Below are positions 1 through 64,000 of a stretch of 64,000 nt of DNA, piece by piece. Position 1 is the first letter of the stretch. The number at the start of each line of letters is the position of its first letter. The notes beneath the pieces were generated by a model. That model was not told the origin of the DNA. It did no database searches and saw only the letters and a program-made list of their open reading frames with translations. The translations under genes and the position numbers were made by a program. The stretch spans positions 38,493-102,492 of the IMG/VR virus record IMGVR_UViG_3300030503_000212; one strand, given 5' to 3'. Source of the DNA: a virus.

Positions 1-1398
1 GATAAGGCAGTTCTTGCGCATAAGCGCATCACAATAAAGTTGCAGGAGCTGAATCGTCAGGCCGGAGATAATGCTGCCTTGCTGGGAGCTGCGCGAAATA
101 CTGTTGAATTGCACACAGCGAGTATCGAACGGTCCAAAAAGGCTAGGGTAGCAGCAAAAATCGAATTAGCTACACGCCAATCAGCTCTTAGCGTCGCCCA
201 AGATGGCTATAACAAGGCCGTGGAGAGTCTTGCTGTACTGCGGGAGCAGGTAACAGCGGCTACGGATGCGCTGAACGCAGGTGAACGGGAGAAAGCCGTT
301 ACAATAGCCCAGCTAGGGGCATGCCGGACTGAGATTAAGGCTTTGGGTACGGGCCGATGTGGTGCTTGTGATCGTCCGTTTGATAACGAAAAAATCGTGG
401 CACGCCGTAAGCGCGAGCTGGCAGCACAAGAAACTGAATGGCTAGAGAGCCTAGCCAGTTCTGACAAGGCAATCAATATCAGTCAGGCTACGATCAGTAA
501 TAATACGATTCAGATCAAAAAGTTCGAGGCAACAATAAGTACGTACGAAAGTTTGCAGCGTCACGTGCAAAACGCCACAACTGCATTAGAGTCTGTGGGG
601 ATTGGTGTTGACGTTGATACTCTGACCGCAGAGATTGCTGATGCTCAAGAAAATCTTAGTCTGTGCCGAGATCGGGGTAATGCTTTGAACTTGGAAATTG
701 AGCAGGCCCAAGAGTTGTTGCCAACATACCAGGAGCAGTTGACGATTTATACAAGACTTACAGCAGCTAAAGATGTCGAGGTCGGACAGCTTGAGGATGG
801 TCGGGTTCGTGAGCGAGCGGCGCAGGCTCGTTATGATCGGGCAGCATCGGACAAGGTTACGGTAAAAGCAACTGTCGAACGTTTGACTGGGGAGTATGAT
901 GCAGCACAAAGTCAGTTGTCATTGCTAACCAGGGCCGTAGAGTGTTTGGATCGTACAGGCATACCAGCATATCTGTGTGCCATGTTGTGCCCCATGTTGA
1001 CGAAAGCAGCTGAGGAGTATGCCAAGTTGTTTGCTGACGATGCATTGCAGATCGTGTTTGAATTCGTGGATGGTGAATTCGACAGCAAGATTATCAACGG
1101 ACAGGGCAGCAGCACGATGGAGGGGCTCTCTACGGGCGAGAAAGCCACTGCGTCACTGATTACAGCGTTTGCTCTCCGGTCAGCAGCACCTAAGACAAAT
1201 CTGTTGGTTTTGGACGAACCGGGCCGGGGACTAGACGAGCTTGGGCAACGTAAGTTTGCTGAGGCACTGGCGACACTCAAGGATAGCTTTGAGACTATTC
1301 TGGTGTCGACACATGATATTGCGTTTGCTGATTCATTATCAGCCGATGTTACACTTACTGTTGTAAAGGAAAATCGGATATCGAGGATTGAACAATGA
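1..1398 (+). CDS. SbcC/Rad50/T4 gp46-like recombination ATPase, C-terminal part (5' truncated)
   Basis: Frame 1 is open from base 1; long coiled coil, zinc-hook CGAC, ABC signature LSTGE, Walker B LLVLDEP, H-loop STHD. Confidence 0.88.
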   Translation, partial: DKAVLAHKRITIKLQELNRQAGDNAALLGAARNTVELHTASIERSKKARVAAKIELATRQSALSVAQDGYNKAVESLAVLREQVTAATDALNAGEREKAVTIAQLGACRTEIKALGTGRCGACDRPFDNEKIVARRKRELAAQETEWLESLASSDKAINISQATISNNTIQIKKFEATISTYESLQRHVQNATTALESVGIGVDVDTLTAEIADAQENLSLCRDRGNALNLEIEQAQELLPTYQEQLTIYTRLTAAKDVEVGQLEDGRVRERAAQARYDRAASDKVTVKATVERLTGEYDAAQSQLSLLTRAVECLDRTGIPAYLCAMLCPMLTKAAEEYAKLFADDALQIVFEFVDGEFDSKIINGQGSSTMEGLSTGEKATASLITAFALRSAAPKTNLLVLDEPGRGLDELGQRKFAEALATLKDSFETILVSTHDIAFADSLSADVTLTVVKENRISRIEQ

Positions 1399-1832
1399 GC
1401 AGCGCAAGACGTAAAGCCATAGTGCAGGAGTTGAGGGAACAGGGGCGTGCTGCATATGCAGCTGGTAAACGATACCAGCGTTGTCCACATCAATTCATGG
1501 ACAAGAGCCAATGGCAGCAAGGCTGGTTGGATGCCGAGGCAGAATACAACGCACAGCACGAAATGGCTGAGGCATCTGCTCAATTTGTGTTGCCTGCAAA
1601 GTATGAGCGCAAGCATCTACATCGGAAACGTGAGTATTACCGTGAGTATGTATGGAAAATCTACTACCGAATTCCAGATAAGAAATATGACGAGGACGAT
1701 ATCAATGCGGAAATTGCACTTGGTTATGAGGAGATTAAGTTCTCTGGGGAGGATGCTGAGGCTTTGTCATTAGCTGTGTATGAGGTGATGCTGAGGACTG
1801 TGAGTGATGCAACACAAATTCAAAATTCGTAA
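1395..1832 (+). CDS. hypothetical protein with N-terminal Rmf/CrpP-like motif
   Basis: 4-nt overlap with upstream stop; GRAAYAAGKRYQRCPH...WQQGW matches the G-x-x-A-x-x-x-G...CP...W-x-x-GW pattern. Confidence 0.6.
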   Translation: MSSARRKAIVQELREQGRAAYAAGKRYQRCPHQFMDKSQWQQGWLDAEAEYNAQHEMAEASAQFVLPAKYERKHLHRKREYYREYVWKIYYRIPDKKYDEDDINAEIALGYEEIKFSGEDAEALSLAVYEVMLRTVSDATQIQNS

Positions 1833-2154
1833 ACGTGTCGGATACGTGTACTCTTTACGAATAGGCGGTAGAGTACCACGCGCCATATATGTTTATTGGC
1901 AACTTTCGTACGGATCTTACGTTTGTCATAGTGATACATTTCAACAATGTTTGGCTCGTATGGAGCAAATAGTAGGAGCTGTACTGGACGGTAGGATTTC
2001 ATTTTTGGAGGTAGGGTGTCATGGGTGTTGGATTCCCAGCAACGTTGCGACTGCACGAGTTCGGACACAAGATTTATCAAGCGTTTGGCCGTTGGCCCTA
2101 TCACGTAGGATCGTCCGTCATGTTAAAGACTGGCTGGCGAGATGTCGACGTTAG
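1804..2154 (+). CDS. hypothetical protein (doubtful 3' part)
   Basis: Fills the gap between neighbours but overlaps the next ORF by about 130 nt. Confidence 0.3.
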   Translation: MMQHKFKIRKRVGYVYSLRIGGRVPRAIYVYWQLSYGSYVCHSDTFQQCLARMEQIVGAVLDGRISFLEVGCHGCWIPSNVATARVRTQDLSSVWPLALSRRIVRHVKDWLARCRR

Positions 2155-2515
2155 GCTGATGCTTGAGGATGAGCTGTATGAGTCGATGGGCTTAGGCAAT
2201 CCCAAGCGGCCTCAGAATAACGCCAAATGGTGTGCCTTATGCCAAGCGTTCAGTTCCTGGGGCCGTGAGATCACAGGACTCCCCATTGATTTCCAGATCC
2301 AGCAACTCTCGCTCGCCAATAAAGAGGAGGGTGAGAATGTTCGGAGTTTTCTGGGTTTGATACCAGAAAAGATTGATGAGGAGGCTGCTGCCCGTATAGA
2401 TGCAACACCCGGGAAATATCAGATACTGGCTGATATGCATGAGGCTGGTTGTCCCTATGCAAATGGTTCGTCGCAGGGAAATGTACACGGACCAGTGAGT
2501 GAGCATTCGTCATGA
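2021..2515 (+). CDS. minimal Pol-beta-superfamily nucleotidyltransferase-like protein
   Basis: YHVGSS...WRDVDVRLML (hGS...DxD) plus later IDFQ strand; GGAGG-like RBS upstream. Confidence 0.65.
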   Translation: MGVGFPATLRLHEFGHKIYQAFGRWPYHVGSSVMLKTGWRDVDVRLMLEDELYESMGLGNPKRPQNNAKWCALCQAFSSWGREITGLPIDFQIQQLSLANKEEGENVRSFLGLIPEKIDEEAAARIDATPGKYQILADMHEAGCPYANGSSQGNVHGPVSEHSS

Positions 2516-2706
2516 GTAAGTTGATACAGGATGAGGCCCGGGAGTTGATCGCATTTTACGATGCTCAGGGATGGGATTGGTCATCAGCTCTTGGGTTCCT
2601 GTTGACGCAACGTCTAGGAGTTACTATTGCATGGTTGAGGCCAGACGGGCGACCGATTGGCTGGAAACAGCCCCGGAGATCCAGAAAGAGTTGCATCAGG
2701 GCATAA
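2512..2706 (+). CDS. small hypothetical protein
   Basis: ATGA overlap with upstream gene. Confidence 0.5.
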   Translation: MSKLIQDEARELIAFYDAQGWDWSSALGFLLTQRLGVTIAWLRPDGRPIGWKQPRRSRKSCIRA

Positions 2707-2755
2707 GAATGTTCTATCGTGGCCCACAGCAATAAACTGTGAGGTGGACGCAACA

Positions 2756-3175
2756 ATGAATATCGTGATCGTAGGAGCCAAGGACCGATCCAGCAAAGAC
2801 GATGCAGCCGACGTAGCAGCACTTTTGAACCTACTTGAGGCTAAATACGGAGTGTTTACCGTTCTAACAATGATGGGCCATACCGGAATCGGCAAGCTGG
2901 TAAAGAATGAATCCTGTGTGCCTACGGAGGGGCGTAAACACCGTTTCCCGTTCTGCGAGGCAGATATCAGGGTCTATGCCAGTGATTTGAGCAAAGATGC
3001 CATGGCGCAGCTCTATACAGCGAGAAACGCCATGCTGTTTGAGGCCGGGGACATGTTCTTTTCGTTTCCACATCCCCAGCGCCGGGCAGTTATTGATGAG
3101 CTGATCGACAAACGGGTGATTCCGGCGAATCGTCCTTATAGGATATTCCTGCCCGGCGACGTAATAGAGGTTTGA
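2756..3175 (+). CDS. SLOG-superfamily (YspA/DUF2493-like) Rossmannoid protein
   Basis: MNIVIVGAKDR start, TGIGKL glycine motif, ARNAML motif; RBS GAGGTGG before ATG 2756. Confidence 0.55.
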   Translation: MNIVIVGAKDRSSKDDAADVAALLNLLEAKYGVFTVLTMMGHTGIGKLVKNESCVPTEGRKHRFPFCEADIRVYASDLSKDAMAQLYTARNAMLFEAGDMFFSFPHPQRRAVIDELIDKRVIPANRPYRIFLPGDVIEV

Positions 3176-3440
3176 GCTTAAAGATTTCGTTTCGCGCATC
3201 CAAGATACCCATGACCAACGCTTGATGCTCATGTGCATTGAGCGTTGTTCCTTTTAAGGAATCGGACATTCGCAAGTAGCCTCCCACACGGCGACCGGCG
3301 AGCTTGTCTAAAGCTACGTCAACCTGGGAGAGTGTACGGTTTGCACCGTTGCTGTCTCCAGCTCTGTACGCGAGATAGGCTGTGGCAGCGAGCACAGCTA
3401 GGAATGCCACCACAGTCTCTATAACGATGTAATCGATCAT
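3090..3440 (-). CDS. hypothetical protein with N-terminal TM helix
   Basis: Hydrophobic N-terminus; coupled to 3437..3778. Confidence 0.5.
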   Translation of the reverse strand: MIDYIVIETVVAFLAVLAATAYLAYRAGDSNGANRTLSQVDVALDKLAGRRVGGYLRMSDSLKGTTLNAHEHQALVMGILDARNEIFKLKPLLRRRAGISYKDDSPESPVCRSAHQ

Positions 3441-3778
3441 CTGGATAATCCTTGTCCTTGTTCCAGGGAGCCCATGAGGCTATCAAGGAAACTGTAGAAA
3501 CTACGGCGATGTTCAATGTCGGCACGTTGAGCGGGCGACAGGGGTTTGGTTGGAGCCGGTGAACAGATTTCGCCGCTACCGTCCAGCTTGATACAGCGTA
3601 CTCCATTTGAGCAGTATTGGGGCTTGCCGGTGCCGAGCTTTTCATACTGTTGAGTTCCACAGGCCGGGCAGCTATGAGCTACGGTATGGGCGCGGTCGTC
3701 GTCGGGAATAGCCTTGGGATCATGATGCCAAATGACCCCGCAGTCGTCGCATTTATGATTGTGTGGAGTGTCGAACAT
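3437..3778 (-). CDS. Cys/His-rich zinc-binding hypothetical protein
   Basis: HKCDDCG...HSCPACG motifs. Confidence 0.6.
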   Translation of the reverse strand: MFDTPHNHKCDDCGVIWHHDPKAIPDDDRAHTVAHSCPACGTQQYEKLGTGKPQYCSNGVRCIKLDGSGEICSPAPTKPLSPAQRADIEHRRSFYSFLDSLMGSLEQGQGLSR

Positions 3779-3814
3779 GAGAGCCTCCGCTCTGCACGAG
3801 ATATGGCGGTTGAC

Positions 3815-4075
3815 TTACTGTTGAGAGATACACTCACCAAGTTTTGTGAGTGCGATGCTTGCAATACTTAGATGCTCTTGGGCCGCTTTGAGATACTGTT
3901 GCATATTGATGTTTGCTTGCAGAGCGTTTTCGAGTTGTTGCTCACGCTCAGCAATACGCCATGCCAAATCTCGTTTGGTAAATTCCTCAGACGAGTCTAG
4001 CCACTCAGCACGTTGGCGTCCTGCAAAATCTAATCGTTCTGTAATCTTGGGGAGTTGAAATACCTTGACCGACAT
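3815..4075 (-). CDS. small coiled-coil hypothetical protein
   Basis: RBS-like GGAG upstream, heptad pattern. Confidence 0.55.
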   Translation of the reverse strand: MSVKVFQLPKITERLDFAGRQRAEWLDSSEEFTKRDLAWRIAEREQQLENALQANINMQQYLKAAQEHLSIASIALTKLGECISQQ

Positions 4076-4089
4076 AAGGATCTCCTGGG

Positions 4090-4287
4090 TTAGTATTTGA
4101 TTGGTTCGATGCGAACTTTTGAACCTTTGCCGAGCCCGTTGCCCTTGGTGTCAAACAAATAACCATTGACTCGGATACGACCGTTACTGGTAATGTTGCT
4201 GATAATGGCCTCTCCGAATGTCGTAGGTGTACGGTAGATGACAAGATCAGCCACGTTAACCTTAGTGCCTTTCAATGTTGACGACAT
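4090..4287 (-). CDS. small beta-rich hypothetical protein
   Basis: MSSTLKGTKVNVADLVIY... from ATG 4287 with GGAGG upstream. Confidence 0.5.
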   Translation of the reverse strand: MSSTLKGTKVNVADLVIYRTPTTFGEAIISNITSNGRIRVNGYLFDTKGNGLGKGSKVRIEPIKY

Positions 4288-4558
4288 AAGAATCCTCCAC
4301 CTCATCCAACTCCACATATTCAGCTGCATCTGCCAACATATCCTCAGAGATGCCAGCAGATTCAAAATTGACTTTCTGTTGTGCGATATGTTCATCCAGC
4401 CAGTGATGCGCCGGAGCTTGCAGGGCTTCGCAAGCTGCGATCTCTCGATTACATTCGAGGAGATCATCGAAATCACATTGAAGAGCCACGCCTCGTCTGC
4501 TTTTGGATAAGATTACTTCGCGCCGGGCAATCCAGTCTGGAAGTTTCATATCTATCAC
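4262..4558 (-). CDS. hypothetical protein
   Basis: GAGGTGA RBS; starts just downstream of a motif copy at 4579. Confidence 0.55.
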   Translation of the reverse strand: MIDMKLPDWIARREVILSKSRRGVALQCDFDDLLECNREIAACEALQAPAHHWLDEHIAQQKVNFESAGISEDMLADAAEYVELDEVEDSYVVNIERH

Positions 4559-4577
4559 CTCAATAGTAATTGGATGC

Positions 4578-4847
4578 TCAACTTACTGTTGACGATTCAA
4601 CGATGTCCTCAAGCCCCTCAAAACCGATGCACTGAAAATATGTTGCCAGCTGGGACAGGGTGAACGTTACAGTCGTTCTTGTGCGTCGAACAATGAACAG
4701 CCGAAGATCAGCCTCTCGCGAGATGCAGCGGAGTGTGTCGTCAGGTTTGATGATGGCTGTACCCGTTTTTAGGACAGATTTGGAGTTCTTAAGCCGAATC
4801 AGGTATCCAGGTGCGATAGTAGCGGCGAAGATTCTGGGAGCTGACAT
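4578..4847 (-). CDS. hypothetical protein
   Basis: GGAGG RBS; stop codon lies inside the palindromic motif at 4578-4591. Confidence 0.55.
   Translation of the reverse strand: MSAPRIFAATIAPGYLIRLKNSKSVLKTGTAIIKPDDTLRCISREADLRLFIVRRTRTTVTFTLSQLATYFQCIGFEGLEDIVESSTVS
4579..4591. promoter_or_regulatory. palindromic motif CAACTTACTGTTG (exact copies also at 5485, 7139, 7428, 34637; variants at 33985, 36782, 44198)
   Basis: Read directly; the best copies lie 10-45 bp upstream of start codons. Confidence 0.75.
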
Positions 4848-5269
4848 GGTATTGCCTCCGTATTCAGGGATGGGAAACGGGTCATACGACCGTTACCTGT
4901 AAAGCCGTGCCTGCGGTACCACGCAATGAGCTGCTCTTTTGAGAGTCGGGGTTTTGTGCTACCGAAAGGATATACAGCAAGTTCGAGGACCACTTCGTGG
5001 ATGTCGGCAAGCCTGCATAACCATTTGAGTCCGGCAGATCCAAAACCTTTCCCACGGAACACAGAACGTATGCTTTCGATCAAGATTACATCGCCGTCAC
5101 ACTGACAATCAAAAATGCAACGCATACCGCCCCAGATCCGTTCGCTATAGTCGGCTGGATTAGGAATCGTGTTGTTATGGTATTCAGCCATGAAGTTGAG
5201 AACGTTATTCGGAGTGTAGTAGTCCTCTGGCAAGAATATGGATTCGGGCTGTTGTAGTGAGATTTCCAT
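4799..5269 (-). CDS. GNAT-family acetyltransferase
   Basis: IRSVFRGKGFGS (acetyl-CoA motif A) and LIAWYRRHGF (motif B). Confidence 0.8.
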   Translation of the reverse strand: MEISLQQPESIFLPEDYYTPNNVLNFMAEYHNNTIPNPADYSERIWGGMRCIFDCQCDGDVILIESIRSVFRGKGFGSAGLKWLCRLADIHEVVLELAVYPFGSTKPRLSKEQLIAWYRRHGFTGNGRMTRFPSLNTEAIPCQLPESSPLLSHLDT

Positions 5270-5272
5270 AGA

Positions 5273-5464
5273 TCACTCACCCGAAAAGTATGGTGATAAT
5301 GCAGCCGGGGAATTGCCCAGAACAGCGTCTACCATGTGCCCAGCAGCAATGTTCAGGGCGATGTTATAGGAATGTACACGGCCAGCTTTGAGATGAGTCT
5401 TAGCGATGTACAGGAATTGGCGGGCGTATTCGTACGCGGTTATAGACTTGACAGGCATAATCAC
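5273..5464 (-). CDS. small hypothetical protein
   Basis: GAGGTGA RBS; motif copy at 5485 upstream. Confidence 0.5.
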   Translation of the reverse strand: MIMPVKSITAYEYARQFLYIAKTHLKAGRVHSYNIALNIAAGHMVDAVLGNSPAALSPYFSGE

Positions 5465-5548
5465 CTCGTATCTATGAGATGTGTCAACAGTAAGTTGGGA
5501 TGCAATAGAGTTTAGGCGCTCTATAATCTTGGTGAAAGGGGATTACAA

Positions 5549-5842
5549 ATGTCAAAAGTGTTGTCACACAAAGTCGTTAAAAACAATCCAAAGGAGGTTG
5601 AGGGTGTCGATCCTTACGATTCGTCAGAAGGTGATTATGAGGGCGACAGTAAGAATGTTGACGAGCCTAATTATCAAACACAAGCTCACATGCGGTTGCT
5701 AGAGATCGAGAAGCTGGAGGCTACCAAAGAGCGTCTGGAGGATGTGTTGCTGGAGGAATACATATATCATCAGCTCCGGTCCCAAGCACTTAAGCGCCAA
5801 CTGAACGATCTCGGTATCCAGGTGCCGGGCCAAGTCGACTAA
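5549..5842 (+). CDS. acidic coiled-coil hypothetical protein
   Basis: AAAGGGG RBS, TATAAT at 5522-5527 upstream, ends at terminator hairpin. Confidence 0.6.
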   Translation: MSKVLSHKVVKNNPKEVEGVDPYDSSEGDYEGDSKNVDEPNYQTQAHMRLLEIEKLEATKERLEDVLLEEYIYHQLRSQALKRQLNDLGIQVPGQVD

Positions 5843-5855
5843 TAATCAAAAAGAT

Positions 5856-5879
5856 GCCCCGGGTAAATTCTCCCGGGGC
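5856..5879. terminator. intrinsic terminator hairpin between convergent genes
   Basis: GCCCCGGG-8nt-CCCGGGGC perfect 8-bp stem; A-run at 5848-5852 gives a U-tract on the minus strand. Confidence 0.7.
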
Positions 5880-5921
5880 GTATTGGCAATCAAAGAAAAA
5901 GGATGTTTTGAGTGTAGCAGA

Positions 5922-6047
5922 TTACTCATCCTTTTTAGCCGGTGGGGGTGGCGGTGGCGGCAGCACTGGGGGATTGGTTGCGGGAACAGCCTTGCTCGTC
6001 TTGGGCGTATTGCGAGGTGCGGCCTTGGGTGGATATTCGTTGCTCAT
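5922..6047 (-). CDS. 41-aa Pro/Lys-rich peptide (MSNEYPPKAAPRNTPKTSKAVPATNPPVLPPPPPPPAKKDE)
   Basis: Strong RBS GAAAGGAATACCC-ATG; ends just before terminator. Confidence 0.5.
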   Translation of the reverse strand: MSNEYPPKAAPRNTPKTSKAVPATNPPVLPPPPPPPAKKDE

Positions 6048-6513
6048 GGGTATTCCTTTCGGGCGACGTATCGCCGTGGTAAGGCCGATAGTAGCAGATA
6101 GCAATGATTACCAGATTGATTAAAAAGCTGGAGTGGAAATAAAGCATAAATTGGATGTCTTTGGCGAAGTCCCAGTCCTCATAATCGTGGATCACAAGAC
6201 AGTATTTGGCGAAGGTCGCTATGGGCGTCAAGTAGAACTGAGCCAGGAGCAGGATCGCAACAGGCAGTAGGCTGCGTAGCTGTAAGCAGAACCCAATAGC
6301 GATGATGTCCAAAATAATGTCGACAAGGGTCAGGGAGTTGTACGCAGTACGCTGCACAACATAGGGTGCGTACTGATAGAGGAGCAGCAGTATTGGTACC
6401 TGCAAAATCTGTACGATCTGAATGACAGTGAAACCGCAGGCTCGTTTCCAATAGCCACGATAGATCAGCATGAACACCATGAGAGCGTCTGTGATGTATT
6501 CGATCTTGAGCAT
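5935..6513 (-). CDS. multi-pass integral membrane protein
   Basis: About 5 hydrophobic segments; RBS GAGGGG; tail overlaps peptide ORF. Confidence 0.65.
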   Translation of the reverse strand: MLKIEYITDALMVFMLIYRGYWKRACGFTVIQIVQILQVPILLLLYQYAPYVVQRTAYNSLTLVDIILDIIAIGFCLQLRSLLPVAILLLAQFYLTPIATFAKYCLVIHDYEDWDFAKDIQFMLYFHSSFLINLVIIAICYYRPYHGDTSPERNTHEQRISTQGRTSQYAQDEQGCSRNQSPSAAATATPTG

Positions 6514-6557
6514 TTAGGTTGCCCCTCGATAATTGTGTTGAGAACGGCAACAGTTTA

Positions 6558-7124
6558 TCACCGCAGTACCTTGCGCGATGGCCATTGATTGAAAAGTTTT
6601 CCGAGTTTGGATACGTTGACAATTTGTTGCGTTTTCCAAGACTGGACCGTTCCATCAGGCAGTTCGACGTTCAGAATGCTGTAGCTCCAGACGTGATCTC
6701 CGCGAAGGATAGCAGTTTTTACGTTGCCAATTTTGGTGATGAGCTTTTTGATGAATGAGTCATACTGAGCGGCGGCGTCCTCCTCCGCATACCGGATGAA
6801 CTTTGCAATGCGCTCTTGGCTGACGTCAGCATAATGTGGCTCGTGCATTCGGTAGCTGCTTTGCCGCCATTCACACAAGCCAGAAAACAGCTTGTACTTA
6901 TTGTGTGCTTCGTGCCACTTGAAATCGCTTAGGGCTTGGGTGCTTGGGTAGGGAGCGGCGATATTCAAATCGTTACCAGCTTGTTCTAGTTCTGCCGTGA
7001 CTTCAGCAATGATTTTGAGAGCCTCGATCTTGGCACGTTTTACAGCCTCGACCCGGAGCGGGAGAACAGCGATGGCAACCGGGTGGGTAGCGTCGTATTC
7101 GAGTTTGTTGATTGGCTGTTTCAT
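6558..7124 (-). CDS. phage hypothetical protein
   Basis: 188-aa clean ORF; motif copy 7139-7151 just upstream. Confidence 0.7.
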   Translation of the reverse strand: MKQPINKLEYDATHPVAIAVLPLRVEAVKRAKIEALKIIAEVTAELEQAGNDLNIAAPYPSTQALSDFKWHEAHNKYKLFSGLCEWRQSSYRMHEPHYADVSQERIAKFIRYAEEDAAAQYDSFIKKLITKIGNVKTAILRGDHVWSYSILNVELPDGTVQSWKTQQIVNVSKLGKLFNQWPSRKVLR

Positions 7125-7156
7125 ACTTATTTGATGTTCAACTTACTGTTGACGAC

Positions 7157-7399
7157 TCAATTTTCGATAATTTCTCCACAAACGTCAAAGCCATGAGCCG
7201 AGCGCTGGGCAGACTGGAACGCTATAGCTGCTTTTTTCGTTTTGAAAGCGCGTGCTCCAGCTTTTTGGACAAAGATCGTGGGCGCGTCAATGCTCGAAGT
7301 ATCGCCAGACGCGGACATTACGACGAGATGTCCGATACTTGTTTCAACGTCTCGATTGAGCATAACGGAATACTTTGCACGTGCCATTTGGAACCTCAT
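7157..7399 (-). CDS. small hypothetical protein
   Basis: GAGGT RBS; flanked on both sides by motif copies. Confidence 0.55.
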   Translation of the reverse strand: MRFQMARAKYSVMLNRDVETSIGHLVVMSASGDTSSIDAPTIFVQKAGARAFKTKKAAIAFQSAQRSAHGFDVCGEIIEN

Positions 7400-7453
7400 T
7401 TCTCAGCTACACGTATTTGATGCTCGTCAACAGTAAGTTGATTCTAGACAAAG

Positions 7454-7485
7454 AAAAGCCCGGCCTATACGAGCTCCGGGCTTTT
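7454..7485. terminator. bidirectional intrinsic terminator
   Basis: AAAAGCCCGG...CCGGGCTTTT inverted repeat downstream of the DUF932-like gene. Confidence 0.8.
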
Positions 7486-7490
7486 ATGTT

Positions 7491-8621
7491 TTAGAACGAT
7501 TCAAGCAGTTTGGCAGCAGCGTTATCGATTTTGACCCGCTCGTCGCCGTACTGAGTTTCTTGTGACGCCCGGGTCAAACCTTGGACCGTACCCCACACGC
7601 TGTGTGGGTTGCCGTCAGTAGACTCGTTCTCAGCAGCCAGCTCGTAACCGCGAGCGATGAGCTTTTGTGAGACCTGACCCCGGAGCCGTTTGAACACCTC
7701 ATCAAGCACCTCATCCTTGGTCCCACCCAGGATCGTGTTCTGGGCTGATACGATTTTGGCCTCATCCTCGGATGCCGATTCATTGGCATACTTGGTGAGT
7801 TCAGCGCTGAATGATTGGAACCGTCTGCGGATGTCTCCGACGTGGCGCAGGCTTAGCTTGGCAACGTCCTTAGCACCCCAGACTATATGATTCGAGCAAA
7901 CGAACCGGTAGAGGAAAGTGGTGATCTTGAGAGCACCAGCGCCAACCTCTGAGTTCGAGACAAAGAACCCGCGTCCAAGTCCGGCATTGTTGCCCTTTTC
8001 GGCAAGCCGGTAGTTATTGTTGACGAGGAAAGCGAACAGGTCGTGATCGGACACGTAGATGGTTTTCTCGTGTTCGCCGTTCGACTCTCCCCAGACGGGA
8101 CGGTCAGCGTGTTCGAATGCCACTGGAGTATCCCAGCCTGCATCTTTGAACGCCAACAGTCTTTCAAACACCTCATGATTCCAGATCCGCTCATAACGGT
8201 CTGAGGTGATGGCCCGGATAACCTGCTTGCCATTGCTGTGAGCCAGAATGTTGACCGACCCGTTTTCGGGATTGGGGTTGTTGGCGGTCCCGAACTTAGC
8301 AGCAAGGCCGTGGTTGAGGTTCTGGACTGCCAAGGTGGCCGGAAGCTCCCTGAGGTAGCCAGCAGGAGCACCAATGCGGCTTGCAAGCTGCCCAAAGGCG
8401 AAGTGTGTAAGGTCTGTGGGGATGCCACCACGACCGACAAGTTTTACCTCGTCGTCAATGGCTTGAGCACGAATCGTCGAAGGATCGATGTCCTTACGTT
8501 CGGCTGAGTTGTGGGCATAATGAAGGGCTTGATCGTATGCCGTCTGGATGTCGTTGTAACGTTCATCAGCGGGGCGATTCGCCCATTGGCGGGATGCTGC
8601 AAAGAGTTCCATACTGTTCAC
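7491..8621 (-). CDS. DUF932-family protein
   Basis: RAITSDRYERIWNHEV, YVSDHDLFAFL, GFFVSNSEVGAG, FLYRFVCSNHIVWG, WGTVQGLTR motifs typical of DUF932-like phage proteins. Confidence 0.75.
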   Translation of the reverse strand: MNSMELFAASRQWANRPADERYNDIQTAYDQALHYAHNSAERKDIDPSTIRAQAIDDEVKLVGRGGIPTDLTHFAFGQLASRIGAPAGYLRELPATLAVQNLNHGLAAKFGTANNPNPENGSVNILAHSNGKQVIRAITSDRYERIWNHEVFERLLAFKDAGWDTPVAFEHADRPVWGESNGEHEKTIYVSDHDLFAFLVNNNYRLAEKGNNAGLGRGFFVSNSEVGAGALKITTFLYRFVCSNHIVWGAKDVAKLSLRHVGDIRRRFQSFSAELTKYANESASEDEAKIVSAQNTILGGTKDEVLDEVFKRLRGQVSQKLIARGYELAAENESTDGNPHSVWGTVQGLTRASQETQYGDERVKIDNAAAKLLESF

Positions 8622-8710
8622 CTCTGTCCGACTGTGCCTTTGATCGTGCTTGGCAACCGTGGATATCTATAAGATACATCTACGAGGAAAAGGATTCAAC
8701 TTTCTGTTGA

Positions 8711-9034
8711 TTAGACGTGATTCTGTATAAACCCAATGAATTCCAGATCCGTAGCAGGATCAGCAAACGCAACACCGTTGGGCAAGTGATAGAGCTTGCT
8801 GGCTTTGAGCACGACCACTACACCATTCGAGGTGTGGATGATGAGATCGCCTTTGAAATGTTCACCACCTTGAGCAAACAAAGCGTTTTGGAGAACGTAG
8901 ACGTGTCTATGGGGCTTGTCGTGCGATCTACTGCATTCCGTACCAATGATGACGTTGTCAATCTGGAGCACGTGCTCAGCAGCCTCACTAATTTTCAGGT
9001 GGGTTACGGTTTTGAATGACATATGAACCTCCAA
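8711..9034 (-). CDS. hypothetical protein
   Basis: First gene of the leftward block, next to the divergent junction. Confidence 0.55.
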   Translation of the reverse strand: MEVHMSFKTVTHLKISEAAEHVLQIDNVIIGTECSRSHDKPHRHVYVLQNALFAQGGEHFKGDLIIHTSNGVVVVLKASKLYHLPNGVAFADPATDLEFIGFIQNHV

Positions 9035-9065
9035 TCAGTCAGATGCTTTCGATGGGAGAAGGACT

Positions 9066-9097
9066 CAACATAAAGTTGAATCGTCAACAATAAGTTG
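9066..9097. promoter_or_regulatory. tandem palindromic sites (CAAC-N5-GTTG x2) in the divergent intergenic region
   Basis: caacataaagttg 9066-9078 and caacaataagttg 9085-9097 between leftward and rightward gene blocks. Confidence 0.7.
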
Positions 9098-9117
9098 AGC
9101 ATCTAATTGGGGGTGAG

Positions 9118-9330
9118 GTGCTTATGTCACGTCAGAAAGCTGTTAAAGTTACGGTCAGCAAATATCATGTTGACACATACAAGCTAAAACTTACGTGTGG
9201 TTGTGAGTACACTGTTCACACGTCGAAAGAGGCGGCAGAGGCTTTCAGTGACGCTGGTTTCGAATGCAAGCGTTGCCCAGTTTCTATTGAAACTGTTGGC
9301 ACCCATCCAATACATAAAGTTTATAGGTGA
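9118..9330 (+). CDS. small zinc-ribbon protein
   Basis: TCGC...CKRC; GGGGGTGAGG RBS. Confidence 0.55.
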   Translation: MLMSRQKAVKVTVSKYHVDTYKLKLTCGCEYTVHTSKEAAEAFSDAGFECKRCPVSIETVGTHPIHKVYR

Positions 9331-9333
9331 GCA

Positions 9334-9642
9334 ATGTTTGAAGTGTATCCAGATGTAGATTGGTTTCCATCACCGTTTGAAGTGATGGAACTCCAAACCC
9401 GCATACGTGAGCTTGAGAGAATGAACGCTGATTGTCACGTGCGTACCGGTAACGCTATGGCTGGCTTGGGGCGTGAAATAGTTCGGGCCGGAAACATGGA
9501 GGCCAAACTAGGCGTTGCCATTATGGACCGCATCGTCGTCGAAAGAACGACGGGTGTAACACGGGAAAATATTCAGAGGTTCACGAATGAGAGCTATTCC
9601 AAAGAGTTGTGTGAAATCCAAAAGACAAAGGTGAGAACGTGA
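9334..9642 (+). CDS. hypothetical protein
   Basis: Tightly packed rightward operon. Confidence 0.55.
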   Translation: MFEVYPDVDWFPSPFEVMELQTRIRELERMNADCHVRTGNAMAGLGREIVRAGNMEAKLGVAIMDRIVVERTTGVTRENIQRFTNESYSKELCEIQKTKVRT

Positions 9643-9941
9643 GCGAGAAAGTTTTGACCGACGCAGAGCTGCGTAAAACGTATTACAAGGATTACGGCCT
9701 TCTACTGGATCGTTTTCCAAATTATCCAATTGTGATGGACGGCAATGTCCTCCGTTGGAAACGCAAGCCGCTTATGGATTGGATATCTGATCAGATTCCA
9801 GAGGGCATGAATGCTGTTTGGATAGCAGCTCATCGTAATAAGTTTCCCCGTGAGGATCTCTATGAGTTCTATCAAGAGGTCGGTTACTCGCTGGCGGGGT
9901 TTCTTGAGGTATTCGGTGATGAGCTGGATCTGAATTGTTAG
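9639..9941 (+). CDS. hypothetical protein
   Basis: GTGA overlap with upstream gene. Confidence 0.6.
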   Translation: MSEKVLTDAELRKTYYKDYGLLLDRFPNYPIVMDGNVLRWKRKPLMDWISDQIPEGMNAVWIAAHRNKFPREDLYEFYQEVGYSLAGFLEVFGDELDLNC

Positions 9942-9979
9942 AGCCATAGCAGACGCTACAATCAGTATGAGGGTGCTTT

Positions 9980-10213
9980 ATGTTGATTACAACACTAAGT
10001 GAAATACGACACGCATTGGGCAGCATGATTTGCCGGGCATCGAACAGCGGCTGTACGTTGACACAGGAGATCAATGGTGTGTCTGTAACGGCCATCCCCT
10101 ACAAGAAACAAGCCGGAGCTCATTTTCAAGCCTACAATCAGGACATTGGCCGTAAGGTGCTGGCTCAGAGCCTACTTGGGGAGCTGTCAAAACAAAGTCA
10201 GGAGCAGGCATGA
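9980..10213 (+). CDS. hypothetical protein
   Basis: GAGGG RBS; coupled to the next gene. Confidence 0.55.
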   Translation: MLITTLSEIRHALGSMICRASNSGCTLTQEINGVSVTAIPYKKQAGAHFQAYNQDIGRKVLAQSLLGELSKQSQEQA

Positions 10214-10752
10214 GTGGTTTGGAGATCAGAAAAATGACCAATTCGACAGCTAAGAGTCACACAGCACCTCGAATTACGCTAGGCGCAGCGATACGAGGGG
10301 TATGGGAAGTACATCCACAAGCTATCGACAGTTGGAGCGGTAGGATATGGACATCGCAGCACGGGTTTAAGAAGAGTGCATCCCTTGCTCCAAAGATGCC
10401 ACACGAGACGGAGTATTTCTTGGGAGAGGATTGGATTGACGCGTTCCCCAAGCTCCCAGTGAAAACCGCGCCCGAATCCTATGACGTTGCATATGGTCAC
10501 TCGGGTATGCAAATCGAGACCGAGAGTGAAGACGAAGCTAGTCCCCTGCCCGTCGAGGAAAAGTTCACAATATTCTTGGACGACGAAGGAGACTACGTCA
10601 TCCAAGCCAATCGCGAAGCACAGCATGAGTTTTTGACCGCGCACGGATCGACGCCAAACGAAGCAGTTTATGCCATGCGTCAGACGCTTGATTTAATCAC
10701 CCGAGCGCGGATGAAAGCAAACGGAGGCAATCATGAGCACCCCAGAGATTGA
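10210..10752 (+). CDS. hypothetical protein with C-terminal HicB-like segment
   Basis: FTIFLDDEGDYVI...TAHGSTPNEAVYAMRQTL resembles the HicB G-x-T-x-x-EA motif. Confidence 0.5.
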   Translation: MSGLEIRKMTNSTAKSHTAPRITLGAAIRGVWEVHPQAIDSWSGRIWTSQHGFKKSASLAPKMPHETEYFLGEDWIDAFPKLPVKTAPESYDVAYGHSGMQIETESEDEASPLPVEEKFTIFLDDEGDYVIQANREAQHEFLTAHGSTPNEAVYAMRQTLDLITRARMKANGGNHEHPRD

Positions 10753-11101
10753 CTGGACGAACGACCGTGAAGTTGTGGAAGCTGCCATACCTGGAGTTGC
10801 TGACGGAACCTATCGTGGTCCCATGCTTGGCTGGTACTGGTCGCAGGCTCGCAAGGACCCTCTGGTCGTTGAGTGGGAGGCCAAGCACAGACCTACTGTT
10901 GCTGATGAGTACATTGCGGATTTGGCTAAGATCAAAGCAGAACAAGTTCCAGCGGTTGACTTGCCTAAGGTGCTCTATGACGCGCTGAAAGGTTTAGAGT
11001 CTTTGCACTTCGATGATTGGTATGACGATCTAGTACAAATACAGCAAGCCCGCGAGGCCATCAAACTCTACGAGGCGAAAGGGGCAGTAAATGAGGTGTG
11101 A
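10733..11101 (+). CDS. hypothetical protein
   Basis: GGAGG RBS. Confidence 0.6.
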   Translation: MSTPEIDWTNDREVVEAAIPGVADGTYRGPMLGWYWSQARKDPLVVEWEAKHRPTVADEYIADLAKIKAEQVPAVDLPKVLYDALKGLESLHFDDWYDDLVQIQQAREAIKLYEAKGAVNEV

Positions 11102-11312
11102 GAGTTGTCTCAGTGACGAGCCGCTAACGGTGGAACTGCACCAAGAGTTCGCCGTTGTAATAGTTCATTGCCCAGCCTGCGGTGTGGGCAAAGAGTACGC
11201 TATTGGTGATTGCAGATGCTGCGGACACCCTAGATGTGGACTACATGGTAGTGACGAGGCGAAAGGGGCAGTAGATGAAACGAAGCAGGAACAGACGAAT
11301 CATCATGGGTGA
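11091..11312 (+). CDS. Cys-rich zinc-finger protein
   Basis: CESC, CPAC, CRCCGHPRC. Confidence 0.5.
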   Translation: MRCESCLSDEPLTVELHQEFAVVIVHCPACGVGKEYAIGDCRCCGHPRCGLHGSDEAKGAVDETKQEQTNHHG

Positions 11313-11484
11313 CATTGTTACGTTCAAAACAGGCGACAAGCGTATCGGCGTAGTGGGCTATGCTCCATATTCTCTCGATCTTTGTCAGGTGACATGGAAG
11401 GGCCGCAAGAGGCATGCCATCGTGCGGAAGAGCCTACTTGAGGTCGTCACCAATGCCAAAGGCTCGACGAGGCGCAGAACATAA
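11275..11484 (+). CDS. small SH3-like hypothetical protein
   Basis: MGDIVTFKTGDKRIGVVGY...CQVTW; start may be at the second Met. Confidence 0.45.
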   Translation: MKRSRNRRIIMGDIVTFKTGDKRIGVVGYAPYSLDLCQVTWKGRKRHAIVRKSLLEVVTNAKGSTRRRT

Positions 11485-11524
11485 CCATACGCAGGCTACA
11501 GGCGCACGTAGCGGAGGTCTAGAA

Positions 11525-11752
11525 ATGTACGCATTGCTTAACAAAGACAAAGAACTGTTCTGGTACAAAATCCCAGGAATTGCTGGGGAGTTTCGATCTG
11601 TCTCAATATTCAATACTAGGGAAGATGCCATCCTTGCAGCCAAGGCGCTCTACATGGAAAACCTGCATATCGCAGAAATAAGCGTGGCAGTAACCATCAA
11701 TCGAAACGTAGCAGTACAGTTGTTCGCGGATCTACCGCAGGAGGCTGTATGA
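11525..11752 (+). CDS. hypothetical protein
   Basis: GGAGG RBS before ATG 11525. Confidence 0.55.
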   Translation: MYALLNKDKELFWYKIPGIAGEFRSVSIFNTREDAILAAKALYMENLHIAEISVAVTINRNVAVQLFADLPQEAV

Positions 11753-12219
11753 GCAAGTGGAGCTGGTGTGCAGCGGAAGACACGGATACACCATCGACAG
11801 ATATATCGGCGGTGCTTGAGCGATTGGAGGAACAAGGCAATGAAGTTGTTTCCATTGTCATAACTGGCGAGCGCAACGGCAAGCACTACTATCGTATTTT
11901 CTACCGCGAACCCTTATCCCAAGACGCCCGCATTGTCGAGTTGGCGGCTGAAGTCGAAAAGCGAAAATACTTTCCGGCGCAGCTCCTGGTTGGAGGCGGA
12001 CCCGTCGTGACACAAGTTGCTTTCGACGAAATGAAAGAACTTGCAAACGCCCGCATCGCAGAACTGGAGCGGGAGATCCGAGAGGCGCACCGTCTTTTGG
12101 ATTACGCAGTTTGTTTGCATGTAAGAGATACAGATGAATGGGGCAATTGGTGTGAAACGAGAATGGAATGGATAGATCGCGACGATAAGCGCAACGCAGA
12201 GAGGGCGACCGAACAATGA
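11749..12219 (+). CDS. hypothetical protein
   Basis: ATGA overlap, GGAGG RBS. Confidence 0.6.
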   Translation: MSKWSWCAAEDTDTPSTDISAVLERLEEQGNEVVSIVITGERNGKHYYRIFYREPLSQDARIVELAAEVEKRKYFPAQLLVGGGPVVTQVAFDEMKELANARIAELEREIREAHRLLDYAVCLHVRDTDEWGNWCETRMEWIDRDDKRNAERATEQ

Positions 12220-12470
12220 GCGAAATGAAGATGGCTCCAGCTCAGATAGGGCGACACGGAACCGGCAAGATTCCTTGGGCTATGCATATGGCAGCGTACG
12301 AGGTATACAGTGAGGTATTCGAGCCACAACTAGCGTTGGTCCAAGGTGGTTGCCGTGGAGGATTTGGGGAGGTCGAACTTATGGCCTTTCTGTATGCACG
12401 ATCTTTCCCAAGGCAAGAATGGCGTCAGCGGTCGGACGAAGTATTCAAGAATGTGGAGATAACTCGATGA
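12216..12470 (+). CDS. conserved-looking phage hypothetical protein
   Basis: IPWAMHMAAYEVY...GCRGGFGEVEL. Confidence 0.6.
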   Translation: MSEMKMAPAQIGRHGTGKIPWAMHMAAYEVYSEVFEPQLALVQGGCRGGFGEVELMAFLYARSFPRQEWRQRSDEVFKNVEITR

Positions 12471-12922
12471 GCAAGCTATGTGACAATACACCAACAAAAG
12501 CTGGATTCCCTCAAGATGTTTTTACTGCACATCCAGAGATGCGAAATCACAAATGCTGTAGATTAGCTGGGCACGCTGAGGCTTGTTTCTTTTGTGCTCC
12601 AGATGTTCAGCCAGCCGATCCTAAGGTAGAGGGTGTGGTCCTGCCCGACCTGCATCCTGTCTGCGCCCTATGTAAAGGAAAAGGTTCCAAGCATCAAACC
12701 GGGTTCACTGGGAAGCTGGTAGAGCATACCTGCACTCTCTGCAAAGGTAAGGGAACCGTGCTGTTATGTGCGGAAGAACTTACGGAACTTCTAAAGGGGG
12801 TCATCGCCCAGAGAGACGCTGCCCGAGAGGATCATGCTAGGGCGATCAAGAGCCTAGTCGAAGCATACGAGGCCACTCTTGCTGCCGAGAGAGCGCGAGC
12901 GCTGCAACAGTCTGCAACCTAA
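12467..12922 (+). CDS. protein with DnaJ-type CxxCxGxG zinc finger
   Basis: CALCKGKG...CTLCKGKG; ATGA overlap. Confidence 0.6.
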   Translation: MSKLCDNTPTKAGFPQDVFTAHPEMRNHKCCRLAGHAEACFFCAPDVQPADPKVEGVVLPDLHPVCALCKGKGSKHQTGFTGKLVEHTCTLCKGKGTVLLCAEELTELLKGVIAQRDAAREDHARAIKSLVEAYEATLAAERARALQQSAT

Positions 12923-12991
12923 AATCTGTTGACAGCAGGGGCCATCTTGTAGTCTGCTTGGGATTAAGCAGTTCCCCAGGAGACTACTCAC

Positions 12992-13147
12992 ATGGAAAAC
13001 GGACCCGCAATCGGCAAGACGACTGCCAAAGTCATCCAGCCCGCAGTCGATACAGCCGCTGGCAGCAATAAGCCCACAACCGGCACGTCGAAAGAGATGC
13101 TTGAGCGTCTCCCTACCAACCATCCCATTGACGTAACCAAGATTTAA
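12992..13147 (+). CDS. 51-aa small protein (not in ORF track)
   Basis: RBS CAGGAG; MENGPAIGKTTAKVIQPAVDTAAGSNKPTTGTSKEMLERLPTNHPIDVTKI; followed by hairpin. Confidence 0.55.
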   Translation: MENGPAIGKTTAKVIQPAVDTAAGSNKPTTGTSKEMLERLPTNHPIDVTKI

Positions 13148-13158
13148 CTTTATGGTGA

Positions 13159-13181
13159 GCGGAGCCTATAACGGGCTCCGC
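13159..13181 (+). terminator. putative intrinsic terminator
   Basis: GCGGAGCC-7nt-GGCTCCGC stem followed by AACTTGTTTT. Confidence 0.5.
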
Positions 13182-13208
13182 AACTTGTTTTGTATGAGGT
13201 GGGTAACG

Positions 13209-13382
13209 ATGGCAGAGCAGAAAACACCCCCACAAGCAGCACCAGTGGTCATAACAGCCGCTGCAAGCCCCAAGCCGATGTCCAACGAGGCAAGAGCGTC
13301 CAAGGCCGGTACGGCATGCCTACAGCGCCACGGCACAGAGTTCTACAGGCACATAGTGGCACAGCGCTGGGGTAAGGAATAG
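13209..13382 (+). CDS. small protein with KGG/GsiB-like stress repeat
   Basis: RASKAGTACLQRHGTEFYRHI resembles KGG...HG-x-EFYxEIG. Confidence 0.5.
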   Translation: MAEQKTPPQAAPVVITAAASPKPMSNEARASKAGTACLQRHGTEFYRHIVAQRWGKE

Positions 13383-13384
13383 CC

Positions 13385-13726
13385 ATGGCGCTCGACGGAC
13401 TCAAAATCGATGGGGCCGGTGGTGTCGTCTCAGAGTCTGGTTTAGCGTCGTCTTTAGGGATGACAGCTGGGCATCTTAAGACTCTTGAGCACGAAATACG
13501 CAACATTCTGTTGCTAGATGATGATGAGTCGGCTCAGGCTCAAGCTACAATAGCAAACATTCTTGTGACGCAACTTACTCATGAGGAGCGGATGTGTGCT
13601 TTACATCTACTCTATCAGGCGGACGTTGCTCCATATTCAGGTGAAAAGTTATGCCGACTGCAAAAAAAGGTGCTCAAAAAGCTCAAGGCCGTTCCAGAGC
13701 TAAAAAGCATGTGGCATCTGCTGTAG
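13385..13726 (+). CDS. hypothetical protein
   Basis: AAGGA RBS. Confidence 0.55.
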   Translation: MALDGLKIDGAGGVVSESGLASSLGMTAGHLKTLEHEIRNILLLDDDESAQAQATIANILVTQLTHEERMCALHLLYQADVAPYSGEKLCRLQKKVLKKLKAVPELKSMWHLL

Positions 13727-14481
13727 AGATCGTTAAGCCAGTGACGACCGACCCGCGACAGTTCTTTATCGATCAGGACTGGGAGGTTTGGTTTCATGAG
13801 TTCGCTACGGAGAGACAGTCTCGGGGCGGTGGGTATCGCTATGTCTCTACATTTGAGTTTGCCAAGGCCAAGAGTTCTAATCGTGTGATTCGCGATCTGA
13901 TCCTGCACGTTATAGGGCCTGTAGCAGCGGGCAAGACGCCCATGTACAAGGACATACCTCAGTATGACTGGGAACGCCGCCGCAAGGCCGGTTTCTGGCT
14001 TGGGCCGGAGCCGCTCAAGGATAAGATCGAGGCTATCGTTGCCCAGGCAGATACTATTGACGAGGTAAAGAGTTCAGCAAGATCGGCGTTGCTGCCGTTG
14101 CTGCTGCAAACAGCTGCGATGTTTGACAAGATTGAGGCAGCATTCGGCGGACAGATATTTCTCCCCAATGGAACACTCAAAGATAATGAGGCACGGGCAA
14201 GCCTGTACATGCGATTGTCAGATCAGGCCATCAACGGTACGATCCGCATTCAAGAGGCGTATTCTCGCGCCCTGGGCATCAACATGAGCGATATGCAGGG
14301 AACGATCCTGTTCCACGAGGCGGCGGCGTCTAGAATCTCTGGTAAGAGTCATGAGCTTGACGGGGCCAGATCAGTAATCGGAAAAATTCTTGAGATGACT
14401 ATCGACAAGGGTCATACTCATGGGATACCGCTACCGGACCCGGATATGGCTGACATTGCTCTGAAATCATCCAGAGGTTAA
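13651..14481 (+). CDS. hypothetical protein with basic N-terminus
   Basis: 276-aa clean ORF. Confidence 0.7.
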   Translation: MPTAKKGAQKAQGRSRAKKHVASAVEIVKPVTTDPRQFFIDQDWEVWFHEFATERQSRGGGYRYVSTFEFAKAKSSNRVIRDLILHVIGPVAAGKTPMYKDIPQYDWERRRKAGFWLGPEPLKDKIEAIVAQADTIDEVKSSARSALLPLLLQTAAMFDKIEAAFGGQIFLPNGTLKDNEARASLYMRLSDQAINGTIRIQEAYSRALGINMSDMQGTILFHEAAASRISGKSHELDGARSVIGKILEMTIDKGHTHGIPLPDPDMADIALKSSRG

Positions 14482-14484
14482 CCA

Positions 14485-14955
14485 GTGAGCTATTCAGATC
14501 GTGCGAAAGCGTCGTACTCAAGAGTAAGTCGTGACTTGATGTTGCGTGCGTCGATTTCCGAAAGTGTGTTGGCAGAGGCGTTACGAGGTCGTGTGACTCC
14601 AGCAGCATCGCCGTTCGATATTATTATTGACGACATTAGTGTGGCTATTGAGCTTAAGGTGCTAGTGAGTTCAGCCCGTGAGGGCCAAGTGTTCGTCAAC
14701 AAACATGCTATGGGTCGCAAACAACAGTATCTCGTTGAGCGTGGGATGCAGCCATTCATGATAGCGATTGATTACAGAGCGGGTGAACCTGCGTATTACA
14801 TTCGTGAGGGTGTGGCATCGTATAGACTTAAAAACATGCAGCGTTGCAAGAGTCCACGAGCGATGAGGATGTACCTCAATCGTTATGTCAGGGCTACTGC
14901 AATGGCTCTAGAGATAGCCACAGGTGCTCAGAATGCCGCGTTCAATGATGCCTAG
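14485..14955 (+). CDS. PD-(D/E)xK nuclease-fold protein (paralog of 62147..62515)
   Basis: SPFDII...IELK catalytic pattern. Confidence 0.7.
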   Translation: MSYSDRAKASYSRVSRDLMLRASISESVLAEALRGRVTPAASPFDIIIDDISVAIELKVLVSSAREGQVFVNKHAMGRKQQYLVERGMQPFMIAIDYRAGEPAYYIREGVASYRLKNMQRCKSPRAMRMYLNRYVRATAMALEIATGAQNAAFNDA

Positions 14956-16354
14956 TGAGGTTCCCAAGCCCACACCCCTCTACGATCAGCAGCCTAGTAG
15001 GGATAACGAGTTCGCCAAAATTCTTAGGGACAAGAAAGCACGCATCAAGCACACCTCGGAACAGCCAGCAAATTTCTTTGAGAATCGTCCTACGCCCGGC
15101 GTAACAGCTGGTGGGCCGGGATCTGGTCGTTATCCTAAAGGTTCGCATCAAGATATTGGTGAGACTCTCAGCAAAAAGATTGGCAAGAACTGGGATGGTG
15201 CCGTTAAGTATTACAACAGTATTCCGAATACGGACGGCGGGCGAATCCTAAATACGGATGAGGCACGAGAACTATCGTCAGCCTATCGCGCTGACCGTAC
15301 GCGTTCTGCCGAGGTACACGAACCTGCCAGTCAGTTCATTAAGGATCTGTACGCACACAAGCTCTCACAACCCACGCCTGCCGGGTATAAGCCAGTCGTG
15401 CTGTTTACAGCGGGTGGTACCGGAGCTGGTAAATCAGTATCGTTGCGGGCTGCTGATCCGCAGGACTTAGCCAGTAAAGCTGAAATCGTTTACGACACAA
15501 ATATGAACAATGTGCCGTCTGCAACCGCCAAAATCAATCAGGCTTTGTCTGCTGGACGCAACGTCCGTATCGCATACACCTACCGAGATCCGGTTGAGGC
15601 TATGACGGGTGGGGCGCTGCCCCGGGCAATGCGGATGGGGAGAACCGTTCCACTTGCAGAGCACATCAAAACCCATGTGGGAGCTTATGCAACAGTAAGT
15701 TCATTACAAAAGATTTATGCGGACAACCCGAATGTGCAGTTTCGGTTGTTCGATAATTCGCGTGGTCCGGGCAATGCTGCACAGGTACTTACTGTTGACG
15801 ATCTGCCCAAAATGGCAGATAATGGACTCGAAGGGAGACTACATGAAGCACTTAATCAAGCACGAACCTCCGGGCGAATCTCGGAGGCCGTCTACCAAGG
15901 AACCCTCGGAAAAGGACTGGGGCGAGCAGTTGGTAGCCAATCTGAATCGAAACGTGTTAGCGGAGCAAGAGCAGGAACAGCACGAAGCTCAACAGTAAGT
16001 GCTGGCGGTCCAGGTTCAGGACGCTATCCCAAGGGTTCTGGTAAGCAGAATGGCCCGGTCGGTCGTGCTCCAGCAGGCCGTGACAGCGGAGGAGTACGAG
16101 ACGGGGCCGGTGGGTCGGATCTTTATCGGGATCGGCGGATTCAAGCCGCCTATCAGGTAAAACCAGATCAGGCATCATTGGCACGTCTGATGGGTCCAGG
16201 TTGTTACCGTGTTGTTGGAGACCAACTCCTGACGGTTACAAAACATGCTGGCTTGGCTCGTTCGTTTGCAGACCGTATGGCGACCGGTGCCCAAATAGTT
16301 CAGGTGTACAACGGTGAGGGTAGGGTTATCTATGCAAAGGGTGGTGGAATCTGA
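14924..16354 (+). CDS. zeta-toxin-like P-loop kinase flanked by two AGGPGSGRYPKGS motifs
   Basis: VLFTAGGTGAGKS Walker A, IVYDTN, YTYRDP...RAMRMGRTVP. Confidence 0.8.
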   Translation: MLRMPRSMMPSEVPKPTPLYDQQPSRDNEFAKILRDKKARIKHTSEQPANFFENRPTPGVTAGGPGSGRYPKGSHQDIGETLSKKIGKNWDGAVKYYNSIPNTDGGRILNTDEARELSSAYRADRTRSAEVHEPASQFIKDLYAHKLSQPTPAGYKPVVLFTAGGTGAGKSVSLRAADPQDLASKAEIVYDTNMNNVPSATAKINQALSAGRNVRIAYTYRDPVEAMTGGALPRAMRMGRTVPLAEHIKTHVGAYATVSSLQKIYADNPNVQFRLFDNSRGPGNAAQVLTVDDLPKMADNGLEGRLHEALNQARTSGRISEAVYQGTLGKGLGRAVGSQSESKRVSGARAGTARSSTVSAGGPGSGRYPKGSGKQNGPVGRAPAGRDSGGVRDGAGGSDLYRDRRIQAAYQVKPDQASLARLMGPGCYRVVGDQLLTVTKHAGLARSFADRMATGAQIVQVYNGEGRVIYAKGGGI

Positions 16355-16602
16355 TGATCGATCTTAAGGATACGGAGACTGCTGTTCAATCGGAATATGG
16401 TTGGTTACTGGACAACGGCTTGTTGTGCATCGGCCTTGGCTCGTGCAGCATGGTGGATTGGGTAACGTATACCGATGAGAATGCCATTCGATTTGCTCGC
16501 GCCCAAGATGCGGTGAATATGCGATCAGCGCTTAGAGGCGTCAACATGGGAATCTCTATGATGATGGATCGGTGTAAGCCGGTGGAGCATGCTTGGGGCT
16601 AG
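16354..16602 (+). CDS. hypothetical protein
   Basis: TGATG coupling to upstream stop. Confidence 0.55.
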   Translation: MIDLKDTETAVQSEYGWLLDNGLLCIGLGSCSMVDWVTYTDENAIRFARAQDAVNMRSALRGVNMGISMMMDRCKPVEHAWG

Positions 16603-16674
16603 TCAACGATATTTCGTGACACCAGAATCTCGCTTGTGGTATTTGTATTGCAGCGCGGTGAAAGGAACACCCCC

Positions 16675-17160
16675 ATGAATCTTGAACAGACATTGAGCCT
16701 ACAAGCAGCGAAAAAGGCTCCTGAGGGTGACGGAGAGCCCGGACCCGGACACAAGATTTTCAATGGTTTCTTTGTTAAGGTTGAGCACCCAGCAGGCAGT
16801 GTACGCACTGGGATCGCTCCCGATGGTCAGACATGGGCCGTACGAATGGCTAATGACTACGGTGAGCTCCCAGGCTCGATTGGGAGCGACGGAGATCCGG
16901 TGGATGCCTATCTAGGTCCCCACAATGATGCTAAACTCGTACACGTCATCCATATGCATGATCCTGACGGGGCATATAACGAGGACAAAGCCATGATCGG
17001 GTTCAAGGGCCAGAAGTCTGCTATCGCCGCGTTTCGTAAGCATTATGCGCCGGGCGTAGCCAAAATCGGGGCTATTACATCACATACTGTTGCTGGTTTT
17101 CGTAAGCAAGTGCGACTGTCGAAAAAGGCAGGCGGCAAAAAGCTACACGCAACTTACTAA
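16675..17160 (+). CDS. inorganic pyrophosphatase-like (InPase) phage domain protein
   Basis: VEHPAGSVRTG, DYGELPGSIGSDGDPVDAYLG, NEDKAMIGF; RBS AAAGGA before ATG 16675. Confidence 0.85.
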   Translation: MNLEQTLSLQAAKKAPEGDGEPGPGHKIFNGFFVKVEHPAGSVRTGIAPDGQTWAVRMANDYGELPGSIGSDGDPVDAYLGPHNDAKLVHVIHMHDPDGAYNEDKAMIGFKGQKSAIAAFRKHYAPGVAKIGAITSHTVAGFRKQVRLSKKAGGKKLHATY

Positions 17161-17211
17161 TGATTTACCTGTGCAGCGAGCAATCGCTCTCTAGAACATT
17201 CTTATGAGGGC

Positions 17212-18711
17212 GTGACGATGGCAGCTCCTACAGGACCCATTCAACTCATCGGTACAATAGAAAGTTCCTTGGGAGTTCCGTTCAACGGGGCTTTTCTATT
17301 GCAGTTGAATACATACGGCTCCGTTTTACCATCAGCCGGTGGTGGGAAATACATCGGAGTCAGTCCAACTACTGTTGTACGTGTTCCGGTTATCAATGGA
17401 CAGGTACAGGCATCACCCCAGATTTATGTTTGGGGCAACGATGCAATGCAGGGCAATACGTGGTACATCGTCAAGCAGATAGACAGTAACGGCAACATTC
17501 TGATGACGATTAATGTGCTGATCGTTGGCAGCTCTCCCTATGATTTGGGATCGATGCAGCCCTATCAGACAGCCGGACTTCCGTCGTATCTGGCTATCGG
17601 GCAGCTCCTGGGCCAACCCGGCCCTCCATTAGTCCCGTACGGCGCGTGGTCGTCAACAGTAAATTACCCTGCTGGAGCTGTGGTCTCGAACGGTGGCCAA
17701 TCCTTTATCAGCTTGCAGGCCGGAAACATTGGATACCCTCCTACGCTTGCAGGATCAGCTCCATTCTGGATGCTACTGGCGAACGGCTATCAGCTCAATG
17801 AGTACATTGCATCGATCACATTCACAGGCGTTCAGACAATGGTCGTTACACATGGGCTTAATACGCTAACGCCTATCATCCAAGCATTTGTAGCATCTGG
17901 AACGACGCAGTACACAGCAAATGTTATTGACGCGAACAATATTCAGCTCAAGTGGTTTGGAGCAGCGGTTGTTCAGTTGCTCGTTGCCACACCCTCCGAG
18001 TTCATCAACACAGCAGCCTCATACAACGCATCAGCTCTGCCGACTGGTGGACTTGTAGCCCATTGGCCGATGAACGAGGGTTCAGGATCGACGTTCTACA
18101 ACACACAAAATAGTGCGAACAACATTACAGCCACTGGTGTTACCTGGGCTGATCTACCGGGTACATCTCAGCTTGCTCCAACATTTGCTGATGGTAGTTC
18201 TGCTGTTGCTGCTGTCGTCGATCCTCTAGCGGACTTTGATGGGTCAAAACCGTTCTGTGTTTCGATGTGGATTGAGAACAATGCGCCGGATACACACATC
18301 AGAAATCTGTTGACAGGTTTGTTTCCAGGTGGGATCGCAAACCAGAACACAACGGGTTTCAACTGGACGATTCAAGGGGCAACCGGGTCTCTCGTTCGGA
18401 ATTTCAGTACACCCACAACAGTCGGCACGCTTTATCACATTGTTTGGATGTATGACGGATCAAAGAGTGCTGGAGCTGTCAGCTCGTTGACCGGATTGTT
18501 CCGATACGTCAATGGTGCGGCTGATAATAATACGTTCGGACCGACAACCAGCAATCTCACAGTCACACAGTTCTCAGCCACGCCCGTTACATTGGGTGGC
18601 GCTGCTAGTGGCGGCTTTGTGGGCAAGATTGCTGGTCTCCGTGTCTACAACAGAATGTTGCAGGCTTTTGAAATCACACAGCTTTATCAAGCTGGACCGG
18701 CAGGAGTGTAG
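17212..18711 (+). CDS. virion/tail fibre protein with CBM5/12-like module and C-terminal LamG/ConA-like domain
   Basis: WSSTVNYPAGAVVSNGGQSF...PFW; LVAHWPMNEGSG...SMWI...YHIVWMYDG...LRVYNRML. Confidence 0.8.
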   Translation: MTMAAPTGPIQLIGTIESSLGVPFNGAFLLQLNTYGSVLPSAGGGKYIGVSPTTVVRVPVINGQVQASPQIYVWGNDAMQGNTWYIVKQIDSNGNILMTINVLIVGSSPYDLGSMQPYQTAGLPSYLAIGQLLGQPGPPLVPYGAWSSTVNYPAGAVVSNGGQSFISLQAGNIGYPPTLAGSAPFWMLLANGYQLNEYIASITFTGVQTMVVTHGLNTLTPIIQAFVASGTTQYTANVIDANNIQLKWFGAAVVQLLVATPSEFINTAASYNASALPTGGLVAHWPMNEGSGSTFYNTQNSANNITATGVTWADLPGTSQLAPTFADGSSAVAAVVDPLADFDGSKPFCVSMWIENNAPDTHIRNLLTGLFPGGIANQNTTGFNWTIQGATGSLVRNFSTPTTVGTLYHIVWMYDGSKSAGAVSSLTGLFRYVNGAADNNTFGPTTSNLTVTQFSATPVTLGGAASGGFVGKIAGLRVYNRMLQAFEITQLYQAGPAGV

Positions 18712-18714
18712 ATC

Positions 18715-21087
18715 ATGTCCATCGTAGCGTTTCCAGCACAAGTTTCGAGCACTACTTTCTATGCCAGTCAATGCGGCTGTGCCCTTGATGGTGTGACAGA
18801 TGATGCTCCAATCATCAATGCCATTCTCGCTACAGCAACACAGGCTACGCCCATTAAGTTCATCATTGATGGCTTAGCAGCGGTATCTGACCTTACGATC
18901 TCGCCCCTTGGTTTCACAACGATTGAGGGTTTGGGTTGGTCAACAGGATTTATCCGGATTCCCTCGGGTACGTTCTCCAATAACGGTATCAGCATTGGGC
19001 CGTATTCGTTATCCAATCCTTATCAGGATGGACAGACTGTTGCGTCGCCTGCAATAACAGCGAACTACATTGAGTTGCGTGATTTCAGTATGAATCTGAA
19101 TTTCCCATCGGGGAATCCGTCGTTTACAGCAGCGAATTTCCCTGTGTCTGGCGCACCACCTCATGCAACGTTTGGAATTTGTCTATTCGGTTGCAATGAA
19201 GTATTGATCGATCATCTCCTGCTTTTAGCACCTCCGTACTACAACATTCTTGTGTCGAACTGCACGAACGTAACGGTCCAAAATTGTGATCTCTTGTCCA
19301 ACACGCAACTGCGTGATGGTGTTCACATTGACGGGCCGTCATCCAACATCAAGGTGCTCAATTGCGATATTGCAACTGGCGATGACGGTATCGCGATTAA
19401 CTGCCCTGAGGGTGCTGGTGGTGATATCAACGGTGTGTTCATTGACAACTGCCGGTTCACAGCTGCGGGTAGCTTGGTGCGTATTTACACGTCAACATCC
19501 GCACTCCCAGGAGCTATTTATCATGCCCGCAACATTGTGATTTCGAACTGCACTGGAACATCACTCGGTGCGCCGATTCATATTGGTGTTGAGGGTGCTC
19601 CAGCATCTACTGTGGAGCAGGTGCATGATGTCATTGTGAGCAATTGCAGCTTTGGATCAAATGCAGCTGAGAGTGTTGGTTTCCTTTCAATCAACATGCC
19701 GTTCGATCTGGTCATCATCCGTGACTGCATATATTTGCCGACAACAACGAGCCCGGTGGTGGCTGTACAGTCGCTTTCGACAGCAGGTACATTGGAACTG
19801 CGCAACCTCAAGGTCATGCGGAATGCAGATGGCAACGCGGCACCTGCGTTTATTTCACTGCAAAACTGCACGATTAACAAATTGGTCCTTGATATTAGTG
19901 TTGAGGATTTGGTGGGGAGTTCCTACACACCACTCCCAACAGTAATAACTGCATCAGGAGCATTCGGCAGCGGCAGCGGCTCAACAATAAGTCATCTTGT
20001 CATTGAGCGAATCGGTACGCTCCATATTACTCAGCTATTTGACTCTACGTTTGGACCCGCCTTTACGGTTACATCCGTTGAGGGCAGCGGTGTTCTGAAC
20101 ACAGGCTGGGAGATACCAGATGCCAACATGGGCAACAACTCGCCTTATATCTCCAGCACAGAGGCCGGGGATGTGTCGATCAAAATTAGTGGTGTGCCTT
20201 ATGCGTTTCAGTTCTCATCCGGGGTTGCTCCGCTTGCATTCAATTTGCTGTCTAGCGGAGTAAATCTTTCAGCAGCGATGGTCCTGGGTAGTGGGGCGAG
20301 CCTGACAGCGAGCGGTGGTGGTTCGATTAGTGCTAACGAGCTGAACGGTGCGCTTGTTCCCGCATCGAGCGCGGTACTAGGCTCAAATTCGTTGGGACAG
20401 CTTACCAATAACTCAGCGTCGTTCCCATCGTTGACAGGGACCAACCTGCACACAGGGGCTAATACGTTTTCTGGTGTGGTGACGGGAGCAGGCTTTACGG
20501 CAACCGGTGCAGCCCCACTCCTTATCCCCAATAGCACGTTCATCGAAGCACTAACGAGCGGTGGCGGCGCTGCTGCAATCATTGGGGTGAGTGGTGGCGC
20601 GGGCAATGCACTGTTGGTGGGATCTCCAGCAGCAACTGGCACAGGCGGTGTTCATCTTTACGCCAGCGGTACGGATGCGTTGGATGTCACAAGTCTTGGT
20701 GTATTTTCCAACGTGCCGCTCACAGCTCCGAATATTAATCAGGTTTTGTATGCCGAGTTTTTCCTGGGGCTAACTGGAGCAGTCCTTTCGACGACTGGTG
20801 CAATAACACCAAGTACGGGTTTATATCGGATATCGACGCAGGTTCGAGTTGTTGGTGGAGCTACAGCTGGGACTGTTGTGTTGACAGCGAACTGGACGGA
20901 CAGCCATGCAGTTGAGGGCAATACGATGGCGAATGTTTCCTTAGTAAACGCGTCTAATACGTTCCAAAGTATTATGGTGATAGCCAACGGCGGAACAGCT
21001 TTGAAATTCAATACCACATGCGCCGCGACAGGATCTTATTCGTATGATCTTGCAGTCATGTTCGAGTTAATACCCGCAGTAGCTTAG
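18715..21087 (+). CDS. tailspike/depolymerase with pectin-lyase-like beta-helix
   Basis: DGVTDDAPIINA start; repeated N/V/I-x-I-x-NC rungs; RDGVHIDG...ATGDDGIAIN GH28-like acidic motif. Confidence 0.85.
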   Translation: MSIVAFPAQVSSTTFYASQCGCALDGVTDDAPIINAILATATQATPIKFIIDGLAAVSDLTISPLGFTTIEGLGWSTGFIRIPSGTFSNNGISIGPYSLSNPYQDGQTVASPAITANYIELRDFSMNLNFPSGNPSFTAANFPVSGAPPHATFGICLFGCNEVLIDHLLLLAPPYYNILVSNCTNVTVQNCDLLSNTQLRDGVHIDGPSSNIKVLNCDIATGDDGIAINCPEGAGGDINGVFIDNCRFTAAGSLVRIYTSTSALPGAIYHARNIVISNCTGTSLGAPIHIGVEGAPASTVEQVHDVIVSNCSFGSNAAESVGFLSINMPFDLVIIRDCIYLPTTTSPVVAVQSLSTAGTLELRNLKVMRNADGNAAPAFISLQNCTINKLVLDISVEDLVGSSYTPLPTVITASGAFGSGSGSTISHLVIERIGTLHITQLFDSTFGPAFTVTSVEGSGVLNTGWEIPDANMGNNSPYISSTEAGDVSIKISGVPYAFQFSSGVAPLAFNLLSSGVNLSAAMVLGSGASLTASGGGSISANELNGALVPASSAVLGSNSLGQLTNNSASFPSLTGTNLHTGANTFSGVVTGAGFTATGAAPLLIPNSTFIEALTSGGGAAAIIGVSGGAGNALLVGSPAATGTGGVHLYASGTDALDVTSLGVFSNVPLTAPNINQVLYAEFFLGLTGAVLSTTGAITPSTGLYRISTQVRVVGGATAGTVVLTANWTDSHAVEGNTMANVSLVNASNTFQSIMVIANGGTALKFNTTCAATGSYSYDLAVMFELIPAVA

Positions 21088-21121
21088 CGCAACATAAAGT
21101 CAGTGGGAAAGGGACTTATTT

Positions 21122-21607
21122 ATGACGGTCAATCAAATATGGATCAGGATCATTGACAGTATTCTCAGTGGGGCAGCATTCTCGATATTTGCCTGCATCT
21201 TGATGTTTGCCCGGTACAGGAAACAGAACAGTAAAGGTGTGTTGTTCGCAATTGCATTTTGCATCATTACAGCAGGCAACGCCTTTTGTGTGGCATACGA
21301 CCTGTACAACAATTCTCACGTACTGATGACAATCATAGGGCCGCTTGCATCAGTCACTAAGATTCTGTTCGCACTGTACTGCTGGCATAATTTCAGTGCG
21401 ATTGCTATTGTTGTCCGCAAGCACATACAAGACTACTTTTTGCAGAACAATCCTGAGGCGCATATTGACCGGCAGCAGCGTCGGATAAATCTGGGATACC
21501 TATCAGAGATGACACGAGCACGGGCCACTGCGGTTTTGTCTTGGACGATGATGAGGAGCACGGCAAATGACAATCCCGATTCCGGCGTGGGTATCAACCC
21601 TCGGTAG
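21122..21607 (+). CDS. 3-TM membrane protein
   Basis: Three hydrophobic segments followed by a soluble tail. Confidence 0.6.
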   Translation: MTVNQIWIRIIDSILSGAAFSIFACILMFARYRKQNSKGVLFAIAFCIITAGNAFCVAYDLYNNSHVLMTIIGPLASVTKILFALYCWHNFSAIAIVVRKHIQDYFLQNNPEAHIDRQQRRINLGYLSEMTRARATAVLSWTMMRSTANDNPDSGVGINPR

Positions 21608-21920
21608 TTTGTCGCCCCTCATCGTGGGGGTGGCTGGCATTCTGGTGGGCCGTAAAACAAAAGCGGCGACGGACGATGTCAGGTACAGTGATTTGCATAC
21701 GCGCATCACCACTCTTGAGGAGGTCCAGTCAAAGCATGTGCAGACTTTAGCAGCCGTGCAACAGACTTTAGAGTTCTTTGAGGATCGGTTTATTCGCATA
21801 GAGCAGGTTGGCGATGCTACAGCTGGAATGGTTGCTGAAATGCGTGGAATGCTTTATGCCATGAACGGACAAGTTCCGCCCCCGATACAAATAGCTCCGA
21901 TGCTGCCGAGGCGCAGATAG
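21567..21920 (+). CDS. single-TM plus coiled-coil protein (possible holin/lysis accessory)
   Basis: N-terminal TM then heptad repeats; RBS GAGGAG. Confidence 0.55.
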   Translation: MTIPIPAWVSTLGSLSPLIVGVAGILVGRKTKAATDDVRYSDLHTRITTLEEVQSKHVQTLAAVQQTLEFFEDRFIRIEQVGDATAGMVAEMRGMLYAMNGQVPPPIQIAPMLPRRR

Positions 21921-22642
21921 TGAATCAGTTCGATATACAAACCGCAGCGCTCTCTAATCGCAGGTGCTGGCAGATAGCACGTAAGACATTACGGGTTGAC
22001 CCACGCTGTGCCCAGAGAGATCAGCTCCAACTTTATGTTGCACGTTTACACGATGCATTGGATACGATAGGCGACGAGTACCTGAACGATCCAGATACTG
22101 TTGAGGACAACACGAACAAGCATCATGGGATCTTGCTGGCAGTGGCTACCCCCATGATTGCCGGAGCCTATCTGGCAGGCTATCGCCAGACGAGTGCAAT
22201 CCTTGATCAGAAAGTATCTCCGGCAACGGTCCAGCTGATTCAAGCTGAGGCTCAAGGCCGGGCCGGGTACATGGCGTCAACCATGACCCAGACGACGCGG
22301 GAACGGGCTCCTGTGCTCTCGGGCGACCCAGACAGCGATCAGGAGCTTACCCAGGCATTCAGGGGTGGTTATACGTTCTCTAAAGATCGTGCTAAGGCTG
22401 CTACGACCTACGAGATGGTCAAAGGCTATAAGGCCATGGTGGAACGCTCCCTGAGAGCCTCAGGACAGTCTTGGGGCAAGTGGTGGGAAGTTTCTGATGC
22501 TCATGAGGTTCAGGATGACTGCGATTTGAACGAGGATGCTGGCGTAATCCCGATAGGGCAGGAGTTTCCGTCTGGAGATCAACAGGAACCTCAACACCTT
22601 TTTTGCCAATGTAGTGTTTTCTATACAAGGATGGATCTATGA
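21920..22642 (+). CDS. MuF/SPP1 gp7-like head morphogenesis protein
   Basis: KWWEVSD...DDCDLN...IPIGQEFPSGDQQEPQHLFCQC C-terminal signature. Confidence 0.8.
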   Translation: MNQFDIQTAALSNRRCWQIARKTLRVDPRCAQRDQLQLYVARLHDALDTIGDEYLNDPDTVEDNTNKHHGILLAVATPMIAGAYLAGYRQTSAILDQKVSPATVQLIQAEAQGRAGYMASTMTQTTRERAPVLSGDPDSDQELTQAFRGGYTFSKDRAKAATTYEMVKGYKAMVERSLRASGQSWGKWWEVSDAHEVQDDCDLNEDAGVIPIGQEFPSGDQQEPQHLFCQCSVFYTRMDL

Positions 22643-23409
22643 CGATCAACAAATGGTGTTTGGTAGCTCTTACGGTGTGTGGTTGTGCCTGCTTAATTGT
22701 GTTGACGATGTTTCTGTTGACAGCACGCCATACTGACTTAGTGTTGCAGAATCGTACAGCCGTGTTTATGGACTCTACAACGGCAGTTGTCAAAACGTTG
22801 ACTAAGGCATGCCCTATTGGGGTCAGTGCAGGACCCGATTGCGGTCTACTGGTACAGCTCAACAACTCCATTGTGCAGCTCAATAATGTCACTGTGCAAT
22901 TGAAATCGGTTGCTGGTGGTGTCAATAATCTTATGTTTGCCAGCACCCAGACAGTCAACAGTCTTAACGCTACGGTTGAAAAGATCAATCGGGACTGTGG
23001 GGATAAAGCTGACGATGCATGCGGAACATTAGCCGACGTTGCCAAGACACTCAACACTTTTCGGAGGACGGCGGGATACGCTGAGATAGCTGCGGATCAC
23101 GAGGATAAAAACCTTACGAAACTGGATGGACAAGAGGCTATGCTGTTTAGCGATTTTCATAATACGTTGGGATCAGGCAGAGATAGTATTGACAGTCTGA
23201 CCATTCTGTTGAAAAACACAAACATTCCTGTAGTCATAAAGAACGTAGCTGACATGACGACAACCGGCAATCACATGTTGGTTACGGCTGACGCCGTGGA
23301 GACCAAGTTGACGAAATGCACACTACACCCTACGTTCGGCTGCACGTTCAAGGCTGATGCAATCTTTGGAGCTCAGGTGAGCGGCTATATCCTGTCAGGC
23401 TTGCACTAA
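22639..23409 (+). CDS. membrane-anchored helical/coiled-coil protein
   Basis: N-terminal Cys-rich TM then amphipathic helices. Confidence 0.65.
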   Translation: MTINKWCLVALTVCGCACLIVLTMFLLTARHTDLVLQNRTAVFMDSTTAVVKTLTKACPIGVSAGPDCGLLVQLNNSIVQLNNVTVQLKSVAGGVNNLMFASTQTVNSLNATVEKINRDCGDKADDACGTLADVAKTLNTFRRTAGYAEIAADHEDKNLTKLDGQEAMLFSDFHNTLGSGRDSIDSLTILLKNTNIPVVIKNVADMTTTGNHMLVTADAVETKLTKCTLHPTFGCTFKADAIFGAQVSGYILSGLH

Positions 23410-23472
23410 TTGTTGTAGAGTAGACGTATTCCTGTGGCAGCATTCATAAGTAAGTTTTGAGGTATAGAGGCG

Positions 23473-23622
23473 ATGGCACACGTCGGACACAAAGTCATGA
23501 AATGTCGCCAGTGCGGCGCAGTCGTTTTGCAGTGCCGTTGTATGGAACCAGATAAGACTGTTGAGTATGTCGACAGCTGTTCGCGTTGTGAATTAGTAGC
23601 TGCGACACCAGGGAGGGTTTAG
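23473..23622 (+). CDS. 49-aa Cys-rich protein (not in ORF track)
   Basis: GAGG RBS; CRQC, CRC, CSRC. Confidence 0.5.
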   Translation: MAHVGHKVMKCRQCGAVVLQCRCMEPDKTVEYVDSCSRCELVAATPGRV

Positions 23623-23624
23623 CT

Positions 23625-24071
23625 ATGCCGAACGTAAATAACTTTGTGTACGACCATGCCGGATTAGTACTGACAGAGGGTTTTGAGGGTCTACGGTTGG
23701 TAGGCTACCCGGATGTCAGGGGTGTTCCGACGAACGGCTACGGGCATACAGGACCTGATGTGTATATCGGGCAGATCATCGAACAAGCACAGGCTGAGGC
23801 ATGGCTGGCAAGCGATATCGCTTGGGCGGCTCAGGCTGTCAACGATATGGTGACTGTCCCTATCGATCAGAATCAGTTTGATGCCTTGGTAGATTTCGTG
23901 TTCAATGATGGAGCTCAGGCATTCAAAACTTCACACCTTTTGATATTCATCAACGAAAATAATTTTGCAGCAGCTGAGGACCAGTTTATGTTGTGGGTCA
24001 ACTCCGGTGGCAAACGGTTCGATGGTCTGGTACGTCGTCGGACAGCCGAAGTCGCATTATTCAAGCAGTAA
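23625..24071 (+). CDS. endolysin, GH24 phage lysozyme
   Basis: FEGLRLVGYPDVRGVPTNGYGHT catalytic E/D/T; QNQFDALVDFVFN; GLVRRRTAE. Confidence 0.93.
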   Translation: MPNVNNFVYDHAGLVLTEGFEGLRLVGYPDVRGVPTNGYGHTGPDVYIGQIIEQAQAEAWLASDIAWAAQAVNDMVTVPIDQNQFDALVDFVFNDGAQAFKTSHLLIFINENNFAAAEDQFMLWVNSGGKRFDGLVRRRTAEVALFKQ

Positions 24072-24111
24072 AACGCGAACAAGTTCATAGATTCAAAATG
24101 GGAGAAACACA

Positions 24112-26040
24112 ATGATTGCCAATCGTAGTTTGGTTCAGCAGCATGTACCGGGCGACGCTAAAGTGCGTGCTCGTTGGGCGCGAACGTTCGCGCCCTCGTC
24201 CAAGTTCTATTACACACGTGTTCGCTTGTTGAATGCGGCGCTGCCTGAGGAAACTGCGAACATCACAGCCAATACCACGATCAAGCGTCAGCCACTTATT
24301 ATTGACGCGAATACCCGCAATTACGGTCGTGTTGGAACGTTCATTCCCAAGTGCCTCGTCATAGCTGGCAATGCGGTACGGCGTGAGGCTCTAGGACAAG
24401 GCAAGAGCTATGCGATGGCATGGGTCGGTGAGAATGCGCTGCGAGACATGAACGTATTCGCCTCGGATGGCATCAGCTACGACGAGCTGTATCAGAAACT
24501 CAGTGCGGCGCTGCGTAAAAAGTTCAAACAGGGATCTGGTGATGGCTACGATGATGTTGCCGAGGTCGGGTACTCCTTAGGTGGCCCTTACATCAGTTCC
24601 GTGTTTCCGTTTGACAACAACGTTATTTTTTCACTCAACGGACAGACATTTCAACTGGATTACACCATCGATACGCAGGCTCGTACCGTGGCGTTCACGG
24701 GTACGCCTGTCAAGGTGGAGCAAGAGTATGTGGATGTGGACGGATGCGGCAGTATAGATTCGTTCGATCCTCGTTCCCGTGCTCCGTATGTCCCTACAGG
24801 GCTGCGAGTGAACCCAACGATGGTTCTGCCAAGCCTGTTTACTGTCTCGCTTGGTGCCGTTAATTCCGAGTTGCGGAATCCTATGTTTGGTGAGGCATTC
24901 TTGAACGTAGACAAGGTGGTTAATGCCTATCTCAGCGACATCAAGAACGGTACTCATCAGGCCGTGGTTCCGTGGGGATCTCCCATCCCTCTTACACGGA
25001 TGGTGTTTGCCGGTGAGCTGCGAAATCGCGGTGTGAATTCGCCAGCAGATTTCTTTGTATGGGTCGATGCCAACAAGTCCAAAACGGTTAGCGGAGATCC
25101 TGTTGACGCGGACGACTTTGCGTACATCGGCGACCCCAAGAAAAAGGAGACTTGGAAATTGCCCATTCATGATAAGGGACATGTGCGGGATGCGATGTCA
25201 CGGTTCGATCAGACGGATCTGCCGTCTGAGGCCAAACCCAAGGTCGCCCGTAAGATTTCCAAGCGGGCTAAGGGCATGGGTATCGATACGACCGACTTTG
25301 ACAAGGAATACACTGTCAAGGCCGGTGGTCCTGGGAGTGGGCCGCGTCCCCACGGTGGCTCGGGAACAGGGCACAGCAACAGTAACGATCAGGCGGCAAC
25401 AGTAAGTGAGTTTAAGAATCGTGGTTATAGCGGACACGAGACACCAGACCCAGACGGAACAGTTCATCTGTCCAAGTCCAGTGACGATCCGAACACGGGC
25501 GACCGTGATGCCCACATTCATGAGGATGGATCATGGACACATTCTGATGAGCACTACAACACTAAGAAAGGCGGCGCGTCATACGACGTGGCTAAGCAGC
25601 TTGGGCCTGTTGCAGTGAAAGCTGGAGGTCCAGGCAGCGGTCCCAGACCTGGCGGTGGCCACGATGCTTATGATGACGGACAGCACGGTAAAAAACCCAG
25701 CAATGATGAACGTGGTTATGAGGACGGACAGAGAGATCCAGCCGGTTTCAAGCATGACCATGACTCACGAGATGCTACAGTTGCAGCGTTTAAGGACAAG
25801 GGTTACAAAGAGGATACTCCTGAACCCGGTACAGAAACAGTGGACCATGGTGGACGCTCTTTGAGTCGCGATGACGGTGCTAAGGGGTTCAAACATGCTG
25901 AGGTGCATCCTGACGGCACGTTCACACACACTGCTGGACCGTGGGATACGTATCGCGGGCGGAATGCGGGTGAGGTAGGCAAACTGCTAGGAGCCACCAG
26001 TAAGAAAAAGTCACTACGTGCAAAGCTGTTGGGCCGGTAG
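24112..26040 (+). CDS. multidomain head-associated protein with two V-K-A-GGPGSG-led modules
   Basis: SYDELYQKLSAAL...YISSVFP domain; LPIHDKGHVRDAMSRF (DUF6582-like); two homologous C-terminal modules. Confidence 0.75.
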   Translation: MIANRSLVQQHVPGDAKVRARWARTFAPSSKFYYTRVRLLNAALPEETANITANTTIKRQPLIIDANTRNYGRVGTFIPKCLVIAGNAVRREALGQGKSYAMAWVGENALRDMNVFASDGISYDELYQKLSAALRKKFKQGSGDGYDDVAEVGYSLGGPYISSVFPFDNNVIFSLNGQTFQLDYTIDTQARTVAFTGTPVKVEQEYVDVDGCGSIDSFDPRSRAPYVPTGLRVNPTMVLPSLFTVSLGAVNSELRNPMFGEAFLNVDKVVNAYLSDIKNGTHQAVVPWGSPIPLTRMVFAGELRNRGVNSPADFFVWVDANKSKTVSGDPVDADDFAYIGDPKKKETWKLPIHDKGHVRDAMSRFDQTDLPSEAKPKVARKISKRAKGMGIDTTDFDKEYTVKAGGPGSGPRPHGGSGTGHSNSNDQAATVSEFKNRGYSGHETPDPDGTVHLSKSSDDPNTGDRDAHIHEDGSWTHSDEHYNTKKGGASYDVAKQLGPVAVKAGGPGSGPRPGGGHDAYDDGQHGKKPSNDERGYEDGQRDPAGFKHDHDSRDATVAAFKDKGYKEDTPEPGTETVDHGGRSLSRDDGAKGFKHAEVHPDGTFTHTAGPWDTYRGRNAGEVGKLLGATSKKKSLRAKLLGR

Positions 26041-26120
26041 TTCTAAGGCAACAGTTTCTCCCTCAGTGCATGGCCGGGCTCATTGTCCCGGCCATCTCTG
26101 TTTTGCTAGAGGGTGTCATA

Positions 26121-26510
26121 ATGAGAACTTTTCTTTTGGGAGTTTGTTATGCGTTGTTAGGATTAGGCGGCGGAATACTGTTGGGAATGTTCTTTGACAG
26201 TCATGACTTTTTCGATACCGTTCTGAAAAACAAGGGTGTCATCATTTTCAACGGCGGATTACTGTTGACATCGGCTATCAAAGTGCTGCCTCCTCCAGGC
26301 GTTCCGTTCGACATCTACACATTTGTCTACGACTGGACACATCAGTTTCTCAACATTACGAATACACGGTTGCAATCAAACCCAATCATTCAGCCGCCGA
26401 TTAACGCACCGACTACAATCATAGAGCAACAGAAAGTCATACCAGATGTACCCACATCTACTGTTGCGTCCCCAAAAAGTACGAGTGGCTCAGGCCGCTA
26501 CAATCTGTAA
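26121..26510 (+). CDS. membrane protein (possible holin-like)
   Basis: Hydrophobic N-terminal segments; GAGGG RBS. Confidence 0.55.
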   Translation: MRTFLLGVCYALLGLGGGILLGMFFDSHDFFDTVLKNKGVIIFNGGLLLTSAIKVLPPPGVPFDIYTFVYDWTHQFLNITNTRLQSNPIIQPPINAPTTIIEQQKVIPDVPTSTVASPKSTSGSGRYNL

Positions 26511-26522
26511 GGAGGTCAGTAA

Positions 26523-27029
26523 ATGGATATCAAGTTGTCCGGTACAACACCCGGATCATTGTCAGGCAGCGGTGGTACAGCAGGATTCGTACCACTCGAC
26601 AACACGAATACAGAGGTAATTTCAAACGAAAGTGCTAAGTTTGCCTCCGGAGCCAAACGCAGTGAGATCAAGCCGTCATTTCACCTGATTCCACCTGAGG
26701 CCAAAGAACGGCTTGCCATCAGATATACGATGGGAGCTGAAAAGTACGGTATGCTCAACTATTTGGTGGGCATCAACGATCCAGCATTTGTTCGTCAGCT
26801 CATCGATCATCTTGAGGACCATCTTGAGGATTTCAAGATCAACGGATGTCTTACGGACGATAATCTGGCGGCAATTATGTGGGCTGCTGCTACGCTGATC
26901 GTGGTTGAGACCTACAATCCGACCATTCTTACGGAGGGGATTTTTGCTCCGCGCCGGAAAGTTATTGCTGACGCCCTGGCAGCAGCCCGCGCTCCGCAAA
27001 ACCTGTTTGAGGGAAAGCCCAAAACGTAG
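26523..27029 (+). CDS. dATP/dGTP diphosphohydrolase-like (DUF5664) protein
   Basis: GAKR...FHLIPP...GAEKYG..NY..G...DHL..HL...DNLAAIMW. Confidence 0.8.
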   Translation: MDIKLSGTTPGSLSGSGGTAGFVPLDNTNTEVISNESAKFASGAKRSEIKPSFHLIPPEAKERLAIRYTMGAEKYGMLNYLVGINDPAFVRQLIDHLEDHLEDFKINGCLTDDNLAAIMWAAATLIVVETYNPTILTEGIFAPRRKVIADALAAARAPQNLFEGKPKT

Positions 27030-27088
27030 ATCAAAATCCGCGTATACTTACAACAGTTTTTCAACCCGCTGCACACAGGAGTTCCAAA

Positions 27089-27502
27089 ATGAACCTTTCG
27101 CTGATTCTCCCATTTCTGGCGCACTACTTTGTAGGGCTCTGGACCGCATTCCTCGGTGCCGACGCCAAAGAGCTTGAGCAGGGCATCGTCGCTTTCGTAA
27201 AAACGGACATCGGCAAGCTCGCCGTGGACGCCGTTGCAGCCGTCAACACGCAGACGCTAACCAATACAGCCAAGCGTGATGCTGCTGTTGCTTTGCTGAA
27301 ACAGGATCTCGTAACAGCTGGTAAAGATGCTGCCAGCCTTGCAGAGTCCGATTTCAACCTGTTCGTTGAGATGGCCTACAGCTACGTTAAGGGAACGTTG
27401 GGTGGGCTTGCCAAGGCAACACCTCCTCCGGTGACTGCTGCGGTAGTGGCTCCTGCACTGGCTACCGGCGACGAACCAGCAAACGAATCGCCTACGGCCT
27501 AA
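27089..27502 (+). CDS. LL-H-type holin-like protein
   Basis: N-terminal TM; AVDAVAAV...AKRDAAVALL...NLFVEMAY. Confidence 0.6.
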   Translation: MNLSLILPFLAHYFVGLWTAFLGADAKELEQGIVAFVKTDIGKLAVDAVAAVNTQTLTNTAKRDAAVALLKQDLVTAGKDAASLAESDFNLFVEMAYSYVKGTLGGLAKATPPPVTAAVVAPALATGDEPANESPTA

Positions 27503-27506
27503 AGCC

Positions 27507-27893
27507 ATGGCGACCGGGTACGATTGGGCGGGTCACGTAAAAAGCGTGGCTCGCCTTTTACATGCTGATGGTAGTGGCTGGACGAACAAGGCTGTGTATG
27601 CCTTGGACCGATCAGGCCGTGCTGTAACGTTCCTCGATCCAGGGGCTGTTGCATGGACGCTGCTGGGTGCTAACGCGACTGTCCTGTACGATGCCGGTAC
27701 GCCTGCAACTGTAGCTCTCCATATACGGCGAACAGAAATCATGATGAAACTGTACGCTAAGGCTGGTATACCGCTTATAGCAAAATCTCATGCTACGACA
27801 GCACTCATCAAGTTCAATGAGGTAGCAGAGTGGGCTGACGTAGAAAAAGTGTTGCGTGCGGCGTATGCTATTGCGAGAAAGGTTCAAGGGTAA
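27507..27893 (+). CDS. hypothetical protein
   Basis: Clean ORF. Confidence 0.6.
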   Translation: MATGYDWAGHVKSVARLLHADGSGWTNKAVYALDRSGRAVTFLDPGAVAWTLLGANATVLYDAGTPATVALHIRRTEIMMKLYAKAGIPLIAKSHATTALIKFNEVAEWADVEKVLRAAYAIARKVQG

Positions 27894-27896
27894 GTC

Positions 27897-28112
27897 ATGG
27901 AATTTCCTAAAGAGGCCCGGTGCAAGAACTGTTGCCACTATACAGAGCCTGTACAGTCTGGTAGCTATGGGCAATGTGGCCTAATGAGTGGGAGTAAAGG
28001 TGTAGCTATGAATGTGAGCACGCTCGCATTTGCAGAGGATGGCGATATGTACTCAGCATGGGTTAATACATACCCTGATTTTGGGTGCGTTCAGTTCGAG
28101 GTGAAAAAGTAA
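27897..28112 (+). CDS. Cys-rich small protein
   Basis: CKNCCHY...QC...FGCVQF. Confidence 0.55.
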   Translation: MEFPKEARCKNCCHYTEPVQSGSYGQCGLMSGSKGVAMNVSTLAFAEDGDMYSAWVNTYPDFGCVQFEVKK

Positions 28113-28591
28113 TGCCAGTCACATTGACCAAAAAAGAGATCAATGACTTACTTGTGAAAGAGCGGGCCAAGAGCCGAACTCGTCAACAGCAATCTGCATT
28201 CATGAAACGTACTCTCCAGATGTACAACGGAGATAAAGGACGAATCCGTGAGAAAACCGGAGATCCTAAAGCTGAGCTGCCTTACACACTTGAGGAGCTG
28301 CGAGCTCTTGTACAGGCGTGTTTAGGCAAGCCATGCAAGTACAACAGTAAGATCAAACTTTCTGTTGCGAATATTGCTGCCGATCATAATGTTCCGTTGG
28401 CACGCGGCGGCACGTTTGACATCTTGAATTTGGACATCATCTCTCAGCAGAGTAATTATCGTAAGGGCGCATGGACGGGAGATGAGTGGCAAAAATTTGT
28501 AAAGGGTTTGGAAAAAAACTTTCCCCCTGAGGCTGTTGAGGATATGTACCGCAGGCTCGTATTAGGCGGGAAATGGACCAGAACTTTATAG
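28112..28591 (+). CDS. HNH endonuclease
   Basis: CKY...ADHNVPLARGG...NLDIISQQSNYRKG. Confidence 0.8.
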   Translation: MPVTLTKKEINDLLVKERAKSRTRQQQSAFMKRTLQMYNGDKGRIREKTGDPKAELPYTLEELRALVQACLGKPCKYNSKIKLSVANIAADHNVPLARGGTFDILNLDIISQQSNYRKGAWTGDEWQKFVKGLEKNFPPEAVEDMYRRLVLGGKWTRTL

Positions 28592-29634
28592 AGGAGATTC
28601 TGTTGAGCATCGAAACGTATGGCAAGAGTATTGCATTCTTGGCTGGCGGGGTAGACGCGTGCGCACTCTGGCGTGCATGGACTCCCTACATCAATATGCC
28701 TAATTCAGGTTTCTACTATCAGTTCAAGGCTGAGGACGTACTTACTCATGACTACGTGATGGTGCAGCGTCTGGGATTGCAAAACAATCTTACGGCGATG
28801 AAAGGTCTGCGGTCGGTAGATATGAAAATCATTTACGATTTGGATGATTTTCTGTGGGATGTTCCAGATTGGAATCCGCATGTAGAACTGCTGCGTCAGG
28901 TGGCACACGGCTACTCGGTATGTCTGAAGCACTCCGACGTGGCCACGGTGAGCACCTACCCCCTAAAGAAAGCGATCCTCAAGCATCACAAGCACGATCT
29001 GATAAACGTGTTGACGGGTAAAGAGATTGAAATCGTGGTATGCCCGAACAAGATCGATACCAGGATCGTAGCGCCATACCAAGAACGCGACGAGTTGATC
29101 GTAGGGTGGGCTGGGTCCAATACTCATGAGAAAGACTTCGACATTATCATGCCTGCGTTGCAGAGACTTATTGTTGAGTTTCCGCAGGTAGTGTTTGAGT
29201 TTGCCGGATGGATGCCAGAGGTCCTGAAACAGCACTCCAATACACGATTCAGGTATTGGACACCAGTAAGTGAGTTCTTTACCCGGTATCCACGTTGGGG
29301 TTGGAGCATTATGCTTGCCCCACTGTATTCGCATCCGTTTAATAATTGCAAATCTGCAAATAAAATGTCCGAGGCTGCTGCTATTGGAGTGCCGTGTTTG
29401 GCCTCGAACGAGACACCCTATATTGATTGGTGCCGCACAGGCGATGCTGATTTGAACTGGCTGTTATGTCATGGAACGGAAACATGGTATACAAAGCTCA
29501 AGACACTTATTGTTGACGAGCAACGGCGTAAAACTTTAGGCCAGCTATGCAAACAAAATGTTGACGAAAACCATTCGTGGAAAGGGGAACACAAAGGATG
29601 GGACAGAGTATTCGAGATTTTGGAGACTTTATAG
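28573..29634 (+). CDS. GT-B glycosyltransferase (GT4-like)
   Basis: IIYDLDDFLW; IVGWAGSNTHEKD; LAPL...FNNCKSANKMSEAAAIGVPCLAS. Confidence 0.88.
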   Translation: MDQNFIEEILLSIETYGKSIAFLAGGVDACALWRAWTPYINMPNSGFYYQFKAEDVLTHDYVMVQRLGLQNNLTAMKGLRSVDMKIIYDLDDFLWDVPDWNPHVELLRQVAHGYSVCLKHSDVATVSTYPLKKAILKHHKHDLINVLTGKEIEIVVCPNKIDTRIVAPYQERDELIVGWAGSNTHEKDFDIIMPALQRLIVEFPQVVFEFAGWMPEVLKQHSNTRFRYWTPVSEFFTRYPRWGWSIMLAPLYSHPFNNCKSANKMSEAAAIGVPCLASNETPYIDWCRTGDADLNWLLCHGTETWYTKLKTLIVDEQRRKTLGQLCKQNVDENHSWKGEHKGWDRVFEILETL

Positions 29635-29948
29635 CACAGTACCAGCATACGATTGGCTGGATCAGCTTAGGCATCCTGGCTATTGGTTTGCTATACGGAG
29701 CAATCGGTATATTCATGGCATGGTGGAGTGTACTGACGGCGGATCGCGACAACTATTTCATCTGCGATCAGCATGGGGCTATACGCGATGTCGACATGCT
29801 TACGATGATCGAGGGTGGTATGACGCCTGAGGGGGTGTACGAGGAGCCTATCAGGATGTGTCCAGTGTGCTACACAGAGAGAGGTAAAGAGGCGTATGCA
29901 AAGCTCACCAGAGAAATCGACAAGCGAAATTCCCTTAGAGATCATTAG
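29577..29948 (+). CDS. TM plus zinc-finger small protein
   Basis: TM segment; CDQH...CPVC. Confidence 0.55.
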   Translation: MERGTQRMGQSIRDFGDFIAQYQHTIGWISLGILAIGLLYGAIGIFMAWWSVLTADRDNYFICDQHGAIRDVDMLTMIEGGMTPEGVYEEPIRMCPVCYTERGKEAYAKLTREIDKRNSLRDH

Positions 29949-30726
29949 ATTCGTATTTCCTAAGAGTCCGGAGCTGGCTTTGTATGCGTTGGCCACGTTG
30001 CAAAGTTTTGTAGAGCACTACTACAAGGCCATAGAGCGTTTGCGAATATGGCATGAGTATCCAGAACTACAACGTCGGCTGCACGTCTACGTGCATTGTG
30101 AGCAACAGTTTTACACGACATTTATTGACTCGTTTCCAGAGTGTGCTGAGTTTGTGTTGCCGGGTGACAAACTGGTAACAGACGAACTTTGTGTTGTACT
30201 GCATGAGAAAGTCCTCGATCAGTTTGATCTAGCATCTGGCTACTCAGTACAGTGGGCTATGGGCCAGCTTGCCGGAACAAAGCCCCAACTGGTACCGACA
30301 ATCAAGGCTCCTGTTACAGAGTCTGTTGCCTACGTCCATCATCACTACCGCGTGGACATGCCCAACGTCCAGTACATCGCAACCGAAGCTGTGGATCGTA
30401 GTTGTATGCTGGCGTACTCCATAGCATCTCAGGCAAGCGTGGTTGTTGCCCCTCAGGGGCTGCTGACGGTGCTTGCTGTGTCGATGGGTAAGGCTGTAAT
30501 CGAGGTGACGAAAACAGCCACACACAGGCCGTTCAATGGAGCTCGCAACTATGTTCAGGTATCGATGCTCACGCCGGACAAGTTCTTTCAGAATTCGCTA
30601 CAAAGAGGTGTCAAATGGCTGCACAAAAAGATTACATCACCGTTGCCTGTGTCGAGTGTGGAAATACCATCAGCAGGCTCTCAGCCTCTCTTGGAATCGG
30701 CACTGCAACCTGCGAAATCTGCATGA
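29896..30726 (+). CDS. GT9-like (GT-B) glycosyltransferase-related protein
   Basis: ASQASVVVAPQGLLTVLAVSMGKAVIEV resembles the GT9 C-terminal motif. Confidence 0.5.
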   Translation: MQSSPEKSTSEIPLEIIRFVFPKSPELALYALATLQSFVEHYYKAIERLRIWHEYPELQRRLHVYVHCEQQFYTTFIDSFPECAEFVLPGDKLVTDELCVVLHEKVLDQFDLASGYSVQWAMGQLAGTKPQLVPTIKAPVTESVAYVHHHYRVDMPNVQYIATEAVDRSCMLAYSIASQASVVVAPQGLLTVLAVSMGKAVIEVTKTATHRPFNGARNYVQVSMLTPDKFFQNSLQRGVKWLHKKITSPLPVSSVEIPSAGSQPLLESALQPAKSA

Positions 30727-31001
30727 GGACAGCAGCGGGTTTACCGATTCCAACCCGAGAGCAATACGAGACACAGAGTGACTTTCTGTTGCAGGCTGGG
30801 CAGATGTTGGGCGACGAGTCATTGATTGCACAACACACGCAACAAAAAGTCGCAATTATGATTCCCGAAACATTATTTGAACGGTTGATGGGTGTCGTAA
30901 AAGAGGTCACGCATTTTAAGCGTAAGCAACCATCAGTACCCGCAGGCTCGCGTAGCTCTGCGAGCGTGTCTAAAGGTAAGCGTAGAGAGTCATTGTTCTA
31001 G
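30615..31001 (+). CDS. zinc-ribbon hypothetical protein
   Basis: CVECG...CEIC. Confidence 0.55.
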   Translation: MAAQKDYITVACVECGNTISRLSASLGIGTATCEICMRTAAGLPIPTREQYETQSDFLLQAGQMLGDESLIAQHTQQKVAIMIPETLFERLMGVVKEVTHFKRKQPSVPAGSRSSASVSKGKRRESLF

Positions 31002-31025
31002 GCTCCCCGCTACAATGGGATCAGG

Positions 31026-31247
31026 ATGGAACACACGAAACAGACCAAAATACCTTGTCCCCATTGTGGTCAGCCAATAACGGTACAGATCGTGGCTGAG
31101 GTGGAAACAGTAAAGGCTGACAGCAGGACGCAAGTGCATATCGACGATATTGCACCTATACGCTGCTCCAGCTGCAAAGAGTATGTACAGGCACAGATAT
31201 CAAACCTCTATGTGGGCTACGAAGTGGTTCCCTTAGAAACAAACTGA
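31026..31247 (+). CDS. zinc-ribbon small protein
   Basis: CPHCG...CSSC. Confidence 0.6.
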   Translation: MEHTKQTKIPCPHCGQPITVQIVAEVETVKADSRTQVHIDDIAPIRCSSCKEYVQAQISNLYVGYEVVPLETN

Positions 31248-31263
31248 AAGGTAAAATCTTGCA

Positions 31264-31875
31264 ATGAATAACGACGAACTGCGTCAACTCATTCCGAACT
31301 ATCCGCGCATTGTCATCGAACGGCTACCCCGTACACAAGAGGTCGGCGGGATTGTGTTGACGGATGATAACAACAAGCCGCTGCATGAGGGCATTGTTAT
31401 CAGAACATGGGCTCCGTGGACTAAGCAGATATCTGCTAGTGCTCTAGATGCACAGGACTTGGCAGTCCTTATTTCGACCATGAAAACTGAGCTGCGGTCT
31501 ACAGGTGGTGAATACGACCACCTGTACCGAGAGGGTGTAAAACTTTGTCTTGATAACTTGGGTCGTGTCCGGAAATCTATAGCGATGGAGTCTCAAGTCA
31601 AGCCCGGCGATCATGTAGTGTTTCCCCACTGGGCTCCAAAGACTGATGACACTGCTGAGAAAATTGTGGTCGTCAATGAATTCGAGATCACGGGTAGCGT
31701 ACATCCTGATCCTGAGACGTTACACAAGAAACTTATTTCAGTGCTGGTGGGATACACAGGAGATGATGCCGAGACTGTTGAATCTTTAGCACAAGCTGTT
31801 GAGGAGCATTTCGTCATCGTTCCCAAGCTCTCTATCACACGGTCGGGATCGGGTAATCGAGCAGACTGGGAATAA
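31264..31875 (+). CDS. groES: GroES-like co-chaperonin with large insertion
   Basis: PRIVIER...EVGGIVLTD...EGIVI...VKPGDHVVF...VNEFEITG. Confidence 0.8.
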   Translation: MNNDELRQLIPNYPRIVIERLPRTQEVGGIVLTDDNNKPLHEGIVIRTWAPWTKQISASALDAQDLAVLISTMKTELRSTGGEYDHLYREGVKLCLDNLGRVRKSIAMESQVKPGDHVVFPHWAPKTDDTAEKIVVVNEFEITGSVHPDPETLHKKLISVLVGYTGDDAETVESLAQAVEEHFVIVPKLSITRSGSGNRADWE

Positions 31876-32096
31876 TGACACGGCAACAGGTCCTCCGTCG
31901 TTGGCGGTTCACACATGGTTTGTGTTGGCGGTGTGGTGAGATCAAAATATCTCCCTACAAGCGAACGTGCGGAGGATGTAGGGCCAGAGCTAAAAAGAAT
32001 CTTGACAAGTGGAGAGCTAAACACGATGGGATGGGCGGCGAACGACAAAAAGACACGCGAGGATCTGGAAGTACAACTCAGTCTGACGCGACGTGA
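31875..32096 (+). CDS. Cys-rich basic small protein
   Basis: GLCWRCG...TCGGC; TAATG coupling. Confidence 0.55.
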   Translation: MTRQQVLRRWRFTHGLCWRCGEIKISPYKRTCGGCRARAKKNLDKWRAKHDGMGGERQKDTRGSGSTTQSDAT

Positions 32097-32220
32097 GGGG
32101 TATAGGCTGTATCGTTTAATAGCTCAGGTGGAGCATGATGAAAAGCGCAGGGCATTAGAAAGTGCTTATGCCAAGCTCAATATTGAGTTAGACTCAATAG
32201 CATTCACTCTAAGCAGGTAA
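31915..32220 (+). CDS. small coiled-coil protein (true start probably internal)
   Basis: Fills the gap before terL. Confidence 0.4.
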   Translation: MVCVGGVVRSKYLPTSERAEDVGPELKRILTSGELNTMGWAANDKKTREDLEVQLSLTRREGYRLYRLIAQVEHDEKRRALESAYAKLNIELDSIAFTLSR

Positions 32221-32223
32221 TTC

Positions 32224-33972
32224 ATGGCTGTTTCTGTAATCGTCAAGGGTAAGCAATCCGATCCTGTATTGGTGAAGGATCAATTCGAGGCACTACAGAT
32301 ATGTAGGCAGGCATGGGGCAATGAGGCTTTCATGGCCTATTTCATGTGGATTCTAGCCAAAGAGCCGGACCCACTGACAAATTCCCGCTACGTACCATTC
32401 AAACTCAATAGACTCCAGTCTAATCTGCATAACAATCTTTCCAATCAGAACTTACTGTTGAAAGGTCGTCAGCAGGGCGGCACTACGTTTTTCATGCTGG
32501 ATAGATTATTGTTGCCCGCAATATCTCAGTACGGATGGCGCGGGCTATTTGTCAGTCAGAAACAGGCATATGCTAATCAACACTTTCTCATTTTGGATCG
32601 TGCTCGTCGTACATTTGGAATGGCACGTCCAGGTGCCGGTGACGAAGTCAATCATTTAGCTGACGATTTACGCAAGCATCTGTTAAAACGCAGATTAGCC
32701 AATCGTCGTGAGTTGTTGTTTGAAAATCTTGACTCATCAATTTTTGTAGACACAGCCGAAAACACTGAGGCCGGGCAAGGCTTCAGCATCAACGGATTTG
32801 TGGGATCTGAGTTCTCACGTTGGCCAAAAGATCCAGCCGAAACCTTGGCTAACATTCGCGGATCATTTGCTCCCAATGCAACACAGGATTTGGAATGTAC
32901 TGCTAACGGCGCGTTTGGTCCGTTCTATGAGTTTGTTAATAAGGCACTGCATGGTGAGGGAATCTATAACCTGAACTTTTATGAGTGGTGGTGGACTGAG
33001 GAATATAAGCTCGATATAGATTCTGATGAAAAGAAAGCTCTCAGGAAAGAGCTGGCTGAGATCGATCAAAAACTGTTGGCTGAAAAGGAAACGCAGGAAA
33101 AATCTGATCTGGAGATTTGGCAGCGAGAGGAGGCTATAGCCCGTGACAAGGGTCATCTAGCCTTGGCTCAAATTAAGTGGCGTCGTCATCAGATCAAGGC
33201 CGATCCAAAACGGTTTCGTGAAAACTATCCGGAGGATGCTCAGAGTGCGTTTCTCATTGAGGGCAATAATTTCTTTGACAACGAACTGATGGGACGGCGC
33301 AAGGCTGAACTGGAGAACTGGAAACCATACAAGGTGGGTCGTAACTCTGAGGCGATCCTGTTCTGGAAACCACGACCTAAGGTTCGTTACCTCATTGGTG
33401 CCGACGTTGCAGAGGGCATGTCTGCTAATGACAGCGGTACGGATCTTGACTACTGTGCGGCATGGGTTATCGACCTGGAGAGTGGAGAGCAGGTAGCCCA
33501 GTTCCGAGCTCGCGTACGACCCGATCAGTACGCAACCGATCTTGCCTATTTAGGGCACATGTACAACGATGCCATCATAGCGGTGGAGCGCAACTCGTTC
33601 GGTACAGCAGTTCTCTTATTCCTCGAAACAAATGAGGCATACCCGAATCTGTACCATCATCCGCACCGCGAGGACATTACCGGCACGGTTGGCGGCAAGC
33701 TGGGATTTCCTACGGACAAGTCCACGCGGCCCATCGCTCTCAGCTATCTCCAAAAGTGGACAGACGAAAATCCTCATATGATTTGGAGTTATGAGTTTTG
33801 CAAAGAGGCCCTATCGTTCATCAGAACACCTACTGGACGGCCCCAGGCGGCTGCTGGTGCTCATGATGATATCGTGGCGGCTGGTTGGGTGACTCACGGT
33901 GCCCGGGCGTTCCTACTTGGGTTCTGGGTGCCCATCCGTGATCCTAATGCTCAGGGTGAGGATGACGAGTAA
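32224..33972 (+). CDS. terL: terminase large subunit
   Basis: PFKLN..Q, LLLKGRQQGGTT Walker A, GSEFSRW Walker B variant, ECTANG, IGADVAEG...DY and HDDIV RNase H-fold nuclease. Confidence 0.92.
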   Translation: MAVSVIVKGKQSDPVLVKDQFEALQICRQAWGNEAFMAYFMWILAKEPDPLTNSRYVPFKLNRLQSNLHNNLSNQNLLLKGRQQGGTTFFMLDRLLLPAISQYGWRGLFVSQKQAYANQHFLILDRARRTFGMARPGAGDEVNHLADDLRKHLLKRRLANRRELLFENLDSSIFVDTAENTEAGQGFSINGFVGSEFSRWPKDPAETLANIRGSFAPNATQDLECTANGAFGPFYEFVNKALHGEGIYNLNFYEWWWTEEYKLDIDSDEKKALRKELAEIDQKLLAEKETQEKSDLEIWQREEAIARDKGHLALAQIKWRRHQIKADPKRFRENYPEDAQSAFLIEGNNFFDNELMGRRKAELENWKPYKVGRNSEAILFWKPRPKVRYLIGADVAEGMSANDSGTDLDYCAAWVIDLESGEQVAQFRARVRPDQYATDLAYLGHMYNDAIIAVERNSFGTAVLLFLETNEAYPNLYHHPHREDITGTVGGKLGFPTDKSTRPIALSYLQKWTDENPHMIWSYEFCKEALSFIRTPTGRPQAAAGAHDDIVAAGWVTHGARAFLLGFWVPIRDPNAQGEDDE

Positions 33973-34023
33973 GGGCTTGAATCCTAACTTACTGTTGAAT
34001 CATCCTATGTGCGGAGGTGGTAT

Positions 34024-34434
34024 ATGAACGGATTTTCAAGGAATACGGTGATGTTTGTGTTGCTTTTCGGAGTAGCTTTTGGGTTGGCTGTCCCAGTGCT
34101 ATCGGTCAAGATTGCCGGAAAGACTGTTGTATCAAAGACATCGGCTCAGTATGCATATGAACCTGATCTCAAGCCGACCGACGAGCAGATCACGGATTGT
34201 CAAGCGTCACTAGAGACCTTACAGGAATGGCTGTTTAGGGATGCGGCTAAGGCTGGCGGTGCCGCTAGTCAGATTACGTTTGACAATCTGAGTCGCAACA
34301 ACAGTATTTTTATCGAGGGGTATGTGGCTGTAGGAGAACGGCGTCCAGGCGCGTTTGCGAATTACTGCGACAAGTCCAAGCTGGACAGCTCAATCGAGAC
34401 GCTTGCTCAGTTGGCGAATCGAAACTACTATTGA
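34024..34434 (+). CDS. secreted or membrane-anchored hypothetical protein
   Basis: N-terminal signal/TM; GGAGGTGG RBS. Confidence 0.6.
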   Translation: MNGFSRNTVMFVLLFGVAFGLAVPVLSVKIAGKTVVSKTSAQYAYEPDLKPTDEQITDCQASLETLQEWLFRDAAKAGGAASQITFDNLSRNNSIFIEGYVAVGERRPGAFANYCDKSKLDSSIETLAQLANRNYY

Positions 34435-34676
34435 CGCATCTTATACGTAGCGGTTTGGATATCGGCGAAAAATGTAGTAGCCGATGGAAACGCATGACAA
34501 TGTACGGCGATGCCGGGGAGGTATCCATATGCGCCTGTAGTCCAAGCAAAATTTGAAAGTAAAAGCCAGTAACGGCTATAGATATGCATTGGGACGACCG
34601 GGCAGAGATGTCCGGTTTTCCCGTTAAGGTGAATCTCAACTTACTGTTGAGCATCAAATAAGGTGTGAGGTGATGT

Positions 34677-34847
34677 ATGACACGCGAATTTGCAATATAT
34701 GAGGCACGGCGTCGGACCAACGTCCTAAAAAGGACGCACTTTGTGGTGCATGTTGTCACAAGCACAGATCCAGATAGTGCTTTTATCGTGGTTGATCGTC
34801 CAATCCCCGGTTATGAGCCCGTAGATGTAGCTGTCTATGGGGAGTAA
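34677..34847 (+). CDS. 56-aa small protein (not in ORF track)
   Basis: GAGGTGA RBS; motif copy at 34637 upstream. Confidence 0.5.
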   Translation: MTREFAIYEARRRTNVLKRTHFVVHVVTSTDPDSAFIVVDRPIPGYEPVDVAVYGE

Positions 34848-35064
34848 TGTTATGTCGGTGAACAGTAAGTATCTCGAAAAACACGGGTGGCGGAAAGACT
34901 CCAGCCGTAAGCAGGGTATGATTACTATTGTCCGTTGGTATCACCCGGACCACGGTATACATAATCAGGAGCAAGCTGTGTGGTTGCAGCGCGATCACAA
35001 CAAATTCGTCAAAATGCAGGCTGCTAAACAGCGTTTGGAGGTTGTCAGTGTCAACCAAAACTAA
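34837..35064 (+). CDS. small hypothetical protein
   Basis: Packed operon. Confidence 0.5.
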   Translation: MGSNVMSVNSKYLEKHGWRKDSSRKQGMITIVRWYHPDHGIHNQEQAVWLQRDHNKFVKMQAAKQRLEVVSVNQN

Positions 35065-35398
35065 CGGAGTGCGTTTAAATTATCTGGCAGATGGAATACC
35101 AGACGGATTCGAGTTAGCGACGGATATGGAGGATGCATTCCCAGAGGACAACTCGGGTAAACGCCTTGCAGGTCCGGTATCTGAAACGCGTACGGCGTAC
35201 GCTATTAGGTGTTGGACTCATGGTCAGGTATTTTTGACTTATGCCGAGTACATGGGGCAAATGTCACGCCCCGATTCCAGGTGGGAGTGTCCTCATTGCC
35301 GGGAGATGGCATCCTTTGATGACCAGAACTATGATGAGGTAATGGATCAGGAATATGAAGCCTATCTCGATAAAGAGTCCAAAGGTAATCAACAGTAA
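35048..35398 (+). CDS. zinc-binding hypothetical protein (start uncertain)
   Basis: CWTHG...CPHC. Confidence 0.55.
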   Translation: MSTKTNGVRLNYLADGIPDGFELATDMEDAFPEDNSGKRLAGPVSETRTAYAIRCWTHGQVFLTYAEYMGQMSRPDSRWECPHCREMASFDDQNYDEVMDQEYEAYLDKESKGNQQ

Positions 35399-35403
35399 AT
35401 GAG

Positions 35404-35649
35404 GTGAGCATCATGGCAGGAACAGCGTTTCTAACAGAGATCATCGTAAGGCTCCCAGCATCCCACGATCACGAAAAAGAGGCGGTCTCGAAACACATCA
35501 ATGAATCCGAACAGCAGTATGGCCGTCATCTCTTGGATTCGATCAATGACGAGTTTGGCTTTGTTCCCGATATAACGGTGAATGGCGAACCGCTCAACAC
35601 TAATTCGCATGAGTCTCATGTGACTATACCGAAGTACACACAACCTTGA
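35404..35649 (+). CDS. small hypothetical protein
   Basis: GAGGTGA RBS. Confidence 0.5.
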   Translation: MSIMAGTAFLTEIIVRLPASHDHEKEAVSKHINESEQQYGRHLLDSINDEFGFVPDITVNGEPLNTNSHESHVTIPKYTQP

Positions 35650-35667
35650 GCCGCCTATAATATCGAC

Positions 35668-36159
35668 ATGGCAGATCAAAAGAAAGTCGTTCGTTGGCAC
35701 AGTGCAATGGGTAAACTTGCATCTGACGTTCTCCCCAAGACCAATATACCGTTACAGCCTGCGCATAGTGTCTTGGAAAAGGCTCATGCGTTTATGGCTC
35801 CGTTCGTTAAAAAGCTGTCGACAAATACCGGCGACGCAAGTATTGCAATTACTGTTGAGTACGAGGAAAAGAACCGTGCGGGTGGTTTTATAGCATCCCT
35901 CCAAAAACAAGCAGTAAGCATTAGCGACCGTCTGTCAGCGGACCCAGCTTACAGCACCGATCCATTTCGCCCCGCTCCGCGTGACGTTGTGCGACACTCT
36001 ACGGATTTGCCGTGTCCCACATGTAAAGCTGTAGCTGGGATTGGATGTGGTCCGGACGCTACGATTATTGTTCATGGCAACGGCTACACATTGGAGGACA
36101 CAATCAAGATTCATGAATCCCGGGCTCGTTTGTTCAGTCTGTATGCCAGTCTCGTTTAG
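35668..36159 (+). CDS. hypothetical protein with CPTC...C...H..R zinc finger
   Basis: LPCPTCKA..G.GC...IHESR. Confidence 0.6.
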   Translation: MADQKKVVRWHSAMGKLASDVLPKTNIPLQPAHSVLEKAHAFMAPFVKKLSTNTGDASIAITVEYEEKNRAGGFIASLQKQAVSISDRLSADPAYSTDPFRPAPRDVVRHSTDLPCPTCKAVAGIGCGPDATIIVHGNGYTLEDTIKIHESRARLFSLYASLV

Positions 36160-36168
36160 GAGAGTCTT

Positions 36169-36780
36169 ATGCGTTTGCTTTTGGAGATCATCGCGATTGC
36201 TATTGCCATTTACATTACCTGGGATACAACCCGGGCCGAATGGCGCTGTTACCATTGTGGGTTCTGTACGAACCAAGAGGATGAGGCGCAAGCTCATTTT
36301 GGTGATGACCAGAACGGAGAGCCATTGTGCGTGTTCTGGTATAGACAGAGTCCAGAGGAACGCCTCAAAGAATTCCAGAGTGTGGTTCGAGAACTTGATG
36401 GCGAACGTGAGGAAGTTCGTACGCTTAGACAACAGAATGAAACGCTTGAATATCGTGTTGGGAATCTAGAGTTCGACATCCGTACTCGATTCCCAGGCTG
36501 CACGTGCCTACAGGATGTTTGGAACAAGATGGATTCGCTACGCGGCGAAGTGTTGTCAGCTCGTGAGCAGATAACGTCAGATGAGTTCTGGAAACGCGCA
36601 TGCCCATCAGATGAACAGCCGGAGTGGATCGCATGCGAGTTACGTGAGTATAGACAACTCGTGACGACATTGGCTGAGGTCTATCCCTACATCTCGGGAG
36701 GCAGACTCATCAGTCTCGATACGACGGCTGAGGGTGTCAAGAAAGCTGTTGATCGTCATTATGGTACTGGACAGAACTAA
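36169..36780 (+). CDS. zinc finger plus coiled-coil protein
   Basis: WRCYHCG...AQAHFG; AGGAGAG RBS. Confidence 0.65.
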   Translation: MRLLLEIIAIAIAIYITWDTTRAEWRCYHCGFCTNQEDEAQAHFGDDQNGEPLCVFWYRQSPEERLKEFQSVVRELDGEREEVRTLRQQNETLEYRVGNLEFDIRTRFPGCTCLQDVWNKMDSLRGEVLSAREQITSDEFWKRACPSDEQPEWIACELREYRQLVTTLAEVYPYISGGRLISLDTTAEGVKKAVDRHYGTGQN

Positions 36781-36804
36781 TCAACATAAAGTTAGGAGAT
36801 GGTC

Positions 36805-36954
36805 ATGCCTTGGATCGATGTGCGTTTCGACACCCGGTGTTCAGAGTGTGGTTCCGGTGTGGATGCGGGTGAGCGCGTTTGGTACGACGGGCAGATGTAT
36901 TGTGCAGAGTGTTCTGAGGATATAGCCGACTACCCAGATCCGGAGAGTGTGTGA
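36805..36954 (+). CDS. 49-aa zinc-finger protein (not in ORF track)
   Basis: AGGAGA RBS; RCSECG...YCAEC. Confidence 0.55.
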   Translation: MPWIDVRFDTRCSECGSGVDAGERVWYDGQMYCAECSEDIADYPDPESV

Positions 36955-37292
36955 TGTATCTTTACATCTACAAAGTGGCTGCGTGTGAGGAGTACCATGA
37001 TGGCCTCTATGTTGTAGCAGCTGAAAGTGACGAGCGTGCCAGAGAGCTAATGCTTGAGCATGCTCGTATGGAATACGAAAAGGACGGTAGTGATTTTAAT
37101 CGTTGTTCGTACAATCCGTTACTGGATTTCTACATGACGGAGGCTGAGGCGGAGGCGAGCCCGCGCTGTAATGGTTATGATGATCCTGTTAGAAAAACAT
37201 GGCGTGGTCCGCGTTGGGTGTACCAGACCATGCTTACAGTTGCATTCGGTACGCTTGAGGGTGTTGTAGCTTACGCAGAACATGAGGGGTAA
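36951..37292 (+). CDS. hypothetical protein
   Basis: TGATG coupling. Confidence 0.55.
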   Translation: MMYLYIYKVAACEEYHDGLYVVAAESDERARELMLEHARMEYEKDGSDFNRCSYNPLLDFYMTEAEAEASPRCNGYDDPVRKTWRGPRWVYQTMLTVAFGTLEGVVAYAEHEG

Positions 37293-37294
37293 CG

Positions 37295-38128
37295 ATGTCT
37301 AGAAATACTGTTGTATTCAAATCCCAAATGTTAATGGGAGATGCAATTTATGTGTCAGCAGTAATTGGCCGATACATGCGTGAGAATCCAGAGGATCGAG
37401 TTATTATTGAAACGCTGGATGAGTACCCTAAAGAGGTTTACTCTTGGCTCCCGGGACGACCGGAGATCACATTTGCAACCGATACAGATTGCGATGTTCT
37501 TGTTGAATTTGATGTGACCGATGCCATGCACTCAGCAGTCAAAAAGGATCATGGTATCTGGCATGGGTTGGCCGACACAGCAAAGATCAGTGGCCTTTAC
37601 AGACCGCAGCTTACTGCCGATGACATCCCGATATTAAACATTCCGCGAGTTGAGATTCCTGAGCAGTGGAAAGGGGCATTCGTCATCTGCCCGTTTAGTC
37701 GCAGTTGTACGAGCCACCAGGGACAACCGCCCAATAAAACACTCCCTACAGCTACGTGGTTGCCTTTGCTGCGGTTTCTGCGTCGCCGGGGTAAGGTTCT
37801 ATTCGTTGGAGGACCCGACGACCGTATGCAGGGCTTTGCTATCGACGAATCCGAACGTATCGCCGGACTCCCACTTGTTATTGCAGCCAATGTGTTCAAA
37901 GAGGCACGCTGCATAATTAGTGTTGACAACGGACTAGCCAGAATATCGACACTAGTTGGAGCCAACACCGTTACGCTTATGCCGGAGTTCTTACCACTAG
38001 AGGTGTTTGCGCCTGCCAAATGGAACATAGGTAAGTCTCGCGTTGTCCAGATGACCTCTCAGATACCACCCTTGGCGTTTACAGCATCAATGAAACATCT
38101 ATTGCGGATCTACGCGGAGGTGTTGTAA
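37295..38128 (+). CDS. GT9-family (heptosyltransferase-like) glycosyltransferase
   Basis: LMGDAIYVSAVI, ICPFS...PNKTLP...W, IISVDNGLARISTLVGANTVTL. Confidence 0.85.
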   Translation: MSRNTVVFKSQMLMGDAIYVSAVIGRYMRENPEDRVIIETLDEYPKEVYSWLPGRPEITFATDTDCDVLVEFDVTDAMHSAVKKDHGIWHGLADTAKISGLYRPQLTADDIPILNIPRVEIPEQWKGAFVICPFSRSCTSHQGQPPNKTLPTATWLPLLRFLRRRGKVLFVGGPDDRMQGFAIDESERIAGLPLVIAANVFKEARCIISVDNGLARISTLVGANTVTLMPEFLPLEVFAPAKWNIGKSRVVQMTSQIPPLAFTASMKHLLRIYAEVL

Positions 38129-38328
38129 TGGAAACATCTCCCAGACCAAGCAGCCATGGTTCAGCACGTAAGACAGGTGTCAACGTGAGCGGTGTCTCAG
38201 CAAATTGTCGCCGCAAAGACTGTAGAGTGTGTAAGGGTATATGTAATTTTGCAGGTACTAGACAAGCGTGCGATTGCCGGTGTCACAAGAAAGTCAAACC
38301 TGCGGTAGAACTTGATCCTAATCTCTAA
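38128..38328 (+). CDS. Cys-rich peptide 1 ending CDCRCH...AVELDPNL
   Basis: TAATG coupling; shares its C-terminus with the next gene. Confidence 0.6.
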   Translation: METSPRPSSHGSARKTGVNVSGVSANCRRKDCRVCKGICNFAGTRQACDCRCHKKVKPAVELDPNL

Positions 38329-38331
38329 AAG

Positions 38332-38586
38332 GTGCTTATCTACATGCGACAATCAATGTCAACATTCTTGACCGGTTCTAGTCCATTGCGTGCAGCTATA
38401 TCGTCAGTAGGCGTTAGGGCTGGAATCTCTAAAAAGTGCCGGGCACGTGATAAGACCAAAGGTCAACACGCAAAATGCTCGGGCAAGTATCGTGGCGGCG
38501 ACAATCGTATCCATCAATGCCAATGCTCGTGTCATAGGATACAAATAAAGGCCGCTTGTGCTGTGGAGCTTGATCCGAATCTTTGA
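38332..38586 (+). CDS. Cys-rich peptide 2 ending CQCSCH...AVELDPNL
   Basis: Paralogous C-terminus; start may be internal. Confidence 0.6.
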   Translation: MLIYMRQSMSTFLTGSSPLRAAISSVGVRAGISKKCRARDKTKGQHAKCSGKYRGGDNRIHQCQCSCHRIQIKAACAVELDPNL

Positions 38587-38610
38587 GATACTGTTGAGCA
38601 TCGAATCATC

Positions 38611-38802
38611 ATGAGCATAAATATTCTTAGACACGGAAAAGCTCTGGATGATAAACGGTACGAATTTGATTGTTCTCGTTGCCATTGTAGGTTTACAGCT
38701 CACCGTGTAGACGGAGTTGTCGAATCTGATTATCGCAATGGGACAATGCTGAGGGTTACATGTCCGGAGTGTAAAAATTCCAACTGTTATGCGGATCTCT
38801 AA
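38611..38802 (+). CDS. zinc-ribbon small protein
   Basis: CSRCHC...TCPEC. Confidence 0.6.
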   Translation: MSINILRHGKALDDKRYEFDCSRCHCRFTAHRVDGVVESDYRNGTMLRVTCPECKNSNCYADL

Positions 38803-39068
38803 TGGCAGCTCAACTAACACAACTTGAACGGACGCGAGTTTATGTTGCGTTCAAGGCATGTCCCACATGCGGAGCGCATCGCGGAGAGATGTGTTTCAAG
38901 TTATCGAGGTTGGGTGTTCGTATCCCGTATAGACAGGGTTATCACTGGACACGTGGCCCTTATACCAGACGCTATCCATTGGATGGCAATTGGGAAAAGG
39001 AAAAAGCCCGCTATCAAAAATTGCGGCAACAGATCTTAGATCAGCGTGAGGTTATCGGTCATGAGTGA
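38802..39068 (+). CDS. zinc-finger small protein
   Basis: ACPTCGAHRGEMC...YH..R. Confidence 0.6.
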   Translation: MAAQLTQLERTRVYVAFKACPTCGAHRGEMCFKLSRLGVRIPYRQGYHWTRGPYTRRYPLDGNWEKEKARYQKLRQQILDQREVIGHE

Positions 39069-39498
39069 TGGTTCAGTAGAAAGTAATGACGACCGCAATG
39101 GTCTGCTGGAGAAAACCGCCCGGGAGAAAGACTGTGAGATTGTGTTGCCTAAGGACAATGAGCTACAGCTGGACCTTGACAGCAAACAGGCACTCAGAGA
39201 GTTTCGTGAAACGTGGCTTATATGCTGCGACGCACCTGTGTTCAAAAATGCAAAGCTCACGTGGTGGAGATCCTCAGGCGGAAATGTTCATGTGGTAATC
39301 GCATTGGCGAGTAAATTACCACTTACTGTTGAGGATCGTATTCGTTGGCAGACAAGACTGGGCAGCGATCCAGTTCGAGACCGTGTAAGCCTCCAGCGTG
39401 TCGAATACGGTCACGACCGGCCAGTAGCACTCCTCAGGCCGCGAAATGCTGTTGTAAAGGATTTGGTAATCCGTCAACAACAAGTCAATATTGAATAG
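39046..39498 (+). CDS. small AEP (primase-polymerase)-fold-like protein
   Basis: LQLDLD (DxD), RSSGGNVHV (SxxxxH), LGSDP.RD. Confidence 0.55.
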   Translation: MRLSVMSDGSVESNDDRNGLLEKTAREKDCEIVLPKDNELQLDLDSKQALREFRETWLICCDAPVFKNAKLTWWRSSGGNVHVVIALASKLPLTVEDRIRWQTRLGSDPVRDRVSLQRVEYGHDRPVALLRPRNAVVKDLVIRQQQVNIE

Positions 39499-39531
39499 AA
39501 TCAACTACTTACAGGTAGACGTATGAGAGTG

Positions 39532-39548
39532 TTGACATCTAATGTCAA
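39532..39548. promoter_or_regulatory. perfect inverted repeat TTGACA-N5-TGTCAA upstream of portal
   Basis: Read directly; ends 10 bp before the portal GTG. Confidence 0.5.
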
Positions 39549-39557
39549 GATTCTTTT

Positions 39558-41555
39558 GTGTTTACGTTACTCAAACGACTGCATCAGGCTTTCACCTCTC
39601 GCGTTACGGCGTATTTCCGTAAGCGTGAGATTGTGCGTGTGCTGAGAGCAACGCACATGGTGGAGCTGGCACAGACGCCGGTGCATCGACATCCCCAGCT
39701 CATAGCTCAACAGCGCCATGAAATTGAGGGAATACGAGCTGGGAAACTACCACTCGTGAATCGCCGGACATTAGCCAATACAGGCTTGCCGATCACGTTC
39801 ACACGCATCAATGCTCCGGTAGCAAAACAAACTCCGTTATCGATGCGCCGATTCTCCCGCACGCCAGTACCATCACGGGCGATCAATCTAGTTAAGGCAG
39901 GCTTGCTTGGATTGAATTGGGAGATCCGGGCGATTGAGGGTAAGGCTAATCCTGATAATCCGGATGTCAAGGCTCGCATCAATATTGCGACCGACTGCAT
40001 GAACAAGCCGAACGATGACGATTCGTTTCGCACGTGGATCGAACAGGTGCTCAACGACTATCTGATCTTTGGTATGGGTTGCACTGAAACCCAGGCGAAT
40101 CCATTTGACAATCGTCCTGTCAAAATGTGGGCCGTTGACGGCAACACTATTCAGATTGTTGGTCAATGGAAAGAGTCTGAGAAAGACATTCTGCCGCGTT
40201 ACGTGCAGCAGCTCCCCTACACGACAGCCACGAATCAAGGTGTGATGCTGTTCGATGACGAGTTGATGTGTATTCGTGACAACATCGCTACAGACTCACC
40301 ATTTGGTTTTGGATGCTTAGAGATTGCCTATAAGTGCATTGCGGATTTGTTAGGAGCTCAACGTCAGGCGGGTAACGCAGCGTCGGACCAGCTGGGCAGG
40401 AGTATTTTCTGGTGGTCTGGAGCTGTAGCCCCGCAGGCAATGACGGATCTGCGCGATTACATCCAAGGTGAGCTTGAGGGTGCAGCTCGTTTGGGTATGA
40501 TTGGCGGTGCTCCCAAGCCCGATCTGATCGAGACGAATCCAACGCAACCCAATGACTTACTGTTGCCGTGGCATGAAATGCTAATCCGGATGATTGGCAA
40601 CTCATTCAATCTGTCTGGTATGGCGTTGGGTATCGAGCGCGATGTCAACAGAAATACAGGCGAAGTTCTTGATGACAAGGATTTTCGCTCAGCAGTAGTT
40701 CCGGTAGCCAAGCGTTTCCAAGAGGCGATTACACGTCGCATTATTCACGTCAAAATGGGTTGGGATGACCTTGAGCTTGTGTTCAAGGGTACCGAAGATC
40801 CTGACATGGAAACGAAGCTCGCTATCCAGCAGGCACGGTATCAGGCAAATGCTATGACTGGGAACGACATGAATGTAGAGATGGGCTATAAGAAAATCGA
40901 CAGCCCATTTGCAGACATCACGAGCATTGAGTGCCAATTCTTGATGGCCTACATCGCCAAGCTGCCTGCTCAGGTCAATCCTAATGCGCCACCAATGCTC
41001 CCAGGCGGGCCGGGACAGCCTCCAATGGGACAGCCTCCAATGGGCCAGCCTGCTCCCGGTGGAGGTGGATTCAAGCCCAAGCCGCCTGTGGGCGTTAAAC
41101 AGCTCAGTCTGCCTAAGCCCGGACCTCTCAAGCTGCCTATGAGTGCGAATGAATTGCTGGGAATGAACAAGACGTATCTGCGAGCACTACAGTACGCCAG
41201 TGTGTTGCCGAAATCGTCTATCGTTCTGGCTGATGCAATGGAGGCCGATCAGCCCGGTGTGCTCAAGGAACTTTCTGATGAGGTGTGGGACTATTTCGAG
41301 GAGTTGGCAGAGCGCGAGATCGACAAGAGTAAGTCGCGTAAGGCTACGCTCAGTAAAAAGTGGACGGACTTGGCTAAAAAGCGTTATGGTAGGGATGCAA
41401 AGCGGTATAAGAATCTCCACGAGCATGGTGGGTTCTTTGGATTACCGTTGAGCAGTGCTGCTGCATCCTCTCCCGTGAAAGCTCCCCGTAAAGTTGGCAA
41501 TCGTCAACAAATTGGTGGGCGTCAAAAGAAAGTCAAAACGGGATTGAGGTACTAA
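39558..41555 (+). CDS. portal protein with Pro-rich and basic C-terminal extension
   Basis: Position before protease/capsid; NKPNDDDSFRTWIEQVLNDYLIFGMG, VDGNTI, FGFGCLE portal-like motifs. Confidence 0.88.
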   Translation: MFTLLKRLHQAFTSRVTAYFRKREIVRVLRATHMVELAQTPVHRHPQLIAQQRHEIEGIRAGKLPLVNRRTLANTGLPITFTRINAPVAKQTPLSMRRFSRTPVPSRAINLVKAGLLGLNWEIRAIEGKANPDNPDVKARINIATDCMNKPNDDDSFRTWIEQVLNDYLIFGMGCTETQANPFDNRPVKMWAVDGNTIQIVGQWKESEKDILPRYVQQLPYTTATNQGVMLFDDELMCIRDNIATDSPFGFGCLEIAYKCIADLLGAQRQAGNAASDQLGRSIFWWSGAVAPQAMTDLRDYIQGELEGAARLGMIGGAPKPDLIETNPTQPNDLLLPWHEMLIRMIGNSFNLSGMALGIERDVNRNTGEVLDDKDFRSAVVPVAKRFQEAITRRIIHVKMGWDDLELVFKGTEDPDMETKLAIQQARYQANAMTGNDMNVEMGYKKIDSPFADITSIECQFLMAYIAKLPAQVNPNAPPMLPGGPGQPPMGQPPMGQPAPGGGGFKPKPPVGVKQLSLPKPGPLKLPMSANELLGMNKTYLRALQYASVLPKSSIVLADAMEADQPGVLKELSDEVWDYFEELAEREIDKSKSRKATLSKKWTDLAKKRYGRDAKRYKNLHEHGGFFGLPLSSAAASSPVKAPRKVGNRQQIGGRQKKVKTGLRY

Positions 41556-41556
41556 G

Positions 41557-43062
41557 ATGGCCAAGCTCATCACAATGTTGCGGGCACAAACCAGAACCTC
41601 AGGACTTACTATTGAGGCTGATGCGGCGCATCCCAATAAGCTCAAGTTTAAGGGCATATTAACGCGTTTAGACGAACCCAGCACCAAGCCTCCTCAGGGT
41701 TCGATGGAACATCTTATTCAGATGCCCTCGGATGTTGCCAAAAAGCGTCTAGAGACGTTGATTGGCATGGGTGTCAACTATGCGGAAAATCTGGATGCCC
41801 ATGAGATCACACATAAGGTTGGCGTGATTGAAAAGGCATGGATCAAGGGCAACGCGTTATGGGTATCCGGTTATGTTTGGGTCGGGGACTTTCCCGATGC
41901 CGAAAAAGTTTTGTCGACTAAAGGACTAGGTATGTCTATGGAGTTGACACACGTGCTGGTGGAGGACAGAGATGCGGACCCTTGGGTTCTCAAAGACTTT
42001 GTTTTCACAGGAGCAACTTTCTTGCGTAAGACGAATGCCGCGTACTTCGATACTGAGGCTATTGCGGCATCCGCCTCTACATCAATTTTCATTACGACGG
42101 AGGCAGCGATGCCCAAGACGAATGCAACCACCCGTGCAGGCAGCAAAAAGCCTGTAATCAAATTGTCTGCTCAGGAGATCAAGCTCGCCAATCTTACGGC
42201 GGCGTCGGCCTCTGCGAGCATTACCAAGGCGCTAGGCACTCCGCTGGCATCGATTGCAGCCAGCCTCGACCGCAGCAACAAGGTTAACGAGGAGATCCTG
42301 GCACGCCTCAATGCCGAGGGCGACGATGAGGATGACGACGATACCATGGCCTCCGGAGACGGGGACGATGATGATAACGACGTTCTCGACGAAAAAGGCA
42401 CAAAGGTAAAAGCAGGCAAGAAAAAGCCTGCCAAAAAGGACGACGACGATTCGGATGACGACTTCGACGAGGACGAGGATGATCCGGACGGCGACGATGA
42501 CGACGATGAGGATGACGACGATGTCGATTCGTCCAATGCGCTTGTTGACGCTGCCACTGAAACCGGCACTGACCCCGATGCCGGGGATTGCGATGAACCG
42601 GGCCACGTGAACGAGGATGCTGAGGATCGTGGCAACACCACGACTCTTGAGGACAAACAGGGGCCGATCAAGAGTGCCAAAATGGCAGCTGCCAAGTACA
42701 AAAAGGCAGCTGGCAAGTGGAAAACCAAAGCGCTCAAGTTCTCTGGGCTTGCGAAGTCGTTACAGGCAGAGAATGCTCGTCTGCGGGCCAAGGCTGAGGC
42801 TGCTGGTACCAAGGTGTCGGCTGCGAGCCGTGAGGCTGTACGGCAGACTTTGACATCATCGGCGCTGACGATCCTCACAAAGAACGGTATGGACGCGGGC
42901 GATCTGCGGGCCTCGGGTCAGGCGCTCTCGACAGAGGAAGTCGACGCCATGCTCAAGAACCTGCCGCATCCTCTGGAGGTTGAGGATCGCATTGCATTCA
43001 AGCGCGAGCTACAGGCAGCTGGGCTCATGGTTGTCACCGCAGCTCGTAAGACTCGTGCGTAG
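41557..43062 (+). CDS. prohead protease-scaffold fusion
   Basis: N-domain HEITHKVGVI...LWVSGYVW...GMSMEL (His/Ser of HK97/assemblin-like proteases); Asp-rich linker; C-terminal coiled coil. Confidence 0.85.
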   Translation: MAKLITMLRAQTRTSGLTIEADAAHPNKLKFKGILTRLDEPSTKPPQGSMEHLIQMPSDVAKKRLETLIGMGVNYAENLDAHEITHKVGVIEKAWIKGNALWVSGYVWVGDFPDAEKVLSTKGLGMSMELTHVLVEDRDADPWVLKDFVFTGATFLRKTNAAYFDTEAIAASASTSIFITTEAAMPKTNATTRAGSKKPVIKLSAQEIKLANLTAASASASITKALGTPLASIAASLDRSNKVNEEILARLNAEGDDEDDDDTMASGDGDDDDNDVLDEKGTKVKAGKKKPAKKDDDDSDDDFDEDEDDPDGDDDDDEDDDDVDSSNALVDAATETGTDPDAGDCDEPGHVNEDAEDRGNTTTLEDKQGPIKSAKMAAAKYKKAAGKWKTKALKFSGLAKSLQAENARLRAKAEAAGTKVSAASREAVRQTLTSSALTILTKNGMDAGDLRASGQALSTEEVDAMLKNLPHPLEVEDRIAFKRELQAAGLMVVTAARKTRA

Positions 43063-43128
43063 TATCCCACTACTCTTACTTGTGAACTTTCTGTTGTAAG
43101 CAACACAAATTCGAGAAAGGTGGGATAC
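43062..43128 (+). promoter_or_regulatory. structured intergenic leader of the capsid gene
   Basis: GTATCCCAC (43062-70) pairs with GTGGGATAC (43120-28) over the RBS; inner TGTTG-TAAG-CAACA hairpin. Confidence 0.5.
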
Positions 43129-43134
43129 CCCATC

Positions 43135-44142
43135 ATGAGCAAAGCAATGTTTATAGACCGCATGAGTGCGGCGGCTACGTACCTGGGGCCGGGCGTGATC
43201 GAAGTCGATTCGTATCAGACTGAGATTACCGACCTTGTACGCCGTCGTTTCCAGTTCGGACAGCGCATCAAGCAGACTCGGGCAACCGGCCAGCCGTCGC
43301 GTTATTTCGAGCAGTTCACCATTCCGCTCGGTGAATTTACCAACCCACGGCAGATCGTCAGCGAGGCAGCTCAGCCGTCGCGTGGTGAGCGTGCCCTGAA
43401 CCTGAAGGCCATCGTTTCGGCGATGAATTTCAGCTTGTTCGATGTTGAGGTAACGCAGCAGCAGGGTGAGTTTCAGGGCTTGCAGGCCAAGGATCTTACG
43501 GACCTCGTGAACGGCGTCATGTACACACATGATCTCGCTCTCTGGGCCGGTAATGACACCGATCTGCTTGCGAACACCACCACACAGTATGTGGGCTGTT
43601 CGGGACAGATCCTGCGTGGCGCTGAGTTGGCTAACATCGGCAACGGTGTGACCACGATCACGCCTGTAACCGGTTCCGGCATCGTGTCGGGAGCTTCGTC
43701 CATCGTCGATCAGATCAAGACTTACATTGCATCCATGGTGGCACGTGAGGATTACGAGGTGCTGCCTACCAGCATCTATGCAAATCCTCTCACCTGCGAT
43801 CAGTTGGATCGTGAGGCCAAGCTGCTCAACCTGAACGTGGATAAGGTTCAGATCACTCCCGGTCTGGTGGTTACGGCCATCATGACGCAGGCGGGTTTGA
43901 TTCCGATCATCCCCGATGCATCGATCAAGGTGTTCCCCCAGGGCAACGGCACGTTCCTGCACACGTTCTTTGTCACGACAGACAACATGATCGAGTACCA
44001 CTACCTGACTGATCCAAATCCCCGTGTATTCCAGCTGGGACTGACGGGTAACTTGGGTGGTTCGTTCTCCGTCGTGAAGTTCGGAGCGCCGGTTGTTAAG
44101 GGTGCTCCGTATGCTCACGGCGCACTAATCATGATTCGGTAA
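43135..44142 (+). CDS. major capsid protein (HK97-fold inferred)
   Basis: Follows protease/scaffold; about 335 aa; strongly biased codons; followed by hairpin. Confidence 0.85.
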   Translation: MSKAMFIDRMSAAATYLGPGVIEVDSYQTEITDLVRRRFQFGQRIKQTRATGQPSRYFEQFTIPLGEFTNPRQIVSEAAQPSRGERALNLKAIVSAMNFSLFDVEVTQQQGEFQGLQAKDLTDLVNGVMYTHDLALWAGNDTDLLANTTTQYVGCSGQILRGAELANIGNGVTTITPVTGSGIVSGASSIVDQIKTYIASMVAREDYEVLPTSIYANPLTCDQLDREAKLLNLNVDKVQITPGLVVTAIMTQAGLIPIIPDASIKVFPQGNGTFLHTFFVTTDNMIEYHYLTDPNPRVFQLGLTGNLGGSFSVVKFGAPVVKGAPYAHGALIMIR

Positions 44143-44164
44143 AGCGAGTCGTGAATTACTTGTG

Positions 44165-44195
44165 ATGCCGGGTGGGTTAGTTTCCTGCCCGGCAT
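44165..44195 (+). terminator. hairpin after the capsid gene
   Basis: ATGCCGGG...CCCGGCAT stem with short U-tract, followed by motif copy 44198-44210. Confidence 0.55.
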
Positions 44196-44223
44196 TTCAA
44201 CAATAAGTTGGAATGAGATTATT

Positions 44224-45063
44224 ATGCCCGCTGACAACTTTCAACCGCTGTATCTGACACAAGGTGAGCTGGGAACATTCGGCTTGCCATCTCCTTGTCA
44301 GACCGCGAACATCATGACGTTGGTTGCAGCGGCAAGTACGGCAATTGATGTGTTTTGTCAGAAACAGGATTCAGATGGTTACGGCTCTTTGGTCTATTCG
44401 ACGTATACCGACATCGTGCCGATCAAGCGCAACAGCATACCTACGGTATTTCGGATCACCAAGCGGCCTATGGCAGCAGTTTCTGCTATCGATCTTGCGA
44501 TGATAGTGTCCTCAGGTTCAGTGTTTGCCAGTTCGGCGACTGGTGCTATGGCAGATTTACAGCCGTACGACAATGGGGCCATAGCGTCGACGCAGACGCC
44601 CCTCAATACAGACCTTACGGGCGGTCTATGCTCGATCATAGCCATCTCAGGCAGGTTTGCTCCTACACGCCCAAGCCAAGTTCCAGAGATGCCCTTGAAT
44701 TACATCAATCCCCTTGCGATAGGCGGTCTATATGGTGGTGTACCTCTTTGGTTTGCTCTTGACCCTACACTCTGTGACTATGACCCGAAAATGGGCCGAA
44801 TCATGGCTCCATCCGGTCTCTATTTCACTCAGTTTAGCGAGATGTCCGTCACCTATACCTCAGGGTTCAATCCGTTTGCCATGCCGCGCAACATCAAACA
44901 GGCTTGCGCTAATATCGTCCAGAATATGCTTACCAAACCAATCCCGGGCGTTACAGCGGCAACGTATTCGCAGGCGGCGATGAGCTTGCAGTTCTCAAAG
45001 ACGTACATCGACGACTGGACATGCATGCTGCTGCGTCCATATGTCAACACTATTTACGGTTAG
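44224..45063 (+). CDS. head-tail connector (gp6-like) with insertion
   Basis: AASTAIDVFC N-terminus; VTYTSGF...PRNIKQACANIV C-terminus. Confidence 0.75.
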   Translation: MPADNFQPLYLTQGELGTFGLPSPCQTANIMTLVAAASTAIDVFCQKQDSDGYGSLVYSTYTDIVPIKRNSIPTVFRITKRPMAAVSAIDLAMIVSSGSVFASSATGAMADLQPYDNGAIASTQTPLNTDLTGGLCSIIAISGRFAPTRPSQVPEMPLNYINPLAIGGLYGGVPLWFALDPTLCDYDPKMGRIMAPSGLYFTQFSEMSVTYTSGFNPFAMPRNIKQACANIVQNMLTKPIPGVTAATYSQAAMSLQFSKTYIDDWTCMLLRPYVNTIYG

Positions 45064-45072
45064 GACTTACTG

Positions 45073-45555
45073 ATGAGTTCATGTCCAATAGTCTCGTACG
45101 GAATACAAGCGATGCTGGATGCATCACTTACTGTTGCGGGTACTGGCTTGCCTGTGTACTACCGGGTTAAGAATGCACCACCCACAACAAATACAGCGGC
45201 TCAGGAGCATGGGTTCACGACATCAGCAGCAGTAGGCATAGGGGGTACGACCGATATCCTGATTAACCCACAACCATCGGTAAATGCAGTGTCGATGTTC
45301 AATATTGCTCAGAGTATGGGAAAGTTGAATGCTGAGTCCAAACAGTTTGTGATCTCGGACACGTTCGTAGATTTCATCCTAGCCAAGTATCCGGGGTTGA
45401 TTGCCCAAGCCGATAACGTTTGGGATGGGTTCAATCAATTTGTAGGGCTTGTGTATAGCAACAGGCTTTACAATGTCGTTAGCTATGCCAGCAAGCAAAT
45501 TGCCGGATCATCAGTAAGTTGGATTTTACGCTGTAGCGCAACTGGGCAAGAGTAA
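45073..45555 (+). CDS. head closure/neck protein
   Basis: Synteny; beta-rich. Confidence 0.6.
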   Translation: MSSCPIVSYGIQAMLDASLTVAGTGLPVYYRVKNAPPTTNTAAQEHGFTTSAAVGIGGTTDILINPQPSVNAVSMFNIAQSMGKLNAESKQFVISDTFVDFILAKYPGLIAQADNVWDGFNQFVGLVYSNRLYNVVSYASKQIAGSSVSWILRCSATGQE

Positions 45556-45560
45556 GTTGC

Positions 45561-45812
45561 TTGCTGGAGGTAGGGATGAAAGATACATTGAATGTTCTAG
45601 ATTATGTGGTGGTCAAAACCCATATTCCTGGGTGCGGAGCCCAGATCACAAATGCCCAGATTGTAGCCCGTGATGGCGATAAACTTTCTGTTGTCGCAAT
45701 GGGCTCTAAAGATGTTCGTGAGGTGTCAGCGGCGAACGTAGAGTCGTATAAATCTGTGTACGGGACATCGGTGCCGACACCCGGCGCTCGTCCCCTCGTA
45801 AAGCAATACTAA
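45561..45812 (+). CDS. small hypothetical protein
   Basis: Within the neck module; start may be ATG 45577. Confidence 0.55.
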   Translation: MLEVGMKDTLNVLDYVVVKTHIPGCGAQITNAQIVARDGDKLSVVAMGSKDVREVSAANVESYKSVYGTSVPTPGARPLVKQY

Positions 45813-45835
45813 GTCAACTCACAGGAGAAACCACC

Positions 45836-46066
45836 ATGGCAGTTCTTACGCCCCTCAAGAATCTTGCAGCCCCTACCGCGCTGACAATCGCTCAGAGCAA
45901 CAACATCAACGGTCCCATCGGGGACGTACCCGGCATGATCCTGCTGGCTGTTGAACAGACCGAGGAACTCATTATCCTGCTCCAGAACATCGAGGCCCTC
46001 ACGGATTCGACAGCTCCCGATCCTAACCTTGCGGTATTGACTGCCGCGATTACCAACCTGGGATAA
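45836..46066 (+). CDS. small virion-associated protein
   Basis: CAGGAG RBS; high-expression-type codons. Confidence 0.6.
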   Translation: MAVLTPLKNLAAPTALTIAQSNNINGPIGDVPGMILLAVEQTEELIILLQNIEALTDSTAPDPNLAVLTAAITNLG

Positions 46067-46070
46067 TCCT

Positions 46071-46571
46071 ATGCCGGTACGAGTGCTCCAACGTCCAGCC
46101 TTGATTACCCGGATTAGAGCGTTGCCTGACCGGGTAAAAGCTGGTGTAGCAGTGAAAGGCTATGCTGCTCGCTATGCGTTGGTTTGGGAATGGGGCACTC
46201 TCCGGTTTAGCACTCCGGGTCCTAAAACGATGTACGGATCTAACCCGGATGGTGTGGGTACCAAGATATTCACCAAGACCGCACCGTCTGGTTACATTCG
46301 GATTCACAAGCAACAGTTTTATGGCATGGTGCAGTTAGCCGTCAAGAGTATTTCAGCCCAGCAAGCATTTAGTGATGGGACATACGCGGTGCAGCTCACA
46401 GACAATGCCAATCGTGCAGCAACAGAAATTGCTCAGATTATGGCCAAAGATGCCCCAATAGATACAGGTCTATTGCGGTCGTCCATCGTAGCTGTAGACG
46501 GTAGTGATGTTGACTCTCTCTTGCAGGCGTCTTTCCGCCCCTTATTGATTGGAGATTTCTCAAATGGTTGA
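46071..46571 (+). CDS. HK97 gp10-like neck/tail-completion protein
   Basis: APIDTGLLRSSI motif; YARYALVWEWG. Confidence 0.7.
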   Translation: MPVRVLQRPALITRIRALPDRVKAGVAVKGYAARYALVWEWGTLRFSTPGPKTMYGSNPDGVGTKIFTKTAPSGYIRIHKQQFYGMVQLAVKSISAQQAFSDGTYAVQLTDNANRAATEIAQIMAKDAPIDTGLLRSSIVAVDGSDVDSLLQASFRPLLIGDFSNG

Positions 46572-47049
46572 GCCTATTTCTATTGCAGATCCGGTGACTA
46601 TACCCGCAGTGATGAGCAACAAAAAGTTCTACAACCAGAATTTTAAAGGTGCGGATCTCAAGAAACGAGATTTGCGCCGGTCAACGTTCATGTACTGCAC
46701 ATTCGATGAGTGTGACATGACTGAAACAGACTGCACGGGATGCGAGTTTTTCGGCTCTAGTTTCAGACAGACGAATTGTCACCACACGAATTTCAAAGAT
46801 GCCAAGTTGCACGCAACACTCTTTGAGCCTAGCGATTGTTACGGTATGACGATCACGCTGACATGCCATACGTTTCAGGACATGAAAATTGCTCGTGTTT
46901 GGTGGGATGGTCTGATGTTCTTTCTGTGCGGCCTCTTGATTCCGCCACGGGATGCTGAGGGGTTCGATCCGCGTGATGCAGTGATTTCCGCTTTGGGTCC
47001 TGAGTATTTCGTTCGTAACTCTGAAAAGTTCAAAGCAAGGAATTACTAA
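46549..47049 (+). CDS. pentapeptide-repeat protein
   Basis: FKGAD LKKRD LRRST FMYCT FDECD MTETD CTGCE FFGSS FRQTN repeats. Confidence 0.85.
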   Translation: MEISQMVEPISIADPVTIPAVMSNKKFYNQNFKGADLKKRDLRRSTFMYCTFDECDMTETDCTGCEFFGSSFRQTNCHHTNFKDAKLHATLFEPSDCYGMTITLTCHTFQDMKIARVWWDGLMFFLCGLLIPPRDAEGFDPRDAVISALGPEYFVRNSEKFKARNY

Positions 47050-47624
47050 TGCCCAACCCGACCCAGCAGATGCGCGACATGATCGACACATACTATGAGT
47101 ATGTGAAAGGTCGTATCGTCAATGGTGATCCTGCTGGGAGCGGTTTGCCGCCGATCAACCCAGAACGCCAGTTTGGAGGCATTATCCAAGCTGAGGCATG
47201 GCCTCCTACAGACATCATCCTGGGTGGTCTGTATCTTACGATCCTCCAGATGACACCCAATATTCGGTTTGGGACACGCGGTAATCCCTATTACACAGTA
47301 GTTAGTCAGTGGCTATGGGCTAACCAGGGAACGGATTTGACGGCGACGCAGCAGGGAGCAAACCGGGGCAATCGATTCCCTGACGACGTGGCAATTCGGA
47401 ATGAGCTCTTGCAGGCAAATTTTCCGTTGTTCACAGCGCTAAACTCAATTTCTGTTGATCCAGTTTCAGGTGATATCATCATGACGCCATACAGTCCTAC
47501 ACAAGTATGTCGTTGGACAGCATTAGCCTTTGGGCCGAAAACGTCTGGTACTGATGATTCGGGTGTTCTTTACGGTGCGGCGGCTGTGGATGTTAGTACA
47601 TTCCAGCAACCCTTGACTCAGTAA
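47049..47624 (+). CDS. tail terminator-like protein
   Basis: Synteny, immediately before the tail tube gene. Confidence 0.6.
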   Translation: MPNPTQQMRDMIDTYYEYVKGRIVNGDPAGSGLPPINPERQFGGIIQAEAWPPTDIILGGLYLTILQMTPNIRFGTRGNPYYTVVSQWLWANQGTDLTATQQGANRGNRFPDDVAIRNELLQANFPLFTALNSISVDPVSGDIIMTPYSPTQVCRWTALAFGPKTSGTDDSGVLYGAAAVDVSTFQQPLTQ

Positions 47625-47639
47625 CCTACGAGGTCTGAA

Positions 47640-48749
47640 ATGGCTAATCTGCCCAAGAGTTTATACCAGCCCCTCCGTCAAGGGATGCTGTCGGTTGGTG
47701 TGGGATGGCGTGCTTTTTATGCGCCGTTCAACACGGTAGCGGCACTCTCTACCCCATTCTCCACAATCGGGCCATCGATGCTGGACCTCCAGAATCAGGG
47801 ACCGTTCATCGATTCGTCGCTGCCTGCTCACTGGAACGACCTTGGCTATGTCAAGGACGTAAAGGTCAGTCCGGCGACAAAATGGGGATCTATCAAAACC
47901 GGATATCGCAATGTCATTCGCGCTATGTACGCGGGTGATCTTGCCGAGACGTTCGAGGTTAAGTTCGCGGAGCGCTCGCGCATCGTGGATCAGATTTCGA
48001 GCGGCATGCAGGTGTTCAACCTGTTGTCCAACCCCGCATTCTCCGGTAGTGTTGCCGGGCCGCTGTCGGCCTCAGGCACAACAGCTATCCCCATGGGTGC
48101 CTCTGGGTACCTAGCTCTGGGCATCACAGGCACAGCGACCGCTGGGTTGCCTACCCTGTGCGTCCCAGCAGGCTCAGGTGCATCGTTCCAGGTCGGAGAG
48201 TACATCGTCTGCGATCAGAATTACACGCCCGGTACTGGTGGCTATGTGGGCGATGCTGCTGCATTGGCATTCCCCGGCATCGTGACGGATATCGACTTTA
48301 TCCGTAAGACCTCGGATTACGTTGCTCGCGTTGTGGGTATTGTTCCAACAGTCGTTGCCGGTCAGGATGCATTGGTCCTCAACAAGGCGTTTGTTGGCGG
48401 CGGCAACAATATCATTGTCGGCAGCGCTACGTACGGTCCTACGGCTGGGGCTATGATCCAGCCGATCAAGGGAACAGTACGGCGCAACGGTGGCATCAAG
48501 ATCAATGAGTGGTCGGCATTGTTCTTGCTGGAGACGGAGGATTTTTCACAGTTCGCTCTCTACTACCCGCGTGTAGCACCCAGTTCCATGAAGGGCTTGG
48601 CATCGGACGCTGTAACCGATACCTCTCTGTTCGATTGGAGCATGGATACGGAGTTTACCGCGCTCGGATTCGATGATCCAGTCGACGGCGAGACGGTGCT
48701 TTCGTACATGGCCTATTACCCGAATGCCAACCAGGACATTCAGATTTAG
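47640..48749 (+). CDS. major tail (tube) protein
   Basis: WNDLGYVKDVKV tube-like motif; QFALYYPRV; precedes chaperone and tape measure. Confidence 0.75.
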   Translation: MANLPKSLYQPLRQGMLSVGVGWRAFYAPFNTVAALSTPFSTIGPSMLDLQNQGPFIDSSLPAHWNDLGYVKDVKVSPATKWGSIKTGYRNVIRAMYAGDLAETFEVKFAERSRIVDQISSGMQVFNLLSNPAFSGSVAGPLSASGTTAIPMGASGYLALGITGTATAGLPTLCVPAGSGASFQVGEYIVCDQNYTPGTGGYVGDAAALAFPGIVTDIDFIRKTSDYVARVVGIVPTVVAGQDALVLNKAFVGGGNNIIVGSATYGPTAGAMIQPIKGTVRRNGGIKINEWSALFLLETEDFSQFALYYPRVAPSSMKGLASDAVTDTSLFDWSMDTEFTALGFDDPVDGETVLSYMAYYPNANQDIQI

Positions 48750-48776
48750 TTCTGGCTGCAACAGTAAGTCTCGTGT

Positions 48777-48810
48777 GTGGAGTGGGACGACCTATAAACC
48801 CCCACTCCAC
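48777..48810 (+). terminator. 10-bp hairpin between tail tube and chaperone genes
   Basis: GTGGAGTGGG-14nt-CCCACTCCAC; no U-tract. Confidence 0.4.
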
Positions 48811-48839
48811 GACATACTCTTGATTGAGGTATCAAAATC

Positions 48840-49628
48840 ATGGCATCCACTCGTAAGGCCGCTCCCCGCAAAGTCGTCGAAGCTCCGGTAGAAACTACTG
48901 TTGAGCAAGCTGCAACAGAAACTCCCCAACCTGCACCCACACCAGAATCTTACGTTGATTTGCTGAACGAACTGAACAAATTCATTCCAGAGGATAAGTT
49001 CGAGCACTTTGACAAAGTGTTGAGCAATTTCACGCAGCGTCGGATCAATCTTATTCGCCAGGAGATGGAGGCGAATTCCGCTCGTGAGATCGTAAAGATT
49101 CGGGAGGATCTGAATGCCAAGGTCAAGGAAACCGTCACAGCTAAGTTGGCAGAGATTGAAAGAGCTGCTGGTCCTTCATCGTCTGAGGATATGCGTAAAC
49201 TCGTTACGCAGGAATATCTCAAGTTTCCTATCACTATAGTTTCTGTTGACGATGAGGATTTTGAGCAGACGCGGAATTTTACGATTCGCGAGATTTCCCA
49301 AACGGCCGAAAAACGGCTGGTATTAATGCTTGCTGATCGTATCGCTCCGCTCATGCAAAAGTTCGCTGGGATCAAGTTTACGGACGCTATGACCAACGCT
49401 GACAAGTTGCAAAAGGCTATCAAGGTAGCTCCGGAAATCTTGGACATTACAGCCGCAGCTTGTGTCATCGTCCTGAACCCGTACGGGCGTGACGCGGAAA
49501 TTACTGTTGAGTGGGTGCAGCAACATGTCAGCTCTGCGCGACAGATGGCCTATATCGAAGCTCAGTTTATGGCTAACAGGATTCGGGATTTTTTTTACAG
49601 CGTCTCCCGCGTTTCCCAAGGGACGTAG
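48840..49628 (+). CDS. tail assembly chaperone (G-like)
   Basis: Position before tape measure; slippery site near its 3' end. Confidence 0.8.
   Translation: MASTRKAAPRKVVEAPVETTVEQAATETPQPAPTPESYVDLLNELNKFIPEDKFEHFDKVLSNFTQRRINLIRQEMEANSAREIVKIREDLNAKVKETVTAKLAEIERAAGPSSSEDMRKLVTQEYLKFPITIVSVDDEDFEQTRNFTIREISQTAEKRLVLMLADRIAPLMQKFAGIKFTDAMTNADKLQKAIKVAPEILDITAAACVIVLNPYGRDAEITVEWVQQHVSSARQMAYIEAQFMANRIRDFFYSVSRVSQGT
49589..49595 (+). other. programmed -1 ribosomal frameshift site (T TTT TTT)
   Basis: GAT TTT TTT in chaperone frame; the -1 frame is open from here into 49676..50002. Confidence 0.85.
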
Positions 49629-50002
49629 AGGCAGACGAGAGTGCGAATCCGCAGGCAGCAGCGGCGGCATCTTGGATGGAGGCGTTGCACATGCCTCTGC
49701 GTGATATCGAGGATAAGTACACGCTGTCAGAGATCACCCTGATGGCGTGGCGCTCACAAGAGCAGGCTTATCAGATGCGTAGCAAAATGGCAGCAGCCCG
49801 TGCGAATACACCTCGTAAAGCTATTGATGCTGGACCTGTGAACAAGAACGAACAACGCATTACAGGACTCGAACAAGTTGCGGAATCATTCGATAAACCC
49901 CTAGAGGATAGTAAGGGCAATTTCACACTCAAGCATCAATCGGGTGAGAACGCAGCCAAGTTCTTAGCCTCCATGGGATTCGCGGTCAGCTCAATGGGTT
50001 AA
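49595..50002 (+). CDS. tail assembly chaperone frameshift extension (T-like)
   Basis: -1 frame LQRLPRFPRDVEADESANPQAAAAASWMEALHMPLRDIEDKYTLSEITLMAW... Confidence 0.8.
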   Translation, partial: LQRLPRFPRDVEADESANPQAAAAASWMEALHMPLRDIEDKYTLSEITLMAWRSQEQAYQMRSKMAAARANTPRKAIDAGPVNKNEQRITGLEQVAESFDKPLEDSKGNFTLKHQSGENAAKFLASMGFAVSSMG

Positions 50003-50018
50003 AACAGGAGTAAGCACA

Positions 50019-53000
50019 ATGGCCGATTTCAGTATGGATCAACTGCTGATGGCTTTCGACATCGACTTAACGCCGATGAAATCGAAAGCTGCGGATGCTG
50101 ACAAGATTATTGACGAGTTAGAGGCAAAATGGTCTAAGTCGTCGTCATCTATGGCGTCTGCCGGTCAGTCTGTTGCGGCATCCCAACAGGAAACGAGTGC
50201 TGCTGTGTCAGAGGTTGTCTCTCAGACGCAGCAAGCCGTTACTGCGAGTAGAGAACAGACTGTTGCGGCCAAAGAAACTACTGCTGAGGTTCGTCAACAG
50301 ATTCTCCAGGCTCAGGCACGTAAAGCTGCACTGTCAGCAGAAACTGCTGAAATCACGAAACAGACAGCAGAGCTCCGCAAGCAGCGTTTGGAGACTGCAA
50401 CATCCGGGTCAGCCGGTGAGGGTAAGAGCAAGGGTGAGGGTGGCGGATCTGGCGTCATGGGCGTTGCCGGTGCTGGAATCAAGGATGTCACCAAGGGCAT
50501 CTTTGGTGAGGGCCTAGCTAGTGAGGTAGCCGCTGGTGCTATTGCTGGTGAGGGAATAGGTGCAGCTCTCGCACTTATCAATGAGGGACTCACTAAGTTC
50601 GTCGAAATGATGAAAGACGCTGTAGAGGAATCCAGCGAACTTGCCCAGGTCAAAGCACGGTTTACCGCGCTGGCTGAGGGTGCCGGATCTGAAATGCCGT
50701 CAGCTATGGATAAGATGCGCGATGCTACGCGTGGTCTGATTCCTGATATTGATCTTGCTCGCGCTGGTATCGCGGCATGGCAAACTGGGTTACACCTGTC
50801 TGCCGATCAAGTGTCAAAGTTTACAGGCGCTGTAGTAAACATGGCACTGCATATGGGACGCGATCCTGTGCAGGCGTTGAAAGCTGCTGAGCAAGCAATG
50901 GCGACGGGTCGTGCTGCAAGCCTAGCCTATGAGCTAGGCGTGAGTCGTGCATCACTTTCTCTTGAGGGAATTGGGATGTCGGCACGCGGTGCTGCCGGTG
51001 CTATGACACAGACAGCTCACATGATGTCTGCTGTTGAGCAGATGTCTGCTAAAGCAGGTCCCGCGCAACTTACCTTGGCCAACAGTATGCAAGTGCTTAA
51101 GGTTGCAACAGAAAGTATGTTCGAGGAATTTGCGGCTGGTTTTCAAGGATCAGCTGGTATCAAGCAGGTAGGTACCGTACTCACGGATATAGCCGCAAAG
51201 TTCCACGATCTATCAGATGAGGTAAAGCCGTTTGGACTTGCATTCGGCGAATCATTCGGAGCAGCAGCTGACGGTTTAAAATCGATATTTGGTGCTTTGG
51301 GAGATGTCGTAAGTCTGTTCAGTAAGCTGTCCGGATTCTCAGAGATTTCCAAGCTATTTCACATTACCGGTCCTGATGGACAGGCAGTCAGTGGTTGGCG
51401 CTTGTTTGGGACAATTATTGTTGCGTTGGCTGGCAACATCGACATGATGGCGCGAGCTCTCAAAGATTCTCTTGACGTAGCACTGGCTGTGACAGATGCC
51501 AACATGCAACGAATGGCGGCTACATTCAAATTGGTTACAGACGATCTTATAGCTGTAGACTCAGCAATCGATACTATGACAGGCCGTTCTGCCAAGCTCA
51601 AGGCTATGGAGGCTGATGTAAAGTCGTTTGGTGGCGAGGTCAAAAATCTCAGTCAGCGATTCCAAGACTGGCAAGACCATATGATTACGTCCATCATTCC
51701 TTTGGATGCGATTATCACGTGGTTTGAAAATCTTGTGCCTAAAATACGTGCTGCAAACGACGAGGTAGGCGAGTTCATCAAAAAGTTCTCCGGTTTTGAA
51801 TATGTAGCCGGACTGCTGAAATCAATCCTATCCGGCAAGAGTATTTCTGATGCTATTTCTACGATGGATAAGCAGCTGGCGAATTCTGGCAATTCATACC
51901 AGAAAAGCATGACCGATGCGAACCAAAAAGTGGTTGCAGCAGTCAAAGCTGGGGCTAAGGACATGTCCAATGCCGTGTCCGAGAACATGAATCGTATTAA
52001 GACAACACTAAGTGGTTCGGTTGAGGACAAGGCAACTCCAGATACTGTTGCACCGCCGAAACAGTTGCCGAATACTGGCTTGATGGAGGAGCTGGCTAAG
52101 GCCAAGGAGAAAATGGAGGAGGCGCTGGCTAAAGCAGCGCTAGAGCGGCAGTTAGCTGACAATCAGGCAGAACGTGATGCTAACGAATTGAGCTACAAGC
52201 AGGGTTTGGAAAGCCTTGAGGACTACATTGCTCAAAAGCGTGCGTTACAAGCCAAAGACTCAGCGGCGTCATTGGCTCAAATCAATCTCGACGAGCGTGC
52301 TCAGCTTTCTGAGGCTAAAGAGGCGTTTGCAGCCAAGATGCAGCAGCGCTCGGTGCTTGAGTCACAAATAAGTGCTGTTTCCACATCCAAGGACGGCGAC
52401 GCAAAAAGCCGCAGCAATCAGATCACGGATCTATCGTCTCAGCTGTCACAATACAGCGGTGCCGATGAGATGTTAGCCGATCAGCTCAAAGCAATTACTG
52501 CTGAGGCTGATGCTAAGCGCTACGCACTAACAAAGAGCGACGGTACCAAGCTCGCTGATCTACAGGCACAATTGGACGCCGCGACCATGGCAGCGGCCCG
52601 AAAGACTGCTGACGGATTGCTCAAGCTCACGACGGATCGTATCGACAAGCAGCAAGCAGCAGAGAAAGCTCAATTCGAGCAAGGCCGGGTTTCTCCTGCT
52701 GACTATCAAACATCGCAGCAGAATGCCGCTGTACAAACGGCACAAGCGCAAGGCCAGCATGCTCAGAGTGTACTTGCGGCGTCACCCCAAACGCCTGCAT
52801 CATTGGCTGCATACAACGATTCGATTGCCCAAGCTGCTCAGTCTTTACAAGAGAAAGTCACGCAGATTTACAGTAGCGCGACGACCGAACAGCTACAGTT
52901 CATTCAAAATGTGTTTGATCGTCAAGAGAAAGCTATCGACGTACAGTTAGCGTTCATCAAACAGTATGGGTATCAGTTCACAACTGGATCTGATGCTGCC

Positions 53001-55229
53001 GCACTGTTGCAGGCTGGAATCGCAGCAGCTAGTAAAGAGTTGCAGGCATACGAGGCCACATTCCAGCAGCTCAACAGTAATCCAGATACACAGTTTGATG
53101 CTCAGTGGCAAGAGGTTGTAGACAAAACGCAACAGGCTTTTGACAAGCTGCAACAGTACAAGTTGAGCTTGGCTGAGACAGTGAATATTGCTACACCATT
53201 GGGCAGCATTTGGGACTCCCTGGGTAAGGGATTGTCAACACTATTTGCGAATGCTGGGCCTCAGACTTATTCGATGGCTACAGCAAATGCGGGCGGTGCT
53301 AATCGTGGTGCTGAATCGTTCAGAACTGTGTCTAATCCACGAGCTCAATTTGCAGATATTGGTGAGTCTTTATCTGCTGGCGGCGGTATGCTTTCGAGTT
53401 TGGCTGCTACCAACGAAAAGATCAAGAATCTGACACACCCTCAGCAGCTCGATCCGGTCATGCAACAGATGCATGATCTAACGTTGTCGTCCAGCACATC
53501 AATCAAGACAGCGGCTGATGCATTTGGTGGTTCTACAGGGACACTTACAACAAACTTTCAGTCCCTTAGCGATGTAGTGACAAAACTTGTCGGCCAGTTC
53601 AATGACTTTTTGGGTGGCAAGCCTGCATCGACGACTGCCAGCACGAGTACGCCGAGTATGAGTGGATTGGGAGTCCATGACGTAATCCCGGGCACGAGCA
53701 TTCCCAGTACCGGTACCACGGGTTTGACGCCTTATATAGCGGCTCCTGAGGGCAGAGCTGTTCCGGGTTCGTCCGCACCCTTTTCTGCGTCGCCGTTGGG
53801 CATGCCTAGCTCTGCTGAGATCATGGCCGGTGGTGATGAGGGCGCGTCGCTAGATACAACGGATTCCACGACAAACTCAATGATTGCTGAAAAGCCTATG
53901 CCGTCATTCGCTAACTCAGGAGCAGTGCCCAGCATGGGAGGCACAGCAGCAGATTCAACAGCTAAATTCGCATCGGGGCTTGGTATTGCTGTGTCCACAC
54001 TGACATCGTTTGTGGGAGCTATAACGAGTGCCAAGAGTGCTATCTCAGGAGCTTTTGCTGGAGGTGCTGGAGGTGCTGCTATCGGATCACAGGCCAGCTC
54101 AGCATTGGGCGGCTCTACGGGGAACGCAGCGAGCGCCGCTATGGGCATCTCTGGGTCATTGAGTGCTGCTATGCCTGCTATCGGTGCAGGGTTGGGTGTC
54201 ATCATGGGCGTGTTCATGGGCGAAAAAAATGCCATGGTGCAAACGGAGTTGACGGATCTAAAAAACACATACACCCAAATGCAAGAGGCGTACTCGTCAG
54301 GCAACGCCACACTGCAACAGACAATTTCTCAGCTGGAGACATTGATTGCCGAGGCTCAGGCAGACATGGCCAATAGCAAAAAGGGCAGTTCACAGTTTCA
54401 GTCTCTTATTACGCAGTACAACCAACAGCTGCAACAGTATGAGGACCAAGCTCAGACTTTGATGATTCAGCTGAATCAACAGGTCAAGCAATTAGTGTTG
54501 CCGAATGAGGGTGTTGACTACACGAGCTATATCAGTTCGCTACAACAGATTGTGCAACAATACGAGGCATTTGCCGGTGCTGCGAGCACGGCAGCTCAAT
54601 CTCTCCAGGCGCAACAGTATTTGCAGGAATCATTGGCAAGTCAGGTACAGCAGTGGTCGCAGCAGATGCAGCAGGATGAAATCAACGCAGTACAAAGTGC
54701 ATTGCAGCTCAATCAGCTCACATTGCAGTATCAGCAGCTGTTGCAGAATACAGCACAGACTGAGCGCGGCATTTTGGAACAGGGCGTTCTAACTCGTCAA
54801 CAGACTTTTGCTCAGTCCAAGGCGCAACAGCTGGCTCAGACACAGTATCAGGCTGGATTACAAGAGGATCAAATGGAGCAGCAGATTCTGTTGACGCAGG
54901 CACAAGTAAGTGCGGCATCTCAGGTATTTGATCTTGCGACTACGCGTGTCGGTCTAGAGTCACAGCTCTTGACGTTGCAGGAGAGCGCTGCAACACGTTC
55001 TGAGCAGAGTGTGCAGGCGCTGGCTAACTTGTTGCAGGCGATGGGTGCTAATGGTCAGGGCGTCGTCAGTAACAACTCTGCAACACCCACAGCTAACAAT
55101 TTCATCACCCAACTGCTTGCACTGTTGGCTGGAAACTCGAATGCCAGCTCATCGACTATCATGGGCTTGCTGGCACAATACGAACAGTACACATCGTCCG
55201 GTTTGGGCGTGAATGGATCGACACTCTAA
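50019..55229 (+). CDS. tape measure protein
   Basis: 1736 aa, Ala/Gln/Ser-rich helical, follows the chaperone pair. Confidence 0.93.
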   Translation: MADFSMDQLLMAFDIDLTPMKSKAADADKIIDELEAKWSKSSSSMASAGQSVAASQQETSAAVSEVVSQTQQAVTASREQTVAAKETTAEVRQQILQAQARKAALSAETAEITKQTAELRKQRLETATSGSAGEGKSKGEGGGSGVMGVAGAGIKDVTKGIFGEGLASEVAAGAIAGEGIGAALALINEGLTKFVEMMKDAVEESSELAQVKARFTALAEGAGSEMPSAMDKMRDATRGLIPDIDLARAGIAAWQTGLHLSADQVSKFTGAVVNMALHMGRDPVQALKAAEQAMATGRAASLAYELGVSRASLSLEGIGMSARGAAGAMTQTAHMMSAVEQMSAKAGPAQLTLANSMQVLKVATESMFEEFAAGFQGSAGIKQVGTVLTDIAAKFHDLSDEVKPFGLAFGESFGAAADGLKSIFGALGDVVSLFSKLSGFSEISKLFHITGPDGQAVSGWRLFGTIIVALAGNIDMMARALKDSLDVALAVTDANMQRMAATFKLVTDDLIAVDSAIDTMTGRSAKLKAMEADVKSFGGEVKNLSQRFQDWQDHMITSIIPLDAIITWFENLVPKIRAANDEVGEFIKKFSGFEYVAGLLKSILSGKSISDAISTMDKQLANSGNSYQKSMTDANQKVVAAVKAGAKDMSNAVSENMNRIKTTLSGSVEDKATPDTVAPPKQLPNTGLMEELAKAKEKMEEALAKAALERQLADNQAERDANELSYKQGLESLEDYIAQKRALQAKDSAASLAQINLDERAQLSEAKEAFAAKMQQRSVLESQISAVSTSKDGDAKSRSNQITDLSSQLSQYSGADEMLADQLKAITAEADAKRYALTKSDGTKLADLQAQLDAATMAAARKTADGLLKLTTDRIDKQQAAEKAQFEQGRVSPADYQTSQQNAAVQTAQAQGQHAQSVLAASPQTPASLAAYNDSIAQAAQSLQEKVTQIYSSATTEQLQFIQNVFDRQEKAIDVQLAFIKQYGYQFTTGSDAAALLQAGIAAASKELQAYEATFQQLNSNPDTQFDAQWQEVVDKTQQAFDKLQQYKLSLAETVNIATPLGSIWDSLGKGLSTLFANAGPQTYSMATANAGGANRGAESFRTVSNPRAQFADIGESLSAGGGMLSSLAATNEKIKNLTHPQQLDPVMQQMHDLTLSSSTSIKTAADAFGGSTGTLTTNFQSLSDVVTKLVGQFNDFLGGKPASTTASTSTPSMSGLGVHDVIPGTSIPSTGTTGLTPYIAAPEGRAVPGSSAPFSASPLGMPSSAEIMAGGDEGASLDTTDSTTNSMIAEKPMPSFANSGAVPSMGGTAADSTAKFASGLGIAVSTLTSFVGAITSAKSAISGAFAGGAGGAAIGSQASSALGGSTGNAASAAMGISGSLSAAMPAIGAGLGVIMGVFMGEKNAMVQTELTDLKNTYTQMQEAYSSGNATLQQTISQLETLIAEAQADMANSKKGSSQFQSLITQYNQQLQQYEDQAQTLMIQLNQQVKQLVLPNEGVDYTSYISSLQQIVQQYEAFAGAASTAAQSLQAQQYLQESLASQVQQWSQQMQQDEINAVQSALQLNQLTLQYQQLLQNTAQTERGILEQGVLTRQQTFAQSKAQQLAQTQYQAGLQEDQMEQQILLTQAQVSAASQVFDLATTRVGLESQLLTLQESAATRSEQSVQALANLLQAMGANGQGVVSNNSATPTANNFITQLLALLAGNSNASSSTIMGLLAQYEQYTSSGLGVNGSTL

Positions 55230-58200
55230 TGCTGAGAATGATTGTCAAAAACGACAACGGGACATTCGACTATTCAAACTATGTCGACTGGACAACCTTG
55301 CAGATCACCAGTCAGCTCTCTGTGCCCACACAGATGCAGGTTGTGTTCTATCAGTACGATCAGAATTTCATTCCGCCATTCGAGCGCTGCTACGTTCAGA
55401 TATGGAGCGATAAAGACGGCAAGACCCTGTTTACTGGGTTTGTTGCAGCAACACCCGACATTCAGTTTGTAGCTGTAGGCAGTTCTCAGCAACAATTTTT
55501 CAAATACTCCGTAACGTGTACCTCGGATGAGTATCTGTTGAATTTCAAGTCGCCGCCATACATCCCAGCGATCATCAACCAGACACAGGGGCAGATCCTA
55601 GCTCAGCTTGCAGAGATCCTAGCTCCCGGGTTTTATGACACTTCGTTGATTCAGCCGGGCTTTCTGGTGCCGTACTATACTTGGGACCCAACGCAGACGT
55701 GGTCAATGGTGGCCAAGACGTTTGCTGACTCTGCACGTTATTTCTACACATGCAAAGATAAAAAGATCGTCTATGCCCCGTACGGCCAAGGCGATCTGGG
55801 AATTTCTTATGACGAGGTAAATACACCCTCTACACGCTGGAATGCGGCCAAGCTACAGACTACGGTTCTCCAGGTACCAACCGTCAACGATGTACTAGTG
55901 GTTGGTGATGTTGAGGCGGGCAACTCTCATACGGACTATTTCATCGGAGACGGGTTTACAGGCGAATTCCCACTTACTTATGCCACATTCCAGTCGCGTT
56001 CAGCATTGCTACTTGAGGACGACTTTACTCAAGATTCAATGAACACGCAGAACTGGACGCTGAACGATCCGCAAAACAATTTCAATTTTAGTGTTGGAGC
56101 CTTGAATCTGGTTTCGCCTGCTACCGGTCCTGCATCCACTGGACAGCTCATTGCGAACAACGGTGTTGAGCTTGCTGGGGGTATGGAATTTCAGCACGGC
56201 GAAGTTCAGTTCAATGATGTATCGAGTGGAGAGATTGGCGGTCTCTATTTTGATGCATCGGTCATAGATCAGTTTTGTGCGTTTGAAATATCGACGCCGG
56301 GCAGCGTAACGCTTACAGCATCTGGGGCTGGCGGTATCGCTATGCAGCCAAGTTTGTCCGGAGCACTCTTGGGACCGCAGATCATATCGCAGCCCAATCA
56401 TCACTATGTGCTCAACACAAAGATTCAGTGCCCATCCGAGACACGATTTCAACAAGTGTTCGCTACCAAGGATGGTACGTACTTTGCAGGTCAAGCACAG
56501 TCGATGTTCGGTAATGTCACATTCTCTATCGAGGATGTGGATATCGGAGCAACTTACAATCAGTCGTTGACTGGTATCTACAATGATCCAGTTTCAACGA
56601 CAACAGTATTTACAGCGTCAGGTGTGCTGTTGCCAGCTTATGCAGCGTATGCGCTGATTAAGAATGGGCGTCAAAATCTCACACTTAACTACTGTTTGTT
56701 GAGCAAGACCCCAGCAGGATCACTTTCTATTGCGGGCAGCACATCAGGAGCGTTCTTACCCACGGGTGCGATCCTGCCATTTACAGGACCTGAGTCGGAA
56801 TACGCTGGTGCTGTGTCACCCTACTTGAGCGGTCAGATTGTGTTGTCATCAGGCATCACAGGATCGTTGGCAGCTCCTACACCTCTGTATCCGGCGAATC
56901 AGCATACGCTGGGATTTGGGCTTGATGAACAAGACGCATCAGTCATCCAGGGAGCTAACAATAATAATGTTGATACCTTGGGGTTCTATCTCACCACTAC
57001 GCCTGCAGCTGGATCGCGTGTGGCATTTACGAGCAATGAGTCACAACGAGCCGTTGCTCGCGTTGTAGACATGGTGGATGTCGACTATGAGGCCGGGCTT
57101 GTAGGGGACGATGGGCATCGAAGTGCCATTGTCTCGAACATGAGTCCATTGCCCCGTACATCCGAGGATTGCGACGCAGCATGCCAAGCCTATATTTACG
57201 ACCGCGAACAGATTTTCTATAACGGAACGTATACGGCTGAGAGCGATCTGTTCCAGCAGGACATCAACGACTTTCCGTACTATCCATTTGCAGGTCGCAA
57301 CATCAACATAAACTGCCCAGCACGAAATATTGTGGACACAGACTATCTGGTTACACAGGCAGTGTTGAGTGTTTTAGAGGCTGGGAGTGAAACACTAAGT
57401 TGGGCGTTCACATTCGGCGCTGATACTCGCACTGAGAAACTGTTGAGCGCATTCACGCCGTCACAACCAACGAATATCCTAACGACAATCGGCGGCGGCA
57501 GCACATCACAGCAAGCTGGAGACACAGCTAACATTCCATTGCCACAAGCACTAGCTCAGGTTGTTACCGGTTCGTACTTGCCCGATCTTATCGACGTGAG
57601 TGCTTACGCGATTGTGGACACATCCGTCTACATCACAGTCAATAGTCCTTTGGTGGCAGCTGTACCACCTGTCAGTGTCACATACCCAGTAGCTCCGGGC
57701 GGTCCCGGTTTCCCATACGCCCCGCCGATCATCTCGCGACCAATCCAAGCGATGTCTTTGGCGCGATCTCAAGCTCAGGCTATTGTGGGCACGTGGTCTC
57801 CTGTAAGCGGCTCTGGAGGTGTAGGTGTTGTCTCACAGCCTGTTCAGCGTATCGGACCAGCACAGTCCACACCACCAGCACCGCCAATCATTGCAGCACC
57901 AGGTCAGACGTATGTCGAAGTTCGCCTCTCAGATCAGAACTGGGGACAGAACAGTGCCAATCTTATTGCACGTTATCAGGTAAGCTCGTTCACACTGTTA
58001 AAAAATAACTACGATCAAACGTGGTACATGAGGCTTGTGCAGTTCGATGAGAATGACAATCCTTACATGTTCAGTCGCCGGACCAAAGTAATACGCGTCG
58101 TGTATCCATTCAGGCCCACATCGCCAACGATTGTGTTTGCAACTACTGCCGACATCCAGTTAGATTTCTCAGGAGATCAGCGTAACATTTACGGAATCGA

Positions 58201-59584
58201 AGTTAGGGCAACAGACGACGCAACGATCCTGTTCCAACAGTCGGCTAATGACACGACCGATATGTATTTCAATCTGCAACAGTATTTGCCGGAGTTGGCA
58301 CTTATTGCTGAGAACACATCGGCGTTTACCCCAACCGGAACATTCTTGCGTGGATATACCGCACGATTCTTTAATCATCAGTGGCTGTACTCTGTGCCGA
58401 CAGAGATTTATATCCCACCACCACCTGCACCTGAGCTTAGTATCGGTGTGCGGTTCTCCCAGATGTTGCAGATCAATTCAGATATCATTACGCGTGACGA
58501 TATTGCTCAACAGACTTTGGAACTTTCTTTTGACAACTTTGCATCAGTTTGGCAGACAGTTCAGAGCTCCGGCCAGCCGGGATCGTGGGCAATCACTGTA
58601 CCGAGTACGGGCGATGTATGGGCTCAGTCGTATCGCAATGATCTGTTGGGATCTGGTGCAATGTCTGCTGTCCTGCATATTCCCCAAGGCCAGCTGATTG
58701 CAAGTGATTACTTGGCAACACAGGGATCTGTACCACCTGTTGTAACGAACAACGTCAATTCGCTGTTCTCATATTTTGCAACGAGCGGTTCACTTACTAT
58801 TGTCTCGTTGCCATTTGGTATTTCGTTTCCCAACGGTGCTGTGTCTGAGTTGCCATCTGTGACGGGCATATACACCACAGCCATCGGAGCTACAGGTACA
58901 GGATTGCAGCCGTCCACGGTGTATAACTATTTCCCGGCGATTGCTAATGTATTGACGGCTGACGAAACGGTAGAAATCAATGGACTGTATGCAACGGTTG
59001 CACCTACTGTCATCCAAGCTCTTATAGGCGATGGGATGGTCGTTCTGTCAAATGGGGCGTTGCAGGCGACGACAGCGGCATCAGGTAGCAGTGGAGGCAC
59101 ATCGGGCGGCGGCAGCTATCACCCGGGTACAGGTGGGAGTGGTGCCTGCACTGAGGAGTCAGAACTAATTACGATGGCCGATGGTAGTGATCGGCGCGGC
59201 GGCGACTTGATGGCAGGTCATCTCCTCAAAGGACCAAAAACTGTTGCGGGCAAGATTCGTACGATCACTAAGGTTCCACATACGCCTTTGTTTCTGATTA
59301 CAACAGTAACTGGGCGACATGTTAAAGCATCAGAATCTCACGCATTCAAAATCAACAAGCGATGGGCGTCTGTAGGCGAGATGATCGAACGTTTTGCCGA
59401 GGGCGAAATATTGACTGCAACTACTGTTGACGGAGATGAGCAGATACTTTCTATTGATTATGCCGGATCTGGTACGGTAGTATGCCTCAAATTAGTAAAG
59501 GGTCAACACGTCTATTATGCAGGTGGATTTGAATCGCACAATGCTGTGTACAAGCCCGCAATACCATCATCGGAGACTGCGTAA
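55229..59584 (+). CDS. tail tip/hub-central fibre protein with C-terminal Hint domain
   Basis: Follows tape measure; beta-rich; Gly/Ser linker then C1307 TEESELITMADG...YYAGGFESHN1438. Confidence 0.85.
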   Translation: MLRMIVKNDNGTFDYSNYVDWTTLQITSQLSVPTQMQVVFYQYDQNFIPPFERCYVQIWSDKDGKTLFTGFVAATPDIQFVAVGSSQQQFFKYSVTCTSDEYLLNFKSPPYIPAIINQTQGQILAQLAEILAPGFYDTSLIQPGFLVPYYTWDPTQTWSMVAKTFADSARYFYTCKDKKIVYAPYGQGDLGISYDEVNTPSTRWNAAKLQTTVLQVPTVNDVLVVGDVEAGNSHTDYFIGDGFTGEFPLTYATFQSRSALLLEDDFTQDSMNTQNWTLNDPQNNFNFSVGALNLVSPATGPASTGQLIANNGVELAGGMEFQHGEVQFNDVSSGEIGGLYFDASVIDQFCAFEISTPGSVTLTASGAGGIAMQPSLSGALLGPQIISQPNHHYVLNTKIQCPSETRFQQVFATKDGTYFAGQAQSMFGNVTFSIEDVDIGATYNQSLTGIYNDPVSTTTVFTASGVLLPAYAAYALIKNGRQNLTLNYCLLSKTPAGSLSIAGSTSGAFLPTGAILPFTGPESEYAGAVSPYLSGQIVLSSGITGSLAAPTPLYPANQHTLGFGLDEQDASVIQGANNNNVDTLGFYLTTTPAAGSRVAFTSNESQRAVARVVDMVDVDYEAGLVGDDGHRSAIVSNMSPLPRTSEDCDAACQAYIYDREQIFYNGTYTAESDLFQQDINDFPYYPFAGRNININCPARNIVDTDYLVTQAVLSVLEAGSETLSWAFTFGADTRTEKLLSAFTPSQPTNILTTIGGGSTSQQAGDTANIPLPQALAQVVTGSYLPDLIDVSAYAIVDTSVYITVNSPLVAAVPPVSVTYPVAPGGPGFPYAPPIISRPIQAMSLARSQAQAIVGTWSPVSGSGGVGVVSQPVQRIGPAQSTPPAPPIIAAPGQTYVEVRLSDQNWGQNSANLIARYQVSSFTLLKNNYDQTWYMRLVQFDENDNPYMFSRRTKVIRVVYPFRPTSPTIVFATTADIQLDFSGDQRNIYGIEVRATDDATILFQQSANDTTDMYFNLQQYLPELALIAENTSAFTPTGTFLRGYTARFFNHQWLYSVPTEIYIPPPPAPELSIGVRFSQMLQINSDIITRDDIAQQTLELSFDNFASVWQTVQSSGQPGSWAITVPSTGDVWAQSYRNDLLGSGAMSAVLHIPQGQLIASDYLATQGSVPPVVTNNVNSLFSYFATSGSLTIVSLPFGISFPNGAVSELPSVTGIYTTAIGATGTGLQPSTVYNYFPAIANVLTADETVEINGLYATVAPTVIQALIGDGMVVLSNGALQATTAASGSSGGTSGGGSYHPGTGGSGACTEESELITMADGSDRRGGDLMAGHLLKGPKTVAGKIRTITKVPHTPLFLITTVTGRHVKASESHAFKINKRWASVGEMIERFAEGEILTATTVDGDEQILSIDYAGSGTVVCLKLVKGQHVYYAGGFESHNAVYKPAIPSSETA

Positions 59585-59974
59585 ATGCTTAGAATTCGCT
59601 ACATGATCGTGGATCACCCAGCAGCATCAGACGGGCAGCTGCACGTAGCCAACGGCAAAATGCAGCACGTGCCGTTTGTCCATCCTTATGTCCCCCTTTA
59701 CCATTGGGTACGGATGGACGACTCAACAATATTTCTCAAAGCTACCTACTACAACCTCAATCATAAGAAACTCATGGATGAGCCTAAGGTAACGGTTTTA
59801 CCGTCGACGTTCAGTCGTCAAACGGTGAAGTCCGCTATTGACGAGCAAAATAATCCTCATCATCATGACGCACTGCATCATCACCAAGTTCCTTATACCG
59901 ATCAGACAACAACGTCGGATCTAGTGGACTGGTTTGCTAAATACGAAAGCGGGATTTTCGATCATGAGGTCTAG
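59585..59974 (+). CDS. His-rich hypothetical protein
   Basis: Abuts the upstream stop. Confidence 0.6.
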   Translation: MLRIRYMIVDHPAASDGQLHVANGKMQHVPFVHPYVPLYHWVRMDDSTIFLKATYYNLNHKKLMDEPKVTVLPSTFSRQTVKSAIDEQNNPHHHDALHHHQVPYTDQTTTSDLVDWFAKYESGIFDHEV

Positions 59975-60422
59975 CCGGAGTCACAGAACGTACTCTGCTA
60001 TACGCGCAACTATCTGGGGTGGATTCGGTTACACGGATCTCCGAAAAAAGCACAATATGACCTCTGAGGAGGCAACACACAAAGCTATTTGGCTACGCGG
60101 TCTCCTCAAAGAGCTTGGGCTAGCTCCCATCACAATCGATACATTCAGGCTTGATAATCCATTCATGGACCCGGATGCTCGCGCCGTGCTTATAGCCGAT
60201 GCCATACGTCTAAAATCAGAGTATGGAACAGGTGCGTGTAACAGGCGATCACGTCAGTGTGAAATTCGAGAAACCGTATCCGGAACAACTGTTTCGAGAG
60301 GCGATGAGCTACCGGGTCAAAGGGTGGTTCTTTATCCCAGCAGTCAAGAATGGGACATGGGACGGATACAAGTCCCTCATCACCAGGGGCAAAGTTTCGA
60401 CGGGGCTGTATCGGGCGATTAA
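59934..60422 (+). CDS. hypothetical protein (3' third overlaps helicase; doubtful)
   Basis: Fills 59974-60222 but overlaps the helicase by 200 nt. Confidence 0.35.
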   Translation: MLNTKAGFSIMRSSRSHRTYSAIRATIWGGFGYTDLRKKHNMTSEEATHKAIWLRGLLKELGLAPITIDTFRLDNPFMDPDARAVLIADAIRLKSEYGTGACNRRSRQCEIRETVSGTTVSRGDELPGQRVVLYPSSQEWDMGRIQVPHHQGQSFDGAVSGD

Positions 60423-61683
60423 ACAAGAGCTAGAGCAAACAGGTGGAATTACGTTTGACGAGCACATTGTGTTGAGTGATCCGCCTCCTATTGTGCCGGG
60501 CATCAAGTCTGATAGGCTCCATCAAAATGAATGCGTTGAGGCGATGATAAAGTCCCTCCCTCTCGGTGGGGGAACGATTCTGGCTGCAACATCCTCAGGA
60601 AAGACTGCTGTTGCAGCATTCTTTTACTCACAAGTAAGTGGTAATCATCTGTTCATCGTCGATCAGCGCAAACTACTGCATCAGGCACGAGCAGATATAG
60701 CCAATTTTCTCAAAGAGCCAGTGGGTATTGTCGGTGATGGGTATTTTGAACCCGGGCGAGTTACTGTTGCCACGATTCAGACGCTTGACGGTATAGACAA
60801 ATGGGGCGTTCAGGCAAAGCAACAACGTCTAATGGAGTATCTTGGATGTTTAGAGACAACCATCGTAGATGAGGTTCACGTACAGCTCTCGCAGCGTAAT
60901 TTCGACGTTGTAGGCAATTTGAACCCCAGGGCTAGGTTTGGGCTTACAGCAACACTCCAGCTTTCAGAACGCGAAGTGTGGCTCAAGGTGAGTGCATTTA
61001 GCGGCCCAGTCATCTACACATATCCAATCGAGCGCGGTATTCGTGAGGGCATTTTATCCAAGGTCGTTTACTACCAGATCCTGTTCCCGCCATGTGTACC
61101 CCAAAAAGAGCTGGATGCTAATCCTGGGATCGATGAGCGTTGGGAATTAGTTGTGACAGCTCCGGATAAGAACGCAGCCCTCAAAATGCTTACACGAGGC
61201 TATCTAAAACGAAATCGATATCTGGTGACGTTAGCTGATCGGCATGACCATATCGACTACGCCTCCAGAATGCTCCACGAGTTCAATCCCATGATTATTA
61301 CCGGACTTACCAAACGGAATAAGGCCGATGACTATATCGATCAGTTCGAGCGCGGCATCAATCGACATATTATTGCCAGCCGCGTATTCAATAAGGGCAT
61401 CTCAATCAAGCGCATCGACACGATCATCAACATTGGTGAGACTGAGGATGCGAATACCATCGTTCAGCAGATAGGCCGCGAACTGCGATTACATGAGGCC
61501 AAGGACGGCGCTATATTCGTGGATTTCGGCACGACTACGTACCGCTATGGCAAGGCAGCACGCGCCCGTCTTGAGGCTGTAAAGGCTGCGGGCATCCCAG
61601 TACGCGTATTTCACTGGGGACGTGACCGTGAGGCATTTTTCGCAGCCTGCAAGCCAGCATCACAGATGGAGCTGCCAATATGA
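60223..61683 (+). CDS. SF2 DExH helicase (UvsW-like)
   Basis: LAATSSGKT Walker A, IVDEVH, GLTAT, FNKGISI, QQIGRELR. Confidence 0.92.
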   Translation: MEQVRVTGDHVSVKFEKPYPEQLFREAMSYRVKGWFFIPAVKNGTWDGYKSLITRGKVSTGLYRAIKQELEQTGGITFDEHIVLSDPPPIVPGIKSDRLHQNECVEAMIKSLPLGGGTILAATSSGKTAVAAFFYSQVSGNHLFIVDQRKLLHQARADIANFLKEPVGIVGDGYFEPGRVTVATIQTLDGIDKWGVQAKQQRLMEYLGCLETTIVDEVHVQLSQRNFDVVGNLNPRARFGLTATLQLSEREVWLKVSAFSGPVIYTYPIERGIREGILSKVVYYQILFPPCVPQKELDANPGIDERWELVVTAPDKNAALKMLTRGYLKRNRYLVTLADRHDHIDYASRMLHEFNPMIITGLTKRNKADDYIDQFERGINRHIIASRVFNKGISIKRIDTIINIGETEDANTIVQQIGRELRLHEAKDGAIFVDFGTTTYRYGKAARARLEAVKAAGIPVRVFHWGRDREAFFAACKPASQMELPI

Positions 61684-61955
61684 TCGGAATTGGCTGCATC
61701 ATCGGAATCGTCATTACTCTTTGGATCATAAATAGGGGCATGAAAGCTCAACAGAAAGTAAAAGCCCAAACACATACAGTATTGGTATCAACAGAGCAAT
61801 ATGTGTTCGGAAACATTATTGCCGATGAGGCTACTCGTAGAGCTGATATCTACTTAGATTTCATACAAAAGAATTTAGCAGAACAAGGCTTAGATCACTC
61901 ACAAGTAAATGCGATCATAAATCGACTCGATGAAATAGTGTTGAGCAAGAAATGA
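61680..61955 (+). CDS. single-TM small protein
   Basis: N-terminal TM; ATGA overlap. Confidence 0.6.
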   Translation: MIGIGCIIGIVITLWIINRGMKAQQKVKAQTHTVLVSTEQYVFGNIIADEATRRADIYLDFIQKNLAEQGLDHSQVNAIINRLDEIVLSKK

Positions 61956-62146
61956 TGGGTAGAAAATAGCCAAAACATTGAGGTTTTACGCACTCACAAA
62001 CATTCAATCAGTTAGTAGTAAGGACCGCCCATTTTTACCCCATATTACTGTTGATTTTCACCTCGTTCTGGCATGCCCATTTAGAACGACTTACTACTGA
62101 CAAAACGCGATAAATTTTACTCAATAACAAGTGAGGAATTTCGGCA

Positions 62147-62515
62147 ATGGATACATACGGAACAGAGGCAAAACTAGCACCTATTTTACGAGCCCGTACA
62201 ACAACAACTCATGCCCCTTTTGACCTATTGTCTGAGCGATGGCCAGCTGTAATCGAGGTCAAGACGTATAAAGGCAAAAGCCAACAGGTAATCATGAACA
62301 AACGTGCTCGTGAGCGTAAACAACAGTATGTCGAGGCTCACGGTGTCCAATCGTTTACAGTTGTCGTTCAACACGTCGGTACCCGTATTCGCTATTATGT
62401 GTGTGAGGGTTTCGGAGGTTTCTCCATCCCAGGGATGACCGAGGTAAAGACTCCAGCAGCTATCAGACGCTACATCGATGGGAGAATGGAGCATTATGGC
62501 TATCAACCTAACTGA
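62147..62515 (+). CDS. PD-(D/E)xK nuclease-fold protein (paralog of 14485..14955)
   Basis: APFDLL...IEVK...NKRARERKQQY...YYVCEG. Confidence 0.7.
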   Translation: MDTYGTEAKLAPILRARTTTTHAPFDLLSERWPAVIEVKTYKGKSQQVIMNKRARERKQQYVEAHGVQSFTVVVQHVGTRIRYYVCEGFGGFSIPGMTEVKTPAAIRRYIDGRMEHYGYQPN

Positions 62516-63056
62516 TGTGCTCCAAAAGCTGGATGCACGGTCTCAGCGGGACTTGGCACGATCCTCAATGTTGGTCGTCAAGACTATCTCAGCACAAGTA
62601 AGTCAACAGATTAGGCTCTCTGAGACGGACAAAATACGCTGCCTCAGATGGCTCACATGGGCAAGACGCCACGCAGTTCCACTTTCTTATGTAATCCGTA
62701 AAGCCTTTGAGTGGGGTGAAGGTACAACCTCCAAATCCCAGAGATTGAAACGGAAAGCTACGTTGTTCCCGATATCGCTGGCGGCTATGACTGGCTCTAT
62801 GTGCTACGAGTGGCTCGTGGAGGAGATTGGCAAGGACTGGGACAATCGGCCTGTCACCGAGGCCCTCAGGCAAAAGATGCTCAATAGCGTTTTGGTATCA
62901 CCTGCCGCGAGCCAAGGCAAACTGTTGGACTTTGCTACGATTGACGCTTTTGCAGACGACTATTCAGAACATGTACGGCTTCGGCGTAAAGCTCGTGAAA
63001 GCGCTGAATTACTGTTGAGCAAGTCAAAACCATTTCGTGGGAATCCATTTAGATAA
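62496..63056 (+). CDS. hypothetical protein
   Basis: GGAG RBS before ATG 62496. Confidence 0.65.
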   Translation: MAINLTDVLQKLDARSQRDLARSSMLVVKTISAQVSQQIRLSETDKIRCLRWLTWARRHAVPLSYVIRKAFEWGEGTTSKSQRLKRKATLFPISLAAMTGSMCYEWLVEEIGKDWDNRPVTEALRQKMLNSVLVSPAASQGKLLDFATIDAFADDYSEHVRLRRKARESAELLLSKSKPFRGNPFR

Positions 63057-63089
63057 ACTGGCTATAATCTGTTGTGAGGTGGTTCTACG

Positions 63090-63428
63090 ATGTATTACGC
63101 ATACTTACTGTTGTTGCTGTTCGCCGGTCATGCGCTCTGCGACTATCCGTTGCAGGGCGACTTTTTGTCTAAGGCCAAAAACCACAAGTCCCCGATTCCC
63201 GGCGTCCCGTTCTGGCAGGCACTGACGGCGCACAGTCTGATACACATGGGCATGGTCCTGCTGATTACAAACAGTATTGAGCTGGCTATAGCGGAGTTCA
63301 TCGTTCATTGGGTTACAGACTACTCAAAGTGTGGTGGCTTGATCTCATACAACCAAGATCAGTTCATTCACTATTTTTCCAAGGTGCTTTGGATCAGCAT
63401 CCTGTATACGGCGGTGAGACATGGCTGA
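63090..63428 (+). CDS. DUF3307-family membrane protein
   Basis: GHALCDYPLQGDFL..AK, HSLIH, HWVTDYSKC, DQFIH. Confidence 0.85.
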   Translation: MYYAYLLLLLFAGHALCDYPLQGDFLSKAKNHKSPIPGVPFWQALTAHSLIHMGMVLLITNSIELAIAEFIVHWVTDYSKCGGLISYNQDQFIHYFSKVLWISILYTAVRHG

Positions 63429-64000
63429 GATGCCTGACGCGAATGTACGACTACATTTCGATCATCCAGATCAACTGAAACTGGACATCGAACTGACTCC
63501 GGCACATGCGGCTCTGGAGGCTCTGAACACTAAGTACGCACTCAAGATTGTACATATGCGGGCTGAGCACGAGCAGCTAAAAAAGCGGCTCCAACAGGTG
63601 GATGACTTTCTTGTGACGGAGTGGGTATCGCCTCCGGGTCCGGATGGTGATTACAGAACAGTCCTACAGGATGTTGTCAGTCAAAACACGCTGATGGTTA
63701 GCGATCCGGCGGTTTCATCCTATGCCAATGCTGCCAATGACCTAGCAAAAGCAGTCCAAGACATATTGATGCAATTATCGAATCCGCTCGTCTATGTCAA
63801 TGCCCGACTGTTGCGAGTATCGTTTGATGCTTGGAGAGATGCTGTAAAAGCCGAACAGACAAGCAGATTCCCATCACTCCGTAATCGAGCAAATCGTCAA
63901 AATATTGTTTGGGACTGGATACTCAATACGTTTGGGGCCGAGGAAGCAACGCACGTACCCCAACGTGGCTTACGGCTTGTGGAGGAGGCTCTGGAGGCTG
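63421..64000 (+). CDS. protein with C-terminal MazG-like NTP pyrophosphohydrolase domain (3' truncated, not in ORF track)
   Basis: Open from ATG 63421 to window end; WDWILNTFGAEE...QRGLRLVEEALEA. Confidence 0.65.
   Translation, partial: MAEMPDANVRLHFDHPDQLKLDIELTPAHAALEALNTKYALKIVHMRAEHEQLKKRLQQVDDFLVTEWVSPPGPDGDYRTVLQDVVSQNTLMVSDPAVSSYANAANDLAKAVQDILMQLSNPLVYVNARLLRVSFDAWRDAVKAEQTSRFPSLRNRANRQNIVWDWILNTFGAEEATHVPQRGLRLVEEALEA

Follow-up and report, generated by a model that had tools for sequence, protein, structure and literature searches.

An asymmetric 12-base word repeated about 250 times on both strands of an uncultured peat phage genome, predicted to be read by a phage protein

Why would a phage carry the same 12-base word about 250 times, on both strands, within genes as well as ahead of them? 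The question arises from a 64,000-nucleotide stretch (the window) of the 107,763-bp genome of an uncultured peat phage, in which an earlier note had described a core over-represented roughly 25-fold in about 50 copies. We found this to be true and understated: the window has 55 copies of the core TACTGTTG/CAACAGTA (32 plus, 23 minus) against 2.14 ± 1.65 expected (maximum 11) in 100 dinucleotide-preserving shuffles of the window, and every example coordinate that had been listed for it is indeed occupied. The consensus around TACTGTTG is an asymmetric 12-mer, ACTT[A/T]CTGTTG[A/C] (the word ACTTWCTGTTGA), and for each word length from 6 to 12 the top-ranked k-mers of the whole genome are parts of this one motif. 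Allowing up to two mismatches to ACTTACTGTTGA, the genome holds 170 sites against 8, 15, and 33 in order-1, order-3, and order-5 Markov simulations. With sites called at a PWM score of at least 12 bits, there are 256 per genome (138 plus, 118 minus) against 5.4 in Markov controls, a density of ~2.4 per kb, or one site per ~420 bp and one per ~840 bp per strand.

96..63114, both strands: 147 12-mer sites in a dispersed array (81 plus, 66 minus; PWM at least 12 bits, Markov and codon-shuffle controls); 28 are intergenic, 61 coding-sense, and 58 coding-antisense, and the array runs on through the remaining genome.

About 73% of the genome's 256 sites fall within genes. Coding DNA holds 177 sites. 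Shuffling synonymous codons leaves 14.4 ± 3.3 and shuffling codon order leaves 5.6, which upholds the earlier proposal that DNA, not protein, is what is constrained; the enrichment survives both the codon-preserving shuffle (177 versus 14.4) and the fifth-order Markov model (170 versus 33). The 12-mer is maintained by selection acting at the DNA level, on both strands. All reading frames are occupied, as had been claimed, but their use is uneven: sense-strand sites divide 74/24/2 by frame, mostly encoding Leu-Thr-Val-Glu/Asp, with one sense frame that would encode a TGA stop, and antisense sites divide 41/20/26. The mixed orientation noted earlier is confirmed, with 100 sense and 87 antisense coding sites (p = 0.38); between genes, 32 sites share the direction of the gene and 37 oppose it, and many of the latter abut ribosome-binding sites. 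These are therefore not L5-type stoperators, a candidate whose site shape and dispersal fit and whose correlation of orientation with transcription is absent here. The stoperators of Cluster A phages (L5, Bxb1, TipsytheTRex; PMC9283540) share with the 12-mer an asymmetric site (13 bp) read as a single unit, genome-wide dispersal, placement at promoters and short intergenic junctions, and restriction to a clade. They differ in number and location (20–35 copies, nearly all intergenic, versus 256 copies, 73% intragenic) and in being strictly co-oriented with transcription, inversion abolishing their function, whereas both orientations are equally used here (PMC9283540).

The distribution of coding sites is Poisson (variance/mean ~1). 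Sites are spaced no more evenly than expected by chance, and the largest gaps match random expectation. Positional conservation of the intragenic copies, which the earlier note had proposed as a check, is mostly absent: coding sites are seldom kept at homologous positions in relatives at 65% nucleotide identity. With random placement and turnover from relative to relative, density is what is kept in coding DNA, not position. One site in the portal gene is retained even in relatives that lack the motif, and its retention therefore reflects protein conservation and is not evidence for conservation of the site.

40555..40566, plus strand: site within the portal gene, encoding the family-invariant DLLLPW.

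Junction sites, unlike coding sites, are more enriched and partly conserved in position. Sites show a further 4.3-fold enrichment 20–40 bp upstream of start codons, in agreement with the earlier view that the strongest ones lie at gene junctions, and 51 of 89 intergenic regions (57%) carry at least one. About 14–16 sites are embedded in a conserved composite, GMATC-N2-3-[12-mer]-N1-4-CATC-NN-ATA, which is 30–35 bp long and lies 25–50 bp upstream of start codons. The strict pattern GMATC-N2-3-12mer-N1-4-CATC-NN-AT occurs 9 times against 0.2 in simulations, and the composite is found again in the relatives L126, L132, L134 (four times), and L136. At composites, the 12-mer fills the 16–18-bp gap between GMATC and CATC, and where the GAATC...CATC geometry occurs between genes the 12-mer is nearly always inside it, an arrangement that, by analogy, resembles a promoter with an operator in its spacer. 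The flanking elements accompany ~6% of sites; the remaining ~240 are without conserved neighbors.

5484..5503, minus strand: composite GCATC-CCA-ACTTACTGTTGA-CA-CATC-TC-ATAGAT, 25 bp upstream of leftward gene 5273-5458; the genes flanking this intergenic region diverge.
33979..34010, plus strand: composite TTGAATC-CTA-ACTTACTGTTGA-AT-CATC-CT-ATG, 25 bp upstream of gene 34024-34434, itself directly 3' of the large terminase gene.
34631..34665, plus strand: composite TGAATC-TCA-ACTTACTGTTGA-G-CATC-AA-ATAAGG, upstream of small ORF 34677-34847.

A subset of sites forms dyads. CAAC-N5-GTTG occurs 14 times in the window against 1.15 expected, and the genome has 8 copies of the strict dyad TCAAC-N5-GTTGA, 7 of them in the window and 6 of those at 4.5–9.1 kb. 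Strict dyads nevertheless make up 3% of sites (8/256), and the left arm is generally not conserved. The conserved unit is one asymmetric 12-mer, coding or not, and the idea of a full palindrome with half-sites in genes is not supported. Of the seven positions that had been listed as palindrome variants, all are PWM sites; 9066, 9085, and 44198 stand, but 33985, 36782, 21090, and 17150 are not true dyads. Opposed sites 14–22 bp apart also occur in the genome, and the plus-strand copy of one such pair, at 43086, is conserved in L123, a 60%-identity relative.

4578..4592, no strand assigned: full dyad TCAACTTACTGTTGA, followed in the minus-strand reading by GCATCC-AAT; ~30 bp upstream of leftward gene 4262-4549.
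7138..7152, no strand assigned: full dyad TCAACTTACTGTTGA, between leftward genes 6558-7124 and 7157-7387.
7427..7444, minus strand: dyad plus composite, GAATC-A-ACTTACTGTTGA-CGAG-CATC-AA-ATA, upstream of leftward gene 7157-7387.
9065..9098, no strand assigned: two dyad-type sites 19 bp apart, TCAACATAAAGTTGA and TCAACAATAAGTTGA, the second followed by GCATC-TA-AT, in the divergent region between 8711-9022 (minus) and 9124-9330 (plus).
43086..43111, no strand assigned: inverted pair (43086 plus, 43100 minus) at the scaffold-capsid junction.

The 12-mer is common to a small phage clade (portal identity at least 49%, GC 52–62%), with densities of 0.7–3.2 per kb in the relatives L123, L125, L126, L132, L134, and L136, and it is absent from relatives of the same family at 36–47% portal identity. 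Although the word is AT-rich, it is unchanged across this GC range.

What reads it? An asymmetric 12-mer under DNA-level constraint, in mixed orientation and enriched at junctions, is most economically explained by a site-specific DNA-binding protein, as the earlier note had suggested. We assign a probability of roughly 45% to the reading, made from sequence, that the 12-mer is the predicted recognition site of a phage-encoded protein of this kind that reads the whole chromosome. Binding at the composites would control one class of promoter, possibly including that of the candidate reader itself, and the ~190 intragenic copies would serve as extra loading or retention sites by which the protein is concentrated on, or spread over, phage DNA, perhaps for silencing, protection, or compaction.

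The earlier statement that the window has no obvious HTH regulator holds for the window and does not carry over to the genome: 26 kb upstream of the window (genome 11259-12104) is the gene for an orphan ParB/KorB-like HTH protein. This protein matches Pfam ParB_N (28.5 bits; cut-off 26.3), KorB (24.4; cut-off 22.3), and phrog_1033 (PHROG "ParB-like partition protein", E = 9e-40), and its model (pLDDT 85) is closest to ParB, Noc, and KorB folds (Foldseek E = 1e-8 to 1e-9); its CTP-binding box II reads GESRYRA instead of GERRxRA. Three direct tandem copies of the 12-mer lie 37–68 bp upstream of its gene, the only such upstream region in the genome. Every orthologous locus (L132, L134, L136, L315) has the word 40–50 bp upstream, usually in tandem, and a 44% orthologue is preceded by two variant tandem copies. 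Copies at the gene's own upstream region are consistent with autoregulation. Nothing comparable was seen at 27 other phage loci with ParB-like genes (24–43% identity). We regard the protein as the lead candidate through co-occurrence in a few short, phylogenetically related contigs; a clade-specificity equal to that of the ParB-like gene is found for 96 of 136 genes, and a site ahead of a gene is in any case common, 57% of intergenic regions having one. A second candidate is a putative zinc finger protein with homologues in the motif-bearing L125 and L126 and none in the motif-less G002, G003, and L137.

35668..36159, plus strand: protein of 163 aa, weakly matching the putative DNA-binding phage zinc finger PF24623.

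No other recognizable sequence-specific binder was found among the ~115 proteins scanned, and neither an immunity repressor, the protein that binds stoperators in temperate phages, nor an integrase was recognized among them. Most small phage proteins are without a recognizable fold, so a different reader is quite possible.

The sites bound by ParB-fold proteins (OB, parS, and NBS) are palindromes of 13–16 bp read by a dimer, present in ~12, 1–20, and ~70 copies per replicon, respectively. The word here departs from them in being asymmetric (8/256 dyads) and denser per kb, at 256 sites per 0.1 Mb. KorB-OB of RK2, ParB-parS, and Noc-NBS nevertheless offer a close parallel to the candidate reader, with an element-encoded ParB-fold HTH protein and sites dispersed at and far from promoters and also upstream of its own gene (PMC11790492). 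A ParABS partition system does not fit: scanning of the proteins turned up no ParA-type ATPase, and the N-terminus of the ParB-like protein has no (L/F/I)G(K/R)G(L/F/I) ParA-binding motif. The protein is an orphan like Noc and KorB. Orphan ParB-like proteins are common in phages (PMC12704722), and KorB loads at dispersed OB sites, slides, and silences distant promoters (PMC11790492). By analogy with KorB and Noc, the lead candidate would load as a clamp at the 12-mers and then slide, although sliding clamps give no obvious reason for a site every 420 bp. The boldest version, that a probably virulent phage wrote its own ParB-type clamp loading sites every ~400 bp, genes included, so that its DNA is coated or condensed and marked as "self", we hold to be distinctly unlikely. 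If true, clamp coating would lead to genome-wide silencing, protection from nucleases or defense systems, or sequestration, and would represent an undescribed use of the ParB-CTPase fold and an undescribed kind of viral "identity word".

We consider it unlikely that the word is instead recognized in an enzymatic DNA transaction requiring sites all along both strands, the candidates taken together being lagging-strand priming, a Chi-like "self" stop for a nuclease, a recombination hot spot, and site-specific nicking or cleavage. Equal orientations, random spread in coding DNA, and the keeping of density rather than position are the statistics of Chi and uptake words, and one site per ~840 bp per strand is near the size of an Okazaki fragment. 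The gene set of the phage also speaks for it, including a DnaB-like helicase, a Toprim primase (in which no zinc-binding domain was seen), RecA, an SbcCD fusion, a 5'-3' exonuclease, a HerA-like ATPase, and a TopoVI-A/Spo11-like Toprim protein, but the Spo11-like protein comes from a huge family with more than 50% conservation over many other phages. Primase and Chi words are 3–8 nt long. At 12 nt, the word here is longer, its spacing is as irregular as chance and its largest gaps as random, and an enzymatic role would leave the gene-start enrichment and the composite architecture without explanation. Nicking deserves separate mention because the core (TACTGT) resembles the tf/LUZ24 nick consensus TACT/RTGMC, which is likewise phage-specific and repeated; an extra base, however, breaks the match (TACTGTTGA versus TACTGTGAC) (PMC3517423). 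The localized nick sites of tf/LUZ24 and T5 lie on one strand, at 9–14 sites (known phage nick sites number ~10–15), and the 138 plus and 118 minus sites here do not match those of tf, T5, and phiKMV (PMC3517423). Nicks at opposed sites 14–22 bp apart would, moreover, break the DNA.

Quite improbable, in our view, is that the 12-mer is the core of a phage-specific promoter used by host RNA polymerase with a sigma-like factor or activator, with the intragenic copies acting as cryptic or weak promoters in pervasive transcription. The ~14–16 composites do have promoter features (orientation, upstream position 25–50 bp from starts, and fixed ECF-like flanks, GAATC...CATC, 16–18 bp apart that between genes nearly always include the 12-mer), but these are absent at the other ~240 sites, the flanks occurring at only ~6%; half of all sites, among them many intergenic ones next to ribosome-binding sites, are oriented against genes. 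Sigma70 region 2 is matched weakly by a 608-aa protein (E = 0.006), below threshold and without a PHROG family, and the protein scans revealed no phage RNA polymerase. In T4 middle promoters, the phage-specific MotA box takes the place of the -35 region, at a set distance ahead of a weak -10-like element, and MotA boxes are oriented and found at promoters only. Likeness to them is limited to the composite subclass.

We give still less credence to the word as a by-product of a biased process (templated repair, biased gene conversion, or a mutational hot spot) or as the target of a phage methyltransferase. Turnover of position at constant density fits a drive, but sites are favored and partly conserved upstream of genes, in a conserved composite. 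Two or three methyltransferase genes are present, one adjoining the ParB-like gene here and in L136; in L132 and L134 the two are not neighbors. The targets of methyltransferases are short, and we know of nothing that favors their accumulation.

Words such as DUS/USS and Chi are bacterial chromosomal sequences read by uptake or RecBCD machinery. Like them, the 12-mer is a word in the 8–12-nt range that recurs about once or more per kb on both strands, shows a frame bias inside genes, forms occasional inverted pairs, and is conserved in density rather than position. That it is a generic host signature (uptake-, Chi-, or HIP1-like) shared by the phage is nonetheless the least credible reading, as 2.4 per kb exceeds the density of known host words, the word is unchanged in relatives of 50–62% GC and missing in distant members of the same phage family, and ACTTWCTGTTG shows no excess in 1,203 sampled bacterial genomes (at most 12 copies in any, equal to the reversed control). 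The sample comprises the phylum of a Bryobacteraceae MAG and the classes of an alpha- and a gammaproteobacterial MAG; two of its genomes (G039 and G854) are unpublished, and the conclusion is independent of both. The word belongs to the phage clade, as does the 17-bp dyad of Cluster O mycobacteriophages (TGTTCGG-N3-CCGAACA; more than 30 copies between and inside genes), another short, clade-specific, genome-wide repeat of which the function and reader are not known (PMC4351075). The Cluster O repeat is a perfect dyad at ~0.5 per kb, whereas the word described here is asymmetric, occurs at ~2.4 per kb, and has a promoter-like composite subclass (PMC4351075).

The window carries 55 copies of the core TACTGTTG, against 2.1 ± 1.7 in shuffled sequence, in agreement with the over-representation that the earlier note had reported from the sequence alone. 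When k-mers were ranked without bias across the genome, the top place at each k from 6 to 12 went to sub-words of one motif, and the aligned copies define an asymmetric 12-mer (the word), A-C-T-T-[A/T]-[C]-T-G-T-T-G-[A/C], in which A1, T4, T7, T10, and G11 are near-invariant; no conservation was found outside these 12 positions. The earlier note had taken the dyad TCAAC-N5-GTTGA as the full form of the motif, but the strict dyad has only 8 copies, 6 of which lie in the leftward gene block and its divergent borders (window 4.5-9.1 kb). With an iterated weight matrix at ≥12 bits, we found 256 sites in 107.6 kb (window total, 147), whereas sequences simulated under a second-order Markov model gave 5.4; at ≥16 bits, the corresponding values were 111 and 0.4. 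The enrichment also persists against a fifth-order Markov model, with 170 copies at ≤2 mismatches compared with 33 expected from a control that takes up part of the motif itself. Within predicted genes, we counted 177 sites, compared with 14.4 ± 3.3 after synonymous-codon shuffling and 5.6 after codon-order shuffling. Because the coding sites far exceed both shuffles, we conclude that codon choice and amino-acid order are both bent to carry the word. Sense-strand sites are chiefly read as xxA-CTT-ACT-GTT-GAx (Leu-Thr-Val-Glu/Asp), while TGA closes one frame; this frame skew is set by what the word can encode.

The window spans bases 38493-102492 of an IMG/VR virus record that comprises 107,763 bp at 49.8% GC, with an estimated completeness of 91% (CheckV), and its first 127 bases recur as its last 127, which indicates that the assembly is circular. 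Nearly every gene is rightward, with a single leftward block at window 3.8-9.0 kb. A megablast search of the INPHARED phages gave no match, and thus no close relative among sequenced phages. The same phage (99.6-100% identity) was present in 24 or more peat metagenome runs and in several ENA and Logan assemblies. The recognisable genes and features are as follows.

Recognisable genes and features of the phage (coordinates refer to the window or to the genome, as marked; genome coordinates lie outside the window)
HK97-type portal, large terminase, capsid, and large tail proteins
DnaB-like helicase, Toprim primase, PolA with a UDG-like domain, clamp, clamp loader, and SSB
RecA with an intein, SbcCD fusion, and 5'-3' exonuclease
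Methyltransferases, glycosyltransferases, and a zeta-like kinase with InPase
Genome 1491-2399: 302-aa protein, PHROG 6247 'DNA topoisomerase' (E = 6e-108)
Genome 8284-8712 (+): permuted (two-piece) tmRNA (L129)
Genome 11225-11258: conserved hairpin GAGCC-GTGGAGG-GCTCC
Genome 11259-12104: 281-aa ParB/KorB-like protein
Genome 31582-33543: RecA-like recombinase gene, split by an intein with an HNH endonuclease domain
Genome 102785-103264: HD-domain protein
Window 14933-17160: zeta-toxin-like P-loop kinase (PF06414, E = 1e-8) and InPase domain protein (PF18823, E = 6e-33), adjacent but encoded separately, as the earlier note had read them
Window 26523-27029: 168-aa protein with a dATP/dGTP diphosphohydrolase N-terminal domain (PF18909, E = 7e-10)
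Window 31264-31875: 203-aa protein with a weak Cpn10 (GroES-like) match
Window 35668-36159: 163-aa protein, putative DNA-binding zinc finger

The tmRNA scores 56.7 bits against Rfam RF04321 (gathering score 47), is also called by ARAGORN, and adjoins a tRNA-Asn (genome 6906-6980) and a 103-nt tRNA-like gene (genome 7527-7629) in a gene-poor 2.5-kb stretch; this tmRNA may be a hint to the host lineage. The PF18909 protein, the HD-domain protein, and the several glycosyltransferases could reflect altered nucleotide pools or modified DNA.

Sites are balanced between the strands (138 plus, 118 minus), and the mixed orientation described in the earlier note holds within genes, where 100 are sense and 87 antisense (p = 0.38); no orientation polarity of the KOPS or Chi kind was seen along the genome. 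The intergenic 14% of the genome contains 27% of the sites and almost half of those with the best scores, with a site in 51 of the 89 intergenic regions. In the interval 20-40 bp upstream of start codons, site centres show a 4.3-fold enrichment above an already high background, which bears out the placement near gene starts. This enrichment is present for both orientations, and sites opposed to the gene typically abut the Shine-Dalgarno sequence. Sites in coding DNA are Poisson-distributed, and their largest gaps match chance expectation; the apparent under-dispersion in 5-kb bins (variance/mean 0.33), which could have signified regular or priming-type spacing, vanishes for coding sites, and spacing of that kind was rejected. 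A word serving as a priming, Chi-like protection, or recombination signal would be consistent with statistics in which both strands are used and density rather than position is kept, but it does not fit the 12-bp length, the absence of regular spacing, and the architecture at gene junctions.

That architecture includes a composite subclass. Approximately 14-16 intergenic sites carry the flanks G[A/C]ATC-N2-3-[12-mer]-N1-4-CATC-NN-AT(A), 25-50 bp upstream of start codons. The strict composite pattern occurs 9 times in the genome compared with 0.2 in simulations, and recurs in the relatives L126, L132, L134 (four times), and L136. Where GMATC-N16-17-CATC occurs between genes, the 12-mer nearly always lies within it. 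By analogy, this geometry, in which two short elements 16-18 bp apart have the word as their spacer, resembles that of an alternative-sigma promoter whose spacer contains an operator. A pure promoter element would account for only ~6% of the sites. We also rejected a sigma-70 reading in which the TTGAC of the word would be the -35 element, because no -10 element lies at 16-19 bp. The word might instead be a nick site of the tf/LUZ24 type, with which it has the TACTGT core in common, but those sites lie on one strand only and number about ten per genome. Finally, the idea that the word is a host chromosomal word common to the phage gains no support from 1,203 sampled genomes of three large peat-plausible bacterial groups, in which the 11-mer reached at most 12 copies, the same as the reversed control; G039 and G854 of this test are unpublished, and the conclusion is independent of both. 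The tandem-pair pattern gave no host clue either, matching only tandem repeats inside Thr/Ser/Glu-rich genes across 185,579 species genomes and unrelated low-GC contigs in IMG/VR, and a scan of IMG/VR with an exact 15-mer returned single chance matches only.

Portal homologues define a family of uncultured phages of roughly 75-130 kb. At portal identities of 60%, 53%, and 49% (L123, L125, and L126), the word occurs at 1.3, 0.7, and 1.9 per kb, respectively; it is still less expected in L126 because the word is AT-rich and the GC content of that relative is 62%. The word is missing from relatives at 36-47% portal identity, including four complete genomes of 107-125 kb; their sole copy lies within the portal gene. 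We discounted this copy as site conservation because it encodes the invariant DLLLPW. Between our phage and L123 (65% nucleotide identity), several junction sites are retained, whereas only 2-3 of ~10 coding sites are common to both, and new ones appear elsewhere. Since the word is absent at 36-47% identity and its coding sites turn over relative to L123, it is a trait of one subclade in which, within genes, density is held and positions are not. One distant relative without the 12-mer (G002, IMGVR_UViG_3300048503_000032) carries a different repeat of 20 bp, ~GCATCCCTGAGGTTGGCACC, at 12-20 copies per 107 kb (L154-L159), which is probably a promoter or operator of that lineage.

Among ~115 proteins scanned for DNA binders, the sole clear sequence-specific one is the ParB/KorB-like protein, encoded 26 kb upstream of the window. 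Its Pfam ParB_N and KorB scores both exceed the cut-offs, it matches the PHROG 'ParB-like partition protein' (E = 9e-40), and its top PDB sequence matches are Spo0J and Noc; the AlphaFold model (pLDDT 85) matches ParB, Noc, and KorB in Foldseek. Its box II is GESRYRA, and neither a ParA partner nor a ParA-binding motif was found in the scan. Upstream of the gene lie three direct tandem copies of the word, an arrangement unique in the genome, the last copy being part of a composite site. Orthologues were found in just four further lineages, on short contigs (82, 49, 47, and 44% identity) with word densities of 1.2-3.2 per kb. Every one is preceded by the word at a distance of 40-50 bp, in most cases as a tandem; at the 44% orthologue, its spelling differs slightly, A[G/C]ATTTTGTTGC. 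No ParB homologue was found in the motif-less relatives. This co-occurrence is suggestive of the ParB-like protein as the reader of the word but not decisive, because 96 of 136 genes are equally subclade-specific, the ParB loci are mutually related rather than independent, more than half of the intergenic regions carry a site anyway, and the word is absent from 27 other IMG/VR phage loci whose ParB-like genes are more distant (modest repeats of a different kind occur in a few, L342 among them).

A second, weaker candidate reader is the zinc-finger protein, which is also present in the motif-bearing contigs L125 and L126. The 302-aa PHROG 6247 protein was rejected as a specific candidate because its fold is weak and its family very widespread: it has invariant YY and DHDPSG motifs, a weak TopoVI-A/Spo11-like fold, and thousands of >50%-identical homologues in uncultured phages, with no Pfam family. 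Exact-peptide searches (portal in IMG/VR, ParB in metagenome contigs) returned nothing or the phage itself only. In an unrelated phage contig (L342, IMGVR_UViG_3300047324_000018) with a ParB-like gene of 27% identity, the palindrome GAAAGTACTTTC occurs 9 times in 15 kb, one copy being upstream of that gene. The hairpin preceding the ParB-like gene holds the Shine-Dalgarno sequence in its loop and is found at homologous places in L132, L134, and L136, which suggests that translation is controlled as well, in addition to the upstream sites.

The closest functional analogues would be stoperators, the KorB, Noc, and ParB site arrays, and the Cluster O dyads. Stoperators are likewise asymmetric, genome-wide, and clade-specific, but they are oriented, lie between genes, and occur in few copies (PMC9283540). 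KorB/OB, Noc/NBS, and ParB/parS resemble the case proposed here in having ParB-fold readers, dispersed sites, and long-range sliding action (PMC11790492), although the sites in those systems are palindromes at much lower density. Cluster O mycobacteriophages carry unexplained 17-bp dyads that are a further close analogue (PMC4351075), and the statistically closest match is to bacterial uptake sequences. On this functional and statistical comparison, we would place the word with the dispersed putative binding-site arrays of phages and plasmids, among which it is extreme in its density, its asymmetry, and its location within genes.

Known dispersed sites of the repressor or ParB type number tens of copies per element and are mainly intergenic. 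Here, an asymmetric word of 12 bp occurs at 2.4 per kb, three quarters of it intragenic and at a visible codon and amino-acid cost, in phages that have drifted from 50% to 62% GC. That the density is held despite the coding cost and this drift implies that every unit length of DNA benefits strongly and continuously from the word, with a logic unlike classical operator control. It points to a reader of the whole phage chromosome, either a protein or a process. Phages encode many orphan ParB-like proteins (PMC12704722), and binding, if borne out, would offer a possible function for one of them. The case is directly testable with a single short oligonucleotide (ACTTACTGTTGA), two candidate proteins, and an in-silico map of 256 sites.

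Near-identical copies of the phage share 99.6-99.99% identity. One of them, L116 (99.6% identity), comes from another sample and has 81 differences, of which 79 fall within one 260-bp patch (window 31332-31595) inside the gene for the 203-aa protein with the weak Cpn10 match; this patch is hypervariable or recombined.

Follow-up and report, generated by a model that had tools for sequence, protein, structure and literature searches.

The question raised by this locus is why an uncultured phage should place the same Gly-rich peptide, GGPGSG, behind V-x-A triplets in two of its proteins, a 476-aa protein (P0001) and a 642-aa protein (P0002), whose genes are located 15 to 27 kb from the head genes. 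The window analyzed here, by which we mean the whole stretch of 64,000 nucleotides, was searched in all six frames. GGPGSG was found exactly four times in real open reading frames (ORFs), with starts at 15110, 16004, 25324, and 25624, and these copies were preceded by the tetrapeptides GVTA (15098), TVSA (15992), TVKA (25312), and AVKA (25612), respectively. P0001 (residues 63 and 361) and P0002 (residues 405 and 505) were the only carriers, and no fifth copy was detected in the whole 107,763-bp genome; by amino acid composition, 0.0018 copies would be expected over 16,940 residues compared with the four observed. A preliminary description of this DNA had reported four copies of the V-x-A-GGPGSG type, and these were found at their reported places except that the first coordinate (15101) was off by one codon. 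Its statement that the copies use different synonymous codons was likewise borne out: (i) copies 1 and 2, which continue as RYPKGS, share 13 of 14 residues and differ in codon at 10 of these 13; and (ii) copies 3 and 4, of the PRP type, share 12 of 12 residues and differ in codon at 11. Purifying selection acts on the motif peptide. No published description of this junction motif was found in the literature, and no cultured relative of the phage was found. The features discussed below are collected in Table 1.

Table 1. Positions of the motif copies, their carrier proteins, and the head genes in the window
Feature	Position	Strand	Details
P0001, 476-aa protein	14924..16354	+	ORF and translation
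Motif copy 1	15101..15145	+	V-T-A then GGPGSG-RYPKGS; residues 60-74 of P0001
Zeta-toxin-type P-loop kinase domain	15146..15913	+	About residues 75-330 of P0001; Pfam PF06414, E 1.3e-8
Motif copy 2	15995..16039	+	V-S-A then GGPGSG-RYPKGS; residues 358-372 of P0001
P0002, 642-aa protein	24112..26040	+	ORF and translation
DUF6582-type domain of P0002	25066..25302	+	Residues 319-397; pLDDT >90
Motif copy 3	25315..25359	+	V-K-A then GGPGSG-PRPHGG; residues 402-416 of P0002
Motif copy 4	25615..25659	+	V-K-A then GGPGSG-PRPGGG; residues 502-516 of P0002
Second motif-led module of P0002	25624..26037	+	Small alpha/beta domain, residues 540-628; AF2 pLDDT about 90
Portal protein	39558..41555	+	Pfam Phage_portal, E 5e-24; PHROG 12; without motif
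Prohead protease fused to acidic linker and helical scaffold	41557..43062	+	Protease at about residues 20-171; PF27290 YonD_N
Candidate self-release site I-A-A	42061..42069	+	Residues 169-171, end of protease domain
Major capsid protein	43120..44142	+	Follows protease; homologues 46-54% identical, same position in relatives
Candidate capsid maturation site M-S-A	43162..43170	+	Residues 15-17, then conserved A-A-[DT]-[YF]

The carrier proteins were examined for the location of the motif relative to their domains. P0001 is composed of a leader of about 62 residues, the motif, the Zeta-type kinase domain, the motif again, and a C-terminal module of about 115 residues; the database version of the protein begins three codons later, at an ATG. 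The kinase domain has its own Walker A sequence (AGGTGAGKS), and its 680 homologues (51 to 61% identical) are similar to P0001 within this domain only. Copy 1 is N-terminal to the first alignment column that these homologues have in common, both copies lie outside the conserved domain, and the motif was absent among the 120 homologues listed of the 680. An InPase is encoded next to the kinase gene as a separate ORF (16636-17160). In another protein, P0004, a Zeta kinase is joined to a PF18763 domain via a degenerate GGAGSG.

P0002 has a candidate ParB-like N-terminal domain, a small beta domain, a helical part that includes the DUF6582 domain, and two motif-led modules. The ParB-like domain gave a weak Foldseek match only (E 0.06, probability 0.84) and resembles, by eye, ORFs bearing a DGKHR motif. 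The DUF6582 domain matched its counterpart in P0127 at 46% identity (E 1e-19); P0127 also has a Peptidase_S78 domain, and DUF6582 is often fused to prohead proteases in domain architectures. From the translation, the first motif-led module (25324-25623) is a diverged repeat of the second, and modules of this kind come after the motif in other phages. In the AF2 model, both copies start low-confidence stretches right after a confident helix, with the confidence falling exactly at residue 405 for copy 3. Homologues of P0002 retain the motif, and the modules between the copies vary. According to these models, the motif is positioned at domain boundaries, in predicted disorder. The proposal in the preliminary description that the motif is a head-loading signal found no specific support; DUF6582 is the better loading candidate for P0002, and its occurrence at the C-terminus of S78 proteases suggests that it may have an HK97-type docking role.

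One of the head genes encodes a protease that may act on such junctions. The protease region of the 41557 product was modeled by AF2 with a pLDDT above 90 over residues 30 to 160 and matched the human cytomegalovirus (HCMV) protease and T4 gp21 with a Foldseek probability of 1.0 (E about 1e-4) at 14 to 17% identity, and its His82 and Ser127 were invariant in 50 homologues. By its predicted structure, the product is a serine protease of the assemblin/T4-gp21 fold, and this fold together with the invariant His82 and Ser127 upholds the earlier assignment of the gene as the prohead protease. Where the ordered protease domain ends, most of the 50 homologues keep [IL]-[AS]-A, which points to the I-A-A triplet as a putative site of cleavage. 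A similar arrangement was observed in the major capsid protein, where hydrophobic-x-Ala forms the boundary between a variable N-terminus of 13 to 35 residues and the conserved capsid body in 18 of 18 relatives; the M-S-A triplet at this boundary may be cut, although the tripeptide is a common one and its conservation could be structural.

The preliminary description had also held that the hydrophobic-x-Ala pattern is dense in the head proteins, the InPase, and P0002, and this was only partly upheld when [VILMF]-x-A-[AGS] was counted against 500 composition-preserving shuffles for each protein. The pattern was enriched in the protease/scaffold (11 hits versus 4.1 expected, z 3.7, a score inflated by local Ala-rich stretches in the scaffold) and in P0002 (7 versus 3.0, z 2.4). 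No enrichment was detected in the portal (2 versus 3.4), the capsid protein (2 versus 1.95), the InPase (1 versus 1.4), or the tape measure protein (23 versus 22.1).

The motif was also traced in other phages, with attention to the three residues that precede it. Among 145 distant representatives, 18 were found to have 21 motif copies, in which position -3 is hydrophobic in all 21 and position -1 (P1) is Ala in 16. Overall, position -3 is nearly always hydrophobic, and the window has V-x-A in four of four copies. In nine genomes whose protease is of the YonD_N type, with protease identities as low as 34%, every one of the 28 copies has a small P1 residue (A, G, C, or S). Lys occupies P1 in all 24 copies from two other genomes, Glu in 8 of 8 copies elsewhere, and Asn in 3 of 3 copies of a genome with a Mu-like protease (G008); for G004, which has an S78_2 protease, the count is 19 Lys out of 19. 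Over 58 copies from 10 genomes, 228 pairs within genomes had the same P1, compared with a maximum of 140 in 100,000 shuffles (p < 1e-5). The P1 residue is genome-specific, and copies within a genome may in part share their upstream residues by common descent. Protease family and P1 are loosely linked, since XkdF-type proteases occur with Lys (G004) as well as Leu (L392) and Ala is also found beside a DUF2213 domain (L069).

The proteins that carry the motif in these phages are diverse. The motif was detected after a portal domain (L345), after an XkdF-type protease and before a RelA/SpoT domain (L392), after the DUF2213 domain of L069, before ADP-ribosyltransferase domains (L420 and L026), and about 25 residues from the C-terminus of a scaffold-like protein (L122), with a density of up to 4 copies per ORF and 19 copies in 25 kb. 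Relatives that share this protease and capsid protein have genes led by the motif between portal and protease or 1.5 to 2.5 kb past the capsid gene. Standalone motif genes encode a leader of 11 to 30 residues that ends in hydrophobic-x-P1, and none start at the motif; the 11-residue leaders of related phages have the form M-N/D-L-Q/R-T-x-I-T/S-L/I-x-A/C. As judged from these sequences, the motif is a widespread tag on capsid-interior proteins across phages. The hydrophobicity at -3, the genome-specific residue at -1, and the conserved hydrophobic-x-Ala of the capsid N-terminus are new observations that fit a protease site.

We consider it about an even chance (a probability of roughly 0.5) that hydrophobic-x-Ala/GGPGSG-[RP]-x-P-x-G-G is the recognition and processing site of the 41557 protease and punctuates proteins of the prohead interior. 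Proteases of this clan follow a grammar of a hydrophobic P3 and a fixed P1, with [LI]-x-E for T4 gp21 and [VLI]-x-A for herpesvirus assemblin. P0002 would go into the prohead via DUF6582 and its scaffold-like part, and the 62-residue leader is the candidate for prohead entry of the kinase protein. Inside the prohead, the protease would cleave after Ala and yield the Zeta-type kinase module, the C-terminal module of P0001, and the two small alpha/beta modules of P0002, each led by GGPGSG; these released modules would remain in the head, and their ejection with the DNA is possible. We infer the cut, its exact bond, and the packaging and ejection of the modules. In phage SPN3US, gp245 removes propeptides of 20 to 254 residues from head proteins (PMC10052503).

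Conservation of the motif peaks in the roughly 12 residues of the prime side, more than a simple cleavage site would need, and the motif probably has a further or different role. It might instead be a docking or sorting tag that stays uncleaved at that bond. In this case GGPGSG-[RP]-x-P-x-GG, together with the hydrophobic -3 residue, would be bound inside the capsid by the scaffold, the portal, or the inner capsid surface, or else by the ejection path, so that each module is loaded, retained, or threaded, and any cuts would be incidental or elsewhere. Such a tag is consistent with the prime-side conservation, common as it is to phages with different protease families, and with the presence of the motif on existing head components (portals and proteases). 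We nonetheless find it rather unlikely: one tag per polyprotein would suffice, yet each module has its own; the part that varies between genomes is the residue at the putative scissile bond, whereas the part supposedly bound is universal; and the leader before the tag is retained in standalone genes.

The location of the motif, always at domain borders and in predicted disorder, and the shuffling of the flanking modules among phages (e.g., P0004) would also be expected of a plain flexible Gly/Pro-rich interdomain linker that doubles as a junction for module exchange and recurs through module swaps. Linkers normally tolerate substitutions, yet here 12 to 13 residues are identical with nearly all codons different, and codons this divergent also speak against recombination among the copies at the DNA level. 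A linker, moreover, would have no reason for a hydrophobic -3 and a genome-specific -1, nor for lying 11 residues into a single-domain protein or some 25 residues short of a C-terminus (L122), and we regard this explanation as improbable. The peptide further recalls a phosphate-binding loop, as most AGGPGSG matches in IMG/VR are true N-terminal AGGPGSGK[ST] loops of kinases about 200 to 240 residues long and the Walker A of the Zeta domain is similar. That the motif is a degenerate loop of this kind, a Walker A relic or mimic of adenylate-kinase-type enzymes that binds nucleotides or DNA, is highly improbable: all four copies and the related copies lack the Lys-Ser/Thr, R-Y-P or P-R-P follows GSG in all four to give a Pro/Gly-rich stretch with no helix, disorder is predicted for the region, and several copies per protein stand beside unrelated domains.

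Processing by the prohead protease, the reading preferred here, was compared with known systems of head maturation and cargo. The T4 prohead protease gp21 has the assemblin fold and cuts after a hydrophobic-x-P1 triplet. The T4 internal proteins IPI-III and Alt are diverse anti-host proteins that are brought to the scaffolding core by a short common N-terminal element (PMC3012670). The 11-residue leaders with hydrophobic-x-A/C before the motif in relatives of this phage are similar in this respect; however, the conserved element of T4 is the removed leader, whereas here the conserved part lies beyond the presumed cleavage point and would remain attached to the cargo, the motif is also internal with several copies per protein, and P1 is Ala rather than Glu. 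No similarity to the T4 leaders was detected, and the parts before the motif in the window are 62 and 404 residues long, not leaders of about 10 residues. In giant phages (SPN3US gp245 and phiKZ gp175), many head and ejection proteins lose propeptides at a short motif, and the propeptides are themselves cut at several sites (PMC10052503). The protease of our phage is of the same fold class, but the giant-phage sites read [A/S/G]-x-E and have no conserved peptide on their prime side, while here a conserved Gly-rich peptide follows every site, and this phage has a 108-kb siphovirus-like genome and is not a jumbo phage.

Likenesses to the herpesvirus system are found in the fusion of the protease to the scaffold, in the candidate I-A-A where the protease domain ends, which resembles the assemblin release (R) site, and in the near-C-terminal motif of L122, which resembles the maturation (M) site. 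Assemblin sites have the consensus [VLI]-x-A and then a small residue. Unlike assemblin, which cuts only itself and the scaffold, the same grammar here marks unrelated enzyme modules. Such modules recall the phage polyvalent proteins of Iyer, Burroughs, Anand, de Souza, and Aravind (2017), which combine Zeta-toxin, InPase, and ParB-type domains, are predicted to be packaged in the virion, include portal/MuF fusions, and in some cases were proposed to be processed by built-in zincin peptidases (PMC5512222). No junction motif is described in that paper, in which the words "linker" and "glycine" are absent (PMC5512222). In contrast to polyvalent proteins, the domains in the window are mostly encoded by separate genes, with P0001 having one such domain (Zeta), and the protease invoked here is that of the prohead rather than a built-in zincin; the polyvalent-type linkage to head genes is seen in relatives and other motif-bearing phages but is not adjacent in the window. 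HK97 gp4 has a short C-terminal capsid-targeting segment. In phage P1, DarA, DarB, and DdrB are packaged, some being processed before or during packaging (PMC5512222). Entry into the prohead relies in these systems on a short docking segment or on N-terminal parts. Neither the gp4 segment nor these P1 proteins have a motif in common with this phage.

A broader reading is possible, and we offer it tentatively: GGPGSG-[RP]-[RH]-P-x-GG may be a portable, near-universal header for capsid cargo of tailed phages, in which the three upstream residues are tuned to the particular maturation protease of each phage (P1 Ala, Lys, Glu, or Asn) and the invariant Gly-rich half is kept on the new N-terminus of every released module for a common later step. 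That step, in the same tentative reading, might be to keep the cargo inside the head once it is filled with DNA or to thread it along the portal and tail at ejection. If this is true, about 15 added residues would be enough to load and release any protein inside a phage head.

A six-frame search for GGPGSG recovered four copies in real open reading frames (ORFs), at 15110, 16004, 25324 and 25624, preceded by the tetrapeptides GVTA, TVSA, TVKA and AVKA, respectively. These are the four copies listed in the preliminary description, whose places hold apart from the first coordinate, which was off by one codon. The copies fall as pairs in the kinase protein P0001 and in P0002; no further copies were found in the remainder of the 107,763-bp genome, and composition alone predicts 0.0018 copies over the 16,940 residues of the window ORFs. 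When the copies of each pair were compared, 13 of 14 residues were found to be identical in P0001, with codons differing at 10 of these 13, while in P0002 all 12 residues were identical and 11 codons differed. Selection acts on the motif peptide and not on the DNA. Megablast and tblastn against GenBank phages returned no near relative for the region or the capsid protein, and no match for P0002 residues 1-400 or for a motif-bearing ParB-like protein; P0001 and one ORF from a genome with Lys before the motif matched one GenBank phage record each, through a domain alone.

Window coordinates of the motif-bearing proteins and of head-related features
Feature	Position	Length	Detail
P0001	14924-16354	476 aa	Motif copies at residues 63 and 361
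P0002	24112-26040	642 aa	Motif copies at residues 405 and 505
Portal, low-complexity insert	40990-41070		Pro/Gly/Gln-rich (PGGPGQPPMGQPPMGQPAPGGGG), between conserved body and basic C-terminal tail
Protease/scaffold	41557-43062	501 aa	
YonD_N region (PF27290)	41557-42069		Assemblin/T4 gp21 protease fold
ORF just upstream of the tape-measure gene	49676-50002	108 aa	Probably a tape-measure chaperone

Most hits of an IMG/VR scan for A-GGPGSG were genuine Walker A loops, AGGPGSGK[ST], from small kinases; such loops confound any search for the junction motif. The kinase that swamps the scan (loci L001-L239) is very common, about 200-240 residues long, and starts D-P-x-I-F-K-A-x-F-L-AGGPGSGKS. Rescanning with GGPGSG-R and reading the other hits, many of which came from incorrect frames of GC-rich DNA and were discarded by eye, yielded many genuine copies. 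As assigned by Pfam, these were located: (i) after a portal domain (L345); (ii) between an XkdF-type protease and a RelA/SpoT domain (L392); (iii) in a long, scaffold-like ORF, C-terminal to its DUF2213 domain (L069); and (iv) before ADP-ribosyltransferase domains (L420 and L026). Among the other motif-bearing records, several of which are fragments, G004 holds 19 copies on 25 kb, G003 holds eight, and G001, G002 and G005 hold five each; the reversed control pattern gave zero copies in those whole records. G001 (117 kb) and G003 (119 kb) are complete genomes that encode a protease of the window family (57% and 51% identity); both have motif-led genes located between the portal and protease genes and others soon after the capsid gene. 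Similar placement was observed in several of 17 further loci obtained with a three-sequence capsid-protein alignment as query; the single capsid protein retrieved no related loci. Many motif-led genes are standalone, with an N-terminal leader of 11-30 residues, and one 11-residue leader family is common to G002, G003 and locus L517. This family, M-N/D-L-Q/R-T-x-I-T/S-L/I-x-A/C, stands directly before the motif on small genes (L507, L508, L509 and L517), some of which are flanked by the portal and protease genes, and in length and position it is similar to the T4 capsid targeting sequence. A 339-aa ORF at L122:2446-3462, for which no Pfam domain was found, has a coiled-coil scaffold-like part and ends in L-I-A / GGPGSG plus 23 residues, a C-terminal position resembling that of the maturation site in the herpesvirus scaffold.

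The residues before the motif were compared for 58 copies from 10 genomes. Position -1 (P1 of a putative cleavage site) was found to be constant per genome and different from genome to genome, being Ala in the window (4/4), G001 (4/5), G002 (4/5) and G003 (6/8), Lys in G004 (19/19) and G005 (5/5), Glu in G006 (5/5) and G007 (3/3), and Asn in G008 (2/2, with a third found later). The exceptions in the Ala-type genomes were Gly, Cys or Ser. Same-residue pairs within genomes numbered 228, compared with a maximum of 140 in 100,000 label shuffles. Of the 50 copies in genomes of the Ala, Lys and Asn types, every one had Val, Ile, Leu or Phe at position -3 (P3). Six extra copies from more distant genomes with a YonD_N-type protease (34-39% identity) all followed hydrophobic-x-Ala, and across nine genomes with this protease type position -1 was Ala, Gly, Cys or Ser in 28 of 28 copies. 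In G004, an XkdF-type (Peptidase_S78_2) protease lies directly upstream of ten motif-bearing ORFs; these consecutive ORFs (L504, G004:1-20000, and L528) hold 17 of the 19 copies, each after hydrophobic-x-Lys. The G008 protease is Mu-like, and a Peptidase_S78 search of the Lys-, Glu- and Asn-type records gave no match; in the Glu-type genomes no protease was found.

The protease/scaffold product of the window had no match in PHROGs or in a local Pfam copy without PF27290; precomputed annotation files it under PF27290, YonD_N, a family name that gives no hint of a protease. His82 and Ser127 were invariant across 50 homologues, and the model, with pLDDT above 90 at residues 30-160, matched HCMV protease and T4 gp21 at a Foldseek probability of 1.0 (E ~1e-4). 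The fold match and the invariant His/Ser bear out the protease call made earlier from the sequence alone. Beyond the protease domain, an acidic disordered stretch is followed by long helices, as expected of a scaffold. The capsid proteins of the lineage carry a variable N-terminus of 13-35 residues that ends in [MVFIL]-x-A in 18 of 18 cases and is directly followed by a conserved A-A-[DT]-[YF]; likewise, [IL]-[AS]-A is found where the protease domain ends in most of the 50 homologues. Both triplets would suit a protease with hydrophobic-x-Ala specificity, and neither is proof of a cut. The preliminary description had also listed hydrophobic-x-Ala patterns across the head proteins, InPase and P0002. 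When [VILMF]-x-A-[AGS] was counted against shuffles, the claimed density was upheld for the protease/scaffold (z 3.7, partly due to Ala-rich stretches) and P0002 (z 2.4), and the wider list failed, with no enrichment in the portal, capsid protein, InPase or tape measure. The ORF upstream of the tape-measure gene has three such sites compared with 0.8 expected (z 2.65, of doubtful significance after multiple testing). A complex prediction of protease residues 20-176 (50-row alignment) with a 36-residue motif window (20-row alignment) gave a median score of 0.18 against a mark of 0.32 and counts neither way.

Within P0001, residues 75-330 correspond to a Zeta-toxin-type kinase (PF06414). Its homologues number in the hundreds and are 51-61% identical over the kinase part only, and the motif was absent from all 120 homologues among the matches listed; thus, the motif copies bracket the kinase domain and are not part of it. 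In one homologue on a 111.6-kb contig (P0004), the N-terminal leader is absent and the same Zeta-type kinase is joined to a PF18763 domain via a degenerate G-G-A-G-S-G-R, a case of modules being exchanged at the motif. No loading element was found for P0001.

For P0002, an AlphaFold model built from 58 sequences displayed confident domains at residues 1-140, 160-205 and 255-400, low confidence at 405-532 and a small alpha/beta domain at 540-628; both motif copies start low-confidence stretches, the first directly after a confident helix. The fold had no PDB match with an E-value of 0.001 or below; in structure comparison the N-domain resembled ParB only weakly, and a phage P1 head chain scored a probability of 0.08. 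About 600 proteins, mostly 350-400 residues long, are related to residues 30-395, and the motif-led modules are an addition in P0002 and its close relatives; PHROGs and Pfam hold no name for P0002 or its ~370-residue relatives. Among distant representatives of the family, 18 of 145 carry the motif, in 21 copies with a hydrophobic residue at -3 (21/21) and mostly Ala at -1 (16/21). Residues 319-397, encoded at 25066-25302, match the DUF6582 region of P0127 with 46% identity (E 1e-19), P0127 being a protein that combines DUF6582 with a Peptidase_S78 prohead protease domain. In one G008 ORF (L529), the Mu-like protease occurs together with a motif copy and a segment resembling DUF6582; in Atlas clusters, which serve as leads only (scores < 0.9), DUF6582 co-occurs with S78 and DUF2213 domains. 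DUF6582, recurring beside prohead protease domains, may be a capsid-interior docking domain, and as a candidate element for loading P0002 it is preferred over the motif.

We infer, with a probability of about 0.5, that the motif is a processing site at which modules would be freed inside the prohead; these would stay packaged and may be ejected. Such a role fits (i) the single motif copy per module; (ii) the leader that standalone genes keep ahead of the motif; (iii) the occurrence of the motif fused to portals and proteases; and (iv) a residue at the putative scissile bond that is specific to each genome. The protease clan is known to combine a hydrophobic P3 with a P1 that depends on the lineage, as in [LI]-x-E for T4 gp21 and [VLI]-x-A for assemblin. 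Cleavage alone does not account for the long, invariant half of the motif on the prime side. This half may be a docking or threading signal, a tentative reading to which we assign a minor share, or the two roles may coexist. That the motif is a plain linker or exchange junction is unlikely, as this leaves the selection pattern unaccounted for. A P-loop relic is highly improbable and was rejected for want of the Lys-Ser/Thr pair. A signal-peptidase site, whose rule of small residues at -3 and -1 is compatible with the motif, was also considered and was rejected because no copy is preceded by a hydrophobic signal sequence.

The closest known systems are the T4 internal proteins with gp21, giant-phage maturation, the herpesvirus R and M sites and the polyvalent proteins of Iyer et al. 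In phage SPN3US, gp245 strips propeptides of 20-254 residues off head and ejection proteins (PMC10052503), and in the T4 internal proteins the targeting sequence is the sole common element (PMC3012670). The polyvalent protein study (PMC5512222) describes the domains but not a junction motif, and the words 'linker' and 'glycine' are absent from it. A literature search found GGPGSG in 17 papers, none of them on phages, and no occurrence of the longer variant GHAGRPG, and a CBASS/prohead-protease preprint held no relevant specificity data. Since P1 is genome specific, the cleavage hypothesis is directly testable with two expressed proteins.

Phages are thought to bring enzymes, including kinases, ADP-ribosyltransferases, alarmone synthetases and nucleases, into the cell alongside their DNA. 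To our knowledge, it is only for T4, P1 and the giant phages that the way in which such proteins are loaded and freed is known. With a short motif as a mark of cargo, the cargo of uncultured phages could be read from sequence only, the residue before the motif would indicate which specificity thousands of uncharacterized prohead proteases have, and the motif would supply a small tag for loading foreign proteins into phage heads.
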